Shown: positions 1 through 64,000 of the stretch, piece after piece
Position numbering within the stretch: the stretch's first letter is position 1
Layout: the number at the start of each line of letters is the position of its first letter
Source of the DNA: an uncultured Gemmatimonadales bacterium
GTDB taxonomy: Bacteria; Gemmatimonadota; Gemmatimonadetes; Gemmatimonadales; Gemmatimonadaceae
NCBI GenBank assembly: GCA_963793305.1
Contig: CAWBZV010000010.1
Span: 128,001 to 192,000 of the forward strand
Length of the DNA: 64,000 nt
Direction of reading: 5' to 3'
Made by a program: the position numbers and the translations under genes
The notes under the pieces: generated by a model
Told to the model about the DNA's origin: nothing
Databases searched by the model: none
The model's input: the letters and a program-made list of their open reading frames with translations, nothing else

Positions 1-95
1 GCTGATGCGGAGAGGGGCGCGGTCGGCGTGATTCAGGTCAGCACGCCGAAGATGTACGCCCACATGTCGCATTGACATACACCAGGCTGAGCTCG

Positions 96-1958
96 ATGGC
101 AGCCGGAGGAAACGAGCGACCCCGGTATTCGACACTACTGCCAGTGGCTGCGGCGGTCGCGCTCGGTGCTGGCGGCGCCCTGTGGGTCTCGCCCGCCACG
201 CGATCAATGGCGGTCGAAATCTGGGAGCTCGGCCTCGCCGCCATCGGAGCACCGTTGGTATGGCAGACAGTCCGAGGGCTTTTCGCGCGACGCTTCGCGG
301 CGGATATCGTCGCCTCTTTGTCGATCATTGCGGCGTTGATCTTTCTTCAACCGTTCGCTGGTCTCTTGATCGTGCTGATGCAGAGTGGCGGCGAGGCACT
401 CGAGCAGTTCGCCGCCGGCCGCGCATCGGCGGCCGTCCGCGCACTCGAAGCCGCGGCGCCGAATGTGGCCCACCGATTGATCGGCAATGGCGTCGAGGAC
501 GTGTCCGCCGACGTAGTGGCGGTCGGCGACATGCTGTTGATCCGCCCGGGTGATCTCGTCCCTTGCGACGGACTCGTCGTGCACGGGCGCTCACATGTCG
601 ACACGTCGCGCTTGACCGGGGAACCGATTCCCGTCAGCGCCGAACCAGGCACACGGCTGCTGAGCGGAAGCCTCAACGGCGAGGGCCCGCTTGCGGTGCG
701 CGTGACGGCGCTGGCCCGGGAAAGCCAGTATGCCCGTATCGTCGATCTCGTCCGGTCGGCGCAGGCGAGCAAGGCGCCGCTCCAACGACTCGCGGACCGG
801 TACGCCATCTGGTTCACGCCACTGACGCTCGCCGCGTGCGCGGTGGTCTACGTCCTCACGCATGACGCGATCAGAGTACTCGCCGTCCTGGTCGTCGCGA
901 CGCCGTGTCCGCTCATTCTCGCGGCGCCGGTCGCCATCATCGGCGGCATCAATCGCGCCGCGCAGCGCCAGATCATCGTGCGCCACGGCGGCGCGCTCGA
1001 ACAACTCGCCGGCGTGAACGTGATGGTGTTCGACAAGACGGGCACGTTGACGGTCGGCCAGCCGACCGTGCGTCGGGTGGTGCCCGCGCCAGGCGAGGAT
1101 GAGGCGACGGTACTCGGATTGGCCGCGGGAGTCGAGCGCGGATCGAGTCACCTCCTGGCGCGCACCGTGGTAGAGGCCGCCGAACACCGGGGTCTCGCCG
1201 TCAGGACCGCCGACGATATTGTCGAGGTTCCAGGTCGCGGAGTGACTGGGACGGTGGACGGTCACCGCGTCACAGTCGGATCGCGCGCGTTCGTCGTCGA
1301 GCGCCATCCGGGAACGGCACCCGCCATCGCGACGCTTGACGCCGGGACAAGCGCGCTGCGCGCTTACGTCGTGATCGACGGCCGGGCCGGCGGGATGATC
1401 GAGTTCGCCGATCAGTTGCGGCCCTCCGTTACGAATCTCGTCACTGATTTAGGCCGACTCGGCATCGAGCGCACCATCCTATTGTCTGGTGACCAAGAAC
1501 GGTACACGCAGGATATCGCCTTGGCGTCCGGCATTCGTGAGGCACATGGCGGGCTCCTTCCCGCGGACAAAGAGCGCATCGTGCGCCAACTCGGCCGCGA
1601 CGGCAATCGGGTGCTCATGGTCGGCAATGGGACGAACAATGCCCCGGCGCTCTCCAGCGCCGCGGTCGGCGTAGCGCTTGCCGGCCACGGCGGCGGGATC
1701 GCCGCCGAGGCCGCCGACGTCGTGCTGCTGGTGGATGACGTATCGCGCGTCGTCGACGCCATCCGCATCGGCCGCCACACCGTCCGCATCGCGAAGGAAA
1801 GCATCTGGGCCGGACTCGGCCTCAGCGCGGCGGCCATGGTGTGCGCGGCATTCGGTCTGATCCCGCCAGCAGTGGGCGCTGGGCTGCAAGAAGCGATCAA
1901 TGTCGCGGTGATCGTCAACGCGCTGCGTGCGTCGGTGAAACCCGGATACCACGGCTGA
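96..1958 (+). CDS. Heavy-metal P1B-type ATPase (TPCP / QExxD, P1B-5-like)
   Basis: TGE, ATPCPL and DKTGT motifs are present. The hinge reads GNGTNN instead of GDGxND and the last helix reads QEAIN instead of QEAID (see findings). Start could be TTG 72. Confidence 0.9.
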   Translation: MAAGGNERPRYSTLLPVAAAVALGAGGALWVSPATRSMAVEIWELGLAAIGAPLVWQTVRGLFARRFAADIVASLSIIAALIFLQPFAGLLIVLMQSGGEALEQFAAGRASAAVRALEAAAPNVAHRLIGNGVEDVSADVVAVGDMLLIRPGDLVPCDGLVVHGRSHVDTSRLTGEPIPVSAEPGTRLLSGSLNGEGPLAVRVTALARESQYARIVDLVRSAQASKAPLQRLADRYAIWFTPLTLAACAVVYVLTHDAIRVLAVLVVATPCPLILAAPVAIIGGINRAAQRQIIVRHGGALEQLAGVNVMVFDKTGTLTVGQPTVRRVVPAPGEDEATVLGLAAGVERGSSHLLARTVVEAAEHRGLAVRTADDIVEVPGRGVTGTVDGHRVTVGSRAFVVERHPGTAPAIATLDAGTSALRAYVVIDGRAGGMIEFADQLRPSVTNLVTDLGRLGIERTILLSGDQERYTQDIALASGIREAHGGLLPADKERIVRQLGRDGNRVLMVGNGTNNAPALSSAAVGVALAGHGGGIAAEAADVVLLVDDVSRVVDAIRIGRHTVRIAKESIWAGLGLSAAAMVCAAFGLIPPAVGAGLQEAINVAVIVNALRASVKPGYHG

Positions 1959-1959
1959 C

Positions 1960-2537
1960 TCACACAACGGCGCTGCCGACAGCCTGTCGGGCCATAGCGG
2001 ACAGACGGTAGACGCGGCCACCTCGCGCGGCGAGCGAATGCTCGACGGTTATTTCATCCGGATGCGCGGCCGCCACATGGGCACCAACCGATTCGGCGAA
2101 CGCGAGCACATCGTTCGCGTCCGTCCCCTTTCGGATCGGCACCAGGATATGCATCCCTCGGCTGCCCAACGTCTTGGCGTACGACACCAGGTTGAGCGCG
2201 TCGAGGACTGCCTTGACGTACGATCCCGCGCGAGCGGCGTCGGCAAACTCACCGGACGGTGGATCGATGTCGAAGCATACCCAGTCGGGCTGCCGCGGTG
2301 CGCTCGCCCGGCTCGCCATCACGTGTACCGCAATGCAGCCCATGTTGACCAGCGTCAGCTGCGTGAGCAAGGAACCGCCGACCACGTACTCCGTGAACGC
2401 GCGCGTCTCGGTCTCATGAGCGATCCGCTTGGTCGGCGTATGGCATGGGGGGTGAATGCTTCTTTCAGAAACTGGTACCCAAGGGTATGCCGCCCGGGAT
2501 GCGACACGGCGATCGGCAATTCCCCGGTGTGCTTCAT
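1960..2537 (-). pseudogene. LigD polymerase (primase-like) domain remnant
   Basis: PDWVCFDIDPP, KT(L)GSRGMHILVP and GRVY motifs. The N-terminal piece (IAVSHP) is in another frame, with internal and C-terminal sequence missing. Confidence 0.8.
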
Positions 2538-2544
2538 GCGCCGT

Positions 2545-3171
2545 TCAGCGTATCCAGCTCAGCGTGACAACCGGCTTGCGTGGAGTCGGCGGCGCATCCT
2601 CAGTCGGAACACCGACGATGATCGCCGCGAACGCGTGAATGTCCGCGGGGATGCCAAGCTCCGCTTTTGTTTCCGGCTCATTCAGCGCTTTGAGCGCGAA
2701 TCCAATGCAACACGTGCCCAACCCCTCCGCGCACGCCGCCAGCATCAGGTTCTCGGCCGCCAGCCAGCAGTCCGCGGAGACGAACTCGCCAGTCGGAGTT
2801 GCGCCGATGACGACCAGCGTACCGGCATCATAGAAGATATTGAACGCCGGGTCGCCAAACGGTGAGGCGAGACCGTCACCGGGAGAGCCGGGCTGTTTCA
2901 GCACATTGCCGTGTCGCAATGCCTCCGCGCGGGCCATCCCCTTCGCCCGGTCGGACAGTCGCGCGAGCACCGCGCGATTCTGCACGACAATGAACCGCCA
3001 CGGCTCTTCGTGCATGGCCGTCGGCGCGCGCACCGCAGCATCGAGCAGCGCCCGCAACTGACCCTCGTCAATCGGATCTGTCTTGTACGATCGAACCGAG
3101 CGCCGCCGGTAGATGAGATCGACCAGGTCGCTGTGCGCCTCCGGCTCCCTGACATTCGTATGCATGGTCAT
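2545..3171 (-). CDS. Nitroreductase family protein
   Basis: RRSVRSY, APTAMHEEPWRF and AAENLMLAA..GLGTC motifs. Confidence 0.92.
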   Translation of the reverse strand: MTMHTNVREPEAHSDLVDLIYRRRSVRSYKTDPIDEGQLRALLDAAVRAPTAMHEEPWRFIVVQNRAVLARLSDRAKGMARAEALRHGNVLKQPGSPGDGLASPFGDPAFNIFYDAGTLVVIGATPTGEFVSADCWLAAENLMLAACAEGLGTCCIGFALKALNEPETKAELGIPADIHAFAAIIVGVPTEDAPPTPRKPVVTLSWIR

Positions 3172-3184
3172 TGGTGGCTGGGCC

Positions 3185-3640
3185 TCATACGAGGATGCCG
3201 GACTCTGCGATTCGGACTTCACTCGTAACGCCCCGCACTCCGCCCACGCACTCGAGCGCACGCTCGACCGCGTCATTCGCGCGCGCCGAAGGGACCGTGC
3301 CGCCGAGCGTCACCCAGCCGTCCTCGACCCGGATCGTCACGTGGAGCAGCCCACCCGCGACCGCCGCCGGCAACGCCGCCACGATCGCATGCGCAATCGT
3401 CGTATCACTGAGCGGCCGCGTAGCCTCGCCCACCACGTGCAATCCTTCGGCAATGGCCCGCACGCCATGCACATTGGCAATCGCGCGCTCTACCGCGATC
3501 TTCTGACTGACGGACGGAACGTACCCCGTCAACGTGATCACCCCGTCGGCGATCGTCACGCCGACCGTGCGCTGTGTCGTGCCCAGCTCGCGCTCGAGCG
3601 TGGCGACAACGTCACCATAGATCTCTCGATCCGTTCGCAT
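3185..3640 (-). CDS. BON domain protein (2 BON)
   Basis: Two DG(V/W)xTLxGxV...V.GVRxV repeats. Confidence 0.85.
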   Translation of the reverse strand: MRTDREIYGDVVATLERELGTTQRTVGVTIADGVITLTGYVPSVSQKIAVERAIANVHGVRAIAEGLHVVGEATRPLSDTTIAHAIVAALPAAVAGGLLHVTIRVEDGWVTLGGTVPSARANDAVERALECVGGVRGVTSEVRIAESGILV

Positions 3641-3743
3641 TGTCTGCCTCTCGTGGCTTGATGTGACGACAAGCTAGGCACGAGTCACACGCGCGGGTGT
3701 CGGGCTATCGCTCGACTTCCGTCCGACATTCCCCGACGGGTGG

Positions 3744-4200
3744 CTCCAAGCTTCGCGATACTGTCGACGTCGTGCTGGTCGGATACCTGCGCGGTCGCGG
3801 CAGGCGCGCGGCGCTGGGCATCGGATCACTCCTCGGCGCCGTCTACGATCCGGCGCACGATCGGTTCCGAACGATCGCAAGATCGGGTCGGGACTCTCGG
3901 ACTCCCAATGGAAAGCCCTACGCGCCAAGCTCGACGAGCAGGCCAAGCGGGTCTAGCCGGCACGCGTCGATTCGTCGATCACGCCGGACGTCTGGGTCGA
4001 GCCCACATACGTTGTCGAGGTGCTAGCGGACGAGATCACGCAGTCGCCGTTTCACACGGCGGGCAAGGTCGACGGAAAGCCGGGGTATGCGCTCCGGTTT
4101 CCCCGGGTGCTGTCGCTGCGGACCGACAAGTCGCCGGCCGACGCAACGACCGAGCGAGAGATCGTGAGTCTGTACCGCATGCAACGGCGATCTCGCCCTA
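3744..4200 (+). pseudogene. ATP-dependent DNA ligase C-terminal OB-fold remnant
   Basis: DTVDVVLVGYLRGRGRRA..GIGSLLGAVYD and EITQSP.HTAG..ALRFPR..RTDK motifs. Frameshift near 3878, in-frame TAG at 3954-3956, adenylation domain absent. Confidence 0.85.
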
Positions 4201-4286
4201 ACACTGCCGCGAAGCGGTCACGGTCTCCCACCCGAACCCGAGCACGCGCACAGTGGCCGGGATTCGAATGGGAGATCCTGTCCTGC

Positions 4287-4949
4287 TTAGCCCGTCACCG
4301 TGATCAGATCCTCGACGTCGGTCACGCCGGGCGCCGACCATGCTGCGCGCTCAGCCTCGCGCCGTTCCGGCCACGACGGCACGCTACCGCGCAGCGTGAC
4401 CTTCGGCCCAATCGTCTGCACGACGATCCGGCTCGCGTCGACCTCGGCGTGCCGCTTGAGCGCCGCCTCGATCTCGGTCTTGACCGTTTGCGACGTTGGC
4501 ATACGCGGACTCACCACGATGAGATTCGTGATGCCCCGTAGGCCGACCAGAGTGCGCAGCGAGCGCTCAGCCTCACTACGCTGGTACTCGTGGTCCACTG
4601 TCCCGCCGAGCGTCGCCCATCCCTTCTCGACGGCGACGGTCACTTTCCCCCGAGGCACGAAGCTGTTCCATTCGATCAATGTCGCCGCACCCTCAGCGAG
4701 TCTCGCGTCCGTTCGCTCGTCGGCCTTGGGCAAAGCAATCTCGAGCTCCTGCGCGACCGCGCGCACGCCCTTGACGCGCTCAGCGGCCCTGAGCGCTGCA
4801 TACTTCTCGGCATAACTCGGGACCGTGCCCCGCAAGGTCACCACCCCATCCTTGGCCTTGACCCCGATCCCCTTCTCCGTGACGCTCGGCTCCCAGCCGA
4901 GCTCGGCGAGCACATCGCGTTCCAGATCCGTATCCGTTTTGATCGGCAT
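4287..4949 (-). CDS. BON/OsmY-like protein (3 BON)
   Basis: Three BON repeats ending AAWSAPGVTDVEDLI; AGGAGG upstream. Confidence 0.93.
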   Translation of the reverse strand: MPIKTDTDLERDVLAELGWEPSVTEKGIGVKAKDGVVTLRGTVPSYAEKYAALRAAERVKGVRAVAQELEIALPKADERTDARLAEGAATLIEWNSFVPRGKVTVAVEKGWATLGGTVDHEYQRSEAERSLRTLVGLRGITNLIVVSPRMPTSQTVKTEIEAALKRHAEVDASRIVVQTIGPKVTLRGSVPSWPERREAERAAWSAPGVTDVEDLITVTG

Positions 4950-5064
4950 ATCGCCTCCTATTGTGAGTACTATGGCGATTGCTATTTAGATCAGGCCGCG
5001 GTCAATCGTGTCAGGGGATCCCGGTAATCGTGTGCGGAATTCTCGGACATGGTGCTGACACAGC

Positions 5065-5100
5065 AAGAACCCCCCGCACCGATCGCTCAATGCGGGGGGT
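5065..5100 (-). terminator. Intrinsic terminator-like hairpin
   Basis: Minus strand reads ACCCCCCGCATTGA-GCGA-TCGGTGCGGGGGGT-TCTT: a 14-bp stem with G-U pairs and a GNRA loop. Confidence 0.7.
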
Positions 5101-5323
5101 CCTTCAGCTGGTAGCTGTCGATCGTTCGTTCGGCACCACCGAAATGGTCTGATCGATAGCCGTGACCGTCGTCGAACGGGTTCGCCATCGGCCTTTTTCA
5201 CGACGCTGTGACCAGCGACCTCACAGCCTGCGCACCATTGCCGAACAGCTGATGCGTATGCGCCCATGGTATCCCGTACCAAGAACGCACCACCAATATC
5301 GCCACTTTCGTATGGCACGCCAG

Positions 5324-5338
5324 TCAGGGATTCCCCGA
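5324..5338. promoter_or_regulatory. Palindromic operator TCAGGGATTCCCCGA
   Basis: Near-identical copy at 7112-7126; variant at 5011-5025. Confidence 0.55.
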
Positions 5339-5509
5339 AACACGCAAGCGGTTCTCCCGACAGATAACGCGTCGCGGCATGGTATTCATCATGATGCCGT
5401 GAACCAGGAGTGGAGATGAAGACCGATGCGACCGCTGGGATAGTCACACTTCGCGGGGCAGTACCGAGTTACGGCGAGAAGATTGCTGCGGAACGCGCCG
5501 AGCACTAAC

Positions 5510-6488
5510 ATGCGGCCGCGAATCCTTCTGATCACAACGGCGGTCATCGTGCTTGGGCTCGCGAGTGTCTGCGTGCTCTATGCGCACGACCTCGGACGCG
5601 CGCGTGCGCGCCTTGCCGGCCGTAGTCAGATAGTCGAGACGTCGCTGGGCACCGTGGAGTACGCCGTACTGGGTGCGGGCGAACCGATACTCGCTGTCCA
5701 CGGCGCGAGCGGTGGCTTTGACCAAGGCATCGATCTGACCGGCGCGATGACTGGACACGGCTATCGGATTATCGCTCCCTCCCGTTTCGGCTACCTTCGC
5801 TCGTCGATGCCCGCTGGCGCGACAACCGCCATGCAGGCTGATGCCTACGCCCAACTGCTCGACCACCTCGGCATCGACAAGGTGTTCGTCGTCGGCATTT
5901 CGGCGGGTGCCTGGTCGGCCAGTCAGTTCGCGATCCGATATCCGCAACGGTGCCGGGCGCTTGTGCTCCTCGTTCCCGCGAACTACCTGCCGCCGGGGAT
6001 GTCTATACACGGCGGCGCCATCGCGAGGGCGATCTTGAGCTCCGATTTCGTCGCCTGGGCAGCGCTCAAACTCATGCCGCTTGCGCCAGGTGGGATGACC
6101 CGGAGCCTGCTCGGCACGGACGATGCCCTTGTGCGCTCATCAGAGCCCAGCGAGAGGGCGCGAATTCAGCAAGTGCTCGACCATCTGCTGCCGATAACAC
6201 CGCGCGCCGCGGGGACACAGTTCGAACGTCCGGACAGCCGCCACGCGCGAGCCGTACGCGATCCAACGTATCGTCTGCCCTGTCCTGACGATCAGTGCCG
6301 ATGACGATCAATTTCACACGAACGACCGAGCTCGGTATATCGCGGCCACCGTCCCGGACGGCCGCGATATTGTGTTTCCGACCGGCGGCCATGCGTTGGT
6401 CGGCCACTACACCGACGCCCTGGCTGACGTGATGACTTTTCTCCAGAGAGGTGCGGGGAGCGGCCCGGGCCGCGCGCGCGGCAGCTGA
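5510..6488 (+). CDS. Alpha/beta hydrolase with N-terminal TM/signal; apparent +1 frameshift at ~6225
   Basis: VHGASGG and GISAG nucleophile elbow. Removing one A from TTCGAACGTC restores CPVLTISADDD...TGGHAL to TGA 6486-6488. Confidence 0.85.
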
Positions 6489-6718
6489 CGGGCCTCTAGC
6501 CTTCGACATGATCACCGTCCGAGTCACGCAAGCGGTCCCGCGCCTGAATGGCCTGGCCGTCTTCGCGCTGGGCCTCTAGTTCTGGCCGAGTCGCTGGCCA
6601 AGCACATTGAAACCCTCGCCGGCGCCGCACGATAGCGCGGCCCACAGTGACGGTCCACAGCGGCGTTTTTCGCATCTCATGTCATGAAGCGCTTCGAACA
6701 CGGCCCAAGCACACGATA

Positions 6719-6946
6719 GTGGATCCGTTGACTGTCGCATTTGGAGTAGCCGTGGCCCGTCGGCGGCGCGCGATGGGACTCTCGTGGCGCGGGCTGGGCA
6801 CGCGGTGCCGTGTGAGTGCGAACACCATACGCAACGTGGAGCGAGCCGTTGGATGCAGTCGACTGGATATCGTCGCGCGCGTCGCCGAGGGTCTGGGGAC
6901 GCCCCTGTGGCGACTGATCCGCGAGGCTGAAAAGAGTCACCGGTGA
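6719..6946 (+). CDS. XRE/Cro-family HTH regulator
   Basis: AFGVAVARRR..GLS...TIRNVER...LDIVARVAEGLG pattern; start uncertain (6647 possible). Confidence 0.75.
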   Translation: MDPLTVAFGVAVARRRRAMGLSWRGLGTRCRVSANTIRNVERAVGCSRLDIVARVAEGLGTPLWRLIREAEKSHR

Positions 6947-7111
6947 GGACGACCACGCGATGGGCCGTTGGCTACTCGTCTCTCAGCGCCGCAACGGGAT
7001 CGAGGTTCGCCGCACGTCGCGTGGGTAAGTAACTCGCGACCAATGCCACACACGCCAGGATGGCTCTTGTTCATCCTATTCCATGAACGCGGGAACGTCC
7101 GACACGTAGCG

Positions 7112-7126
7112 TCAGGGACTCCCCGA
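7112..7126. promoter_or_regulatory. Palindromic operator TCAGGGACTCCCCGA
   Basis: About 80 bp upstream of a BON gene; matches 5324-5338 at 14/15. Confidence 0.55.
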
Positions 7127-7205
7127 CACGTTCGCGGCTTCGACCCGACAGACGCCGCGCGGGGCTCGACCGATACTCCTGATGTCAACCGTATCGGAGG
7201 GAGCC

Positions 7206-7676
7206 GTGTCCAATGATCGCAGGCTACACGAACAGGTGCTCGTGGCCATATGCCGTGAGCTCGGTGTCGACATTCAGAGCGTCAGTGCGCGGGTGGAGTC
7301 AGGCGTCGTGTCGCTGAGCGGCATCGTCGATACCCCTGCCGAGCTGGTGGCGGTCGAGCGGGCGGTGTGGGGCGTGTCGGGCATCCGTGGGATGACGCAA
7401 CGCATGCGCGCGCGCCGGACATTCGAAGGTGGCCCGACCAATGCCGAGCTTGTCCTGGCGGTACTGAATACCGTCAAGCGCAACGTGCGCGTCCGCGTCG
7501 AAGACGGCGTCGTGACGCTCATGGGCCCGTTTGCGACCGCGGCCGAGCGCGATGGGGCCGCCGCTGCCGCAGCATCGGTCGCCGGTGTGCGTGGCGTGTC
7601 GGTCGCAGACGACATCGGTACGACGGTATCGCGTCGGCCAACGCTCGTGTCGCGTATTCGCGCGTCGTGGGCGTAG
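7206..7676 (+). CDS. BON domain protein (2 BON)
   Basis: GVVSLSGIV and DGVVTLMG...VAGVRGV; GGAGG before the GTG. Confidence 0.82.
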   Translation: MSNDRRLHEQVLVAICRELGVDIQSVSARVESGVVSLSGIVDTPAELVAVERAVWGVSGIRGMTQRMRARRTFEGGPTNAELVLAVLNTVKRNVRVRVEDGVVTLMGPFATAAERDGAAAAAASVAGVRGVSVADDIGTTVSRRPTLVSRIRASWA

Positions 7677-7707
7677 CGGCAAGGATTGCGCCAGCGTACC
7701 GAATGGC

Positions 7708-8688
7708 ATGCGTATCCTCGTCTACGGCGCCGGCGTGCAGGGCTCGCTGTACGCCGCGCGGCTCCACGAGGCCGGGCACTATGTGACCGTGCTCGCGCGC
7801 GGCGAGCGTCTCGGCGCGCTGCGGGCACAGGGCGTCGTCCTCGAGGAGGCGCTGACCGGGCGGCGCACGCACGCGCGCGTCGACGTGACCGCGTCACTCG
7901 AGCCCGATGACGTATTCGACCTCATCATAGTCGCCGTGCGGCGCGACCAAGTTGACGCCGTGCTCCCAACGATCGCGGCAGCGCGCCGCGTGCCGATGGT
8001 GCTGTTCATGCACAACCACGCCGGCGGCGCCTCGGCGCTGCTCAATGCGGTCGGAGCCGAGCGAGTCGTGCTCGGGTTCCCGGGCGCCGGCGGGGTACGC
8101 GTTGGGTCGGTCGTGCGCTACGTGCTGATCCCACAGCAACCGACGACCATCGGCGAGCCGAGCGGGCGTCGAACGCCCCGGCTCCACACGCTCACGCGAG
8201 CGTTGCGCCGCGCGGGATTTCCCGTCAGAACGGAGTCACGCATGAACGCGTGGCTCAACGCACACGCCGTCTTCGTGACCGCCGTTGCCGGGAGCCTGTA
8301 TCTCGTCGACGGTAACACGGCGACACTGGCCGCAGATCGAGGTGCCATCGCGGGCTTGATCCGAGGCGTGCGCGAGGGGTTCCGGGCGCTGGCCATGAGC
8401 AGGAGCGGGGCGCCACCGATCAATCTGCGCGCGATATTCGCGTGGGCGCCGGAACGGGTCGCGGTATGGTACTGGAGCCGATATTTCTCGCAGCCGATGG
8501 CCGACTATGCGTTCGGCGGTCATGTCAAAGCCGCTGCCGTCGAGATGCAAGCACTCGCTCGGGAGGTGGGCCGCATCCTGCACGGTACCTCGGTGCCAAC
8601 GGCCACGCTGGACGCGTTGTGGGCTGCGATAGAGGTCCGAGCACGCGATGGCGCGATGGCGTCCGAACAGAAGACTGGATGTCGGTAG
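7708..8688 (+). CDS. Ketopantoate reductase (ApbA/PanE)-family oxidoreductase
   Basis: MRILVYGAGVQGSLYA Rossmann start; DLIIVAVR and LGFPGAGG. Confidence 0.88.
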   Translation: MRILVYGAGVQGSLYAARLHEAGHYVTVLARGERLGALRAQGVVLEEALTGRRTHARVDVTASLEPDDVFDLIIVAVRRDQVDAVLPTIAAARRVPMVLFMHNHAGGASALLNAVGAERVVLGFPGAGGVRVGSVVRYVLIPQQPTTIGEPSGRRTPRLHTLTRALRRAGFPVRTESRMNAWLNAHAVFVTAVAGSLYLVDGNTATLAADRGAIAGLIRGVREGFRALAMSRSGAPPINLRAIFAWAPERVAVWYWSRYFSQPMADYAFGGHVKAAAVEMQALAREVGRILHGTSVPTATLDALWAAIEVRARDGAMASEQKTGCR

Positions 8689-8970
8689 TTCCGCAGCGCA
8701 CCAGGTCCCACTGAAGTTCTTCCTGTTGGTTGTGTCCTCTGCATTCCGTTCTGGTTGGCCGGCGCCTCGATGCTGCTGCAAGCTCACCGGTCTCCGGCAT
8801 GGATCGCCGAGTGGGGTGTTGGCACTATCGCAACACGGGTTCTTCTCGTCTGGCTGTACAACAACACGGGCAGGAGCGTCTTCGCCGTCACGCAGTGCCA
8901 CGCGATGCAGAATCTCAGTTGGATGCTGTTCCCGGTCTACGGTTCCTACTACGACCCGCTGGTTATCCAC
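8679..8970 (+). pseudogene. CPBP/CAAX (Abi) intramembrane protease remnant with internal deletion
   Basis: N-terminal KFFLL..IPFWL fragment abuts C-terminal WLYNNTGRSVF...HAMQN fragment; the EExxxR core is missing. Confidence 0.65.
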
Positions 8971-10120
8971 CGTGCCGGACGAGCGTCACGCAGAGTCCCA
9001 TCAGGGCCCCGCCGAGCACGAGCCAGGCGGAGCTCGCCCGAAATTTGACCAGCAGCACGAGACTCGCGATCAGAATTCCCAGGGTCAGACCATCAACCAG
9101 CGCCGCGCGCCCGAGTTGTACGCTAACGACCGCCATGAGTGCGAGCGACGCGACGGTCACCCCGCTCAGCACCGCGCCGGCGATCGCCGAGCGTTTGATC
9201 CGTGGAACGAGTGGACCGCTGGCCGCCACGTAGAGGAACGAGGGAAGAAAGACGCCGACGGTGGCAACGAGTGCGCCCGGCAGTCCGCCGAGCACATATC
9301 CGATGAACGTCGCCGTCGTGAACACCGGCCCCGGCGTCACCTGGCCGACCGCGACCGCGTCCAACAACTGCCGCTCTGTCAACCAATGCAGACGCTGTAC
9401 GAGGTCGCCTTGCAGAAAGGCCAACAGGACATACCCGCTCCCGTACAACACGGCGCCAACTTTAAGAAAGACGACGAACAGCGGCCAGAGTCCGAATGCC
9501 GTCCCACCCGCCGTCGACGTCGCGGTGAGACCGGACCACCATACGGCAGCCGCCACCCGTCCCTTGCGCACGAGCTCCGGTAGCACCCCGAGCAGTCCTC
9601 CAATGCCGAGCACCGGGAGTACACCGATCCCCAGCGCGGCCGCGACGAGCGTGCAGATCGCTACGACGCCGAGCCATCGGCTTTTGATCGCAGTCGGCGC
9701 CAGGTTGCGAAGTGCCTCGAGGACCACAGCGATCACCACCGGCTCGACGCCATAGAGAACGCCCGCCGCGGCCGGCAGGGTGCCGAACTGGCGATAGGCC
9801 CACGCGATCGCGCTCACGATCAGAAACGCCGGGAGAATGAAGCACACGCCGGCGACCACGAGTCCGCGCCACCCCGCACGCCGGTAGCCAATGAAGATCG
9901 CCAGCTCCGTCGAGTTCGGACCTGGGATCACGTTGGCCGCGCCCAGCAGGTCGAGAAACTCCTCACGCATCAGCCACCCGCGCCGCCGCACGACCTGATC
10001 TTCCATCATCGCGATGTGCGCCGCCGGCCCGCCGAACGCGGTTGTCCCGAGCGTCAGAAAGTACGTGGCCAATTCGATGAGTGATACCGGCTGGCCGTCA
10101 TGAGCAGGACGCTCGCTCAT
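8963..10120 (-). CDS. chrA: Chromate transporter, long-chain CHR family
   Basis: AFGGPAAHIAM, PGPNSTE, GSGYVLLAF and TPGPVFTTATFIGY. Confidence 0.93.
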   Translation of the reverse strand: MSERPAHDGQPVSLIELATYFLTLGTTAFGGPAAHIAMMEDQVVRRRGWLMREEFLDLLGAANVIPGPNSTELAIFIGYRRAGWRGLVVAGVCFILPAFLIVSAIAWAYRQFGTLPAAAGVLYGVEPVVIAVVLEALRNLAPTAIKSRWLGVVAICTLVAAALGIGVLPVLGIGGLLGVLPELVRKGRVAAAVWWSGLTATSTAGGTAFGLWPLFVVFLKVGAVLYGSGYVLLAFLQGDLVQRLHWLTERQLLDAVAVGQVTPGPVFTTATFIGYVLGGLPGALVATVGVFLPSFLYVAASGPLVPRIKRSAIAGAVLSGVTVASLALMAVVSVQLGRAALVDGLTLGILIASLVLLVKFRASSAWLVLGGALMGLCVTLVRHGG

Positions 10121-10800
10121 GAAGGGTTGTCCATCATTCGGCGCAGCGCCGCGACATCCTTGAGGTGAATCCGGCCGCGGCCGGCGCTGGCGATCAGTCC
10201 ACTCGCTCGCAGCGATCGGAGCGCACGCACCACGACCTCGCGCACGGTACCCAGCTCCGCAGCCAACGCTTCTTGTGACATGCCGAGGCCAACCTCCGCA
10301 TCCCCACCGATCGTCGTTCGCGGCACTTTGGCGAGCAAGAGCCCGACGAGCCGTGTCGTAGCGCTCTGCAGCGCCAATCGATCCACTCGCTCTACCAGTC
10401 CCCGTACACGCGACGCCAAGCGGTCGAGCAGCACCCATGCCACCGCCGGGTCGGCGACGATTGCCGCCTCTATGGCCTCGCGCGACAATATCAGACACTG
10501 CGTAGCTGCGGTAGCGATGGCGGTTGCCGGGGCGGATCCGCCGCTGTAGAACGGCACCTCGCCCAAGGTCCCACCCGGACCCTCGGTGTGCAGCACGTGC
10601 TGACGCCCACCCGACTCCCGGATCACGCGCACCTCACCTTCGATCACCACGAGCATGCGATCGATCGGGCTGCCTGCGGTCCAGAGCACTTCGCCGGCGT
10701 GGAACTGCCACACCGTGGCCCGAGCCGCGAGCGCGCGCCGCGCCGGCGGCGACAGCCGGTCGAGGATCGGAACCCGAGGGAGTGCGTCCTGGCGGATCAC
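10117..10800 (-). CDS. Crp/Fnr family transcriptional regulator
   Basis: cNMP-binding domain plus SQEALAAELGTVREVVVRAL HTH; overlaps the chrA start by 4 bp. Confidence 0.92.
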   Translation of the reverse strand: MIRQDALPRVPILDRLSPPARRALAARATVWQFHAGEVLWTAGSPIDRMLVVIEGEVRVIRESGGRQHVLHTEGPGGTLGEVPFYSGGSAPATAIATAATQCLILSREAIEAAIVADPAVAWVLLDRLASRVRGLVERVDRLALQSATTRLVGLLLAKVPRTTIGGDAEVGLGMSQEALAAELGTVREVVVRALRSLRASGLIASAGRGRIHLKDVAALRRMMDNPS

Positions 10801-10883
10801 GGCACCTCAAATGAGACTTTGGTCCCAGCGCCGCTCAGGAGCGAGAGCCTACACTGGTCGCATCCTGATCCCGGGAGAATCGA

Positions 10884-11462
10884 ATGACAATCAATGTATG
10901 GAACTTATCGCTCCTCGTCCAGACGCGCCGACTCAGCGCACTCGTCGCACTTCAATTCGCGGCCCTCGCGCCGTTGCGGGCACAGGAGTGCAACATGGAC
11001 AGTATGCCCAAGATGCACGACATGACCGCCAGCCAAGACAGCGCGTATCACGCCATGGAGGCGCGCGGCGCTCGGGCCATGGGTGTCGACCAGTACACCT
11101 CAACGCACCACTTCACAGACTTGACCGACGGCGGCCGCATCGAGCTCGAGCGCAATGTCGACGACTCCGCCGGCGTCGCCATGATCAGGCACCACCTCCG
11201 GATGATCGCGCGGGCGTTCGGCAGCGGCGACTTCTCGACGCCAATGTTCGTACATATGCGCAATGTGCCGGGTACCGCGACCATGGCGGCCAAGCGCAAC
11301 GCGATCACCTACACCGTGCGCGACCTGCCGCGCGGCGGCGCTGTCCGCATCACCACTCATGATCCGGACGCTCTCGCCGCAGTCCACCAATTTCTGGCCT
11401 TTCAACGTCGCGACCACCACGCAGAGTCTCGCACCGAAACCTCACGTCGGGCTGGGCCGTAG
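10884..11462 (+). CDS. Exported His/Met-rich hypothetical protein
   Basis: Signal-like N-terminus, Met/His-rich segment, C-terminal FQRRDHH. Confidence 0.7.
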   Translation: MTINVWNLSLLVQTRRLSALVALQFAALAPLRAQECNMDSMPKMHDMTASQDSAYHAMEARGARAMGVDQYTSTHHFTDLTDGGRIELERNVDDSAGVAMIRHHLRMIARAFGSGDFSTPMFVHMRNVPGTATMAAKRNAITYTVRDLPRGGAVRITTHDPDALAAVHQFLAFQRRDHHAESRTETSRRAGP

Positions 11463-11471
11463 GGATGCGCT

Positions 11472-11701
11472 ATGAATCCAAATGCCGCCTGGATCAGAGC
11501 ATCCATCATCGCCGGCTCGGCAATGTTCGTGTTCGCGCTCGCGGTATCGTCGGATTCTTGCGGACGCGTCCCGCCGGACGCCAGTGGCGTGAGTTCGTCG
11601 CGGGCGGCGCGATCGCGATCGGGTATCTCTTGGCAATGGTGTGGACGGTGGGACCACCGGAGGGCGTCGAACACATCAAGCAAGCATTCGGGCTGCGCTA
11701 G
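11472..11701 (+). pseudogene. Small membrane protein remnant
   Basis: Hydrophobic N-terminal helix and C-terminal helix (FVAGGAIAIGYLLAMVW...FGLR) lie in different frames. Confidence 0.4.
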
Positions 11702-11716
11702 CAGTAAGATCAGCGC

Positions 11717-13036
11717 ATGCCGGATGTCCTCGTCACCGACTGCGGGGCGCTGGGAGATGCCAGCGGCCGGAAGATCACCGCCGCCGAGCTCTCGGCGATG
11801 CACCCGATCGGGCAGCACTATCAGCCCGGCGTTGATACGGTCGACCTCGTTGGCTGCCAGGAAGGGATCTATCGCGCATTCGGCCCGCCGGGCAACGAGA
11901 ACGGCGCGAGCTACCGCCGCAACAAGCGCCTCAAATTCCCAGGCGGCGAATATGTGCTGAATCGCCCGCTCGAGCTGCGCTACCTACAGGGCGGCACGAT
12001 CGAAGGCGACGGAGAGTTTGCGACGACGCTCACCGGTACGAACAAGAGCGGCGGCGAGGGCGGTGCGTCGGTCCTGTACGTCAACGGCATGAGCTACAGC
12101 GGTATCTCGGCCATGCAGTTGCGACAAGCGCCGGGCACGGGCGCGCCGGGCGGAGCGCTCCTCACGCTCGACTACGACGGAACGTCGCCACCGAGCGGAT
12201 GGCACGCGGAGATGCAGGGGAACATGTTCCAGCGGCTGTATCTGTCGGGCGAGGGGTATGGCAATCGCTCGTCCGGCGTATACGCGTACGGCCACTATCG
12301 CATGGGCAGCGAGAACCTGTGGCAGGCGTGCTCGTTCATCTGGTTCGACTACGGGTACTACGGCGACCGGTCGTTCAATTCGCTGCAGAATTGCTTCCAG
12401 GGCGGCAATTTCGCGAACTGCCGCAAGCGCGCGATCCTCATTCGCGCCGGCTCGGTCGCCTGCATCTCCGTCGGGTTCCAGTGTGGCGACCTGGGTACGC
12501 AACTCACCGGCGCCGATACGCCGGTCGATATCGAGCTCCAGAATAGCGCCGGCAACGTCTCGTACTTCACGTACTGCCGGAGCGAGTCGGCGCGGTTCCT
12601 CCGCGCGGCCAATGACCACAAGGCGGTCGTGACCGCGTGCAATGTGCTGCCCGACTTGAACCGCTGGCGCGCCGGAGTCGCCCAGCGCACCCTGTCGGTC
12701 ATCATGGGCACGCACGCCAAGGGCGTCGGGTGCATCTATATCGCCGAGAAAGAGGGCACGACGGGGACGACGGAGCCCGACTGGGCGACCGCCAGCGAGC
12801 GCGTGACCGACGGCACGGTCACCTGGAAGCGGTCGGACCACAACATCATCAATGGAGGGTTGACCAACGTCACGGCGTGCGTGTTGACGTTTGGGCGGAC
12901 GGCCGTTGACTACATCGATCGATGCGAGTTGTCGCGCAAGGACTGGCCGAACATGCCCACGCAACGCAATGGGGGGCACAATCGGATATGGCTCAATGGT
13001 CACGCCAACGACTCGCGGGGGATCGTGACCCCATGA
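11717..13036 (+). CDS. Parallel beta-helix (pectate lyase 3 / tailspike-like) protein with phage-type carbohydrate-binding insert
   Basis: VTDCGALGD and LKFPGGEY..PL...TIEGDG beta-helix cap; Asn/Cys-rich rungs; GTTGTTEPDW...VTDGTVTW. Confidence 0.7.
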   Translation: MPDVLVTDCGALGDASGRKITAAELSAMHPIGQHYQPGVDTVDLVGCQEGIYRAFGPPGNENGASYRRNKRLKFPGGEYVLNRPLELRYLQGGTIEGDGEFATTLTGTNKSGGEGGASVLYVNGMSYSGISAMQLRQAPGTGAPGGALLTLDYDGTSPPSGWHAEMQGNMFQRLYLSGEGYGNRSSGVYAYGHYRMGSENLWQACSFIWFDYGYYGDRSFNSLQNCFQGGNFANCRKRAILIRAGSVACISVGFQCGDLGTQLTGADTPVDIELQNSAGNVSYFTYCRSESARFLRAANDHKAVVTACNVLPDLNRWRAGVAQRTLSVIMGTHAKGVGCIYIAEKEGTTGTTEPDWATASERVTDGTVTWKRSDHNIINGGLTNVTACVLTFGRTAVDYIDRCELSRKDWPNMPTQRNGGHNRIWLNGHANDSRGIVTP

Positions 13037-13710
13037 ACGCTCGTGCGCTCTCGGCGCTGATCGCCCTCGCGGTGCAAGGCGCGCCACTGCAACGGGTGAC
13101 GCGCGATCAGCTGTGCGTCACGAATGGTGAGATCACGACGATGCCAAAGGGGCGACTGGCGATCAATACGCCGAGCTCGCGAGCGATTGTCCAGATTCCG
13201 ACCGCGTCTGGCGTGGCCGAGATTCGGTTCACGTATCTGGGTCCGAGCGAAGGCTCGAAGCCGCTGGCGAGCGGCGAGATGCGGCGACAGATCGGGCTCA
13301 AGCTCCGGGCGCTGAATCAGTGCAACCTGCTCTACATCATGTGGCACATTGAGCCGGACGCCAAGATTGCCGTGTCGATCAAGCGCAACCCTGGCCAGTC
13401 TACGCACGAGCAGTGCGACGCACACGGCTACGCGACGATTCGGCCGCGGGCGATGCTGGCCGCACCGCGCGTGCTACCGGGTCAATCCCACACGTTGCGC
13501 GCGGATCTCGCCGGTCAAGATCTCACGATCACGGCCAATGGCAAAGTCGTCTGGGATGGGTCGGTCGGGAATGGCCTGACCGGTATCAATGGACCGATTG
13601 GTCTCCGCACCGATAACGCGCGGTTCGAATTCGACTACGCTGTCATGCCGGCCACCAACGGGCCGACGAGTCGGTGTGAATCGTCAGGCCAGGACGCGGG
13701 CGCCGACTGA
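13033..13710 (+). CDS. Secreted beta-sandwich (ConA/LamG-like) hypothetical protein
   Basis: Signal peptide; HTLRADL..LTITANGKVVW...GPIGLRTDN; ATGA overlap with the upstream gene. Confidence 0.7.
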   Translation: MNARALSALIALAVQGAPLQRVTRDQLCVTNGEITTMPKGRLAINTPSSRAIVQIPTASGVAEIRFTYLGPSEGSKPLASGEMRRQIGLKLRALNQCNLLYIMWHIEPDAKIAVSIKRNPGQSTHEQCDAHGYATIRPRAMLAAPRVLPGQSHTLRADLAGQDLTITANGKVVWDGSVGNGLTGINGPIGLRTDNARFEFDYAVMPATNGPTSRCESSGQDAGAD

Positions 13711-15135
13711 CGACCGCGAAATCGGCACCTCGATCCAGAACGTCGTCTCGCCGCCCGCTCTCCGCTCGGACTCGACCCCGATGCGCCCACCGTGCTGCTC
13801 GATGATCGCCTTGGCGATCGCGAGCCCGAGGCCGGTCCCGCCGTGTCGGCGCGCGTCGGAGCCGTCGAGCTGCTGAAAGCGAGCGAATAATCGCGGGAGG
13901 TCCGACCCGGCAATCCCGTCGCCGATGTTGGTCACGGCGATACGCACGACGCCAACGTCGCGGCCAATGCCGACACGGACATCGGAGCCCGGCGTCGCGA
14001 ACTTGATCGCGTTCGAGACGAGATTCGTCAGCACTTGCACCATCCGATCGCGATCGGCGCTGAACGTCGTGTCGTCCATCACCCGCGCCGCGAGCGTCAC
14101 ACGATGCTCGGCCGCGGTCGCGGCCAGCCCATCGAGCGTCGCCCGCACGATCTCGCTGGCGAGGAGCGGCTGCCGACGCAGCTCCACCCGACCCGCTTCG
14201 ATCTTGTCGAGATCGAGCATGTCGTTGATCAACCGCACCAGGCGCTCCGAGTTGGCGCGTGCCATCGTCACGAGCTGCGTCGCCTGCGGTGAGCCGGCCG
14301 GTATGACGCCGCTCTCCAGCAATCTCAGCGACCCATGGATGGCGGTGAGCGGCGTCCGCAGCTCATGCGACACGGTCGACACGAACTCGCTCTTGAGCCG
14401 GTTGACCCGCATCCACGCGGTCACGTCGCGCACGATGGAGATCCGCGCCGCCAGCCCGCCGTAATCAATCGGCCGGCCGGACACCTCGGCCTCGAATGTC
14501 GTCCCGTCGGGCCTGAGCAAGGTGATCAAGTACGTCAAAGGCCGGTTCTCGACCATGATCCGTCGCACCGCATCGCGCTCCGGCAGCGCGATGTACTCCT
14601 CGGCCCGCGTCCCGATGGCGTCCTGCTCGGTCACGCCGAACATGCGCAGCCAGGCGGCATTGACCTCGAGGACGACCCCTTCGCGCGTGATCACGACGCC
14701 GTCGGTCGACGCGTCGGACAGCCGCCGAAACCGTGCCTCGCTCTGCGCCAACTCCACCATCACGCCATGCACGGCCCGCTCGGCCGTACAGTCCCGATAT
14801 CCGGCCACCGAGCCGCGGCACACGCCGTCGACGATGTCGGCGATCGCCCAGCCCCGACACAGAACGCGGCGGCCATCCTTGGCCAGGAGCGTGGCCTCGA
14901 AATCCTCGACCGGGTCGCCGCTGATGACCGCGCGGGCAACACGCAGGTAGCGATCACGATCTTCGGGTACGACGAAATCAACAGAGCGCATCGCGGACGC
15001 TTCGGCCAACGTGTAGCCGAGGGCGCGCTGCCAGGCCGCATTTACGTATACCAGCTCACCACTGGCGCCGGTCGCGCAGAGCATCTCGCTTGCGCGCTCC
15101 AGCAGGATTTTCCACCAACGTTCGCCCACGTCCAT
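13684..15135 (-). CDS. Cytoplasmic PAS-PAS histidine kinase
   Basis: Two PAS domains, SHELRTPL H-box, NLVSNAIKF and GGTGLGL. Confidence 0.95.
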   Translation of the reverse strand: MDVGERWWKILLERASEMLCATGASGELVYVNAAWQRALGYTLAEASAMRSVDFVVPEDRDRYLRVARAVISGDPVEDFEATLLAKDGRRVLCRGWAIADIVDGVCRGSVAGYRDCTAERAVHGVMVELAQSEARFRRLSDASTDGVVITREGVVLEVNAAWLRMFGVTEQDAIGTRAEEYIALPERDAVRRIMVENRPLTYLITLLRPDGTTFEAEVSGRPIDYGGLAARISIVRDVTAWMRVNRLKSEFVSTVSHELRTPLTAIHGSLRLLESGVIPAGSPQATQLVTMARANSERLVRLINDMLDLDKIEAGRVELRRQPLLASEIVRATLDGLAATAAEHRVTLAARVMDDTTFSADRDRMVQVLTNLVSNAIKFATPGSDVRVGIGRDVGVVRIAVTNIGDGIAGSDLPRLFARFQQLDGSDARRHGGTGLGLAIAKAIIEQHGGRIGVESERRAGGETTFWIEVPISRSSVGARVLA

Positions 15136-15159
15136 ATGTCCGTTGACGACGAGCCGGCG

Positions 15160-15864
15160 TCATGGGATACCGGCAACCGCCTTGCGCACGGGCTCGGGCA
15201 GGGCGAACATGGCGTCGTCGACGTCGTCATACGTCACCGACGCGATTCGGTCGACCGATACGTCATCCCCATCGCGCGAGGTGGTCTTGGCCGCCATGAG
15301 GACGCCGCCATAGTTCGTGTAGTCCTCGAAGGTCGCCGTGGCATCGCCATTGCCACCTCGCCAGGCGGTGTTGAAGGCGTAGCCGAGGAGTAGGCCCGAC
15401 GCCGTATCATAGAACTGCTCGTTGACCTTCCCCCAGTTGTTCACGCCCTTGAGGTGATAACAGGGGTGGCCGTTGAACGGCTTGACATCGACGACGGTCA
15501 TCGAGCGGAAATAGTTCATGACGTGCAGGTGATAGTACATGTCCGCATCGCGCGCGATCGTCTTGATCACGTCGCTTTGCGGCAGGTGCACCTTGCCCGC
15601 CGTATCGATGGACCAGGCGATTTTTCCGTCGTAGCCGCCGCGCATCGTCTTCCCGTCCGGGAACAGGATCTTTTGCGCGGCCTTCGTGTCCTTCATGTAG
15701 AGCACCAGCTCGACATCGCCCTCCTTCATGTGCATGGTCATCGACTTGTGCCGTAGGAGCGCGTCGCGGCCACCGGTCGCCGTGACGTACCGGTCGAGGA
15801 CCTGCTGGACCGTCGGCAGCTGCAGCGCGGCCACAACGGCCAGCGCGAGGACGTTCATGGGCAT
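15160..15864 (-). CDS. Exported LolA-like fold hypothetical protein
   Basis: Signal peptide; VLDRYVTATGG N-motif; TFEDY...GV and VDDAMFALP C-terminus. Confidence 0.7.
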   Translation of the reverse strand: MPMNVLALAVVAALQLPTVQQVLDRYVTATGGRDALLRHKSMTMHMKEGDVELVLYMKDTKAAQKILFPDGKTMRGGYDGKIAWSIDTAGKVHLPQSDVIKTIARDADMYYHLHVMNYFRSMTVVDVKPFNGHPCYHLKGVNNWGKVNEQFYDTASGLLLGYAFNTAWRGGNGDATATFEDYTNYGGVLMAAKTTSRDGDDVSVDRIASVTYDDVDDAMFALPEPVRKAVAGIP

Positions 15865-15915
15865 GCCCAGAAGCTCGGCGCTTGCCAGGGCAAAATCTTG
15901 TACGAGATTAGCGTC

Positions 15916-16599
15916 ATGGTGGTCGAGGAGATGGTGTATCCGCCCGGACTGTGCGTCGAGCGACACGCGCACGAGACCGACAATCTCATCTACATCGTCT
16001 CGGGCCCGCATTGGTCCAGTTACAGCCGCGGCGGCAATGTCTGTCTTCCCGGAACGGTCCGCTTTATTCCGGCTGGCGAACCACACGAGAACTACTTCCC
16101 GGTGCGCTCACGCTGTCTGGCGATCGATCTGAGCCAGCCCGTCGGGACTTCTGGCGCACCTGGTGAGGTGAAAACTTCACTCGGTGCCCGTCTGTATCAC
16201 GAATTCCGCCAGCGCGACGACCTGAGCGCGCTCGGCATTGAAGCCACGATCCTGGAGATTCTCCTGAGCCAGCGGCGTGCGGAGAGGCTTCCGGCGTGGC
16301 TGTTGAGAGTCAGAGAGATGCTCCGTGAGGAGCGTCCGACCCTGAGGGACCTCGCGCGTGCAGTCGAGCGGCATCCCGTTCAGGTGAGCCGTCAGTTCCG
16401 ACGGCATTTCGGCTGCACGATATCCGAGTACGTCCGGCGCGTCCGCGTCGGACGAGCGCAATCCCTTCTCAACCGGGGCAAGATGAGAGTCGCCGAGGTT
16501 GCGCTCGCCTGCGGATTTTACGATCAGAGCCACTTCACGACCACGTTCGTGCGACTGGCCGGTATGTCCCCGCGTCAGTGGGTGATGGCGAAGAAATAA
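15916..16599 (+). CDS. AraC family transcriptional regulator
   Basis: Cupin HAHE; C-terminal VALACGFYDQSHFT..F....GMSP. Confidence 0.92.
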   Translation: MVVEEMVYPPGLCVERHAHETDNLIYIVSGPHWSSYSRGGNVCLPGTVRFIPAGEPHENYFPVRSRCLAIDLSQPVGTSGAPGEVKTSLGARLYHEFRQRDDLSALGIEATILEILLSQRRAERLPAWLLRVREMLREERPTLRDLARAVERHPVQVSRQFRRHFGCTISEYVRRVRVGRAQSLLNRGKMRVAEVALACGFYDQSHFTTTFVRLAGMSPRQWVMAKK

Positions 16600-17591
16600 G
16601 CGCCGACGATCGGGCCACGGGGCATGCGGCCGCGCTCGTCCGGCTTGGCATCAGCCGGCGGCGGCCCGTATTCGGGCTGGAACAGATAGGCCACGTGCTT
16701 GACGGGATCGACCGCTATGGTCTTCGCGCCACGCATCGTCGTGACCGTTGCGACGACCGTGTACTTGTCCGGCCCATCCTCGCGCACGACCGTCACGTTG
16801 GAATCGCGGCCGGCGGGAACGTAGAACAGCTTCTCCGACGGATCGAACCCGAGCGCGTCGACGCCGTCGCCGTTCGTGATCGTCGCCACGATCTTGCCAG
16901 AGGCCGGATCGAGGACCACCGAGTTCTTGCCGCAGGCAGAGAAGACTCGATTCGACTTCCGGTCATACGCGATGCCCGTCGGGCCGTCGCACGGCGCGAG
17001 CGGCCAGGACGCGATCGCCTTCCACGCCTTCGAGTCGATCACCTGGATTGTGCTCTTGCCTTCCAGATTGACGAAAATCTTGCCCTTCCCATCGCTCGCC
17101 GCGCCTTCCGGCCCGGTATCCTCGAGCTCCACCGTGGCGGCAATGTCGCCCGTCTTGGGATCGAGCGCGACCAACGTGCCGGGATGACTGTGGTTGGTGA
17201 GAATGACGCGATCCGAGAAATCATCGAACATGATCCCATCCATGCCGCCGGTCTTGACCGGGATCTTCTTGATGACGGCGAGGGTCTTGAGGTCGAACAT
17301 CGTCACCGTCGAATCGCCGCCGTTGGTGATGAACCCGTGATCCGCCTTTGGCGCGAGCGCGATGCCGTGCGTGCGTGGCGTGTCCAGGATGTCGCCGATC
17401 ACCTTGCCGGTCGCGCCGTCGATCACCATGACGTGCGTGGCCCGCGATACGAACACCCGGCCTGTGCCGGATTCGGCCGTCAGATAGTCAGTCCCGCCAT
17501 CGCCGCCAATGCTGTATTTCGCTACCTTGAACGTCTGGGCTTGGGCGACACTCGCTAAGACGAATGTGCCAATAAGGGCGTATTTGGTCAT
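16575..17591 (-). CDS. YncE/YVTN-type beta-propeller, exported
   Basis: Signal peptide and repeated blades (GFITNG.DSTVTMFD, PEGAASDGKGKIFVN). Confidence 0.88.
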   Translation of the reverse strand: MTKYALIGTFVLASVAQAQTFKVAKYSIGGDGGTDYLTAESGTGRVFVSRATHVMVIDGATGKVIGDILDTPRTHGIALAPKADHGFITNGGDSTVTMFDLKTLAVIKKIPVKTGGMDGIMFDDFSDRVILTNHSHPGTLVALDPKTGDIAATVELEDTGPEGAASDGKGKIFVNLEGKSTIQVIDSKAWKAIASWPLAPCDGPTGIAYDRKSNRVFSACGKNSVVLDPASGKIVATITNGDGVDALGFDPSEKLFYVPAGRDSNVTVVREDGPDKYTVVATVTTMRGAKTIAVDPVKHVAYLFQPEYGPPPADAKPDERGRMPRGPIVGAYFFAITH

Positions 17592-17601
17592 GCTTAAGAA
17601 T

Positions 17602-19746
17602 ATGCACATCCCGCCTGTCAGGACGCTTACACTCGTTTTCGCCACATTCTGCGCCAGCACGGCGTTCGGTCAGGTCACGCGGTGGAAACAAGAAGCGCGC
17701 GATGTGACCATCACCCGAGACGACTTGGGAATCCCGCATATCCACGGGAAGACCGACGCGGATGCCGTGTTCGGGCTCCTCTATGCCCAGGCGGAAGACG
17801 ACTTCAATCGCGTGGAGATGAACTACATCAACGCGATGGGTCGGCTGGCCGAGGTCGAGGGGGAGGGCGCGGTGATGCGAGACCTGCGCATGAAACTGTT
17901 CATCGATCCCGACTCGATGAAGGCGAAGTACGCGGCGAGTCCGGCGTGGCTCAAGCAGCTGATGGACGCCTATGCCGACGGGCTCAACTACTATCTCTAC
18001 ACACATCCGAGGACGGTTCCACGGCTCATCAAGCACTTCGAGCCGTGGATGGCCCTGACGTTCAGCGAGGGCAGCATCGGTGGGGATATCGAGCATGTGT
18101 CCCTGAGGCAGCTGGCCGCGTTCTACGGGAGCGATTCGGTTCCCCGCCTCCCATCGGTTTCGATGGAGCCCACGGGCTCAAACGGCATCGCGATCGGGCC
18201 TGCGCTCACGGCGTCGCACCACGCGATGCTGCTCATCAACCCGCATACGTCGTTCTACTTTCGCGCCGAAGTCCAGGCCACGAGCGACGAAGGGTTGAAT
18301 GCGTATGGCGCCGTGACGTGGGGGCAGTTCTTCGTCTACCAAGGCTTCAATACGCGCGTCGGCTGGATGCACACGAGCAGTGGCGTGAATGACATCAGCG
18401 ACTACGCCGAAACTATCGTCAAGAACGGGAGATCACTGGGGTATCGCTACGGCGGGCAGGTACGCCCCCTCGTGACAAGCACGATCGTCGTGCCCTATAA
18501 GACGGCAACCGGGATCAGCGCGCGACGGTTTACCGTGTATAGAACCATTCACGGTCCCATTGTCATGGCCGCCGACGGCAAATGGGTCAGCGTGCGACTC
18601 ATGCAGGAGCCGGTCAAGGCGCTCACGCAGTCCTACACCCGGACGAAGGCGACGAATTACAAGACGTTTCGTGAGACGATGGAGTTGCACACGAACTCGT
18701 CGAACAACACGATCTTCGCCGATGCCGACGGGGATATCGCGTATTTTCATGGCAACTTTATTCCAAAGCGGGACGATAAGCTCGACTGGACCAAGCCCGT
18801 TGACGGGAGTGATCCGGCGACTGATTGGAAGGGGCTCTTGTCCATCAATGAAACGCCACTGTTGCTGAATCCAGCCGACGGGTGGCTCTACAACAGCAAC
18901 AACTGGCCATGGTCGGCCGCGGGACCAGATAGCCCGAAGCGCGAGAACTTCCCGCGCTACGTCGAAACAGGCACGGGCGAGACCGCGCGGGGATTGCACG
19001 CCATCCGGGTGCTCGAGCACGCGCGCAATTTCACGCTCGACTCTCTGATGACCGAGGCGTACGACAGCTACCTGCCCGCGTTCCAGATCATGATCCCGTC
19101 GCTGATCAAAGCGTGGGATGACGCGCCGGCCGGAGACGAGACGAAAGCGAAAGTCGCCGAGCAAATCGCGCTGCTGAGAGCGTGGGACTATCGGTGGTCG
19201 GCAACGTCGGTGCCCACCGCACTCGCGATCTTCTGGGCAGAGAACTTGGGGCGAGGCTCGGGCGAACCGAACGTGGACTACTTTCGGCGCTTGGCGGACG
19301 AGACGAGCGGCGCCGACAAGCTCCACGCGCTCGCGGCGGCGTCGGATTACCTCGCCGGAGCGTTCGGCAGTTGGAAGACGCCGTGGGGCCAGATCAACCG
19401 ATTCCAACGCCTCACGCCGCAGATCGTTCAGCAGTATGACGACAGCAAGCCCAGCATCCCGGTGGGATTTACGGCGTCGCAGTGGGGATCGCTCGCGGCG
19501 TTTGGCGCGAGAGAGTACCCGGGCACGAAGAAGCGGTATGGGTCGATCGGCAATAGCTTCGTCGCGGTCGTGGAGTTCGGCGACAGTGTCCGGGCAAAGG
19601 CGGTGACGGCTGGCGGTGAGAGCGGCGATCCGGCGTCGCCGCACTTCAATGATCAGGCCCAGCGCTATAGCACCGGCAGCCTACGCAACGTCTATTTCTA
19701 CCCGAATCAGCTCAAGGGCCACATCGAGCGCGAGTACCACCCGTAG
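17602..19746 (+). CDS. Penicillin acylase (Ntn hydrolase S45) family protein
   Basis: RDDLGIPHI, YAQAED, and GSNGIAI...NPH beta-chain start. Confidence 0.93.
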   Translation: MHIPPVRTLTLVFATFCASTAFGQVTRWKQEARDVTITRDDLGIPHIHGKTDADAVFGLLYAQAEDDFNRVEMNYINAMGRLAEVEGEGAVMRDLRMKLFIDPDSMKAKYAASPAWLKQLMDAYADGLNYYLYTHPRTVPRLIKHFEPWMALTFSEGSIGGDIEHVSLRQLAAFYGSDSVPRLPSVSMEPTGSNGIAIGPALTASHHAMLLINPHTSFYFRAEVQATSDEGLNAYGAVTWGQFFVYQGFNTRVGWMHTSSGVNDISDYAETIVKNGRSLGYRYGGQVRPLVTSTIVVPYKTATGISARRFTVYRTIHGPIVMAADGKWVSVRLMQEPVKALTQSYTRTKATNYKTFRETMELHTNSSNNTIFADADGDIAYFHGNFIPKRDDKLDWTKPVDGSDPATDWKGLLSINETPLLLNPADGWLYNSNNWPWSAAGPDSPKRENFPRYVETGTGETARGLHAIRVLEHARNFTLDSLMTEAYDSYLPAFQIMIPSLIKAWDDAPAGDETKAKVAEQIALLRAWDYRWSATSVPTALAIFWAENLGRGSGEPNVDYFRRLADETSGADKLHALAAASDYLAGAFGSWKTPWGQINRFQRLTPQIVQQYDDSKPSIPVGFTASQWGSLAAFGAREYPGTKKRYGSIGNSFVAVVEFGDSVRAKAVTAGGESGDPASPHFNDQAQRYSTGSLRNVYFYPNQLKGHIEREYHP

Positions 19747-19828
19747 GCGCTGGCGAAGCCAAGCGCTGTCGAACAGACCAGTCGAGCGGCGCGAAGCGCT
19801 GCATCGACGCGCGGCGGAGCCGCCTTAG
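19746..19828 (+). repeat. Three-hairpin dispersed element, copy A
   Basis: 44/52 identity over the core to the reverse complement of 50864-50946; GC-GNA-GC capped hairpins. Confidence 0.8.
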
Positions 19829-21381
19829 CGCCGAGCCGACACGAACGCGCGAATCGACGCGATAACCTTCGCGAGCTCGGGCGACGGCGGCCGATCGGTC
19901 GGGCGACGGAGCGGAGGCGGTGGCGCGCCAACGTCGAGCCCCGCGCGCGACTGCTCGGCGTCGTGCAACTCCTGATAGAGCTGGCAATCCTCGGCGATCG
20001 TCAGCGCGCGTGAGTAGGCCTGTCGCGCGAGAGCGAGTCGGCCGCTTCGCCAGTAGCCGAGCCCGAGCGAGAGGTTGTAATCGGCATGTTGCTCGGGCAA
20101 CATCTGCTCGCCTTCTTCGGCCAATTCCGCCGCGTAGCGCTCGAAGTCGGCCCGTTCTCCGCACTGGGCCGCGAGACGAATGCCCTTGAGTCCCGCCGCG
20201 ACGTGCACGTCGGGGTCGTCGGCCGTTTGAAACATGAAGTCGTAGATGTCGCGGGCGACTTGCGGGTAATCGAGGTCGATGAACGCGGTCGCCGTGTCGT
20301 CGAGCACGCGATTCCGACGCGCGTCGTCCCAGTAGGCGCGGAGCGCCTGGGAAAGCCACACGAGCGCCTGTTGCGTCTCGAGCCCCTCGGGCTTGCGGCG
20401 TGCGTACAGGGCGAGCGCGCGCTCGTGCAGCGCTACCGCGCGCACATCCGGAAGTCCGACCACCTCGGCGTCGCGCGCAACGTCCGCATAGGCGCGATCA
20501 GAGCCCGGGACGTTATCGCCGACGAGGAGCGCGGCGGCCTCGCCGAGTCGGTTCATGAGCGCGAGCATGGGGACGCCCAGTTCCGTCGCCAGATCGCCAC
20601 CCGCATGGTGCGCCGCGATCGCGGCGGCGAGCCGGCCCGCCTTCCTGAGGCAGATCCCCATCCTATTGTAGAACTCCGGCGTCTGCAGCTGCTCCTCGCG
20701 CGAACGGACGTGCTCGATGGCCGTTCCATATACGTCGGCGGCGAGCTCCCACTGGTCGCTTCGATCGAGCACGCCGGCGTAGCCGACGAGAAGCCCGTAG
20801 ACCGAAGGCACACGCGTGGGCGAATCGTTGGTCAGCGCCGCGACCAGGGCCGACAGCATCCGCTGGGTGACGCCGGGAGGCAGGAGGTCGACGAGGCTGC
20901 GCGCGGCGCCGAGCTCGACAAACGATGCCGACCGGCGAATGAACTTGCGGCGGCCCCAGCGATCGATGAGCCGCATGGCCTCGAGGCCCGCGCGCGGCAT
21001 GTTACCGGTCAGACCTTTGGCGCGAAACTCCTTGACCATCTCGACGAACGCGTCATGCGATGGTTCTGGCCAGAACGGCGTCAGACCAGCGTTCCACGCG
21101 ACGGCTGGGAAAGGGAACGCAGTCTGTTCGGCGATTTCGTCGACGGCCGGCTCTGGGGCGAGTGTCCACTCGAAGTCGAAGACAATGTCGCCCACGGCAT
21201 CGCGACGCCGCACGAACGCACGCTCATAGCCGTTGCAGCAACGCGCCGCGTCGGCGGGATCGACCCAGCGATGTTGTTCGGGGCCTGAACAGAGGAAGAA
21301 CGCGTCAGTCGGGATCGGATCCAAGGGCCAAGGCTCAGGGGTCCACTCCAACTGCCCAGCACCGACGCACACATCGGCCAT
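19825..21381 (-). CDS. TPR-like helical repeat protein with Cys/His N-terminal module
   Basis: Repeated TPR helices (WELAADVY, NRMGICLRKAGRLAAA, LGLGYWRSGRLALARQAY); N-terminal C..H..CC. Confidence 0.8.
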   Translation of the reverse strand: MADVCVGAGQLEWTPEPWPLDPIPTDAFFLCSGPEQHRWVDPADAARCCNGYERAFVRRRDAVGDIVFDFEWTLAPEPAVDEIAEQTAFPFPAVAWNAGLTPFWPEPSHDAFVEMVKEFRAKGLTGNMPRAGLEAMRLIDRWGRRKFIRRSASFVELGAARSLVDLLPPGVTQRMLSALVAALTNDSPTRVPSVYGLLVGYAGVLDRSDQWELAADVYGTAIEHVRSREEQLQTPEFYNRMGICLRKAGRLAAAIAAHHAGGDLATELGVPMLALMNRLGEAAALLVGDNVPGSDRAYADVARDAEVVGLPDVRAVALHERALALYARRKPEGLETQQALVWLSQALRAYWDDARRNRVLDDTATAFIDLDYPQVARDIYDFMFQTADDPDVHVAAGLKGIRLAAQCGERADFERYAAELAEEGEQMLPEQHADYNLSLGLGYWRSGRLALARQAYSRALTIAEDCQLYQELHDAEQSRAGLDVGAPPPPLRRPTDRPPSPELAKVIASIRAFVSARR

Positions 21382-21443
21382 GGCGCGAAGGTATCCTCAA
21401 AAGATCGACGTGGCAACGGTGACGATTGAGCCGGGGTAAGTTA

Positions 21444-21468
21444 GGCCGTGGTCAGATGGACCGTGGCC
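21444..21468. promoter_or_regulatory. Tandem imperfect palindromes (C-box-like operator)
   Basis: GGCCGTGGTC-AGATG-GACCGTGGCC, about 30 bp upstream of the XRE gene. Confidence 0.4.
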
Positions 21469-21499
21469 GAGGGGACACCGACCCGGTACGCATTTTCGC

Positions 21500-21745
21500 G
21501 TGTCGCGACCACGCCCAACGACCGAGACTTTGGCGGCTGTCATTCGCTCGTTGCGGAAAATGCAGGGGTTGTCGCAAGAACGTCTCGCTGACCTTGCCGA
21601 GCTCGACCGTACGTACCTAGGGGGTATTGAGCGGGCCAAACGCCGGCCGACTTTTGTGGCCCTCGAGCGGGTGTTAGCCGCCCTCGACGTTGGCTGGGGC
21701 GAATTTGGGGCGGAGCTCGACAAGGCCGCCAAACGCCGAGGATAA
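21500..21745 (+). CDS. XRE-family HTH regulator (C-protein-like)
   Basis: GLSQERLADLAELDRTYLGGIERAKRRPT. Confidence 0.9.
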   Translation: MSRPRPTTETLAAVIRSLRKMQGLSQERLADLAELDRTYLGGIERAKRRPTFVALERVLAALDVGWGEFGAELDKAAKRRG

Positions 21746-21759
21746 CGGCGGCCCATAGG

Positions 21760-22680
21760 TTGCCTTATAGGATTCTCGTGCGCGCTCCCGTTCGTTGGCG
21801 GTCGCTCGGCCCCGGTTTCCTAACGCTCGGGGTCCTGATCGCCACACCCCTGATGGCGACCCTCGGCCACCGAATCTTCAGCCGGACGATCCAGGTGTAT
21901 GTCGCCACCGATAATGCCACGGGCGTCATTCGTGGCACCGAGGTGTGGCACAGCGGAGAACGCATCGGCGAGGTCGAGGGAACGAGCCTCCGACCGGTGA
22001 GTGTCGACACCTCGCAACGCGTGCTCGTACGGGTGACGATCCCGCGCGATCTCGCCCCGCGCATCCGTCGCGACACCAGAGCGCAGATTCGCCCGGGATC
22101 GAGCATGCTGGGCTCGCCCGTGGTGTACCTGTCGGGTGGTACGCTCGACGCGCCAGTCATTCGCAATGGCGATACGCTGGTGGCGCAACCTCAGAGTGCA
22201 TTCGATGAGACCCGGGCCGCGGTCGCCGTGGGTGTCGCCGAGATCCCGGAATTACGCGCCGACGTCGAATCGTTGACGTTGCAACTGTTTTCGCGCTCGG
22301 GGACGATCGGCGCGGTCGGCACGCGCGATGTCAGCGACAAGCGCGTGACGGTCCTCGGCGCGCTCACCCGAGACTTGAAGCGCCGCACGCGCGCGACGCA
22401 GCCTCGCGTGCTCGACACGGACCGCGTCGCACTGCTGGACGCCGTGCAGCACGCGCTCGCCGCGAGCGACTCCCTGCGACGCCTGGTCGTGCTGGCCGGC
22501 GGCTCACTCGATCGGCTGGAGCGAGACAGCACATTTGTGCGCGCCGTCCGCGAAACACGCGCCGAGATCGACTCGACACAGCGCCTGTTGGCCACTCCGG
22601 TCGGCACGGCCGGCCGGCTGAGCGCGGACTCCGCGATCCGCCATCAGCTCCACGAGGCCTCCCGCTCGCTCCCATTCTAG
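21760..22680 (+). CDS. MCE/MlaD family protein
   Basis: TM helix, [21 protein letters not shown]...LG..VVYL, then a helical tail. Confidence 0.85.
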
Positions 22681-22711
22681 GTTATTTTCGCTGTTCTCCC
22701 CCCCACAAGAA

Positions 22712-24019
22712 ATGTCTTCGAGTGACGGTCCGGTCCCCCCGGACGTTGTGTTGCCCCCAATCGACGTCGCGGGGCTCAGACGCCAATCGATTCTCGAGCT
22801 GCAGCGCAAAGCCGAGGAGCTGGGCGTTCAGAGCGTCGCGGGGATGCGCAAGCAAGATCTCATCTTCAAGATCGAGCAGGCGCTCCTCCAGTCCGACGCA
22901 CCGCTCCGGGCCCATGGCGTGCTGGAGATCATGGCCGAGGGCTACGGGTTTCTGCGTAGCCAGGAGTGGAGCTACCTCTACAGTCCGGACGACGTCTACG
23001 TCTCGCCATCGCAGATCCGGCGGTTCGATCTCCGGACCGGCGATACCATCGACGGCCAGGTGCGCCCGCCGAAAGAGTGGGAGCGGTATCTCGCCCTGCT
23101 CCGGGTTGAGTCGATCAATGGCATGGACGCCGAGGCCAGTCCAAAAGAGCGGCCGCAGTACGACAACCTCCGGCCGCGCTATCCAGACCGCCGCATTCGG
23201 CTGGAGACCAAGAGCGGCGATCTCAGCATGCGGGTCGTTGACATCCTCGCGCCCGTTGGCAAAGGGCAGCGCGGGCTGATCGTCGCTCCGCCTCGCGCCG
23301 GCAAGACCATCTTGCTCCAGAAGATGGCGAACGCGATCGTCGAGAATCATCCCGAGGTCGTGCTGATCGTGTTGCTGATCGATGAGCGCCCCGAGGAAGT
23401 CACCGACTTTTTGGCCAACGTCCCGTCGGCCGAGGTTGTCGCCTCGACGTTCGACGAGCCGGCCGATCGGCATGTCCAGGTCGCGGACATGGTGATCGAG
23501 AAAGCCAAGCGACAGGTCGAGAGTGGCAAGGATGTCGTGATCCTGCTGGACTCGATCACGCGACTCGCGCGCGCCCACAACACGATTATCCCACACTCCG
23601 GCAAGATTCTGTCCGGTGGCGTGGACGCGCAGGCGCTGCAGAAGCCGAAGCACTTTTTCGGCGCAGCCAGAAATGTCGATGGCGGCGGATCGCTGACCAT
23701 TGTCGCCACGGCATTGGTGGAAACGGGTTCGAGAATGGACGAAGTCATCTTCGAGGAGTTCAAAGGCACAGGGAACATGGAGCTCGTGCTCGACCGCAAG
23801 GTCGCGGACAAGCGCATTTTTCCCGCGATCGACATTGGCCGATCCGGCACCAGAAAAGAGGAGCTGCTGTTGACGCCCGAGGAGATCAATCGCGTGTTTC
23901 TCCTCCGCAACTTCCTCGGGGATATGCCGGAGGATGAGGCGGTGCTGTTCCTGCTGACGCGCATGGCGCGCACGAAGACCAACCGCGAGTTCTTCGTGAG
24001 TATGGCCCAAGGCCAGTGA
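22712..24019 (+). CDS. rho: Transcription termination factor Rho
   Basis: [23 protein letters not shown] and [10 protein letters not shown]. Confidence 0.99.
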
Positions 24020-24438
24020 CGCTCCGTGGTCGGCTGATCGCGATCGACTATGGCGAGCGTCGCATCGGTCTGGCGATCAGTGATCCATCGGGGACCATTG
24101 CCTCGCCGGCGGGTGTGATCGTTCGACGTCCCGGGAAACGGCCACCGGTGGCGGAGTTGGCCCGACAGGCGGCTGACCTGGGCGCCACTGGAATCGTCAT
24201 GGGATTGCCGCTCGACGGCGACGGCGAGGAGACCCCGCGCACGGCTGAAGTGCGTGACGTTGGCGCCAAGCTCGCGGAGCGGACCGGGTTGCCCGTGCGT
24301 TATGTTGACGAACGATATACCAGCGCAGCCGCGTTGCGTGCGGTCCGCGAGATGGGTGGATCCACGAAGGGACGCAAAGGAGACGTTGACGCTTTGGCCG
24401 CGACTATCCTTCTTCAACATGCGCTGGCGTTGTCTTAG
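24016..24438 (+). CDS. ruvX: YqgF/RuvX RNase H-like nuclease
   Basis: [22 protein letters not shown] and [10 protein letters not shown]. Confidence 0.95.
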
Positions 24439-25369
24439 CCTCGCCCTGTTGTGCGCCGCGTGTGACGCGCACACCACGGAAGAGAAGCGCGTGATGATCC
24501 CGCCGGGATCGACCTTCCGCGCGGCGGCGGACTCGCTGGCGTCAGCCCATGTCGTGTCTTCGCCGCATCTCTTTCGGATTTACGCGAAACTGACCCATCA
24601 GGATCGGGCGATCAAGCCGGGGACATATGTCCTGCCCAAGGGCAGCTCCTGGGGATCGACGCTCGACGCGCTGACGCACGGTCGTGGGCTCGTCCACACC
24701 ATCACCATCCCCGAAGGCTGGGAAGTCGCCGAGATCGCTCCCGCGCTCACCCACGGGCTCGGGGTATCGGCCGACTCCGTGACCGATGCGCTGCGCGACA
24801 GCGCGCTGCTCGCCGAGGTCGCCGTGCCGGATGAGGTGGAGTCGCTCGAGGGGTTCCTGTTTCCGGACACGTACACGTTCCCCGATGGGACGACCGCGCA
24901 CGAGGCGATCACCGAGATGGTGCACGAGTTCGAGCATGCGTGGAAGCCCGAGTGGAACGGGCGACTGGACTCCCTCGGGCTCACCCGCTACCAGGTCGTC
25001 ACGCTGGCGTCGATCGTCGAGAAGGAGGCGCGCGTGGCCGATGAGCGGCCGATCATCGCGGCCGTCTATTTGAACCGTCTCCAACGCCGCATGCCGCTCC
25101 AAGCCGATCCCACGGTGCAATACGCGCTCGGCCACCACGTCGAACGGGTGCACTACAAGGACCTCGGCATCGACTCTCCGTACAACACGTACAAGCATCC
25201 CGGGTTGCCGCCCGGGCCGATCGCGTCGCCCGGCGCGGCGAGCTTGTTTGCGGTCATCGAGCCCGCGCAGGTGCCGTATCTCTACTTCGTCGCGCGGCCT
25301 GATGGGCATCACGAGTTCAGCGAGACGTTCTCCGAGCATAAGGAGGCGAAACGCTCGATCTCACGCTGA
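24419..25369 (+). CDS. mltG: Endolytic transglycosylase
   Basis: TIPEG, LEGFLFPDTY, LASIVEKE, LQADPT and SPYNTY..PGLPPGPI. Confidence 0.96.
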   Translation: MRWRCLSLALLCAACDAHTTEEKRVMIPPGSTFRAAADSLASAHVVSSPHLFRIYAKLTHQDRAIKPGTYVLPKGSSWGSTLDALTHGRGLVHTITIPEGWEVAEIAPALTHGLGVSADSVTDALRDSALLAEVAVPDEVESLEGFLFPDTYTFPDGTTAHEAITEMVHEFEHAWKPEWNGRLDSLGLTRYQVVTLASIVEKEARVADERPIIAAVYLNRLQRRMPLQADPTVQYALGHHVERVHYKDLGIDSPYNTYKHPGLPPGPIASPGAASLFAVIEPAQVPYLYFVARPDGHHEFSETFSEHKEAKRSISR

Positions 25370-25941
25370 TCGCCATTACCGACGATCTGCGTGACGGGCG
25401 CGATGGGCTGGTGGCTCGGGCGCGGGCCGCCGTTCGGGGGGGCGCGACGGTGGTGCAACTGCGGCTCAAGAACGCCGACGCTCGGACGCTCGTCGATGTC
25501 GGGCGTGCGCTGGTCGCGGCTCTCCCCGTTCCGGTGATCGTCAACGACCGCGCCGACGTCGCGCTCGCTTGTGGCGCGGCGGGAGTGCATGTCGGGGCTG
25601 ACGACGTGCCCGTCGCTGCGCTCCGGCACGTGCTTCCGCCACCGTTTGTCATCGGCGCCTCGGTTCGCGCTGACACGGCTGGTGCGGATTACGTTGGCAT
25701 TGGGCCGGTGTTCTCCACCATCTCGAAACCCGACGCACCCGCGGCAATCGGGATTGCAGGCTTCGTCGCGCTTCGCGCTCGAAGCACCGCACCCGCCGTC
25801 GCCATCGGTGGCATTACAGCCGAACACTGCGTGGCACTCAGGCAGGCGGGAGCAGTCGGCGTTGCGGTCATTGCGGCGATATTTGGGACGGCCGATCCCG
25901 AGGCCTCAGCCAGGCGGATAAGAGAAGCATGGGCGCGGTGA
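25366..25941 (+). CDS. thiE: Thiamine phosphate synthase
   Basis: VQLRLK, IVNDRADVA..GVHVG and VAIGGI. The N-terminal LIAITD strand lies upstream of the first canonical start (GTG 25411), so CTG 25366 is proposed. Confidence 0.93.
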   Translation: MIAITDDLRDGRDGLVARARAAVRGGATVVQLRLKNADARTLVDVGRALVAALPVPVIVNDRADVALACGAAGVHVGADDVPVAALRHVLPPPFVIGASVRADTAGADYVGIGPVFSTISKPDAPAAIGIAGFVALRARSTAPAVAIGGITAEHCVALRQAGAVGVAVIAAIFGTADPEASARRIREAWAR

Positions 25942-27102
25942 CCGTTTCGGGACGCGGCGCGGCGCGGTGGACCGCGGGGCATCCGTGGATCTTCGCGAGC
26001 GACGTTCGAGGGCGTCCCCGCCGACGTTGAAGCGGGTGCAGTGCAGGTCAAGACCGAGCGTGGGCGGCCGATCGGGTGGGCCCTGTACAGTCCGCGCTCG
26101 GAGATTGCGCTCCGTCTCATCGATCGCGACCCGGACGCGCGCATCGACTCGGACTGGTGGCGCCGCTGCCTCGCGGCTGCCGCGACACGCCGGGCGTCGC
26201 TCGCGGACGTGGCGACGGCATACCGGCTCGTGCATGGCGAGGCCGACGGCTGCCCGTCGCTGGTCGTCGACAAGTATGATCGCTGGCTCGTCGTGCAGCT
26301 GGCGAGCGCCGGGGTCGAGCGCTATCGCGAAGAGATCGTGCACGCGCTGCGCGAGATGACCGGCGCCGAGGGAATATTGGCGCGAAACGATCTCGCGGTC
26401 AGGCAAAAAGAAGGGTTGCCGCGGACGGTCGAGCTGCTGAGCGGCGATGTCCCGCGCATGATCGACGTGCAGGAGTACGGCGTGCATTACTACGCCGCGC
26501 CGTGGGACGGGCAGAAGACCGGCGCGTTTCTCGACCAACGCGAGAACCGGGCGCACATTGGTGCCCTGGCCCGAGCCGGCGGTCGCGCGCTCGATTGCTT
26601 CAGCTATCACGGGTCGTTCGCGCTCCACCTGGCCCGGCGCTCCGGGGAAGTGCTCGCGCTCGATACGTCGGCCGCTGCGCTCGCTCGGGCAAGGGAGAAC
26701 GCCGGGCGAAATGGCGTGACCAATATCTCGTTTGTCGAAGCCGATGCGTTTGAGTATCTCAAAGCCGCCGAGCGGGCGCGGGAGCGATTCGATACGGTCG
26801 TCCTCGACCCGCCGGCGTTCGCCAAAACCAAGCGGTCAGTCAGCGCGGCGGCGCGCGGGTACAAGGAGATCAATTTGCGTGGCATGCGGCTGCTCAAGCC
26901 CGGCGGGCTGCTGTATACGGCGAGTTGCAGCTTTCATCTGAGCAAAGCGCAGTTTCTCGACATCTTGGAGTCCGCCGCGGCGGATAGTGGCCGACGCCTC
27001 GCGCTCCGCGAGTTTCTGGGGCAACCCATCGATCACCCGGAAGTTCTCACGATACCCGAGACCGGGTATCTCAAGGGCGCGATCATCGAGGCCTTGGACT
27101 AA
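25929..27102 (+). CDS. RlmI-like class I SAM-dependent rRNA methyltransferase; apparent +1 frameshift at ~26005
   Basis: GHPWIFASD PUA start is in another frame; GQKTGAFLDQRENR and VLDPPAFAK follow. Confidence 0.92.
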
Positions 27103-27173
27103 TTCGCCGCGCGCTGTCGCGCGTCGGCTGCAATTGCGTTGCCCGGCAACGAGAACAGCGGCTTCTTGTTGGC

Positions 27174-27812
27174 ATGCGTGTCAGTGCCGTTATCGCCGTA
27201 CCCATTGCCGCGGTCATTGCCGCCATTCCGGTTGTGCTCCGACCGGGCGCGCCGGAGATCACCTCCGATCACCTCGGCGCCGCCACTGAGACGGTGCGCT
27301 TCATGAAGGGCGACAGCGAAATCGGCCGATTTCGTTACGACTGGTCCGTTGTATCAAACGATGGGCTGTTGCTGGTGACTACCGGCGAGGTTCGAGCGAA
27401 GCCGTTCGTCGATTCGTCGCTCGTGAAACGCCATGGCCTCGCGCCCGTCTGGGAGGTTTCCCAGTTCGGAGGTAAGGTCAAACGATGGACCTACAAGGGC
27501 GACGTGTTCAACTTCCAGGAGCTGGACGATCTCCTGCGGAGCCTGCCGCTCCGCGAGGGCTACGAGCGGATCTTGCCGCTCTTCTCCGAGGGAGATGATT
27601 CGCTGGAGATGGACACGGTGCGCATCGTGAGTCGCGATCCCACGGGACGTTGGACGCTGCGCTTTGCCGATCCCGCCATCGTCGCTACGTACGAGATCGA
27701 CGAGCGGACGCGGCGCATCGTGCGCCACGAGCACGTCTCGCGGAAGACTGGGGCGCTGCTTCGCTTCCTTGACAGCTCGGACACCAGTACGTCGAGCGCC
27801 CCGCCTGGGTGA
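27174..27812 (+). CDS. Exported hypothetical protein
   Basis: Signal-like N-terminus and beta-rich body; no family recognised. Confidence 0.6.
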   Translation: MRVSAVIAVPIAAVIAAIPVVLRPGAPEITSDHLGAATETVRFMKGDSEIGRFRYDWSVVSNDGLLLVTTGEVRAKPFVDSSLVKRHGLAPVWEVSQFGGKVKRWTYKGDVFNFQELDDLLRSLPLREGYERILPLFSEGDDSLEMDTVRIVSRDPTGRWTLRFADPAIVATYEIDERTRRIVRHEHVSRKTGALLRFLDSSDTSTSSAPPG

Positions 27813-28506
27813 TGCGCTCGACGGTCGTCCCGCAGCGAGGGCAACGCTGGCCCTCGCGATCGTAGACGGACCAGGGTTCGCCCTTGTCCAACACACGTCG
27901 GATGGCCTGAACGAGCCGCGACAGTTCCTTGCGATCTAGCGAAGAGGCCGGGCGGCGCGGGTCGATGCGGGCCAGCCAGAGGGCTTCGGTCGCATAGATG
28001 TTGCCGAGGCCCGCGACGACCCGCTGATCCAATAGCGCGGGCTTGATCGCGATGCGGCGCTTGGACAGTGCATTGGCCAGGTACGCGGGTGTGAACCCCG
28101 GATCAGTGGCATCTGGCCCGAGATCGGGGAGCGGGTCGACGCCCGGCGCATGCAGGGTCAACGTTGAGAGTGCACGCGGATCCGTCAGTACCGCCCGAGA
28201 CCCATCAGTGAAGGCAATGACCACGCGGGCGTACGGTGGCACAGGGTCTTGCACATGGCCGACGTCCCAATCTCCGGTCATGCGAAAGTGGACGTGCAGG
28301 GTCGATCCGTCCCCGAATCGAATGAGCTGATGCTTGCCACGGCGCTCGATCGAGACGACCTGCGCGCCGATCAGCCGCCGCACTTTGGACGGAGGTAACA
28401 GGCGCCGATGCACACGGTGCAGTCGTTCGACCGCGGCAATCGTCTTGCCGAGGGCGACCGTGCGCAGCACGCGAGCGGCAGCGTCGACTTCCGGGAGTTC
28501 AGGCAT
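27685..28506 (-). CDS. mutM: Formamidopyrimidine-DNA glycosylase
   Basis: MPELPEV, RRGK, H.RMTG, GLGNIY and CPRC...WCPSCQ zinc finger. Confidence 0.95.
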   Translation of the reverse strand: MPELPEVDAAARVLRTVALGKTIAAVERLHRVHRRLLPPSKVRRLIGAQVVSIERRGKHQLIRFGDGSTLHVHFRMTGDWDVGHVQDPVPPYARVVIAFTDGSRAVLTDPRALSTLTLHAPGVDPLPDLGPDATDPGFTPAYLANALSKRRIAIKPALLDQRVVAGLGNIYATEALWLARIDPRRPASSLDRKELSRLVQAIRRVLDKGEPWSVYDREGQRCPRCGTTVERITQAGRSTYWCPSCQGSEAAPQSSARRARGARCAASARRSRT

Positions 28507-28525
28507 AGTGCTACCTTATCGAAAC

Positions 28526-29290
28526 ATGGGCGACCGCCGTCCGCGCTCGTTGAAGCACGAGTACGAGATGTACGTCGAGCGCGAGATCGAAAACTATAAA
28601 GATTCCCTTCCCCGGCCCGTGCTGCTCGGCATTGGGGACGAGGCAGTGCGGAGTCTGAGTCGCCAACCCCAGTTTGCGCTGACCGAGCTCGTGCTGTGGG
28701 AGGAAGTCGATCGCATCATCATGCGTCGGCTTCGGATGCCCACGTATCAGACCTGGCGACGCCGCAGGGTGCGGATTCTCGAGAAATATCGGAAGCCAGA
28801 GCACTGGGGACTCGACGCCGAAAGTCCGCTCGTGCGCGCTGTCGAACCTGGTGACTTAGCCAACGTGCTGGTCGCCGGCGCCCGGCTGGAAGGCGCGACG
28901 CTCTATCTCGCCGCCAATGGTTGCGACGTCATTACCGTCGAGGAAGCACCCGACGTCGTCGCGCGGGTGTTGAGCGCGGCTGAGGAAGCCGGCCTCACGG
29001 CGCGTGTGCGTGGGTGTGTGACGGACATTGGACATTGGACACCGGATGTCCCGCTCAACGCCTTCGTGTGTACACCGGCCGCGTTCGACGGGCTCTCGGC
29101 GGCCGAGCGGCGACGGGTCATCGAGGTGCTCAAGTCCGCTACGGCTGACGGTGGAGTGCATCTCGTCGAGACGATTCTGGCCGGGCAAGAAGCCGAGTTG
29201 CGCGATCGCTACGTGGGCTGGGAGATCACCGTCGAGCGCGACCCCGCTGCGCTATCGCGCGCGTTTGTAGCTCGGAAGAGCGTGGCCTAA
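28526..29290 (+). CDS. Hypothetical protein with C-terminal methyltransferase-like fold
   Basis: VLVAGA...LYLAANGCDVITVE resembles a SAM-MTase core; function not assignable. Confidence 0.7.
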   Translation: MGDRRPRSLKHEYEMYVEREIENYKDSLPRPVLLGIGDEAVRSLSRQPQFALTELVLWEEVDRIIMRRLRMPTYQTWRRRRVRILEKYRKPEHWGLDAESPLVRAVEPGDLANVLVAGARLEGATLYLAANGCDVITVEEAPDVVARVLSAAEEAGLTARVRGCVTDIGHWTPDVPLNAFVCTPAAFDGLSAAERRRVIEVLKSATADGGVHLVETILAGQEAELRDRYVGWEITVERDPAALSRAFVARKSVA

Positions 29291-29326
29291 GCCGGCGCGT
29301 AATGACACAGTGTACACTTTGCGGCG

Positions 29327-29341
29327 TGTCGATCTGCGACA
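29327..29341. promoter_or_regulatory. Putative enhancer (UAS) palindrome TGTCG-N5-CGACA
   Basis: Perfect 5-bp inverted repeat about 60-75 bp upstream of the -24 element. Confidence 0.5.
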
Positions 29342-29401
29342 TACTCAACTAACCGATTCTCTAAAGCGCGGCCCTGTAGCGTCTTAGCGATCCGTTCGTC
29401 T

Positions 29402-29417
29402 TGGCACCAGTGGTGCT
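29402..29417 (+). promoter_or_regulatory. Sigma54 (-24/-12) promoter
   Basis: TGGCAC-CAGTG-GTGCT with exact GG-N10-GC spacing. Confidence 0.65.
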
Positions 29418-29445
29418 TATGGGGACACCACTGGAGGAAAAGCAT

Positions 29446-29604
29446 ATGACGGACGAACGTCAGCACACGGAAGAGCCCGAGCTCATCGGCATCATTATAT
29501 CGCAGGGCGTGCGGCCACAGCCGCTGCCTCGGTTTGCGGCATATATCTGGGGCGTTGCGCCCACCGACGCACAGAGCTCGGCTTCGACGACACGCGCGGC
29601 GTAA
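29446..29604 (+). CDS. 52-aa small protein
   Basis: GGAGG SD before the ATG; followed by a terminator. Confidence 0.7.
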   Translation: MTDERQHTEEPELIGIIISQGVRPQPLPRFAAYIWGVAPTDAQSSASTTRAA

Positions 29605-29617
29605 GGCGCGCAGCAGT

Positions 29618-29660
29618 AAAAAAAAAAGCGGGAGCGCCGAGGCGCACCCGCTCTTTTTTT
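29618..29660. terminator. Bidirectional intrinsic terminator
   Basis: A10, GC-rich hairpin, T7, between two convergent small genes. Confidence 0.9.
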
Positions 29661-29669
29661 GCCCAAAAA

Positions 29670-29762
29670 CTAGCGGCGCTTCTTCGCTGCCTTCTTGCGA
29701 CCACCCTTCTTGGCCGTCGACTTCCGACCACCCTTCTTCTTTGCGCCTTTCTTGATAGCCAT
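29670..29762 (-). CDS. 30-aa Lys/Arg-rich microprotein (histone H1/protamine-like)
   Basis: MAIKKGAKKKGGRKSTAKKGGRKKAAKKRR; GGAG upstream, terminator immediately downstream; absent from the ORF track. Confidence 0.8.
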   Translation of the reverse strand: MAIKKGAKKKGGRKSTAKKGGRKKAAKKRR

Positions 29763-29823
29763 ACGAACTGCTCCATTGCTGGAGTGGAACACCCGACCGA
29801 TCCCCCGGTGGATCGGCGAGCGC

Positions 29824-31185
29824 TTACACGGCCTCGGAGAGGCTCGTGAAGTTGAAATCGTGAACCTTGATTGGCGGCATCACGACGGCGCCACCGGCCT
29901 CCGTGCCGGCGACCCGCACAGGCTGCCCCATCGCATCGAGGTTCGCGAGCATAAACAACGGCGAATCGTTGAATCGCATGTTACGGACCGCTGCGGAAAT
30001 CTTGCCATTCTCAATGAGAAACGTTCCGTCGCGCGTCAGTCCCGTGTAGAGGATCGTCCGCGGGTCGACTTCGCGTAAGTACCAGAGTCGTGTGACGAGC
30101 ACGCCGCGCGGTGTGGACGCGATCATCTCGTCAATCGTTTGCGTGGGACCCGTCCCCTGGAGCTTGATCGACCCGGGATTCCCGGTCGCCGGCTGCTTCG
30201 ATTTTTTTCCCCAGTACCGCGTGTACTGTAGCTGTTGCAGGGTGCCTTTGTCGATCCATACCTGACGGCCGAGCGGCAAGCCTTCGAAGTCGAACGGCGT
30301 ATCGAGCAGTTGATCATCGCGTGGATCGGACAGCAGCATAACCCGTGCATCGACGATCTTCTGCCCGACTTTGTTACCGCCACCGGCCTTCGTGAACGGG
30401 CTGCGACCTTCGTCGGCGGAGCGCGCGTCGAGATATCCGCTGATGAGTTGCACGAGATCACCAACGGCCTGCGGCTCGAAGATGACCGTGTAGCGACCTG
30501 GCTCGATCGCTTTCGGGCTCCTCGAGGCGCGCGCTTTCTCCAGCGCATGCGCACTCGTCGCCGCGAAATCGATCTTCGCCCAGTCGGGATGCTCGGCGCC
30601 CGCCCAACCCGAACCCGTGCCGTCGGTCGTCCGAACCGTAATCGTATAGTTCGCATTCGTCGACCGATGATAGGCAAAGAGGCCGCCCGAGTTCCCCACC
30701 ACCGTCGCGGTCGCGTTGACGATCAAGAACCCCGCGGCATTGACATCGCCAGCGGCGCGCGCCGGCGCCAGCGCCGCGAGCGCCGCGCGCGCACGATCCT
30801 CGGGCGAGACGTTGGCCGTCGCCTCGAAATACGCCGGGACGGACTGATACGACTGCTTCGGCAGCTCCGGCATACTCTCCGGATCATCCGGCGCGAGCTT
30901 CGCCAACGCCTCGGAGGACGCGATCACCCGTGCGACCGACGCGTCTGACAGGTCATTGGTGGTCGCAATCGCATGCTTCGCGCCGAACGCGCTCGTGACG
31001 ACCAATTGCGCGTCGGTGACCGCGCCCGAGGTCGACATTTGGTTCGCGGCGAACCGGAGGTTCGTCGTATACGTGCTTTGCAGGTTGACGTGCACCGCGT
31101 CGGCTTTCGACTGCTTGACGACCCTGGCGACCAACGCCTCGGCGTCAGATTGCGTGGTCAGCGCGTTCGCGGGAAGGCCGGCCAT
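29824..31185 (-). CDS. TldE/PmbA family protein
   Basis: RFAANQ, IEPGRYTVIFEP.AV and TGLTRDGTFLIENGKI; lacks HExxxH. Confidence 0.93.
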   Translation of the reverse strand: MAGLPANALTTQSDAEALVARVVKQSKADAVHVNLQSTYTTNLRFAANQMSTSGAVTDAQLVVTSAFGAKHAIATTNDLSDASVARVIASSEALAKLAPDDPESMPELPKQSYQSVPAYFEATANVSPEDRARAALAALAPARAAGDVNAAGFLIVNATATVVGNSGGLFAYHRSTNANYTITVRTTDGTGSGWAGAEHPDWAKIDFAATSAHALEKARASRSPKAIEPGRYTVIFEPQAVGDLVQLISGYLDARSADEGRSPFTKAGGGNKVGQKIVDARVMLLSDPRDDQLLDTPFDFEGLPLGRQVWIDKGTLQQLQYTRYWGKKSKQPATGNPGSIKLQGTGPTQTIDEMIASTPRGVLVTRLWYLREVDPRTILYTGLTRDGTFLIENGKISAAVRNMRFNDSPLFMLANLDAMGQPVRVAGTEAGGAVVMPPIKVHDFNFTSLSEAV

Positions 31186-32804
31186 CAAGCTTTCCGTCCG
31201 GTGTTGATGACGTTGATCTGGCGGAATCGCGCCGGGACGACGCCGTGGCTCACGGCGTTCACCTGGCCGGGCTGCCCTTTGCCATCGAAGAAGCTGCCGC
31301 CCAGCATGTAGCCGCGCTTCCCGCCGATCATATCCATCGAGTTCCAGAAATCCGGCGTCCGCATCTGGTAGGCAACGTCTTTGAGCATCCCGACGATCTT
31401 GCCGCCCTTGATCTCGTAGAACAACTGACCACCGAACTGGGCATTGTAGCGCTGTTGATCGATCGAGAACGATCCGTCGCCGATGATGGCGATGCCCGAG
31501 TCCGTGGCGGCGATCAGATCCTCCCACACCAGATCTTTTTCACCAGGCAGCAACGAGACGTTGGGCATCCGCTGGAACTGGACGTCGTTCCAGTTATCCG
31601 CGTAGGAATTGCCATGCGACCGCGTCGGCCGGCCCTGGGAGTCGTACCACCATTTCAGCCACATCGCTTGCTCGCGCGTGGTCTGATAGTCGTTCACGAT
31701 GCCGTTCTTGATGACCAGGAACGTCTCGGGCTGCACTCCCTCATCATCGTATCCCGTCGTGGCGCAACCGCCGGCTTGGGACCGGTCGCCCTGGACGTTC
31801 ATGAATTCGGGACCGTACTTGAACTTCCCGAGCATCTTCTCCGGCGGCGAGACGAAGCTGGTCCCCGCGTAGTTGGCCTCGTATCCGTTCGCCCGGTCGA
31901 GCTCCGTGGGGTGCGCGACACTCTCGTGCAGCGTCAGCCAGAGGTGCGTCGGGTGGAGCACGAGATCATACCGGCCGACCTCAACCGGCTTCGCCTTGAG
32001 CTTTTGGGCGGCCTCTTCTCCCCACTTGCCGGCGTTTCCTATCGGGTCCTGCTCCAGCAGGTACTCGTACCCCCGTCCCATCGGCTGAATCGTGTTCGTC
32101 CGGATCTGGAAGTCCGAGTTGTCGGCCGAGATCGCGGTGATCTGCATCGGCAGCCAACTCCGGACGATCACCTGGTTGATGACCGCGCCGTCCGTATTCG
32201 CGTAGTTCTTGTCTTCCTTCACGAAGAACATCGAGCTGTTCACGAACTTGACGCCGGCGACCTTGAGCGCCTCGGTGTTGGCCTTGATCAGGAGATCGGC
32301 CTTCTGCTCGATGGGAATCGTGAACGGGTCGGTCGTGTATCCGCTCGTCCAGCTCACCTCGCCGACCGACGGCGTGGGCGCCAACTCGACCGCGCGATCG
32401 CGCGCGATACGGTTGGCTTTGGCGATCGCGACCGCGTCTTTGGCGGCGCTGGCCACGCCATCGGGCGTCAAAGACCGCGTCGCCGCGAAACCCCACGTGC
32501 CGTCGACGAGCACGCGAACGCCGCAGCCCATCGTATCCGTGTCGACAACCTGAATGATCTGCTTTTCGCGGGTGACGACGAAATTATTGCGATAGTGGCC
32601 AATTCTAGCGTCTGCGTAGCCTGCGCCGGCCATCTTCGCGGCGTTCAAGGCATCCATCAGGAGCGCTTTCACGCCCGCATCCATGGGCGCGGCGGCCGCC
32701 GGCGACCGCACATCCAGCGACGCGAGAGCATCCGCGTACCGCGGCAAGACCGACAGGCCTACTGCTGCTGCTCCAGTTTTGACGAACTCGCGTCGAGTGG
32801 TCAT
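31185..32804 (-). CDS. tldD: TldD family metalloprotease with Tat signal
   Basis: HESVAHPTELDR, QRMPNVSL, GKGQPGQ..VSHG; N-terminal TTRREFVK. Confidence 0.93.
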   Translation of the reverse strand: MTTRREFVKTGAAAVGLSVLPRYADALASLDVRSPAAAAPMDAGVKALLMDALNAAKMAGAGYADARIGHYRNNFVVTREKQIIQVVDTDTMGCGVRVLVDGTWGFAATRSLTPDGVASAAKDAVAIAKANRIARDRAVELAPTPSVGEVSWTSGYTTDPFTIPIEQKADLLIKANTEALKVAGVKFVNSSMFFVKEDKNYANTDGAVINQVIVRSWLPMQITAISADNSDFQIRTNTIQPMGRGYEYLLEQDPIGNAGKWGEEAAQKLKAKPVEVGRYDLVLHPTHLWLTLHESVAHPTELDRANGYEANYAGTSFVSPPEKMLGKFKYGPEFMNVQGDRSQAGGCATTGYDDEGVQPETFLVIKNGIVNDYQTTREQAMWLKWWYDSQGRPTRSHGNSYADNWNDVQFQRMPNVSLLPGEKDLVWEDLIAATDSGIAIIGDGSFSIDQQRYNAQFGGQLFYEIKGGKIVGMLKDVAYQMRTPDFWNSMDMIGGKRGYMLGGSFFDGKGQPGQVNAVSHGVVPARFRQINVINTGRKA

Positions 32805-32913
32805 ATCGCGGTTGACATCATTAAATCGCTTCGCGCGAATATAGATAGCGTAAGTTCGCATTGCAATACACGTTGGCTGGATTTCAGTTCAACGTGCTAT
32901 CACTTTTCGTCGC

Positions 32914-33939
32914 GTGAGAGCTCTCGTGAAGCTTGATAGCGGTCCCGGAATGGTGCTCCGTGACGTTCCCGAACCCACTCCACGCGATGATGAGGTCCTG
33001 ATTCGCGTCCGCCGCGCCGGCGTGTGCGGCACCGATGTACACATCTACGACTGGGACGACTGGGCCAAACGCCGTGTCGTCCCACCGATCATTGTCGGAC
33101 ACGAATTTGCCGGCGATGTCGTCGAGGTCGGATCCCTGGTGAAGGATGTCAGAACCGGCGATCGGGTGACCGCCGAAGGGCATATCGTCGACGGACGGTG
33201 CCTCCTCTGCCGCACCGGCAACGCACACGTCTGTCCCTATACGAAGATCATTGGCGTCGACCGCGATGGATGCTTCGCGGACTATATCGTGATGCCGGCG
33301 ACGAATGTCTGGCACCTCGACGACGCGATCTCGTACGACGTTGGCGGTATCCACGATCCCATGGGCAACGCGTTCCACACGACATTGACGGCCGAAATCC
33401 CCGGCGCGGTCGTTTTGGTCACCGGATGCGGCCCGATCGGGATCTTCGCCGTTGGCATCGCCAAAGCAGCCGGTGCCGCGCGCGTGATCGCCTCCGATGT
33501 CAACGACACGCGACTCGCGCTCGCCCGGCAGATGGGCGCCGATGACATCGTCCACCCGAACGAGGCCGACGCCGTCGTGCGCGCCGCGACCGGCGGACTC
33601 GGCGTCGACGTCGTGCTCGAGATGTCAGGCGTGCCCTCCGCGATCCATCAGGCGTTCAAGCTCGTCCGCGTCGGCGGCCGGGTCCAAATGCTCGGCATCC
33701 CCGCCAAACCGATGGAAGTCGACTTCGCGACCGAAGTCATCTTCAAAGGCCTGACCATCTACGGTGTCGTCGGACGCCGCATGTACGAGACGTGGCACCA
33801 AATGACGCGATTCTTGCGGTCCGGACAGTTCGATCCGACGCCGGTCATCACGCACCGGTTCCCGCTGGAAGCGGTCGACGAGGCCATGCGCGTCATCAAG
33901 TCCGGCGAGGCCGGCAAAGTGATCTTCGAGGTGGCATGA
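32914..33939 (+). CDS. tdh: L-threonine 3-dehydrogenase
   Basis: CGTDVHIY.WD.W, GHEFAG and DPMGNA.HT; adjacent to kbl. Confidence 0.96.
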   Translation: MRALVKLDSGPGMVLRDVPEPTPRDDEVLIRVRRAGVCGTDVHIYDWDDWAKRRVVPPIIVGHEFAGDVVEVGSLVKDVRTGDRVTAEGHIVDGRCLLCRTGNAHVCPYTKIIGVDRDGCFADYIVMPATNVWHLDDAISYDVGGIHDPMGNAFHTTLTAEIPGAVVLVTGCGPIGIFAVGIAKAAGAARVIASDVNDTRLALARQMGADDIVHPNEADAVVRAATGGLGVDVVLEMSGVPSAIHQAFKLVRVGGRVQMLGIPAKPMEVDFATEVIFKGLTIYGVVGRRMYETWHQMTRFLRSGQFDPTPVITHRFPLEAVDEAMRVIKSGEAGKVIFEVA

Positions 33940-35132
33940 TGACGCTGACCACAGAGCTCGCCTCCGGGTTGGATCAACTCCGGCGCGACAAAGTCTATAA
34001 GCAGCTGAACTATCTGGATTCGCCGCAGGCTCCCCGCGTACGGATGGAGGGTCGTGGTGAGGTCCTGATCCTGTCGTCGAACAACTATCTCGGCCTGGCC
34101 GACGATCCCGCCGTCGTCCAAGCCGGAATCGATGGACTGCGGCGGTTCGGCGCGGGCACCGCCAGTGTTCGTTTTATTTGTGGGACGTTCACAATTCATC
34201 GTGAGCTCGAGCATGCCATTGCACGATTCATGGGCACGGAGTCGGCGCTCTCGTTTCTTTCGGCTTGGAACGCCAACGAAGGCCTGACACCATCGATCGT
34301 CAGTGAAGGCGACCTGGTGGTCTCCGATGCGCTCAATCACGCCTCGATCATCGACTCCATCCGGCTGGCGAAGGCGATCACCAAGTGCACCACCGCCGTC
34401 TACAAGCACGGCGACATGGACGATCTCGTCGCCAAGCTCACCTCGGCGCCCAACGCCAAGCGCAAGCTGATCTGGACCGATGGCATCTTCTCAATGGAAG
34501 GGAGCATCGCCAAGCTCCCCGAGATTCTGGAGATCGGGCGCCAGTATCATGCGACCGTCATCGTCGACGATTCCCACGCAACCGGCGTACTCGGTCGCAC
34601 CGGTCGCGGGACCGCGGAGCATTATGGGCTGCACGGTGAAGTCGAGATTACGACATCGACACTTGGCAAAGCACTCGGCGGCGCTTCTGGTGGATTTGTC
34701 GCCGCATTGGCCGCATTGACTGATACGTTAACGCAGCGCTCGCGCCCGCAACTGTTCTCCAACGCATTACCACCCACCGTTGCGGCAAGCGCGCTGGCCG
34801 CCGTGCAACTATTGGAGCAGCATCCCGAGCGCGTGGAGCGGCTGCGCGAGAATACGCGCTACTTCCGCGAGGCCATCATCGAGGCGGGCCTCAAGCCTAT
34901 CCCCGGCGATACGCCCATTGTGCCTATCATAGTTGGCGAGACGGCCACCGCCATCGCGATGAGCGATCGCATGCTGCAGCGCGGCGTGTTTGTGACCGGA
35001 TTCGGGTATCCGGTCGTACCGCATGGGACCGCGCGCATTCGGTGCCAGATATCCGCGGCTCATACGAAGGGCGACCTCGACGAGGCCATCGCCGCCATCC
35101 GTGACGTTGCGCGGGAATTGGGCGTCATCTGA
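33936..35132 (+). CDS. kbl: 2-amino-3-ketobutyrate CoA ligase
   Basis: SNNYLGLA, ASVRFICGT, DDSHATG, TLGKALGG and RSRPQLFSN. Confidence 0.95.
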   Translation: MMTLTTELASGLDQLRRDKVYKQLNYLDSPQAPRVRMEGRGEVLILSSNNYLGLADDPAVVQAGIDGLRRFGAGTASVRFICGTFTIHRELEHAIARFMGTESALSFLSAWNANEGLTPSIVSEGDLVVSDALNHASIIDSIRLAKAITKCTTAVYKHGDMDDLVAKLTSAPNAKRKLIWTDGIFSMEGSIAKLPEILEIGRQYHATVIVDDSHATGVLGRTGRGTAEHYGLHGEVEITTSTLGKALGGASGGFVAALAALTDTLTQRSRPQLFSNALPPTVAASALAAVQLLEQHPERVERLRENTRYFREAIIEAGLKPIPGDTPIVPIIVGETATAIAMSDRMLQRGVFVTGFGYPVVPHGTARIRCQISAAHTKGDLDEAIAAIRDVARELGVI

Positions 35133-35449
35133 GTCAGCCGGACGTGCACGAATAACCGTCGCCAGCTCGCGATATCGTCAGTTCCCACTGACTCCACGCG
35201 AGCCTGGCAACGGCCGCCGTCGAGCATCCACGGCGCGAGCCACGCGGCAATCTGCTGCGGCAGGTGACCGACCACGTCTCCGCCCTCGGCGTGCACCCAG
35301 ACCGCGGGCACCTCGGCGCCGGGCGGGTCGGGAATCAGCAATAGCGCGTCCCCCACCTGGAGCCGGTGGACGACCCGCATTCGCTGCCCGAAGACCGTCC
35401 CATGCACGGCGGTGCTGAACTCTTCCTGGTCCTCTGGTGGCCGGATCAT
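35060..35449 (-). CDS. Stand-alone HIRAN domain protein
   Basis: V.GT.F..R...L.VGD.L.L.PDP....AV.V....VGHLP pattern. Confidence 0.75.
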   Translation of the reverse strand: MIRPPEDQEEFSTAVHGTVFGQRMRVVHRLQVGDALLLIPDPPGAEVPAVWVHAEGGDVVGHLPQQIAAWLAPWMLDGGRCQARVESVGTDDIASWRRLFVHVRLTQMTPNSRATSRMAAMASSRSPFV

Positions 35450-35528
35450 GTGACCGAATCAGTCAACTCGTCGTCGGAAGCATGAATCGATGCTGATCAC
35501 GCATATCCATTTTTTGAGGTTCAGGCAC

Positions 35529-36248
35529 ATGCGGCTCAACCGGGGCCTTCTCTCGGGGCTCGCCTCGCTCGCGCTGCTTCCGGCGATCGGACGCGCGCAA
35601 GCACCGGGCTCGAATTTCACGAACTCGTGGTTCTGGGGCGTGAGCGGTGGAATGATGACGTACTGGACGACAAACGTCGCTCACGCGCAAGCACCGACCG
35701 CCGGAATCGAATGGTTGATCACCCGCAAGCATACCGCCTTATACATCGGGGTTGACCAGTCATTCTTCAAGACCACGTCGCTCCAGTATGGGGAGGTCGG
35801 CATCCAATATGGCGACAGCACGCGATCGCTTTCGAACGCCACGCAGATAGGATATTCTCACCAGGCGACGATCCATAACTCGCGGCATATCAACCTCGCG
35901 TTGATGGGATTTCCCGGGAGCGGTCCGATCCGCCCATACGCCGGCCTTGGGGTTTCGCTCAACTTCGTGCAGAACGCCGTCGCCAACCCCATTTTCCCGG
36001 GCTCCAATCCATATAATTTCGGGAACGCGGCCTACTGGGTACCGCAAGCATTCGGCACCGAGGAACTCGACCAACAGGCGTACTGGGTGAGTCCGCTGGT
36101 CATGGGTGGCTTGCAGATTCAGGTGAGCCGCTTCTCGGTGTTCGGTCAGGCGAAGATCATGACGACCGACGGCCGGCACCTGTTCTCGGATGGCGCGTTC
36201 TTCACCGTGGAAGCCGGTGTTCGCTACAACGTCGCGACGATCTTCTAG
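35529..36248 (+). CDS. Outer-membrane beta-barrel protein
   Basis: Signal peptide, RPYAGLGV, C-terminal VEAGVRYN..F. Confidence 0.8.
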   Translation: MRLNRGLLSGLASLALLPAIGRAQAPGSNFTNSWFWGVSGGMMTYWTTNVAHAQAPTAGIEWLITRKHTALYIGVDQSFFKTTSLQYGEVGIQYGDSTRSLSNATQIGYSHQATIHNSRHINLALMGFPGSGPIRPYAGLGVSLNFVQNAVANPIFPGSNPYNFGNAAYWVPQAFGTEELDQQAYWVSPLVMGGLQIQVSRFSVFGQAKIMTTDGRHLFSDGAFFTVEAGVRYNVATIF

Positions 36249-37219
36249 AGTAGGCGGAGCATGTTGAGGCCGAGCACCTGAGCGATCTCGGCCGCGGACC
36301 ACCCGCGGTCGAGTAGGGCGCCAGCGATGCTCGGCATTGCCGCGACATCCTCCAGGCCGACCGGTACGGCAGAAATCCCGTCGAAATCGCTGCCGAGCCC
36401 TACGTGATCGATGCCGGCCACGTCAGCGATATGCTCGATGTGGTCGATCACCCGCGAGAGCGGAACTGGCTCCGGGTAACGGGCATCGAGGAACTTGGGG
36501 TAGAAGTTCACGTTGATCACGCCGCCTGACGCGGCGACCGCGCGCAGCTGATCATCCGTCAGGTTGCGGTCAACGTCGTTCAACGCCCGCGCGCTCGAGT
36601 GCGACGCGATCACGGGGCGGTCACTGACCGCGAGCACGTCGGTCAGCGTCTCGGGCGACACATGGGAGACATTGACGAGCATCCCGAGCCGGTTCATCGC
36701 TCGGATCACCTCCCGTCCAAATGCGGTCAGCCCGCCCGTGCGTGTGCCATCGACACCCTTGGATGATCCCGCCCAATCATTTCCGTTGATCCACGTGAGC
36801 GTGAGATATCGCGCACCGCGGTCCCGCAACGCGGTCAGCTTCTCCAGCGAATTCTCAATCGCGTGCCCGCCTTCGACGGCCGCGAACACGGCGATTTTGC
36901 GCGCCCGCTTCGCGGCGCGCACATTGTCCGCTGTCTCGGCAAATGTCAGGTGATCCGGATGCCTGGCGATGAATGCATGAATCACGTCCAACCCGGCCAT
37001 CGCTCGCGCGAACGAGCCATCTGGTGACTGCGCCGCGTACTTCGCGTCCACCCACGAGGCAAAGAATGTCGCCGTCAACCCGGACGCGATGAGACGGGGG
37101 ACGTCAGTATGATGGCCATCGCCGACCGGGTGCGCGATATCGGGGTCATACCCTTCATCGAGCACCTTGGACGGCATGTCGTTGTGCATGTCAATCACGA
37201 TCATCTCGTCGTACGTCAT
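36245..37219 (-). CDS. Membrane dipeptidase (M19)
   Basis: DMHND, VEGGH, IASHSS and HVGLGSDFDG. Confidence 0.94.
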   Translation of the reverse strand: MTYDEMIVIDMHNDMPSKVLDEGYDPDIAHPVGDGHHTDVPRLIASGLTATFFASWVDAKYAAQSPDGSFARAMAGLDVIHAFIARHPDHLTFAETADNVRAAKRARKIAVFAAVEGGHAIENSLEKLTALRDRGARYLTLTWINGNDWAGSSKGVDGTRTGGLTAFGREVIRAMNRLGMLVNVSHVSPETLTDVLAVSDRPVIASHSSARALNDVDRNLTDDQLRAVAASGGVINVNFYPKFLDARYPEPVPLSRVIDHIEHIADVAGIDHVGLGSDFDGISAVPVGLEDVAAMPSIAGALLDRGWSAAEIAQVLGLNMLRLL

Positions 37220-37779
37220 GTGGACACCCACTTGTTGTCGCGGACGTAGTACCGCTGCGGCCAATCAGCGGCCTTGGTGAGCCCGATACGCGCCGAGATC
37301 ACCACGTCGTCATCGCTCACGGGCTCGGCCGCGCGAACCATCAACGGTGGCCGGTTGAGAGGAAGGCCGCCGTGGCGCCCGTCGATGGCGAGCGCGACAC
37401 AGAGTTTGCCCGGTCCTCTCGTGAGATCCGCGCGGCCTCGACGCCGGCGCATCAGGTCGACACCGTCGAGCGGCTCGAGCGCGCGAATCAAGACCGCGCT
37501 GCCGTATCCGACCGGGCCCGTGACGCAGTTCATGCACCAGTACATCCCATAGATCAAGTACACGTACGATGTGCCTGGCGGGCCGTGCAGATCGCGCGTG
37601 CGAGTCGTGAGCCCGGCCGCCGCATGGCAGGCCGGGTCGTGGGGGCCGAGATAGGCTTCCGTCTCGACGATGCGCCCCGACGTACGGCCATGCGACAACA
37701 CGGCCCCGAGCAATTCCCGGGCGACGATCCCCGTCTCTCGATCGTAGAACGCCGCCGTGAACGACTTACCCGCTTTCAG
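37216..37779 (-). CDS. mpg: 3-methyladenine DNA glycosylase (AAG/MPG family)
   Basis: FYDR..VARELLG, IVETEAY, YVYLIYGMY, AVLIRALEP, GPGKL and RIG; CTG start proposed. Confidence 0.94.
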   Translation of the reverse strand: MKAGKSFTAAFYDRETGIVARELLGAVLSHGRTSGRIVETEAYLGPHDPACHAAAGLTTRTRDLHGPPGTSYVYLIYGMYWCMNCVTGPVGYGSAVLIRALEPLDGVDLMRRRRGRADLTRGPGKLCVALAIDGRHGGLPLNRPPLMVRAAEPVSDDDVVISARIGLTKAADWPQRYYVRDNKWVST

Positions 37780-39515
37780 GTCTCGCTGCTCCCGGGTGCG
37801 ACTTTGCTCGCCGTCTTGCGAGGCCGCTTCCGCGCCGCGGTCGCGCGCGCCTTCGGTGCGTCGCTCTCGGCCGCTTTCGCCGGCGCCCGTTTCCGTGCGG
37901 TGCTGCTGCGACGTGGCTTCTCCGCCGCGACCGGCGGCTCCGCGACAGCGACCGCGGCAACGACCGGAACCTCGGGTATGTGAGGTGCGTGAACGACGGC
38001 CGGTGGGTGTACGTCGACGACCCCGATGCTCAAGAGCTCGGGCGGGGGTGCCGCAACTTTGCCGCGAACCCCCTGACGCGTGCGACCGCCGACACCGCGC
38101 GGGGCCATCCCGCGAGGCGCGTGCGTGGGCTTCGCCGTGGATGGTGATGCGGTAGTCGCGTGGCCCGCCTCATCGTGGCGCGTGGCCGCGGCAGCGAGGT
38201 TGAGCTGCTCGGACACTGGAGCGGCGGTCACCGCTGGTGCGACCTCGAAGTCGTCGCCGCGACGGCGAAGATCGATCACGTCGGCATCGTGCGCGTCGCG
38301 GAGAATGCGGGCGAAATTGTCCTGGCTCAAGCTCGCGCTGTCACGGCCGAGGATCTCGCGAGCCTTGGTCCGCACGGCCGAGGCGCGCGCGGGACGCTCA
38401 TCAGTCGCGAGCGCACCTACTGCTTCGCGCACGAGACGGAATGCTTCATCCCGCGTCAGACGCTCGCCGCTCGTGCCAATGCCATCATCAACAACGGCTG
38501 GCTGGGCCACAACAACAGCAACGGGAACCGGGCGCTCGGCGGCGCGGTCGCCCCGATCAGGACGATCAGCACGATCCCGCCCGCGGCCTCCACGACGACC
38601 ACGGCGGCCGGCGCGCTCTTCGGAGCTGCGCTCCTCGCTCACTGGCGTTGAAGGCGCCTCGACCACGGTGGCAGGCAGTGCAACCGGAGCCTCGGCCGTC
38701 TTCGGCTTGGGCGGGCCGACTTCGAGCTGGCCGGTGTCGAGCTTCGTCACCGACAACAAGCCACGGCCGGCCGCCTCGGTCACGAAGCGCGAGAACTTCG
38801 ACATGCCGAGGTTCTTCTCATCGAACGTCGAGTCGATGTCCTGCATGACTTGCTTGAGGCGATCGGCGCGCATGACGTTGCCGTTCCGCTGCATCCGTTG
38901 GATCGCCTCGCTCACGAGCTCCCACGGATCGCGACGCCCGGCGGTGTCCTCGCTCTCGGTTCGGACGAGACCGGCCAGCGCGTTGTACGAGTAGTACTCG
39001 TCACAGTTCATGACGAGGAGATCGCTCGACGACTCGCGAATGCCGACGCCGATGACGTACTTCCCGTACTCTTTCAGCTTGATGACGAGCGTCGAAAAAT
39101 CCGAATCGCCCGAGAGCAGGATATAGGTCCCGATTTCTGGACGCGTGAAGACCAACTCGAGCGCGTCGATCGCGAGACGGATATCCGTCGCGTTCTTTTT
39201 CGAGGAGCCGTAGGCCGGCGCCATGATCATGTCGATCGATGACTCGGCTAACGGCGCGACGTATTGGGGATAGCGGCGCCAATCGGCGTAGGCGCGGCGA
39301 AGCTGGACCTTCCCCTTGATAATGTCAGACGCCAGCAGGTTTCTGAGCTCCGATTGCAAGTCGGAGCGAATCCCCATCGTCACGTTGTCGAAATCGATCA
39401 GGAGCGCCGCGTTCGGGGAGTACGTCACCGGAGTCGCGAGGGCCACGTGCGGGGCAACGGGGATGGCTGGCTTAGAACTGGATGGGGTATGGCGTGATGG
39501 TTGGCGGGAATTCAT
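37776..39515 (-). CDS. NYN-domain ribonuclease-like protein with LOTUS/OST-HTH domain and long disordered basic tail
   Basis: LIDFDN, KNATDIRLAIDA, SGDSDF; FDEKNLGMSKFSRFV LOTUS-like segment. Confidence 0.9.
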   Translation of the reverse strand: MNSRQPSRHTPSSSKPAIPVAPHVALATPVTYSPNAALLIDFDNVTMGIRSDLQSELRNLLASDIIKGKVQLRRAYADWRRYPQYVAPLAESSIDMIMAPAYGSSKKNATDIRLAIDALELVFTRPEIGTYILLSGDSDFSTLVIKLKEYGKYVIGVGIRESSSDLLVMNCDEYYSYNALAGLVRTESEDTAGRRDPWELVSEAIQRMQRNGNVMRADRLKQVMQDIDSTFDEKNLGMSKFSRFVTEAAGRGLLSVTKLDTGQLEVGPPKPKTAEAPVALPATVVEAPSTPVSEERSSEERAGRRGRRGGRGRDRADRPDRGDRAAERPVPVAVVVAQPAVVDDGIGTSGERLTRDEAFRLVREAVGALATDERPARASAVRTKAREILGRDSASLSQDNFARILRDAHDADVIDLRRRGDDFEVAPAVTAAPVSEQLNLAAAATRHDEAGHATTASPSTAKPTHAPRGMAPRGVGGRTRQGVRGKVAAPPPELLSIGVVDVHPPAVVHAPHIPEVPVVAAVAVAEPPVAAEKPRRSSTARKRAPAKAAESDAPKARATAARKRPRKTASKVAPGSSET

Positions 39516-39623
39516 GAACTGGAAGGGTATCGAACAACGTCAGCGGAGCGGTGCCGCTCTCGCCGAACACACCTCGCACAGGCGTCGTTCGACGGGATGC
39601 CGGCTAACCGTAATATCTGCAAC

Positions 39624-40046
39624 CTACTCGCCCATGGCCTTAATAACCACCCTCTTCCGGCGCTGGCCGTCCCATTCGCCGTAGAAGACCCGCTGCCAGG
39701 GGCCAAAATCCAGCGCCCCATTCGTGACGGGAACGATGACCTCATGACCCACCGTTAACGACCGCAGATGCGCGGCCGCATTGTCCTCGCCGGTCCCCCG
39801 ATTGTGCCGATACTCGTCGGGTGACCAAGGGGCAACTCGTTGCTCCAACCAGTCCAGGATATCACGCCACAACCCGGGTTCATGATCGTTCACGAACACC
39901 GACGCGGAGATATGCATCGCCGACACGAGCACCATACCCTCGGTGATACCGGCTGCCGCCCGACAGGCCTCGACCTGGTCCGTGATATCGATGATCTCCT
40001 GGCGTTTGGCTGTATCGAATGTCAGATATACAGTATGCGTTTTCAT
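39624..40046 (-). CDS. yjbQ: UPF0047 / YjbQ family protein
   Basis: HISASVFVN, EDNAAAHL and GPWQRVFYGEWDG. Confidence 0.93.
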   Translation of the reverse strand: MKTHTVYLTFDTAKRQEIIDITDQVEACRAAAGITEGMVLVSAMHISASVFVNDHEPGLWRDILDWLEQRVAPWSPDEYRHNRGTGEDNAAAHLRSLTVGHEVIVPVTNGALDFGPWQRVFYGEWDGQRRKRVVIKAMGE

Positions 40047-40062
40047 ATAGTTGGGTAATCTC

Positions 40063-41259
40063 ATGACCCGACTCGGCTTCCGCACGCGGCTCTTCGTTAT
40101 TCTATCGCTGTTCGCGATCGTTCCGTCGGCCGTTCTGACCGTCTTATGGGGCGGCGCCCTGAGCACCGCGTTGCCATTATTGAGCGGCAGTGCTCCATGG
40201 AATCGCGTCGCCGCCACCGGCGAGCATGCCTTGGCGATGGTCAAAAATGCCCCGCTTACGCCTGAGCAGCGCGCGGCATTGGCGGCGCATGAACAAGAGC
40301 TGGCGGTCTCGGTGACCGAGGCACGCCGATACGAGTTCATCGCTGGTCGAGCCGCGGAAGCCGTCGCCGGCGTCAGCCTCATCGCGCTGCTCATCCTGGC
40401 GCTCGTCGCCTCGCGTGTAGCCGGGCACCTGAGCCGGCAGCTGAGCCGGCCGCTCGACGAGCTCGTTGGCTGGACCGATCGCATCGCGCGCGCGCTCCCG
40501 TTGCCCGATGCGCTGCCATTGCGGGGCGCGCCGGAATTCGCCGTGCTCCGGGAGCGCATGCGCAGTATGGCCGCGGATCTCGCGACCGGTCGCGCGCGCG
40601 CATTGGAGGCCGAGCGCTTGCGGGCCTTTCGTGAGACGGCCCGGCAAGTGGCGCACGAGCTCAAGAATCCGTTGACGCCCATCAGGCTCGCCGTGATGCG
40701 GCTACAGCGCGAGGCGCCGCCATCGCTCGCCGAGACGGTCGATGTGCTGGGCGTCGAGTCGGCGCGATTGGAGTCCATGGCGCGGAGCTTTGCGCAATTC
40801 GGACGGTTACCTGAAGGACCGGCGGCTGACGTCGACATTGCCGAGATGGTACGGTACGTGGCGCGCAGCACGGTCCCGGAAGAGGTGCCGCTGACCCTGG
40901 AGATCGATGACGGCCTGCCACTCGTGGCAGGGCACCACGACGCCCTCGCGCGAGCGCTGTCCAACGTGCTGCTCAATGCCGTCGACGCTTGCGGACCGAC
41001 GCACGGCGCCATTACGGTGACCGCGGAACGAGCCAATGGCGTGGTCGAGATCTGCGTGCGCGACACGGGCGTCGGTATCCCCGCCGATCGCCTGCCCCGC
41101 ATCTGGGAACCATACGAAACGCACAAGCCCGGCGGCACCGGGCTCGGGCTCGCGATCGCGCGCCAGACGGTGATCGCCCACCAGGGCACGATCGACGCAC
41201 AGAGCACCCCGGGCCAAGGAACCGAAATCCGGCTGACACTGCCGTGCCGACCGTCCTGA
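40063..41259 (+). CDS. NtrY-like HAMP histidine kinase
   Basis: Two TM helices, HAMP, ARQVAHELKNPLTPI and GTGLGLAI. Confidence 0.93.
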   Translation: MTRLGFRTRLFVILSLFAIVPSAVLTVLWGGALSTALPLLSGSAPWNRVAATGEHALAMVKNAPLTPEQRAALAAHEQELAVSVTEARRYEFIAGRAAEAVAGVSLIALLILALVASRVAGHLSRQLSRPLDELVGWTDRIARALPLPDALPLRGAPEFAVLRERMRSMAADLATGRARALEAERLRAFRETARQVAHELKNPLTPIRLAVMRLQREAPPSLAETVDVLGVESARLESMARSFAQFGRLPEGPAADVDIAEMVRYVARSTVPEEVPLTLEIDDGLPLVAGHHDALARALSNVLLNAVDACGPTHGAITVTAERANGVVEICVRDTGVGIPADRLPRIWEPYETHKPGGTGLGLAIARQTVIAHQGTIDAQSTPGQGTEIRLTLPCRPS

Positions 41260-42605
41260 TCGCGGACGACGAGGCGAACATCCGACGGATGGTCGGCGCC
41301 CTGCTGGCCGCCGAAGGTCATGATCTCCGCGAGGCGCCGGATGGCGCGGCGGCGATCGCGGCGGTCGCCGCGGGAGAGCCCGACGTCGTCCTCTTGGATC
41401 TCATGATGCCCGGGGCGGTCGATGGCCTCGCGGCGCTCGAGCGCATTCGCGCGATCGACGCCGAGCTCCCGGTCATCATGATGAGCGGCCGGGCCGGCCT
41501 GGCCGACGCCGTTCGCGCGACCAAACTCGGCGCGGTCAATTTTCTGGAAAAGCCATTGTCGCCCGAGGGGATTGTCCTCGCCGTCGCCTCGGCGATCGAG
41601 CTCCGTCACGCGCGGCGCGCGGCGCGTGCGCTGCGTGAAGAGCTTGGGCTGAGAGCACAGCTCGTCGGCACGAGCCAGCCGATGCAGCGCGTCCGCGAAC
41701 TGATCCAGCGCATCGCGCCGAGTGATGCCCGGGTGCTCATCACGGGCGAGTCGGGCACGGGGAAAGAGCTGGTGGCCGTGGCCATCCACCAGGCCAGCCC
41801 GCGGCGCGATCGCCCCTTTGTGCGAGTCAACTGCGCCGCGATCCCCCGCGATCTGGTCGAGAGCGAGATGTTCGGCCACGAGCGCGGCGCGTTCACCGGC
41901 GCGACCGAGCGGCGGATCGGGCGGTTCGAGCTTGCGCACACCGGGACGTTGCTCCTCGACGAAGTCGGCGACCTGGGAAGCGAGGCACAGGCCAAGCTCC
42001 TCCGTGCCATCGAAACGCGCGAGATCGAGCGCGTCGGCGGGGCCAAGCCGATCAAGACGGACGTCCGTATCCTGGCGGCGACGAACAAAGACCTCGCTCG
42101 CGCGGTCACCGAGGGAACGTTCCGCGAGGATCTGCTGTTTCGGTTGAACGTGATTCCGCTCGTCGTCCCGCCGCTCCGTGAGCATCCGGACGACATCCCG
42201 GCGCTCGTCGAGCACTTCGCCCGCAAGCGCTCGACGTGGAGCCCGGACGCGCTCGCGAGCCTCGAACGGTATGCGTGGCCCGGGAACGTACGGGAGCTGG
42301 CCAATATCGTCGAGCGACTGGCCATCCTGCACCCGGGCGAAGGCGTAACCGCGCCCCACGTGCGCGATGTCCTGAGAGTCGCGCTCCCCTCGGCCTCGGT
42401 GGCCATCGTCACCGACGGCGAGCTCCCGGCGACCCAGCTGGACTTCTCGCTCGCCGATACGCTCGATGCCTACGAACGGCTCCTCATTCACCGCGCGCTG
42501 ACCGCGGCCGAGGGCAACGTGACGGCCGCCGCGCGACGGTTACAGACCGATCGCCCGAATCTCTATCGCCGCATGCGGCGGCTCGGCATTCGCGACCCGG
42601 AATGA
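41244..42605 (+). CDS. Sigma54-dependent response regulator (NtrC/NtrX family)
   Basis: REC domain, GESGTGKE, GAFTGA, WPGNVREL and Fis HTH. Confidence 0.96.
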   Translation: MPTVLIADDEANIRRMVGALLAAEGHDLREAPDGAAAIAAVAAGEPDVVLLDLMMPGAVDGLAALERIRAIDAELPVIMMSGRAGLADAVRATKLGAVNFLEKPLSPEGIVLAVASAIELRHARRAARALREELGLRAQLVGTSQPMQRVRELIQRIAPSDARVLITGESGTGKELVAVAIHQASPRRDRPFVRVNCAAIPRDLVESEMFGHERGAFTGATERRIGRFELAHTGTLLLDEVGDLGSEAQAKLLRAIETREIERVGGAKPIKTDVRILAATNKDLARAVTEGTFREDLLFRLNVIPLVVPPLREHPDDIPALVEHFARKRSTWSPDALASLERYAWPGNVRELANIVERLAILHPGEGVTAPHVRDVLRVALPSASVAIVTDGELPATQLDFSLADTLDAYERLLIHRALTAAEGNVTAAARRLQTDRPNLYRRMRRLGIRDPE

Positions 42606-44302
42606 GAGCGCGTTGGCTTTTTGCCCTTGCTTGGGCCACGTCCCTCGGCGCCCAAGACTCGACCGGTCTGCCACGCGAGGTGATTGACGAAGCCGTGGCG
42701 CGATATAACGCGGCTGGCACCCTGCGAGCGGTCGGCCGGCTCGATGTCGCCAAGGACCAGGACATCAAGGGCGACGTCGCCGTCATCGATGGGCCCGTGT
42801 CGGTCGCGGGCCATATCGGTGGCCGGCTCACGGTCATCAATGCCGACCTGGAGTTGATCGCCGGCGCCACTATCGATAGTGGCATTCTGGTCGTGGGCGG
42901 CGCCATGAACGCACCCGGGGGTGATAGTGTGCACGTCGGCGGCGCCGTGGTCGTGCTGCCGCAGAAGATGCGCTATCGGCTGGCCAACGGGCGCATCGTG
43001 ACGGGGGTGGACGCGGACCCGCTGGCGAATTGGTGGGCGCGCTGGCTCCACCGGCGCGATCGCCCGAACTACACCGACATCACGCTGACCTCGGCCCACA
43101 CCTACAATCGCGTGGAGGGCCTCCCGATCTTCGTGGGCCCATCGATCCGACGCGAGCTCCCCTGGACCAACGGGAGCTTGTCGGTCGACGCGCTCGGCAT
43201 CGTGCGCACCGAGAACTTCGCCAACTGGAACAGGCAGACGTTCGGGTACCGGTTCGGGGCGGACGTGAAGGGAGGCGACGACCCACGACTCACGCTCGCG
43301 CTGCGCGCCTATGATGAGGTCTCGCCGGTCGAGAATTGGCAGTTGGGCGACGGCGAAGTCGGCCTTGCCTCGTTCTTCTTCCGCCGCGACTACCGGGACT
43401 ACTTCGAGCGGCAGGGCGGCTCGGGCGCGATGTCGCTCGTCAACGGGGCGCGCACGAGCCTCACGCTGTCGCTCGCCGACGAGCATTGGTACCCGCGGTC
43501 CGAGCGGAATCCGTTCGCGTTAATTCCGACCGACAACGGATGGCGGCCGAATCCGACGCTCGATGACGGCGATTTTCGTATCGTCGGACTCAACGCCCGC
43601 ATCGACACGAGAAACAGCGAGACCGACATCTGGTCGGGGTGGTACATCATTGCCAACCTCGAGTACGGGATTGGGCACGTGTCGAACTTCGGGCCGCGGA
43701 GTGCGCTCGAGTTCGCGTTGACGCCGACCACGCCGCCGCCGGGAGACGTCAATTACACGCGATTGTTCCTGGATCTCAGGCGATACAACCGGCTGGCGCC
43801 GAATGCGCAGTTCAACGTGCGCGCGGTCATCGGCGGCTGGCTGAGCGGCGATCCGCTGCCGCTCGAGCGCCGGTTGTCGGTCGGTGGGCCGGGCACGATC
43901 CCCGGATTCGATTTCCGCAGCGCGGGTGATAATGCGCCCGACGTGGCGAGTTGCTCGGCGCTCACCGCCGCGCCGGACGGCCGGCCGGCCGAGTGCGAGC
44001 GCATCGTGCTGGGACAGGCCGAGTATCGGACCGCGTTCCACTTTGGACTGCGGCTGTTCGGGCACCGCATCGAGAACGACGGTGCGTGGGTCATCTTCTC
44101 CGACGCCGGGCGGGGTTGGCTCGTGGGCCCGAGGCTCGGTCCGCTGCAGTATCCGGCCAGTACGTTCCCGAATCTGCGCACGTTCATGACCGACGTGGGA
44201 CTCGGGGGCATGATCGACCCCGTCGGCATTTACGTCGCCAAAGCCCTGTCTCGTCCCGAGGAGCGGCCGCATTTCGTCATCCGCGTCCGCCGTACGTTCT
44301 GA
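42602..44302 (+). CDS. Omp85/BamA-like outer membrane barrel with N-terminal beta-solenoid
   Basis: Signal peptide, GDV.V..G repeats, YNRVEGL, LSVGG.GT.PGFDF, C-terminal Phe. Confidence 0.75.
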   Translation: MRARWLFALAWATSLGAQDSTGLPREVIDEAVARYNAAGTLRAVGRLDVAKDQDIKGDVAVIDGPVSVAGHIGGRLTVINADLELIAGATIDSGILVVGGAMNAPGGDSVHVGGAVVVLPQKMRYRLANGRIVTGVDADPLANWWARWLHRRDRPNYTDITLTSAHTYNRVEGLPIFVGPSIRRELPWTNGSLSVDALGIVRTENFANWNRQTFGYRFGADVKGGDDPRLTLALRAYDEVSPVENWQLGDGEVGLASFFFRRDYRDYFERQGGSGAMSLVNGARTSLTLSLADEHWYPRSERNPFALIPTDNGWRPNPTLDDGDFRIVGLNARIDTRNSETDIWSGWYIIANLEYGIGHVSNFGPRSALEFALTPTTPPPGDVNYTRLFLDLRRYNRLAPNAQFNVRAVIGGWLSGDPLPLERRLSVGGPGTIPGFDFRSAGDNAPDVASCSALTAAPDGRPAECERIVLGQAEYRTAFHFGLRLFGHRIENDGAWVIFSDAGRGWLVGPRLGPLQYPASTFPNLRTFMTDVGLGGMIDPVGIYVAKALSRPEERPHFVIRVRRTF

Positions 44303-44964
44303 TCTCGCGGCGGCTCGTCACCCTCATCGCGCTCGGCGCGCTGTGGGCCGGCGGACTCGGCGCGCAGAGCAACCCGCGCGTCGAGATCGGCGTCCCGCAG
44401 GCGACTCCGCCTGATCCCCCCGGCGGGCCACAGGTCCGTGGCATTGACGTGCTCGCCAATGGGACCATTCGGGACCTCATGCGCAGTGGGTTTCCCGCCA
44501 GGCTCCACTATCACGTCGAGTTGTGGACCGCCAGCGGGGTCTTCAACAACGTCGAGAGTGAGCGCGACTGGGACGTCATCGCGCGCTACGACCCGCTCAC
44601 CAAGCACTTTCGCGCCGCGCGCATAGATCCCGAGAACACGCCGGAGCGCGTCCAGCTCCTCGGCGATTTCGACCGCGCCGCGGCACTCGATTCGACGCTG
44701 GCCGAGCCGTACGTCGTTCCGCTCATCCCGCACGAGTCCGGACGCCGGTACTACTACGTCGTCACGCTCGACGTCAACGTCGTCTCCCTGTCCGACCTCG
44801 ACGAGGTCGAGCGCTGGCTGCGCGGCGAGCTACGCCCCGCCGTCCGGGGCCAACGCAACCCCGGCGGCGTCGTCGGCCGCGGCATTCGCACGCTCTTCTT
44901 GCGGATTATCGGTGCGGAGAAACGGCACTACGTCTCGCGCACCAAAATCTTCCGATCCGGCTAG
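44299..44964 (+). CDS. Exported DUF4390-like protein
   Basis: Signal peptide from CTG 44299; L.SG.P....Y.VELW and RYDPLT..F pattern. Confidence 0.6.
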   Translation: MISRRLVTLIALGALWAGGLGAQSNPRVEIGVPQATPPDPPGGPQVRGIDVLANGTIRDLMRSGFPARLHYHVELWTASGVFNNVESERDWDVIARYDPLTKHFRAARIDPENTPERVQLLGDFDRAAALDSTLAEPYVVPLIPHESGRRYYYVVTLDVNVVSLSDLDEVERWLRGELRPAVRGQRNPGGVVGRGIRTLFLRIIGAEKRHYVSRTKIFRSG

Positions 44965-45545
44965 TGGACCTGGTGCTGATGCCGGTGCTCGAGCTCTTCG
45001 AGGTGGTGCAGCGTCTCGGCGCCGTAGAAGAGCTTGATGTACTTCGCCTGAGTCGGAGTCAACCGACGAACCGCCCAACTCAAGTGGACGAAGTGCGGCT
45101 CGACCGGGAGGGCAATCGGGTGCATCCCGATTTCCTCAGGCAGCCGGTTGGCCTTGCGGGTGTTGCAGGGCCCGCACGCCGTGACGACGTTCGTCCAATC
45201 GTTCGTGCCACCGCGAGACAGCGGGATGAGGTGGTCGCGCGTCAATGCCTCGCGAGGCTTGAGCTCGACCGCGGTGCGCCCGCAATACTGGCAGCGGTAG
45301 CGATCGCGCGCGAACAGGAAGGTGTTCGTCACCTGGCGCCGGAAGCGGCGGGGCACGTGGATGAACTTCGTGAGGCGGATGACAATCGGGCGTGGCAAAG
45401 CCATGCGCTCCGAGCGCACGACGCGCTCGAGGTCCGCCTCGACGATCTCGGCCTTCCCGTCGATGACGAGTCGGAGCGCACGTCGCATCGGAACCATGGT
45501 CAATGGTTCGAACGATGCATTCAGGGCAAGACACCCGACGATCAC
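44961..45545 (-). CDS. HNH endonuclease
   Basis: LNASFEPL, RD..RCQYCG and DH.IP.SRGG..WTNVVTAC..CN..K. Confidence 0.93.
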   Translation of the reverse strand: MIVGCLALNASFEPLTMVPMRRALRLVIDGKAEIVEADLERVVRSERMALPRPIVIRLTKFIHVPRRFRRQVTNTFLFARDRYRCQYCGRTAVELKPREALTRDHLIPLSRGGTNDWTNVVTACGPCNTRKANRLPEEIGMHPIALPVEPHFVHLSWAVRRLTPTQAKYIKLFYGAETLHHLEELEHRHQHQVH

Positions 45546-45586
45546 TTCCCTCCTCCCTCCTTCCTCCTACAAAAAACTCCCGTCAC

Positions 45587-46525
45587 TCAGGAAGCGACGG
45601 GAGCGGGTTCAGGCACGGGTTGCAACCACCCATGCTCGTCGGCTATCGCGCCTCGCGCTATGCCGAGATACCGCTCTTGTATCGCTCGCGTGACCGGTCC
45701 CCGGCGACCGATGCCGATCGGGATTCGGTCCACGGACTTGACCGGCGTAATCTCCGCCGCCGTCCCACTAAAAAATAACTCGTCGGCGACGTACAGCATT
45801 TCGCGCGGGATATCCCCCTCGCGCGTCTCATACCCCAAGTCGGACGCGATCTCGAGGACCGACGCCCGCGTAATGCCCGGCAGAATCGCCGACGCGAGGG
45901 ACGGCGTGTAGAGCACGTCATCACGCACGACGAACACATTCTCGCCGCTCCCTTCGGACACGCGGCCGAACGCGTCGAGCATGATGCCCTCGGCGTACCC
46001 GTTCCCCCGTGCTTCGAGCAGCGACAGCTGTGAGCTCAGGTAGTTGCCACCAGCCTTTGCCATAGTCGGGAACGTGTTCGGCGCGGCGCGCTGCCAGCTC
46101 GATACGCAGACATCGACGCCCCGCTCCATCCCTTCCTCACCGAGATACCGACCCCACACGGCCGGGATCACGAACGTCTCGATCGCGTCGGCGTCGGGGA
46201 AGATCCCCATGCGCTCTCCCGTCCGGATGACAAGCGGACGGAGATAGCATTCTTTGAGATCGTTCCCAGCCACGGTGTCAATGCACGCCTGCAGGAGATC
46301 GTCCATCGAATGCTTCATTGGCATCCGATAGATGCGAGCCGAGTCGTATAACCGCCGCAGATGGTCCTTCAGCCGAAAAATGGCGCCGCCAGCCGGTGTC
46401 TCGTAACACCGAATGCCCTCGAAAATGCTCGATCCATAGTGCACCACGTGATTCAGGACGTGGATCGTCGCATCACCCCAAGGGATGAGCTGGCCATCTC
46501 TCCAGATTTTCATGCTTTGCGGCAT
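45587..46525 (-). CDS. ilvE: Branched-chain amino acid aminotransferase
   Basis: HYGSSIFEGIRCY, AKAGGNY, EGSGEN, ILPGITR and GTAAEITP. Confidence 0.96.
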   Translation of the reverse strand: MPQSMKIWRDGQLIPWGDATIHVLNHVVHYGSSIFEGIRCYETPAGGAIFRLKDHLRRLYDSARIYRMPMKHSMDDLLQACIDTVAGNDLKECYLRPLVIRTGERMGIFPDADAIETFVIPAVWGRYLGEEGMERGVDVCVSSWQRAAPNTFPTMAKAGGNYLSSQLSLLEARGNGYAEGIMLDAFGRVSEGSGENVFVVRDDVLYTPSLASAILPGITRASVLEIASDLGYETREGDIPREMLYVADELFFSGTAAEITPVKSVDRIPIGIGRRGPVTRAIQERYLGIARGAIADEHGWLQPVPEPAPVAS

Positions 46526-46534
46526 ACTATCATT

Positions 46535-47887
46535 TTAACGCCCTTGCGCCTGATCGCGCCACGCTTCTAACGCTCTCCGCGACGCGCGCACGCGCTCCGT
46601 TACGGCACCGTCAAGAGTTCCGGCGACGAGACGACCGTCGCGCACCAATTCCCGTCCCGCCACGCACACAAATCGGGCCACCGCCCCCGGTAGCGCGAAC
46701 ACCAGCGCGGCCTCGGGATCGACCGATGGCGTCGCTCGCATGCCATCCAACGCGAACGCCGCCAGATCCGCGTCTTTCCCCGCCTCCAGCGACCCGATTC
46801 GTCCATCGAGTCCAAGCGCCTGCGCTCCGCCCATGGTCGCCAGACGGAGCGCCTCTCGCATACCGAGTGCATCCGGCCGGCCCACGGCGGCATTCTGCAT
46901 GAGCGCCGCCTGCCGCGCCTCCGCCAGCAGGTCCATCGCGTTGTTGCTGACCACCGAGTCCGACCCGAGCCCGACGACGACGCCGGCATCGAGCATCGCG
47001 CGCACCGGAGCGATCCCGTGACCGAGTTTCGCGTTCGACGCGGGACAATGCGCGACCGGACAGGGACTCTCGGCGATGAACGCGATATCCGTCTCGTCGA
47101 CCTGCACGCAATGGATCAGCAGCGGATGCGCCAGCACGACGCCGAGCTCCACCAGCCAGTGTACGGGCGAGTGCGATCGGCGGACCACATCAATGCCACG
47201 CGCACGGAGCGCCGCGGCGAACGGTCCGTCGCCCTCGCGCAGAAACGCGATCTCGGCCTTGCTCTCGGCGAGATGGATTGCGACCGGCATGCCATGACGG
47301 ATCGCCAGGGCCGCCGCGTCGACCATCAGGTCATCGTGCACCGTGTACGGCGCGTGCGGCGATACACCGAGGCCGACGAGATCGGTCGCCAACGGCCGGA
47401 GCCGATCGATCGCCTCCGCCAGTCCGGCCATCGCGGCATCATGCTGTTCGGGCGCCGGACCGAACACCTCCTGGTACATGATGCCACGCACGCCAAGCTC
47501 GCGCATCGCCAGCATCGAGACGCCTGACGAACACGTGTCGGCGTACGTCGTGATGCCGGCCAGCAGGCCTTCCGCGATGCCCAGCCGCGCGCTGTCGAGC
47601 ATGGCCGCCTCGTCGAGCACAGCCGCGCGAGCAGCGGTGAGCTGTCGGATCCATTGGACGAACTCGAGGCCTTCGAGGAAGCCTCGCATCGCCGTCAGTT
47701 CGAGATGGGTATGCGCGTTGACCAATCCCGGCATCAAGATCGCGTCACCGAGATCTAGATCTTGACCTCCGGGCGCTTCGCGCCTCGGCCCCACCCACGC
47801 GATCCTCTGGTCATCGACCACGACCGTGCCATTTTCGATCGGCAGCGCCGTGATTGGTACTACCCATCGGGCGTGATAGCGAATCAC
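46535..47887 (-). CDS. Metal-dependent amidohydrolase (MTA/SAH deaminase-like)
   Basis: PGLVNAHTH, SPHAPY, HLAES, HCPASNAKL and GSD. Confidence 0.92.
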   Translation of the reverse strand: MIRYHARWVVPITALPIENGTVVVDDQRIAWVGPRREAPGGQDLDLGDAILMPGLVNAHTHLELTAMRGFLEGLEFVQWIRQLTAARAAVLDEAAMLDSARLGIAEGLLAGITTYADTCSSGVSMLAMRELGVRGIMYQEVFGPAPEQHDAAMAGLAEAIDRLRPLATDLVGLGVSPHAPYTVHDDLMVDAAALAIRHGMPVAIHLAESKAEIAFLREGDGPFAAALRARGIDVVRRSHSPVHWLVELGVVLAHPLLIHCVQVDETDIAFIAESPCPVAHCPASNAKLGHGIAPVRAMLDAGVVVGLGSDSVVSNNAMDLLAEARQAALMQNAAVGRPDALGMREALRLATMGGAQALGLDGRIGSLEAGKDADLAAFALDGMRATPSVDPEAALVFALPGAVARFVCVAGRELVRDGRLVAGTLDGAVTERVRASRRALEAWRDQAQGR

Positions 47888-48630
47888 CGGCGGCCGTGGA
47901 CAGCGGGGTCGTACAGCGACTCGTCTGGAACACTGATCGATCGTGTCAGCGCCAATGAGAACGCGATGTCGCCGAGTTGCTCTGGCGCGTGCCCGTCGGA
48001 ACCCAGCGACAGTCGAGCACCCTCGGCGACGGCCCGGCGTACGAATCGCTCATGTGGCCTATAGCGATTGGAGACCTCGAACGCGATCCCTGCCTTTGCC
48101 AGCGCCCGAGTCGCACGAGTCTCTCGTTCTTCGGTCCACAGGTCTTCGAGTGGTAGCGAACGATAGGGCAAAGGCAGCAGCGTGGGGTGAGCCAAAATAT
48201 CGACGGGCATCTCCCGTGCGAATCGCTCCAGGACCGTCACGTGCTGATCCATGTACGCGTCAGGCGTGAGTCCATCGGGCAGATTCCGCTGCCACATATG
48301 GACGAACGTCCCGTCATCGAGCGTGATGGCGTGCAACGAGCCGATGCGATGCGTGAACTGGCTCGTGATGTCGTCCGGCAACTCCCGCCAGAGCGAGTCA
48401 TGCCAATCGAACTCGGCGCTGCGGCCAAGACCGTCGATGTCGGAGAGCGTGGTCAGATACAGTCGAAGCAGCTCCGGCGTGTCCAGCGTCCGCGCCGCGT
48501 GGGACGCGTGATCCGAGACACTCGGCCGCACGCCGCGCGTTCTGACGCGCTCGGCCAGCGCAGCCGGGATGAGATCACCATCGGAGAACGTCGTATGCGC
48601 GTGACAGTCGAACGGCTGCCAGGGTGTCAC
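47884..48630 (-). CDS. PHP-family phosphoesterase
   Basis: DCHAHTTFSDG, SDH, GSLH, AHP and GSDGH. Confidence 0.9.
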   Translation of the reverse strand: MTPWQPFDCHAHTTFSDGDLIPAALAERVRTRGVRPSVSDHASHAARTLDTPELLRLYLTTLSDIDGLGRSAEFDWHDSLWRELPDDITSQFTHRIGSLHAITLDDGTFVHMWQRNLPDGLTPDAYMDQHVTVLERFAREMPVDILAHPTLLPLPYRSLPLEDLWTEERETRATRALAKAGIAFEVSNRYRPHERFVRRAVAEGARLSLGSDGHAPEQLGDIAFSLALTRSISVPDESLYDPAVHGRR

Positions 48631-50837
48631 GGCTTGGGCGGCATCGTCTTCTGAGGCACCGGCACCGCGTCCGCCGGCGACCGGCTCGGCGTAGCCAATG
48701 GCGCGGGCGCGACGACGGGCACGCGCTGCAACGTATCGCCGACCGACGTATTCGCGGCCGAGTGGACGTTGCACTCCTGTATCGGCTCCGTGCCCGGCAA
48801 GTACCACTCGGTGGTGACGACCGGGAGCGGGCAATACTGATTCTTGAGCATGCCCGTCGTGCGATCGATGTCCTTCGAGACGAGACCATCCGGGCGCGGC
48901 CAGTCAGGCGGCGCGGGCTTGCGGCGGTAGACCTCGCTCATGAACGCGGTCCACGCCGGCGCGGCGAGAATTCCGCCCTGCGCGTTCGCCTTGATCTTCG
49001 TCGGGCGATCCATCCCGATCCAGACGCCGGCGAGCAGGTCGGCGGTATAGCCGACGAACCAGACATCGTTGCCGTCGTTCGTCGTGCCGGTTTTGCCACC
49101 GGCCGGCAGGTGAAATCCAGCGGCGGTCACGGCGCTGAAGGCGGTCCCATGCAGGACGACGTCCTTCATCATGTCGACCATGAGCCAGGCTTCGGTCGGT
49201 TGCATCACCGGGACGGTGACGACCGACGGCTCCCACAGCACCTGACCTCGCGCGTTCTCGACTCGGGTGATCGCCATGGGTGCGACGCGCTGGCCCAGGT
49301 TCGCGAACGCGGAGTACGACGACACGAGCTCGATCGGGTAGACGCTTTCGGAGCCGATGTAAATGGACGGGTACGGATGGATCGGTGTCGTGAGCCCAAA
49401 CTTTCTGGCTTCGTCAATCACACTCTCCGGACCCAACTCCATGCCCAGTCGTATCGCGACCATGTTGCGCGACGAATAGAGTCCGCGCCGCATGGTCATC
49501 AAGCCCAAGAACTTTCCGTCGTCGTCCTTCGGTGTCCACTCCGAGCCGTCGTATTGTGGGATCGACAACGGGGAGTCGTCGACCATGTACGATGGCGGCC
49601 GCCCATTCTGGATAGCGTCCGCGTAGACGATCGGCTTGAATGACGATCCTGGTTGCCGCAACGCCTGAGTACAACGGTTGAATTTCGAGTCGTCGAAATC
49701 ACGCCCGCCCACCAGCGCACGGACAGCGCCGGTGCGTGGCTCTAAAGCGATAAAACAACCCTGGAGATACGGCGAGTTCGCGATATCCTGCTGCTCGCCC
49801 GAGGCATTGCGGGCGATGTATTGCTCGTAGGTAATGTGCGGAAACTTGCCGTACCGGCCGCCTTCGATCGCGCGGAGTTGTTGCTCCAGGGCGCGGTCGG
49901 CGGCGGATTGCATGTCAGGGTCGAGCGTCGTGTAGACCTTGAGCCCCTGTTCGTACAACGAGCGCCCGAACTGGGCGTCGAGTTGCTCCCGAACCCACTC
50001 GACGTAGTACGGTGCGACGTCGCCTGATTCGCGTCGGCGAGCGAGTTGGAGCGGGTAGGCTCGGGCTTCGCTGGCGGCGGCGTCAGTGATGTCGCCACTC
50101 CGCCGCATGAGCTCGATGACCGTGTTGCGCCTTGTGACGGCACGGTCAGGAAATCGTTTCGGGTTATAGCGCTCGGGCCCCTTGGGAAGCGCGGCCAGGG
50201 TTGCCGCCTCGGCCAGATTGAGCTCGCGGGCCGACTTTCCGAAGTAGCGCTGGGCGGCCGCTTCGACCCCGTACGCGCCATTGCCGAGGTAGATCTGGTT
50301 CAGGTACAGCTCTAGGATCGTGTCTTTCGGATATCGCGCCTCAATAGCCCGCGCGACTTTTGCCTCTTTCAACTTGCGAACGAGCGTTTTTTCGCGGGTG
50401 AGCGTCTCGGGAAAGATGTTCCTGGCCAGCTGCATCGTGATCGTCGAGAACCCCTGGGCGTATCCTCGCGCCAGGATATTGCGCCCGATGGCCCCGAACA
50501 CGCGGCGCCAGTCGATCCCGGCATGCTCGTAGAACCGCTTGTCCTCGGTGATCACGAACGCGTCACGTACCGGCTTTGGAATCTCGTTCAGGCGCAGGAG
50601 CGTCCGGCGCTCGAGGCCCAGCTCGGCCAGGAAACTGCCGTCGGCAGCGAAGAGCTTCGATGTCTGCCGCGGCTGAAATCCTTTCAGTACCTCGACCGAG
50701 GGACACCGGTCATCTCGGCAGACGAGCTCCCAGGCGGCGTAGGCAAAGCCGCCAGCGAAGCAGACTCCGAACGTGAGCGATACCAGACAGGCGCGGATGA
50801 GGCGCGGGTGGCGACGCCAGAATGCGACAATGCTCAT
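48627..50837 (-). CDS. Class A penicillin-binding protein (PBP1A family)
   Basis: EDKRFYEH, STITMQLARN, RQPGSSFKP and GKTGTT. Confidence 0.96.
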   Translation of the reverse strand: MSIVAFWRRHPRLIRACLVSLTFGVCFAGGFAYAAWELVCRDDRCPSVEVLKGFQPRQTSKLFAADGSFLAELGLERRTLLRLNEIPKPVRDAFVITEDKRFYEHAGIDWRRVFGAIGRNILARGYAQGFSTITMQLARNIFPETLTREKTLVRKLKEAKVARAIEARYPKDTILELYLNQIYLGNGAYGVEAAAQRYFGKSARELNLAEAATLAALPKGPERYNPKRFPDRAVTRRNTVIELMRRSGDITDAAASEARAYPLQLARRRESGDVAPYYVEWVREQLDAQFGRSLYEQGLKVYTTLDPDMQSAADRALEQQLRAIEGGRYGKFPHITYEQYIARNASGEQQDIANSPYLQGCFIALEPRTGAVRALVGGRDFDDSKFNRCTQALRQPGSSFKPIVYADAIQNGRPPSYMVDDSPLSIPQYDGSEWTPKDDDGKFLGLMTMRRGLYSSRNMVAIRLGMELGPESVIDEARKFGLTTPIHPYPSIYIGSESVYPIELVSSYSAFANLGQRVAPMAITRVENARGQVLWEPSVVTVPVMQPTEAWLMVDMMKDVVLHGTAFSAVTAAGFHLPAGGKTGTTNDGNDVWFVGYTADLLAGVWIGMDRPTKIKANAQGGILAAPAWTAFMSEVYRRKPAPPDWPRPDGLVSKDIDRTTGMLKNQYCPLPVVTTEWYLPGTEPIQECNVHSAANTSVGDTLQRVPVVAPAPLATPSRSPADAVPVPQKTMPPKP

Positions 50838-50863
50838 ATATCCACTGTAAAGAAACTAATCCC

Positions 50864-50946
50864 CTACGCCGCTCCGCGGCGCGTCGACGCAGCGCAAGCG
50901 CTGCTCGACTGGTCGGTTAACCAGGTGCTCGGCTGCGCCTCGCACC
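50864..50946 (-). repeat. Three-hairpin dispersed element, copy B
   Basis: Reverse complement aligns to 19746-19828 with compensatory stem changes. Confidence 0.8.
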
Positions 50947-50987
50947 CTTCCCGATATATTGACAGCCACCCGATCGTCTAGTCACGC

Positions 50988-51881
50988 ATGGACCCAGACT
51001 TACTTCGTATACCGGTAGGACCAGGCGCGGTACATGTCGAGCGCTATGGCCATGGGGCGACCCCCGTGGTCTGCTTGCACGGGTTCGGGACATCGAGTTT
51101 CCTGTGGCGCACGGTGGCCCCCGAGATCGCGGAGCAGCGCCATACGGTCGTCGCGATCGACCTACTCGGGCACGGCGAGTCGGATCGCCCGCTCGACACC
51201 GAGTTTGGCATCATGGCGCAGGCCGAGTATCTCGATCGCGCCTTGACCGCGCTTCGTATCCCACGCGCCGCGGTGGTCGGCGTGGACTTGGGTGGCGCCG
51301 TCGCGCTCCGGCTCGCGTCGACTCGGCGCGATCGGGTCTCGCACTTGTGTCTCGTCAATAGCTTGGGACCGGACGGGATTCCGAGCGGCGACATGCGCGC
51401 GCTCCAACGCAATACCGCGCGCTATGTCCTTCGCGTCGCGCGCGGTATCCTCGGTGTCGCGCCATTGCTCACGCCGTTGCTGCAGGGCAGCGTCGCCAAT
51501 CCGGCACACATGCCGCCGCGGCTGGTGGCGCGGTATCTCGCGCCGTTCGTCGGTCAGGAAGGCGTGAATCACCTGCTGGCGCTCGCGCGGGCGGTGCACG
51601 AGGCCGACATGGACGCGATCGATTTGGGCGCCATCCGCGCGCAGACGCTCGTCGTGCGCGGAGAAGAAGACCGGTGGCTCGACCCGGAAGTCGCGACACG
51701 ACTCGCGGCGCGGATCGCCGAGAGCTACTTCGTTCGCATACCAGGCGTTGCGCGATTGGTACCGGAGGAGGCGCCGGACCAATTGGCCGGTATCATTTTG
51801 GATTTTCTCGCCGGACGATTTGACCCAAGCGCGCGCACGCGGCGCCGGTCAGCCGAGACACAACACTCTACGGGGAACTAG
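50988..51881 (+). CDS. Alpha/beta hydrolase fold protein
   Basis: LHGFG, DLLGHGES and GVDLGG elbow; ARLVPEE where the catalytic His is expected. Confidence 0.88.
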   Translation: MDPDLLRIPVGPGAVHVERYGHGATPVVCLHGFGTSSFLWRTVAPEIAEQRHTVVAIDLLGHGESDRPLDTEFGIMAQAEYLDRALTALRIPRAAVVGVDLGGAVALRLASTRRDRVSHLCLVNSLGPDGIPSGDMRALQRNTARYVLRVARGILGVAPLLTPLLQGSVANPAHMPPRLVARYLAPFVGQEGVNHLLALARAVHEADMDAIDLGAIRAQTLVVRGEEDRWLDPEVATRLAARIAESYFVRIPGVARLVPEEAPDQLAGIILDFLAGRFDPSARTRRRSAETQHSTGN

Positions 51882-51926
51882 ACGTAGTAGAAGTGTACAT
51901 ACCCGTCACCTTATACTTCTTAGCAC

Positions 51927-52211
51927 ATGGCGAAGCAGAAGGCGAAACGGCAGAGGGACGTCGCGGCCCCGAGTCCGTTCGAGGAAGCCCGCGACGAACT
52001 GTTCCAACAGATAATGCAGTGCGGCGTGATCGGCGCGGCCCCTGCGCACCAGGAAGAGTGGTTCCGCGAGACGTTCGCGTACCTCGCGGATCGTTATCAC
52101 GAGCTCTCTCCCACGCAGATCACCGAGCTCCGGACCCTCGGCGAGCGGTTCGTGCAGCCACCGAAGTCCGGGCCTGCGCGTACGCCGTCCGAAAGCGCTT
52201 CGGCAGCTTAG
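51927..52211 (+). CDS. Small hypothetical protein
   Basis: Clean 94-aa ORF after an AT-rich promoter-like stretch. Confidence 0.7.
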   Translation: MAKQKAKRQRDVAAPSPFEEARDELFQQIMQCGVIGAAPAHQEEWFRETFAYLADRYHELSPTQITELRTLGERFVQPPKSGPARTPSESASAA

Positions 52212-52687
52212 CGCCAGCCGGTCGTCTGCGAACGCCGTAGGGCCAGACCGACACGGAACCCGTGGCCTACCCCCGCTTCGAGCGCGGGTGTGACTCGCCC
52301 CCAGCGGGGGCCCTCGACGCCGAGTAAGACCAATATGTAGGGATGGTCGGCGACCCCTAAGCCACCGGCGACATACGGCCCCCAGCGGTGCTCATAGAAG
52401 GGGTCCAACAAGAATCGGCCAACAAGTTCAGCGCGCCCGGTGAGGCGAACCGGATTTGTGATGGGTCCGACCCCGCCAACGAGGCCCGCACGGACATACG
52501 TGCCGACCGGCACGAAAATTCCAGCTCCGAGATCGGTTGCGGTTCGACTCGCGATCAGCGCGTCGAGACGACCTTCGATTCTCGCCTTCGGCGTCGAATC
52601 CCGGAACACCTGTGCCTCAACGATGCGTGCACTGGCCAGGAGTGAGACGATAACGAGAAGGGCTAGGCCGGCTCGCGTGCGTGCCAC
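52208..52687 (-). CDS. Exported beta-barrel-like hypothetical protein
   Basis: Signal peptide MARTRAGLALLVIVSLLA..EAQ; alternating strands. Confidence 0.6.
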   Translation of the reverse strand: MARTRAGLALLVIVSLLASARIVEAQVFRDSTPKARIEGRLDALIASRTATDLGAGIFVPVGTYVRAGLVGGVGPITNPVRLTGRAELVGRFLLDPFYEHRWGPYVAGGLGVADHPYILVLLGVEGPRWGRVTPALEAGVGHGFRVGLALRRSQTTGWR

Positions 52688-53190
52688 AATGCCAACGTGT
52701 AGTCCGAGATCGCGATGAGAGACGCGACACCGACGGCTCCGATGACCCACGGCGCCCCACGCGGGGCAACGAGCACGGTGATGAGTGCCAGGAGTTGCAG
52801 CGTCGTGACGAGCTTCCCTGCCCATCGCGCGCGAAACGGGACGGCCCTCAGCCAACTCACGCTTTTGGCGACGAGGAAGCCGATGGCCGTCATGATATCG
52901 CGCGCCAGCAGCACGAAGTACTGCGGCCGCGTAATACGCCCCGTCGCGAGAAACACCGCGACGGCCGTCAGCATGAATGTGCGATCGGCGATCGGATCGA
53001 GGATCGCGCCGATCCGCGTGACTTCGTGTCGGCGCCGCGCGATCCACCCGTCAAGGACATCGGACAAGGATGCCGCGCCGATGAGCGCAACCCGGGCGTC
53101 CGGCATCGGCGTGGCGAGAAACGCGACGGCCATGGCGAACCGGGACATCGACACGAGGTTCGGCAGAGTGAAGACCGGCTCGCGCCGCAT
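52663..53190 (-). CDS. CDP-alcohol phosphatidyltransferase (PgsA-like)
   Basis: TLPNLVS and DVLDGWIAR...G.ILDPIAD signature. Confidence 0.93.
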   Translation of the reverse strand: MRREPVFTLPNLVSMSRFAMAVAFLATPMPDARVALIGAASLSDVLDGWIARRRHEVTRIGAILDPIADRTFMLTAVAVFLATGRITRPQYFVLLARDIMTAIGFLVAKSVSWLRAVPFRARWAGKLVTTLQLLALITVLVAPRGAPWVIGAVGVASLIAISDYTLALWHAREPA

Positions 53191-53257
53191 GATGGCGCAA
53201 GCTATTGCACTCACTCCCTTGTTGCCATGGCGCGAGATCTGGCCTAGCTTGACCCCC

Positions 53258-53731
53258 GTGCCAACTCCCCCGACGGCGATCGAGCTGCTCCGTCCGCAAG
53301 CGATCTTCGCGGGACTCGACCAAGAAGAGCTCTCACTCGTCGGCGAGATCTGTCGCGAGCAACGGTTCCTTTCTGGCGAGCACATCTTCCGCGAGGGCGA
53401 GATCGGCGATCGGCTCTACTTGATCGTCGACGGCGAGGTCCGTATCACGCGCCAGATCCCCGGGAGCGGCGAAGAGGCGCTCGCCGTACTCAAACCCGGC
53501 TCGTTGTTCGGCGAGATGGCCGTGTTGGACCACGGTCCCCGATCGACCGATGCGATCGCCAATCGCGAGACCACCTGCCTGACGATCTTACGGTCGGATT
53601 TCGAGCTGCTGCTGCAGCGCAATCGGGACATGGCCGTGGCCGTCCTGTGGGCCGTCGTACGCCTCGTGTCCAAGCGGCTCCGCGCGACGAACGACTCGCT
53701 GCAGTCGTTCCTCGCGATGTCGATGTTCTAA
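53258..53731 (+). CDS. Stand-alone cyclic-nucleotide-binding domain protein
   Basis: FREGE.GD.LYLI..G.V and FGEMAVLD..PRS; no HTH. Confidence 0.88.
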   Translation: MPTPPTAIELLRPQAIFAGLDQEELSLVGEICREQRFLSGEHIFREGEIGDRLYLIVDGEVRITRQIPGSGEEALAVLKPGSLFGEMAVLDHGPRSTDAIANRETTCLTILRSDFELLLQRNRDMAVAVLWAVVRLVSKRLRATNDSLQSFLAMSMF

Positions 53732-53733
53732 CG

Positions 53734-54402
53734 ATGAGCTCCACACCGCGCGCGACCGTTCGTCATGCGATCATCCCCTGTATCGGCGCGGTGGAGCTGC
53801 TGCCGATCGGCGGCGTTCCGATGATCGAGTGGGTCGTTCGCGAATGCGCCGCCAGCGGCACGAGTGACTTAAGCGTCGTCACGGGAAGGGACCTCGACGC
53901 GATTCGCTCCTTGATCGCGCCGCGCACGGGCTCGCCCGGATTTCCGTTGCGCATCGAGTTCATGCAGGCCGAGACCTTTGGGGACGTGCTGGCGAGAGGT
54001 CGGGAGTTCGCCGGAGAGGCTCCCCTCGGCGTCGCCATGCCGACCCATTTATTTGTCGGCGATGCGCCCGGGCTCGCCCAGGTCGTCGAGGCCTACTATC
54101 GAACGGGGAAGAACGTCGCGGGCGTCGTCGGTAACTTTTCGACCGACGAGGTCGAGCTGGCCCACCTGCTCGACCTCGTCGTCGGCCGGTATCTCCTCGC
54201 ACCAACGGCATGGGACGTCATTGGCGAGGTCCAAGACGAGACGGCCATGGTGCGCTCACTGGTGGAAGCGCATTGCATGATCGGCCGCCGCATGCGTGGG
54301 CAATTCCTCGACGTGACGTTCCCGGAGGGCCGCGCCGACGCGAGCCGCTTCGGCTTGAGGCCGCCGCGCCCATCGACCCCCACGGGTCGCATCGTGGAAT
54401 GA
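53734..54402 (+). CDS. Degenerate GalU-like nucleotidyltransferase-fold protein
   Basis: VRHAIIP..ELLPIGG.PMIEWVV.EC..SG and VGRYLL; GxGTR loop missing. Confidence 0.65.
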   Translation: MSSTPRATVRHAIIPCIGAVELLPIGGVPMIEWVVRECAASGTSDLSVVTGRDLDAIRSLIAPRTGSPGFPLRIEFMQAETFGDVLARGREFAGEAPLGVAMPTHLFVGDAPGLAQVVEAYYRTGKNVAGVVGNFSTDEVELAHLLDLVVGRYLLAPTAWDVIGEVQDETAMVRSLVEAHCMIGRRMRGQFLDVTFPEGRADASRFGLRPPRPSTPTGRIVE

Positions 54403-54435
54403 GCGAGCAGCGCGCGAGGGGATAGCGGGGACAGC

Positions 54436-55998
54436 GTGCCGACCTACATCCCGTCCATTTCGCTCTCGCACGAGTTGCTCGTGCGACTGTACGCCGGCTT
54501 GGCCCTCGGCATCGCGCTGTGGGACATCTTCATCGGCGGCCAGATCGCGCAGTTCCGCCGCTCGCCGCGTGCGCTCGCGGCGCTCTCCGCGGTCTCGGCC
54601 CTCGTCCTCGCGCCGGCGCTGCTCATCGGCGCCGCGGCGGCGTCGACCGCGACCGGGCATACGTTCGAAGGGCTGGCGTGGTTCTGGCCCGCCACGATGC
54701 TGTTGATCACGGCGCAGGCGTGCTACGCGACCGTCCGACGCATGATCTCGCCGTTTGCCGGCCTCCCCATCGTCGCGTACGATCTGCTGCTCACCGCCGT
54801 CGCCATCGTTCGGTGGGTCACCGCGGCTGGGTTCACGCCACCCGAGCCGGCCCTGGCGCTGGCGACGGCGCACGTCAACGTGCTCGGGTACATCGCCGGG
54901 CCGGCGGCGCTCGGCTGGCCATACGCACTGCAACCGGCGCTGCTCGCGCCGGCGTTTCCGCCGCGGTGGCGGTTGAGTCGCACCATGCGGGCGCTGCTGG
55001 CGACGTTTGCCGCGGCATGGTTCACGGCAACTATCCTGGCGCTGCCGAGTGCGTGGCTCACGATTACCAGCTACGACCCGCTGTCTTTGCAACCTCTCCA
55101 GGAACGACCGGCGGGTGATTTCGTCGTTGGCCTGCGGGTTCTCCCAACACTCGAAGCGGCGCCGTCGGCGAGCACCCTCCGGTTCGACTTGTCGTTGGTT
55201 GACACGGTCGGCGCCGAGGCCGTCAGCGTGCGCATCGATCCGCGCGGCGCGCATCCCGCGGCGCTCGACTCGCTCGCTCGAGCGCTGGATCCGTTGCGAC
55301 GCGATACGACCACGTTGATCCTCACGCTCGAATATCCCTCAGACGCGGCCCAGCAATACGCGAAATCGCCGCAGGCGTATCAGGAGGCGCGGCTCGCCGA
55401 ACTGAGTCGCGTCGTCCGCGCGCTGCATCCGGATTACCTCGTCGTGGCGGATGAGCCAATTATCAAAGGCGATAGCGCCCTGGGCTCGCCGCTCTCATTG
55501 GCGACATGGACCCGGTATCTCACGGCCGCGGCGTTCACGGTGCATCGCATCGACCCGAAGGTGCGCGTCGCCGTCGCCGTCTCCCCGTCGGGATCACGCG
55601 ACAGCGCGCTGTACGCATGGGCCGCGACCGCGACGGCCCCCATTGATGCGGTGGGATTTGTCATCAGGCCACTGTTCGCGGGAGCCTCTGACCTCGATGC
55701 GCAGACGCGCAGTGCCGATCGATGGATCGCGGCCTCCGGGCCGACGGCGAAAGAGAACTGGGTGTTCGCCACCTACGGCTATCCCGTGAGCCACGGCGAG
55801 ATCAACCAGGAGCGCGCGATCTGGTCGACCCTCGCGTGGGCCACGAGCCGCTCGGCCATCAAAGGCGTCATCGTCGCCGACGCGGCCGATTACGGCGCGG
55901 TCACCGGCCTCCGCGCGCCATCGGGGCGATTGCGTCGAGCCGCCAACGCCGTGGCGCGCGCCGCCAAGAGCTTGCGCGAGGCCAGCGCGTCGCCATAA
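54436..55998 (+). CDS. Multi-TM protein with C-terminal glycoside-hydrolase-like TIM barrel
   Basis: About 6 hydrophobic helices, then PDYLVVADEP, IDAVGF and KENWVF strands. Confidence 0.65.
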   Translation: MPTYIPSISLSHELLVRLYAGLALGIALWDIFIGGQIAQFRRSPRALAALSAVSALVLAPALLIGAAAASTATGHTFEGLAWFWPATMLLITAQACYATVRRMISPFAGLPIVAYDLLLTAVAIVRWVTAAGFTPPEPALALATAHVNVLGYIAGPAALGWPYALQPALLAPAFPPRWRLSRTMRALLATFAAAWFTATILALPSAWLTITSYDPLSLQPLQERPAGDFVVGLRVLPTLEAAPSASTLRFDLSLVDTVGAEAVSVRIDPRGAHPAALDSLARALDPLRRDTTTLILTLEYPSDAAQQYAKSPQAYQEARLAELSRVVRALHPDYLVVADEPIIKGDSALGSPLSLATWTRYLTAAAFTVHRIDPKVRVAVAVSPSGSRDSALYAWAATATAPIDAVGFVIRPLFAGASDLDAQTRSADRWIAASGPTAKENWVFATYGYPVSHGEINQERAIWSTLAWATSRSAIKGVIVADAADYGAVTGLRAPSGRLRRAANAVARAAKSLREASASP

Positions 55999-56011
55999 AG
56001 TTTCCAGCCCA

Positions 56012-56705
56012 ATGTTCAGCCCAGCCGCATTCAAGTTTCTGCGGGACCTCAAGCGGAACAACCGGCGTGAGTGGTTCGAGGCCCGGCGCAACGTCTACGA
56101 GAACGAGCTGCGCGCGCCATTGCGCGAGCTGCTGGAGGAGCTCGACGCGCGGCTCGGCCGCATCGCGCCGGAGCTCTATGGCGATCCCAAGCGATCGGTC
56201 TTTCGCATTCACCGCGACACGCGCTTCTCGAAGGACAAGTCGCCCTACAAGCACAATGTTGGATTTTGGGTGAACCACCGCGACCTGGGCCGCGGGGCCG
56301 AGCAGATCCATGGTGGAGCGGGATTGTATTTCCATTTCGAGCCCGGTGCATCGATGATCGCCGGCGGCATTCTGGATGCCACCCGCGCCCGCGCTGGCGA
56401 AGATCCGTGAAGCGCTCGCCGAGCATTACAAGAAGTTCGAGACGGCGGTCCGTACGATGCGCCGGCGCTTCACCGCGTTGAGTGAGGAAGCCGTGCTCCA
56501 ACGCCTGCCCCGTGGGTACACCGAGGATCATCCCGCCGCGCGGTGGCTGCGCTACAAGTCGTTTACGTCGCACCGCATGTTGACCGCGGCCGAGCTTCGG
56601 AGTCCGAGACTGCCGGATACGCTGGCGCGCGACTTTACGGCCATCATTCCGTTCGTGCGCTGGCTCAACTCGTCGCTCGGGCTGCCACCGGCTACGCGCC
56701 GCTGA
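56012..56705 (+). CDS. DUF2461 family protein; apparent +1 frameshift at ~56370
   Basis: FL..L..NN.REWF and FRIHRDTRFSKDKSPYK; removing one T gives GGIWMP and joins the 56376-56705 frame. Confidence 0.9.
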
Positions 56706-59296
56706 CCCCTCGTACGATTCCTTCGACGAGGCGAGCGACGTTCGAAATAGCGCTGCGCGAGGGCTTGTATCTCGGCCGGCGTGACGGCCAGCACCCGGGT
56801 CTCGAAATCATCGAGCTCGTCCAAGCCGCGGCCAAATTGCCAGGCATTGATCACGTCGGCGAGCACCGAGGCGCCGCTCTGTTGGCGAATCGCGTGCGCG
56901 CCGATCGTGTACGTCTGCGCCCGCGCTAGCTCGTCGGCCGCAACCGGCGATGCGCGCAGCTTCTCGAATTCGGCCAACAGACCGGCGCGGGCTTCGTGTT
57001 CCTGTGACGGCGACGTGGCGATATAGGCGATGAACATTCCGGCGAGCAAACGCTCCGTCGCGAACGCGTGGACGGTGTACGCCAACGAGCGTTTGTCGCG
57101 CAGCTCATCGAAGAATCGCCCGCCGAGCCCACTGGCCATCGTCGCAACGAGATGGGCCGTGAAGCGATCGGGGTCGTTTCGCGTTGGACCGGGGAACGTG
57201 AGGGCCATTGCCGTCTGCGCCTTGTCCCGCGATTCGACTTCCCGCCGTGGTGCATTGGGCCATATGGGCGGAGCGATGGGAAAGCGCGCGGAGGCATGGA
57301 GCGCGGCCAACTCGCCCGCGGCAACCGCGGCGATCTCGTCCGGGTCGACATCGCCAACGATGCCAATGAGTGTCGGGCCCGCGAGCACGTGCTCCTCGTG
57401 CCACCGAGCAACCGCATCAACGGTCACGGACTGAATCGACTCTTCAGTCCCGAGCGTGCCGACACCATAGGGATGCCCGGCGAACGCGGCCGATGTCGCG
57501 AGTCGCACGGGGTAGCGATACATGTCGTCGCGCAGGGCGGTCAGATCAGCCAGCATCAGCGACCGTTCGGTCTCGAGCGCCGACTCCGGGAACGTCGGCC
57601 GTTGTACGACGTCGGCGACGAGCGCCAAGGCTGCTTCCGTTCCTCGCGTCGGCACCGACAGCGACCAACCGAAATTCTCCGAGCCGACGCTCGCGCTCAC
57701 CGTGCCACCGAGGAACTCGGCGCGAGCGGCGATCTCGGCGGCGGTGCGCGTGGTCGTTCCCTTGGTCGCCGTCCGCGCCATCAGCGTCGTCTCGCCGGCC
57801 CGTTCGCTTGACTCGTTGCGGGCTCCGCCGAATGCGTAGACACCCATGTGCGTCATCGCGGCGCCCGGCTTCCGTCTGACCAGTATCGGCACACCACCTT
57901 GCGTCCGATAGACTCGCACGCCAGCGATTTCCTCTTCGAATGTCGCTGCCGCCCGCGGCGGCGCGACGACGCTGGCCTGTCGGGACGGAGCAGACACCGG
58001 CGCCGGCAACCCCGACTCGAGCGAGTCGAACAGGCCGCCGATTTCCTGGGAGTCGTTCGGTCGATACACGAGCGCGGCCGTCTCGGTCTGCTTGACGTGC
58101 CGCCGGAAGGCGGCCGTCACGTCAGCCGCAGTGGCCGACAGAACACGCGAGAGATACTGCTCGCCGAGCTGCCAGTCACCGAGTGCCTCCCATTCCGCGA
58201 GATGGTTGGCCTGCCCTTCCATCGACTCGGTCCGACGCGCCCACTGCGATTCGAACAGGCGCTGCGCCCGTTCGATCTCGGACGACGTAAAATCGGGCTG
58301 CACCTCGGCCCATACCGCGCGGGCCGCGTCGAGCGTTTTCCCCTGTGGGGTCTCGGCCTGGATCACGAACACGCCGAGGTCCGTGGGCGTGTAATTGTAG
58401 GCCGTGATCGAAGAGGCGAGTTGGCGTTCGCGCACGGCGCGATAGAGACGCGACGCGCGCCCGCCGCCGAGCGCCGCGGCGGCGATGTCGAGCAGCGGCG
58501 TATCAGGGTCGAGTGTACCGCCCGTGCGCCAGCCGAACAGGAGCTGCGCCTGGGCGATGTCCCCGCTCCATTCGCGATAGCGAAGCCCAGCCACAGAGTG
58601 CTCGGCCGGGCCGCGATCTCGCACGATCGGACGGTCCGGGAGCGCGCCGTAGTATCTCTCGACCAGCGCGAGCGTCGCCTCGGGATCGACGTCGCCGACA
58701 ATGCTCAGGATGGTGTTGCCAGGGTAGTAGTACGTGCGATAGAACCCGTGCACATCCTCGCGGGTGAACGTCCGGAGACGATCCGGGTCACCAATGCGCC
58801 AGCGGCGAATGCGATGCTGATCGAAGAGCAGCGCGTAGAGCGACTCCGAGGCCAGCGCCGGCGGATTGTCGGTCTTGCGTCGCACTTCTTGAATGATCAC
58901 CTCGAGCTCCCGGGCGAGCTCACCGGCATCGATCACCGAGTTCGCGTAGGCGTCGGATTGGACGGCGAGGCCTTCGGCGAGACGGCTCGCCGGGAGCACC
59001 GTGTAGTAGCTCGTGTGATCGTAAATGGTGTGCGCATTGAGGTACCCGCCGGAGGCCATGGTCTCCTTGGCGATTTCCCCAACGCCGCGCGTCGGTGTGC
59101 CCTTGAAGTACATGTGCTCCAGCACGTGGGCGATGCCGACCTGCGCGTCGGTCTCGTCGAAGTACCCGGCCTTGACGTACGTCACGACCGCGACGACCGG
59201 CGCGGACCGGTCGCGGCGCACGAGCACCGTGAGACCGTTCGGCAGCACGGTCCGCACGACCGGTGCGCCGAGGACGACGTCGGCTAGCGCGCCCAT
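56692..59296 (-). CDS. M16 zinc metallopeptidase (fused two-half); apparent +1 frameshift at ~56741
   Basis: HVLEHMYFKGT, NAHT and LRDKRSLAY; the corrected end reads YFDVARLVEGIVRGVSGA*. Confidence 0.93.
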
Positions 59297-60030
59297 TCGA
59301 GCCCCCGGATGACGAGCGCTCCGGCCACGAGTGCCAACAGGCCGTATCCGACGCACCAGGCGATCGATCCGGCGATGTCACCCCACTGCGGCGCGCTCGC
59401 CAGCATCCCGTGCAGGAAGGTCTGCTGCGAGAACGGCGGCAGTATGACATGCGCTGTGCGCCAGAGCGCGTGCGCGACCGGGCCAATGGGCGCGTCGGGC
59501 GCGGCCAGCTGGGCGACCGGTATCGATGCCAGGTACAAGATGAGCGAGCCGACCCACGCAAACCGCCAGACGGTCGATTGGCACGCGGTGACCCCGCCCG
59601 CGAATACGTACATGACGGCCGTGTACGCGACCGCGCCGAGCAGGGGCACAGGATGCGCAATCAACGCGCCGAGCAGCGAGATCAGCGCAGCGAGGACCAG
59701 CAGCACGAGACCACGCAGGGCGAACGCTTGGGCGTAGTACCGCACGGGGCCGACCGGCTTTGCGAACAGAAAGCGATAGTAACCCCGCGCGCGGTCCTCC
59801 GACACCAAGCTCAATGTGGCATAGATCGACCCCAGGAGACCGACCAACTGGACGAGCCAGTCGAGCAATGGGGTGTGCGGGGGGCCTGTCCCCGACTCGA
59901 TGACCTGCGTGCGCGAGGCGATCCAGATCTGGAGCAACACGATGCCGATCGTGATGCCGCCCGGCCCAAGGATGAAATCCCGTAGCTGCCAACGAGCATA
60001 GGCGCCCAAACGCGCGCGGACGATCGCCAT
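59284..60030 (-). CDS. ABC-2 type permease
   Basis: 6 TM helices; EDRARGYYRFLFAKPV; coupled to the ATPase gene. Confidence 0.85.
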   Translation of the reverse strand: MAIVRARLGAYARWQLRDFILGPGGITIGIVLLQIWIASRTQVIESGTGPPHTPLLDWLVQLVGLLGSIYATLSLVSEDRARGYYRFLFAKPVGPVRYYAQAFALRGLVLLVLAALISLLGALIAHPVPLLGAVAYTAVMYVFAGGVTACQSTVWRFAWVGSLILYLASIPVAQLAAPDAPIGPVAHALWRTAHVILPPFSQQTFLHGMLASAPQWGDIAGSIAWCVGYGLLALVAGALVIRGLEWAR

Positions 60031-60932
60031 CAGGCGCTCACCTTCTCAACCGCATCGCGGAAATGATACTCGAGGAGCGATTCCGTCGGCGCGACGCTCA
60101 CCAGCTGCGCGCCACCGCGCAGGAGCTCGGCGAGGCCGGCGTTGAGTGTCGTGAGGTCGATCGCGGGCAGCTCGAAGCTCCCCTCGGCGCCGGCCGGGCG
60201 CGCGGCCGGGAACACCGATGGCACGAGCGCCGCGCCCGATGACAACGTGAGCCGGTACTCGCGCGCCTCCGGCGTCGCCGTCGCGCGCGTGTCGACCGAG
60301 CGCACGACCTGGCCGTGGTCAACGATGTACACGCGGTCCGCAAGCTCGGAGAGCTCAGCCAGGTCGTGCGAGGCGATGAGCATCGTCCGGTCCGGTCGCC
60401 TCAGGTCGCGCATGACCGCCCGAAACCTGAGCAGCCATAGGGGATCGAGGCCGTGCGTCGGCTCATCGAGGATCAGCACATCGGGATCACCGAGGAGCGC
60501 CTGGGCGAGCCCGAGGCGCTGCAGGTTGCCCTTGGAGAGGGCGCGGACGACCTTCGTGCTGTGCTCGTCGAGGCCCAGCTGCGAGAGGAGGGCCGGAATC
60601 TGCGTGCGGGCCTCGGCGTTCGGCACGCCGGCCAGGAGCGCGAAGCGCGCGAGCGCCTCGTCGACTCGCCAGCGCGGGTGCATCGCGATCAGCTCCGAGA
60701 GGTAACCGACGCGATAATGCTCGACGTATTGGCGTGGAGAGAGACCGCCGAGGCGGACCGTGCCCGAGGTCGGGTGCAAGTAGCCCAGCAGGAGCGCGAT
60801 CAACGTGCTCTTCCCCGCGCCGTTCGGGCCCGCGATGCCAACCACTTCGCCGCGCTCGGCGCGGAGCGACAGCTTGTCGAGCGCGAGGACTCTGCCCTGG
60901 TATGTCTTTGTGAGGTCGACGCACTCGATCAT
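60030..60932 (-). CDS. ABC transporter ATP-binding protein
   Basis: GPNGAGKST, LSKGNLQR and ILDEPT. Confidence 0.95.
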   Translation of the reverse strand: MIECVDLTKTYQGRVLALDKLSLRAERGEVVGIAGPNGAGKSTLIALLLGYLHPTSGTVRLGGLSPRQYVEHYRVGYLSELIAMHPRWRVDEALARFALLAGVPNAEARTQIPALLSQLGLDEHSTKVVRALSKGNLQRLGLAQALLGDPDVLILDEPTHGLDPLWLLRFRAVMRDLRRPDRTMLIASHDLAELSELADRVYIVDHGQVVRSVDTRATATPEAREYRLTLSSGAALVPSVFPAARPAGAEGSFELPAIDLTTLNAGLAELLRGGAQLVSVAPTESLLEYHFRDAVEKVSA

Positions 60933-61864
60933 TGACACGCGGTCCACGGCCCCTGGCCGGCGCGCGTCAGATACGGCGTGGCCTGTTGCGCTTGGCCCAA
61001 GCGCTTGAGGGTGCAGCCGTAGAAGCCCAGCGCCGAGCGATCGGTGGAGTCGAGGGCGATGGCTCTGAGATAGAATTTGCTCGCCAGCTCGTACTGGCCG
61101 GCGGCCAGCAGCGCCGCGCCCATCTCTCGCTGGGCGATCTCGTTGTTCGGCGCCAGTTGCACGGCTCGTACGAGCTCCGCTCTGGCGGTGCCGAGGTCGC
61201 CGGCCTCGCGCGCGATTCGGCCCAGGTATATGTGCGGGACCGCATCGGCCGTGTCATGCTCGGCGGCATGATTGAAGAACACGCGCGCCGAGTCGACGTG
61301 ACCCGCCTGATACGCGGCTACGCCGCGCGCTACGAGATCGTCGGCCGAATATGACGCGGCCGCTGCGCGCCCCGCGCTTTGCTTGCGCCAGGCGACCACG
61401 CCATAAGCTGCACCACCCGCGATGACTGCCAGTAGCACTACGAAGCCGAGCACGCGACCCACGCCCAGTCCAGTGGAGGGGGTCGCTGTCACAGTCGCCG
61501 CCGGAGGCGGCGCTGTGTTCAGCGGCAACGGCGTAACAGGTGGCGGCGCGGCGGCGAGTTGACTTAGCGCGTCACGCGCGGCGGCAACATCGGCGTCCGT
61601 GACCGCGTAGCCCGACACCACGGCGCGATCGTGCGCCGCGAGCAGCTCAATGAGCGCATGCCCTTGATCGAGCGAGAGCACGTTGCGCTGACGCAGATCG
61701 CGGACGAGCGCTTGACCGACGAGGGTATGATTGCTGGAGGCATTCTGCAGGGCGGACTCGATGGCGGTCCATGCCGCCACCAGCGACGCCGCGTCGCGCG
61801 CGCTGGCCAGCCGTTCAATCGCTGGCCGTGCGCTCTCAATGTCCGCGCCGGCCGGCGCGGTCAC
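60929..61864 (-). CDS. Membrane-anchored TPR protein
   Basis: Central TM helix followed by 3-4 TPRs. Confidence 0.85.
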   Translation of the reverse strand: MTAPAGADIESARPAIERLASARDAASLVAAWTAIESALQNASSNHTLVGQALVRDLRQRNVLSLDQGHALIELLAAHDRAVVSGYAVTDADVAAARDALSQLAAAPPPVTPLPLNTAPPPAATVTATPSTGLGVGRVLGFVVLLAVIAGGAAYGVVAWRKQSAGRAAAASYSADDLVARGVAAYQAGHVDSARVFFNHAAEHDTADAVPHIYLGRIAREAGDLGTARAELVRAVQLAPNNEIAQREMGAALLAAGQYELASKFYLRAIALDSTDRSALGFYGCTLKRLGQAQQATPYLTRAGQGPWTACQ

Positions 61865-62956
61865 TTCACGATACGCAGCAATCCGGCGTCGGCGCTGCCG
61901 CGGATGAAACTCTCGGCATCCGTCGTCGGAATCTCGATGCCGGTCATCGAGAATCCACGGCGCGCCTCGGTCTGCATGAACTCGGCCAGCGGACGTCCCG
62001 CGTACGCGGCGTTGTCATCGCGCATGCCGCGCACGATGTCATCCCACGTGCCGTCGTACTCTTTCCCCTCACGCACGATGCGATGTTTCTGCGCCGCGAG
62101 ATCATTGAGCAGCGCGCCGAACAGCTCCAGCTGCCCGCGCGCTTCGCCCTGCGCCTCGTCGGCCGCGCGCTGCTCGATCTCGGCGAGCATGTCGTCGATG
62201 TCGTCCGACTCGCCGGCCAGCTCCGCCAAGCGATCATCCCACGGCTTGAGCTCGGGATCATCGTCCGCGAGTCTGTACACCGACTTCTTGAGCTCGACGA
62301 GTCGCCAGAATGCCCAGCTCATCCCAGTGATCGTCGGGCGCGGTGCGATCCAGATGATAGAGCGCCGCCTCGTACTCGCCGCGATCGTACAAAATATTGC
62401 CGAGATAGATGCGCGCCTCGGCGTGATCGCCGTCGAGCTGCAACGCGCTTCTCAATGTCGCAATGGCCGCGTCAGTTTCTCCAAGCCGATGCTGGGCATA
62501 GCCCACGCACGCCACGGCCTCGGCGGAGTCTGGGGTTTGCTGAACGGCAATATCAAAAAATTCCTGGGCGGCCTCGATCAATCCCTCGCGGAACAACGCG
62601 CGGCCGGCCTGGAGCATCAGCTCGACATCGTCGCGATAGCCGAGTTCGAGAATGCGGCGAAAATTCTTGAGTGCCGACGCTTGCTGGCCAAATTTGAGGA
62701 GCGTCTCGCCGAGGCCAGCGAGGGCATCCTCGTGCTCCGGATCGAGGACCAGCGCTTCCTCGAAGCTGCGGCGCGCCCACGCGTACTCCTCGCGCGCCAG
62801 TCGTGCGTACCCCACCCCGACATGTAGCTCTACCGCGTTCGGGTAAAGCGAAAGCCCCTCACGGAGCACATCGAGCGCTTCGTCGTATTGCCCCTCGTTA
62901 TAGAGCTGGTGCGCGCGCTCGTCGTACTCCTCGGAGCTCAAAAACGGGTTGGGCAT
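61861..62956 (-). CDS. TPR protein; apparent +1 frameshift at ~62309
   Basis: Multiple TPRs; removing one T gives DELGIWRLVELKK and joins the 61861-62322 frame. Confidence 0.85.
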
Positions 62957-63026
62957 AGCTCGACGATCCTCCGGCGCTTGAGGGCTATTCCTATTGTACT
63001 ATTCGTACACGGTACAGTTCAACTAT

Positions 63027-63320
63027 TTACGGTGTCTTACTCTTGCCGCGCCTCCCCGCGGCGGAAGTGTCACACGAACAGGGCGTCGTCGGTTCGCTCA
63101 CGTTCGCGCCGGTCGCGGTCATCCGTGTGGAGCGCGCGGTAACGGCCGAGTCCACCCACGCCGTCAAATCTGTGAGGTGCGTCACCGGGTGGTTGGCGCG
63201 AGCCGCCGTGGTGTCGCGCGCAGGCGTCACCTGGGCGTTCGATTTTGCTCCACCCGATCGACAGGACGCGGCCGTGGCGGTCATTAGCAGAGCGACGAGT
63301 CGTGTCCGTAGACGGCACAT
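63027..63320 (-). CDS. Possible small lipoprotein
   Basis: Basic N-terminus, hydrophobic stretch, AASC lipobox-like; abuts the M28 stop. Confidence 0.4.
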   Translation of the reverse strand: MCRLRTRLVALLMTATAASCRSGGAKSNAQVTPARDTTAARANHPVTHLTDLTAWVDSAVTARSTRMTATGANVSEPTTPCSCDTSAAGRRGKSKTP

Positions 63321-64000
63321 CTAGGGAACAGCCGCCGGGCTCGCCGCTGCCGGACGGTGAAACTCGGCGTCCGCGTTCCAGGTTGGCAGTCCCGGCGCGT
63401 TCGCCAGCGATTCGCCAAATCCGAGAACTATAGTTGACAGCTGCACCGCGCCGCTGAGATCGAAGTCCGGTCGATACTCGTCCGACGGCTGATGGTAACG
63501 GTGCGCAGTGTAGTCGTCCTCTTGCTCGACGCCCCAGCCCTTCGGTCGGCCCACGAAGTCCGTGCCAGCACCAATAGATACTGCCGGGACGCCGACTTTC
63601 GCGAACGAGAAATGATCAGATCTGTAAAAATGCCCCTGCTCGGGATGCGCGTCCGGCGCCAAGCTCATACCCATCGGCGCGACGTACTTCGTGAGCAAGG
63701 GTCCCAGCGAGCTTTTCCGGTCGCCCAGTGCGTTCAAATCCCGCACACGACCCAACAGATTGCCGCCATCAATGTTCAGATTGGCGACGATGCCCGCGAC
63801 CGGCACCGTCGGGTGTTGCGCGAACCACGCCGATCCCAAGAGACCGGACTCCTCGGCCGTCACGAACAGAAACATCATCGACCGTTTCTGCGGCTTGGCG
63901 GCGCGCGCCATCGCCAGCACATCCGCGACGCCCGATGCATTGTCCTCGGCCCCGTTGTAAATGGAATCTCCATTCACCGCCGGGCCGATACCCAGATGGT
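63321..64000 (-). CDS. M28 family peptidase (5' end outside the window)
   Basis: HLG..NGAEDNASG, TAEESGLLGS, RSDHFSF and YHQPSD. Confidence 0.95.
   Translation of the reverse strand, partial: HLGIGPAVNGDSIYNGAEDNASGVADVLAMARAAKPQKRSMMFLFVTAEESGLLGSAWFAQHPTVPVAGIVANLNIDGGNLLGRVRDLNALGDRKSSLGPLLTKYVAPMGMSLAPDAHPEQGHFYRSDHFSFAKVGVPAVSIGAGTDFVGRPKGWGVEQEDDYTAHRYHQPSDEYRPDFDLSGAVQLSTIVLGFGESLANAPGLPTWNADAEFHRPAAASPAAVP

Follow-up and report, generated by a model that had tools for sequence, protein, structure and literature searches.

Recurrent assembly errors at GATG and GACGTC in a Gemmatimonadaceae genome and the association of the GATG error with a D12-class methyltransferase gene across genera

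Several otherwise intact genes in a 64,000-nucleotide stretch of an uncultured Gemmatimonadales bacterium (the window; GCA_963793305.1, contig CAWBZV010000010.1, positions 128,001 to 192,000) carry single-base frameshifts or Asp-to-Asn and Ser-to-Leu changes, which raises the question of whether these lesions belong to the organism or to its assembly. An earlier note attributed them to consensus errors at a modified base in or beside the motif CRTC (GAYG on the complement). We compared the genome holding the window (G000, 92% complete) with the many-contig congener G001 (92% identical, compared over 820 kb), with other genomes of the family, and with same-species contigs X1, X2 and X3, which derive from three public runs of two studies and from a sample different from that of G000. 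The same-species check rests on X1 to X3; X4 to X20 (share under 0.2) and X21 (coverage too small) were left out.

The letters at all 13 sites listed in the earlier note matched their description. Four of the five frameshifts, given like the following sites in plus-strand coordinates, are due to an extra base that relatives lack: in GACGTCG at 26001..26009 (26005), within a SAM-dependent methyltransferase gene (Pfam), not found in G001; in CATCT (AGATG written as AGAATG) at 56366..56375, within a DUF2461 gene, not found in G001, X1 or X3 and, at 56371, missing from G004 too; in GACGTCG at 56737..56745, within an M16 peptidase gene, not found in G001, G004, X1, X2 or X3; and an added A in AGATG at 62305..62314, within a TPR protein gene, not found in G001, G004, X1 or X2. 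The fifth, a probable false A in CGACGTC at 6222..6230 in an alpha/beta hydrolase gene with no aligned homologue, is judged from its context and from the reading that resumes in the next frame.

The listed substitutions were borne out to different degrees. T stands where G001 has C in CATCG at 34708 (aminotransferase S>L; the adjacent base also differs in G001), in GACATCG at 36673 (D>N in an M19 peptidase on the minus strand) and in CATCG at 56848 (M16 D>N), the last also being C in G004, G005, X1 and X2. Three D>N changes in a P-type ATPase, at 1626, 1638 and 1899, replace G with A in CGATG (CAATG at 1626), where G is seen only in a 71%-identical homologue of G005; the first falls in the GDGxND motif of these ATPases. 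At two sites with no aligned homologue, a probable false A for G is indicated by the context: CGACGTC at 2168 (S>L in a LigD primase-polymerase) and CGATG at 7440 (D>N in a BON protein).

False A-for-G calls were found at five further plus-strand sites: CGACGTC at 44776 (G in X1, X2 and G001) and 56090 (G in X1, X2 and X3), CGATG at 61649 (G in X1 and X2) and 63771 (G in X1, X2 and X3), and CGATGTC at 61838 (G in X1, the sole run covering it). More candidate miscalls in GACGTC or CGATG, differing from G001 only, lie within 12554..19687 (e.g., 12554, 12866, 13954, 16036, 19648 and 19687). Some CATT alleles of the window are genuine: those at 46319, 46412, 47192 and 55644 differ from G001, yet not from the X1 records that cover them.

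The same-species contigs lacked all three insertions examined in them (56371, 56742 and 62309) and carried G at six sites substituted in G000; at these nine sites they agreed with the congeners every time and with G000 never. The frameshifts and the D>N and S>L changes are therefore consensus artefacts of the assembly, which the organism itself does not carry, as the earlier note had held. Real mutations, through 5mC deamination, editing or strain-specific decay, could be argued from the genuine CATT alleles and from X1, which differs from G000 by about 1% over 55.3-59.1 kb, so that the same strain is not implied and X1 may be another one. Nevertheless, runs of two studies side against G000 throughout, and a base insertion is not a product of deamination; we regard this explanation as extremely improbable, the more so given the orientation data below.

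Next, we tabulated the changes between G000 and its congener by sequence context. Of the 67 clean single-base insertions that G000 shows relative to G001, 41 are CRT[T]C, many more than chance would give; in the opposite direction the share is 1 of 20. Nonsynonymous G>A changes over the 820 kb numbered 97 versus 11 (reverse) in GATG and 55 versus 3 in GACGTC. Within CGACG, the enrichment was confined to CGACGTC (49 versus 1), while the remaining CGACGNN contexts summed to 9 versus 17; likewise, insertions were seen at 17 of 1,096 GACGTC sites versus 1 of 15,422 other GACG sites. GACGTC was affected at a rate of 15-23%, symmetrically, and other GACG at about 0. These results indicated that the error words are GATG and GACGTC. 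The proposed CRTC thus fails as a single motif at the level of errors, CGTC being hit only inside GACGTC, and the C>T changes of the window are the complement of G>A at a miscalled G that lies 5′ of A. What did stand is the kind of artefact: the G>A and +A errors of G000 are one-directional and confined to motifs, as with native DNA modification in nanopore data.

All four GATGN contexts were affected. On the 5′ side, GGATG, the context with least error, and TGATG showed little, and the affected word could be MGATG or HGATG. GATG occurs about once per 88 bp, and extrapolation from 820 kb puts the false calls expected in the whole genome at about 2,400 substitutions and 260 frameshifts. Two other marks were tried and rejected: a CpG-type 5mC mark, since the GACGTCT and AGATG insertions require no CG and a C5 enzyme was found in none of the five affected genomes checked, and GANTC/GAATC, whose weak ATT[C] signal was gone in the nonsynonymous and context tables. 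No other transversion or gapped motif rose above background among about 4,000-28,000 contexts per class.

In G000, gene-orientation bias swamps the raw strand asymmetry. Across the family, a CGATG>CAATG error that depends on contig orientation was detected in few-contig genomes from seven Gemmatimonadaceae genera. The forward and reverse counts of ACATTG were 616 and 1436 in G003, 776 and 1391 in G131, 260 and 601 in G086, 424 and 839 in G154, 618 and 947 in G235, and 267 and 464 in G070, with a mirror-image deficit of ACATCG. In a reference-free scan, C[G>A]ATG ranked first in G003 (z 10.4) and G086 (z 6.0), and the same scan of the many-contig G001 returned no motif. At least nine few-contig genomes besides G000 bear the mark, whereas the orientation signal of G000 itself is weak (z 2.9 in the association test and 0.8 when frame-stratified; excess 108 versus 48). 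Contig orientation cannot govern biology, which again argues against real mutations.

The window holds no gene for a responsible enzyme, as the earlier note had remarked. Elsewhere, the genome has genes for D12-, gamma- and beta-class methyltransferases and for a C5 enzyme carried by a BREX island, and the D12 gene follows the error from genus to genus. Among 65 Gemmatimonadaceae genomes with 50 or fewer contigs, asymmetry at z ≥ 3 was found in 8 of 14 with the D12 gene versus 1 of 51 without it (Fisher p = 5 × 10−6, a value that treats genomes as independent while their genera share ancestry). The single affected genome lacking the gene, G234, is 76% complete and retains the far end only of the D12 locus, 3.5 kb from a contig start. 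Many-contig D12 carriers showed no excess, as real mutations would not predict. Counting against the D12 reading are five few-contig carriers without asymmetry (G016, G072, G129, G144 and G227) and G164, 76% complete, in which the ACATTG/ACATCG ratio is high on both strands with no D12 match.

The gene lies on the minus strand at G000:C4:116395-117483 and encodes a 362-aa D12-class (alpha-class) adenine methyltransferase matching PF02086, with motif I (DAFAG) near the N terminus and DPPY later, both invariant in all eight aligned proteins. Its best profile matches were single-domain type II methyltransferases and the first half of two-domain ones. The eight top structure matches of its predicted model (pLDDT 72) were E. 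coli Dam, although weak (best E 8e-4, TM 0.34); a sequence search of solved structures gave no match, and the 40 records listed from a plasmid search (88 records) included no named specificity. Its neighbors are an LpxR-family gene, an ECF sigma factor gene and a 146-aa probable anti-sigma gene, with neither an adjacent nuclease nor a partner methylase domain at the locus. The gene occurs in 77 of 231 genomes and 28 of 77 genera, and the sigma gene adjoins it in 10 of 22 loci inspected, with flanks of only 1.5 kb. These features predict an orphan methyltransferase kept across the lineage.

An enzyme inherited along with the D12 gene could produce the association, and the gamma-class, type IIG-like protein of 1042 aa (C4:75605-78733), acting by itself or on the site's opposite strand, is the candidate to weigh. 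Type IIG-like enzymes modify a single strand where their site is asymmetric, and sites of the IIG/IIL kind usually span 5-7 bp. The 1042-aa protein has intact motifs DPACGSG and NPPW, G003 has a full-length intact orthologue (62%), and relatives are widespread in the family (5,382 among 8,000 candidates, the named ones being Gemmatimonadaceae); moreover, the putative CATC enzymes of REBASE are reportedly solitary members of the gamma group (PMC12898733). On the other hand, all four GATGN contexts are hit where a 5-7-bp site would be expected, and the D12 gene by itself already splits affected from unaffected genomes, so we consider this enzyme quite unlikely to be the source. PF01555 had no match in G154 or G235 and unrelated ones in G003, G034 and G131, which, together with the C5 survey, indicated that no second small methyltransferase is common to the affected genomes.

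If the D12 enzyme is causal, its true site might still be broader or lie on the opposite strand (C-m6A-TC, or CATG plus GATG), leaving a trace only where G precedes A. The best single-domain profile and a Campylobacterota-rich neighbor cluster in the Atlas presumably recall the CATG enzymes NlaIII and HpyI. A D12-type enzyme, M2.MhoVII, is described as methylating CATC (PMC12898733). However, changes inside CATG were not in excess between G000 and its congener, published R10 errors are reported as G>A on the strand with the disturbed signal (PMC11610603), and the protein matches a two-domain profile of 646 positions over the first half of that profile, which by its length would represent the FokI family; the N-terminal half of M.FokI is described as reading GGATG (PMC3985630). 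A site on GATG itself thus remains our preferred reading, and the wider or opposite-strand site appears rather doubtful.

GACGTC poses a separate problem, since no more than three genomes have strong errors there: G000, G034 and G131 (in G131 judged from whole-genome counts alone). A second, palindromic enzyme in G000, such as the beta-class DPPY methyltransferase at C2:48212-49066 or the BREX C5 enzyme, might act there while the D12 enzyme acts on GATG. This would suit the symmetric 15-23% at GACGTC against about 0 at other GACG, as well as G003, which shows strong GATG error with neither a beta-class gene nor a GACGTC excess. Yet the beta-class gene was not found in G034 or G131 either, and both have a GACGTC excess (0.67 and 0.63, versus 0.21-0.45 in congeners) without it or a C5 enzyme; in addition, pooling six other affected genomes gave a small excess of the same orientation (2,545 versus 2,887, z 3.2). 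We therefore hold two enzymes to be on the unlikely side. The simplest account would be that the D12 enzyme accepts the palindrome too, on both strands; one enzyme for both words would rescue GAYG at the level of the enzyme.

A non-methyl modification of G, phosphorothioate or 7-deazaguanine, has in its favor that G itself is the miscalled base and that G000 is only 92% complete. DndC, however, was not found in G000, G003 or G034, no S[GFY]GKDS protein was found, the sole TGT-family gene (PF01702) is a full-length match of the tRNA type, and the error follows a methyltransferase gene across genomes, leaving this a very improbable cause.

Taken together, the probable explanation is nanopore miscalling beside N6-methyladenine laid on GATG by an orphan D12 enzyme, the role of the enzyme being suggested by its association with the error. 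G000 would be a long-read-only assembly, most likely nanopore, and the D12 gene, which many genera have inherited with an ECF sigma factor gene directly downstream of it, would encode the solitary enzyme. In reads of the GATG-carrying strand, the G beside the methylated A would be basecalled as A (after C) or GA (after A), and at a few percent of sites the miscall would survive into the consensus as D>N, S>L or a frameshift; GACGTC would be miscalled likewise, more often and at both ends.

The artefact is of a known kind. In R10 data, G>A errors close to methylated motifs are reported to occur on one strand of the reads (PMC11610603; bioRxiv 10.64898/2026.01.14.699587), and C2T calls at the m6A word CATCTC and a RACG/CGTY pattern have been published (bioRxiv 10.64898/2026.01.14.699587 among the sources). 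R10 consensus errors are likewise described as G>A or C>T at a subset of motif sites and missing from non-native data (PMC11610603; bioRxiv 10.1101/2023.09.15.556300). Those errors are strand-linked in reads, whereas here contig orientation serves as a proxy, strong in relatives and weak in G000, and the errors were deduced from finished assemblies through congeners and orientation asymmetry; they also include +A insertions that break genes, and are shared across an uncultured family.

As for specificity, MhoVII of Mycoplasma hominis is described as a GATG/CATC type IIS system depositing m6A, with a fused beta and D12 pair and a nuclease, whose D12-type half methylates CATC, not GATG (PMC12898733). 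Compared by description, it resembles the G000 system in its four-base asymmetric word, its D12-type domain and the presumed m6A; the G000 domain, unlike that of MhoVII or FokI, is single and lies beside an ECF sigma gene at a locus free of nucleases. The N-terminal domain of M.FokI, M.NlaIII and M.HpyI share with the D12 protein the alpha-class order and an ATG core, a kinship suggested by profiles that are unnamed; they belong to restriction systems, unlike the solitary D12 gene, and the GGATG of FokI is the least-error context in G000. Dam, CcrM and CamA are conserved orphan methyltransferases and, like the D12 gene, are solitary, vertically kept in a fixed neighborhood and adjoined by no nuclease. 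The D12 enzyme would differ in using a frequent four-base asymmetric word, of which one domain would mark one strand only. Within the phylum, the m6A methylome of Gemmatirosa kalamazoonensis KBS708 lists RGATCY, ATGCAC and CCAGN7TCA and not GATG (PMC3974934). No Gemmatimonadota row was found in the accessible Blow 2016 supplements, the main text of the Nanomotif preprint has neither GATG nor Gemmatimonadota, and no report of a GATG motif in Gemmatimonadota or of an assembly-only orientation test was found in the literature outside subscription papers and REBASE.

With the false-call estimate for G000 and at least nine other genomes bearing the same mark, apparent pseudogenes and D>N or S>L changes in affected genomes of this abundant, mostly uncultured soil family are untrustworthy. 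The same artefact would expose a methylation motif across the family, and comparing forward with reverse k-mers is a cheap route to methylation words in deposited assemblies. GATG/CATC methylation has been described as hardly known, and its first validation dates from 2026 and concerns a restriction system (PMC12898733). We tentatively suggest, as a possibility, that about a third of Gemmatimonadaceae carry a one-strand orphan mark on GATG with GACGTC as a side target, transcribed with the ECF sigma/anti-sigma genes and serving regulation or strand marking rather than restriction, and that public nanopore assemblies may reveal methylomes and their enzymes through orientation bias, with no need of raw signal. 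If true, a solitary GATG enzyme across 28 genera would join Dam and CcrM as a further conserved epigenetic writer, and a new one.

All 13 sites that an earlier note had read as the footprint of a DNA modification at CRTC/GAYG carry the letters it described. The window spans C10:128001-192000 of its source genome. This genome, G000 (5.72 Mb, 26 contigs, 65% G+C), whose named gene homologues are from Gemmatimonadaceae, has long contigs and a type of error which suggest that it was sequenced by nanopore only. Its congeners G001 and G004 are ~92% identical to it over the window. The extra base at 56371 was absent in G001, G004 being likewise one base shorter at the 56372 site; those at 56742 and 62309 were absent in both congeners, and that at 26005 in G001. 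G001 reads C at 34708, 36673, and 56848, and a homologue 71% identical has G at 1626, 1638, and 1899. The sites at 2168, 6222, and 7440 fit by context, no close homologue of the surrounding DNA having been found; in the hydrolase gene at 6222, the open reading resumes in the next frame. A close counterpart of the ATPase, LigD-fragment, hydrolase, and BON genes (window 1-8200) is missing from three congeners, and this segment is probably an acquired island.

Contigs of the same species occur in three public runs from two studies, which contain 0.85, 0.66, and 0.58 of sampled words, and were compared over window 44001-64000. The inserted bases at 56371, 56742, and 62309 were missing from these contigs at every covered position, and G or C was found at 44776, 56090, 56848, 61649, 61838, and 63771, all in the contexts GACGT[T]G or CAT[T]G. 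Run X1 differs from the window at 62 positions, with 6 of the motif type among the 40 listed, while four near-identical X1 records (14.2 kb) showed 11 other letters and one gap, the gap and 4 of the 10 listed letters being motif-type. Since X1 is ~1% different over 55.3-59.1 kb, it represents a close strain, not a demonstrated source. The CATT alleles at 46319, 46412, 47192, and 55644 differ from G001 and are common to X1, and are thus real.

The affected words were defined by aligning a 1,011-kb sample of G001 (of ~5.4 Mb) with G000 over 820 kb. Clean single-base insertions at CRT[T]C accounted for 41 of 67 in G000 and for 1 of 20 in the reverse direction, and nonsynonymous G>A changes outnumbered their reverse at GATG (97 vs 11) and GACGTC (55 vs 3). 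In the encoded residues, D>N exceeded its reverse at 102 vs 12, and S>L at 30 vs 0. The motif of the earlier note held in part: GATG and GACGTC are affected, and GACG outside GACGTC is not, as CGACGTC gave 49 vs 1, the remaining CGACGNN rows 9 vs 17, and insertions at such GACG only 1 per 15,422 sites. All four GATGN contexts were affected (2.6-8.1%), and substitution required a preceding C (CGATG, 88 vs 7; AGATG, 3 vs 1; TGATG, 3 vs 0; GGATG, 3 vs 3); AGATG acquired insertions instead (18 of 1,299 sites). GATC showed no G>A excess in the 820-kb alignment (288 vs 314). Extrapolation to the genome gives about 1,700 + 700 false substitutions and 260 insertions. Whole-genome word counts agree with this alignment-based result, GACGTTG/GACGTCG being 0.945 in G000 vs 0.33-0.46 in five congeners, and ACATTG/ACATCG 0.36-0.42 vs 0.14-0.19 in four congeners with many contigs.

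When ACATTG and ACATCG were tallied per strand in 231 family genomes, CAATGT was ~2 times as frequent on the contig forward strand as on the reverse in some assemblies, and CGATGT showed the mirror deficit; judged by eye, no many-contig genome came near a twofold bias. Contig orientation is arbitrary, and a bias that follows it is therefore computational in origin. A reference-free scan with coding strand and codon position as strata ranked C[G>A]ATG first in G003 (z 10.4 with odds of 2.3, from 534 kb of coding DNA) and G086 (z 6.0, from 275 kb), and nothing exceeded z of about 4 in G001 (742 kb). The orientation effect in G000 was weak (excess 108 vs 48 against G001; z 2.9 by counts, 0.8 stratified), the GATG error being raised in both orientations, and we read its small stratified effects at CGACG, CGATC, and CGAAC (odds 1.1-1.2) as general bias. 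Together, the bases absent from same-species contigs and the orientation-bound error in relatives indicate that the frameshifts and substitutions are almost certainly artefacts, as the earlier note had proposed for the frameshifts. Other word counts were also unusual: in G189, GACGTCG is very rare genome-wide (106/83) and ACATTG almost as frequent as ACATCG, hinting at composition or another motif effect, and the control word GCTGCAG is ~5-10 times rarer in G192 (78/99) and G206 (51/57) than in congeners, which have about 500-800 per strand, a hint that these two genomes avoid CTGCAG or have lost it.

In the features that could be tested, the lesions behave like known methylation-induced nanopore errors. 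Reports on R10 data describe G>A on the signal-disturbed read strand near methylated words, persisting into assemblies (PMC11610603; bioRxiv 10.64898/2026.01.14.699587; Lohde). A one-strand mark would leave the strands in a near tie, which a polisher could resolve by orientation.

Besides a solitary alpha-class methylase, D12 (C4:116395-117483), a genome-wide methyltransferase search, the step suggested earlier, yielded a beta-class DPPY enzyme at C2:48212-49066, a gamma/IIG-like enzyme of 1042 aa at C4:75605-78733, and a BREX-like island at C3:726000-752000 (around L029) with a C5 methylase, a PglX-like gene, and a PglZ-like gene. The PglX-like gene lies in two overlapping frames (730283-732607 and 732588-733778), a split that may be a further artefact. 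Frames with methyltransferase-like motifs at C3:50043-51239 and C12:60613-61818 (NPPW and DPPF in the pair) are probably RNA methyltransferases; DndC was not found in G000, which has one TGT gene. No C5 enzyme was present in the five affected genomes examined, and the beta-class gene was not found in G003 or G034; in the PF01555 search these two carry type III enzymes, G131 an unrelated one, and G154 and G235 gave no match. The gamma-class gene is widespread in the family and intact in G003, and its enzyme is a true rival to D12 as the cause.

Carriers of the D12 gene number 77 among the 231 genomes and belong to 28 of 77 genera (counting the unpublished G012, G062, and G161, carriers, and G063); the gene is absent from 24 genomes of two sister families. 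Among 65 published genomes with 50 or fewer contigs (four without a contig number excluded), orientation z of at least 3 was found in 8 of 14 carriers against 1 of 51 noncarriers (p 5e-6, with genera not independent and contig number a mere proxy for platform), and z of at least 5 in 6 of 14 and 1 of 51. Affected genomes, including G000, span seven genera. The one noncarrier with the bias, G234, has a completeness of 76%. In its genus the gene occurs in four of five genomes, and of the 4.1-kb locus G234 yielded only the far 840 bases, 3.5 kb from a contig start. G164 (76% complete, no D12 match) is a possible second exception, with ACATTG/ACATCG of 0.45-0.49 on both strands vs 0.11-0.12 in a many-contig congener. 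The five unbiased carriers may not be nanopore-only.

The GACGTC error was strong only in G000, G034, and G131, the genomes with GATG raised in both orientations, which have D12 and no other small methylase in common. Six other affected genomes gave a weak pooled signal (z 3.2), and the G003 sample had no excess. These differences likely reflect basecallers; one published nanopore-only collection, to which we assign none of the present genomes, mixes basecaller versions and sampling rates (PMC12313526). Separate enzymes for GATG and GACGTC are possible, but the simplest explanation is a single enzyme that also accepts a second target.

Motif I (DAFAG) and DPPY are conserved in all 8 aligned orthologues of D12. 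Among PADLOC profiles, the protein scores best with a single-domain one of 343 positions (E 4e-67) and with one of 646 positions, of which it matches the first half (E 3e-64). The length of the latter profile suggests the M.FokI family; the N-terminal half of M.FokI recognises GGATG (PMC3985630). The structure model (pLDDT 72) weakly matches E. coli Dam. Upstream lies an LpxR-family gene in which the error seen in the window recurs: a +A at CGACGTC shifts its frame (L073:3193-3195; G000:C4 near 118090), and G004 lacks this base. Downstream are an ECF sigma factor and a probable anti-sigma gene, the sigma gene directly following D12 in 10 of 22 loci (1.5-kb flanks; one from the unpublished G012). 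An 11-base box containing CATC between the D12 and sigma genes (L073:1330-1500, minus strand), kept in four genomes of the genus and absent from three other genera, is possibly, on weak grounds, a self-regulation site of the methylase. GATG/CATC methylation was first validated in MhoVII, whose D12-type half marks CATC (PMC12898733), which calls for caution in assigning the methylated strand here; the sole Gemmatimonadota methylome found in the literature lists no GATG (PMC3974934). No nuclease adjoins the D12 gene, which sets it apart from FokI- or MhoVII-type restriction systems. Within its locus D12 has the features of an orphan methyltransferase, and we consider it reasonably probable that this enzyme acts at GATG.
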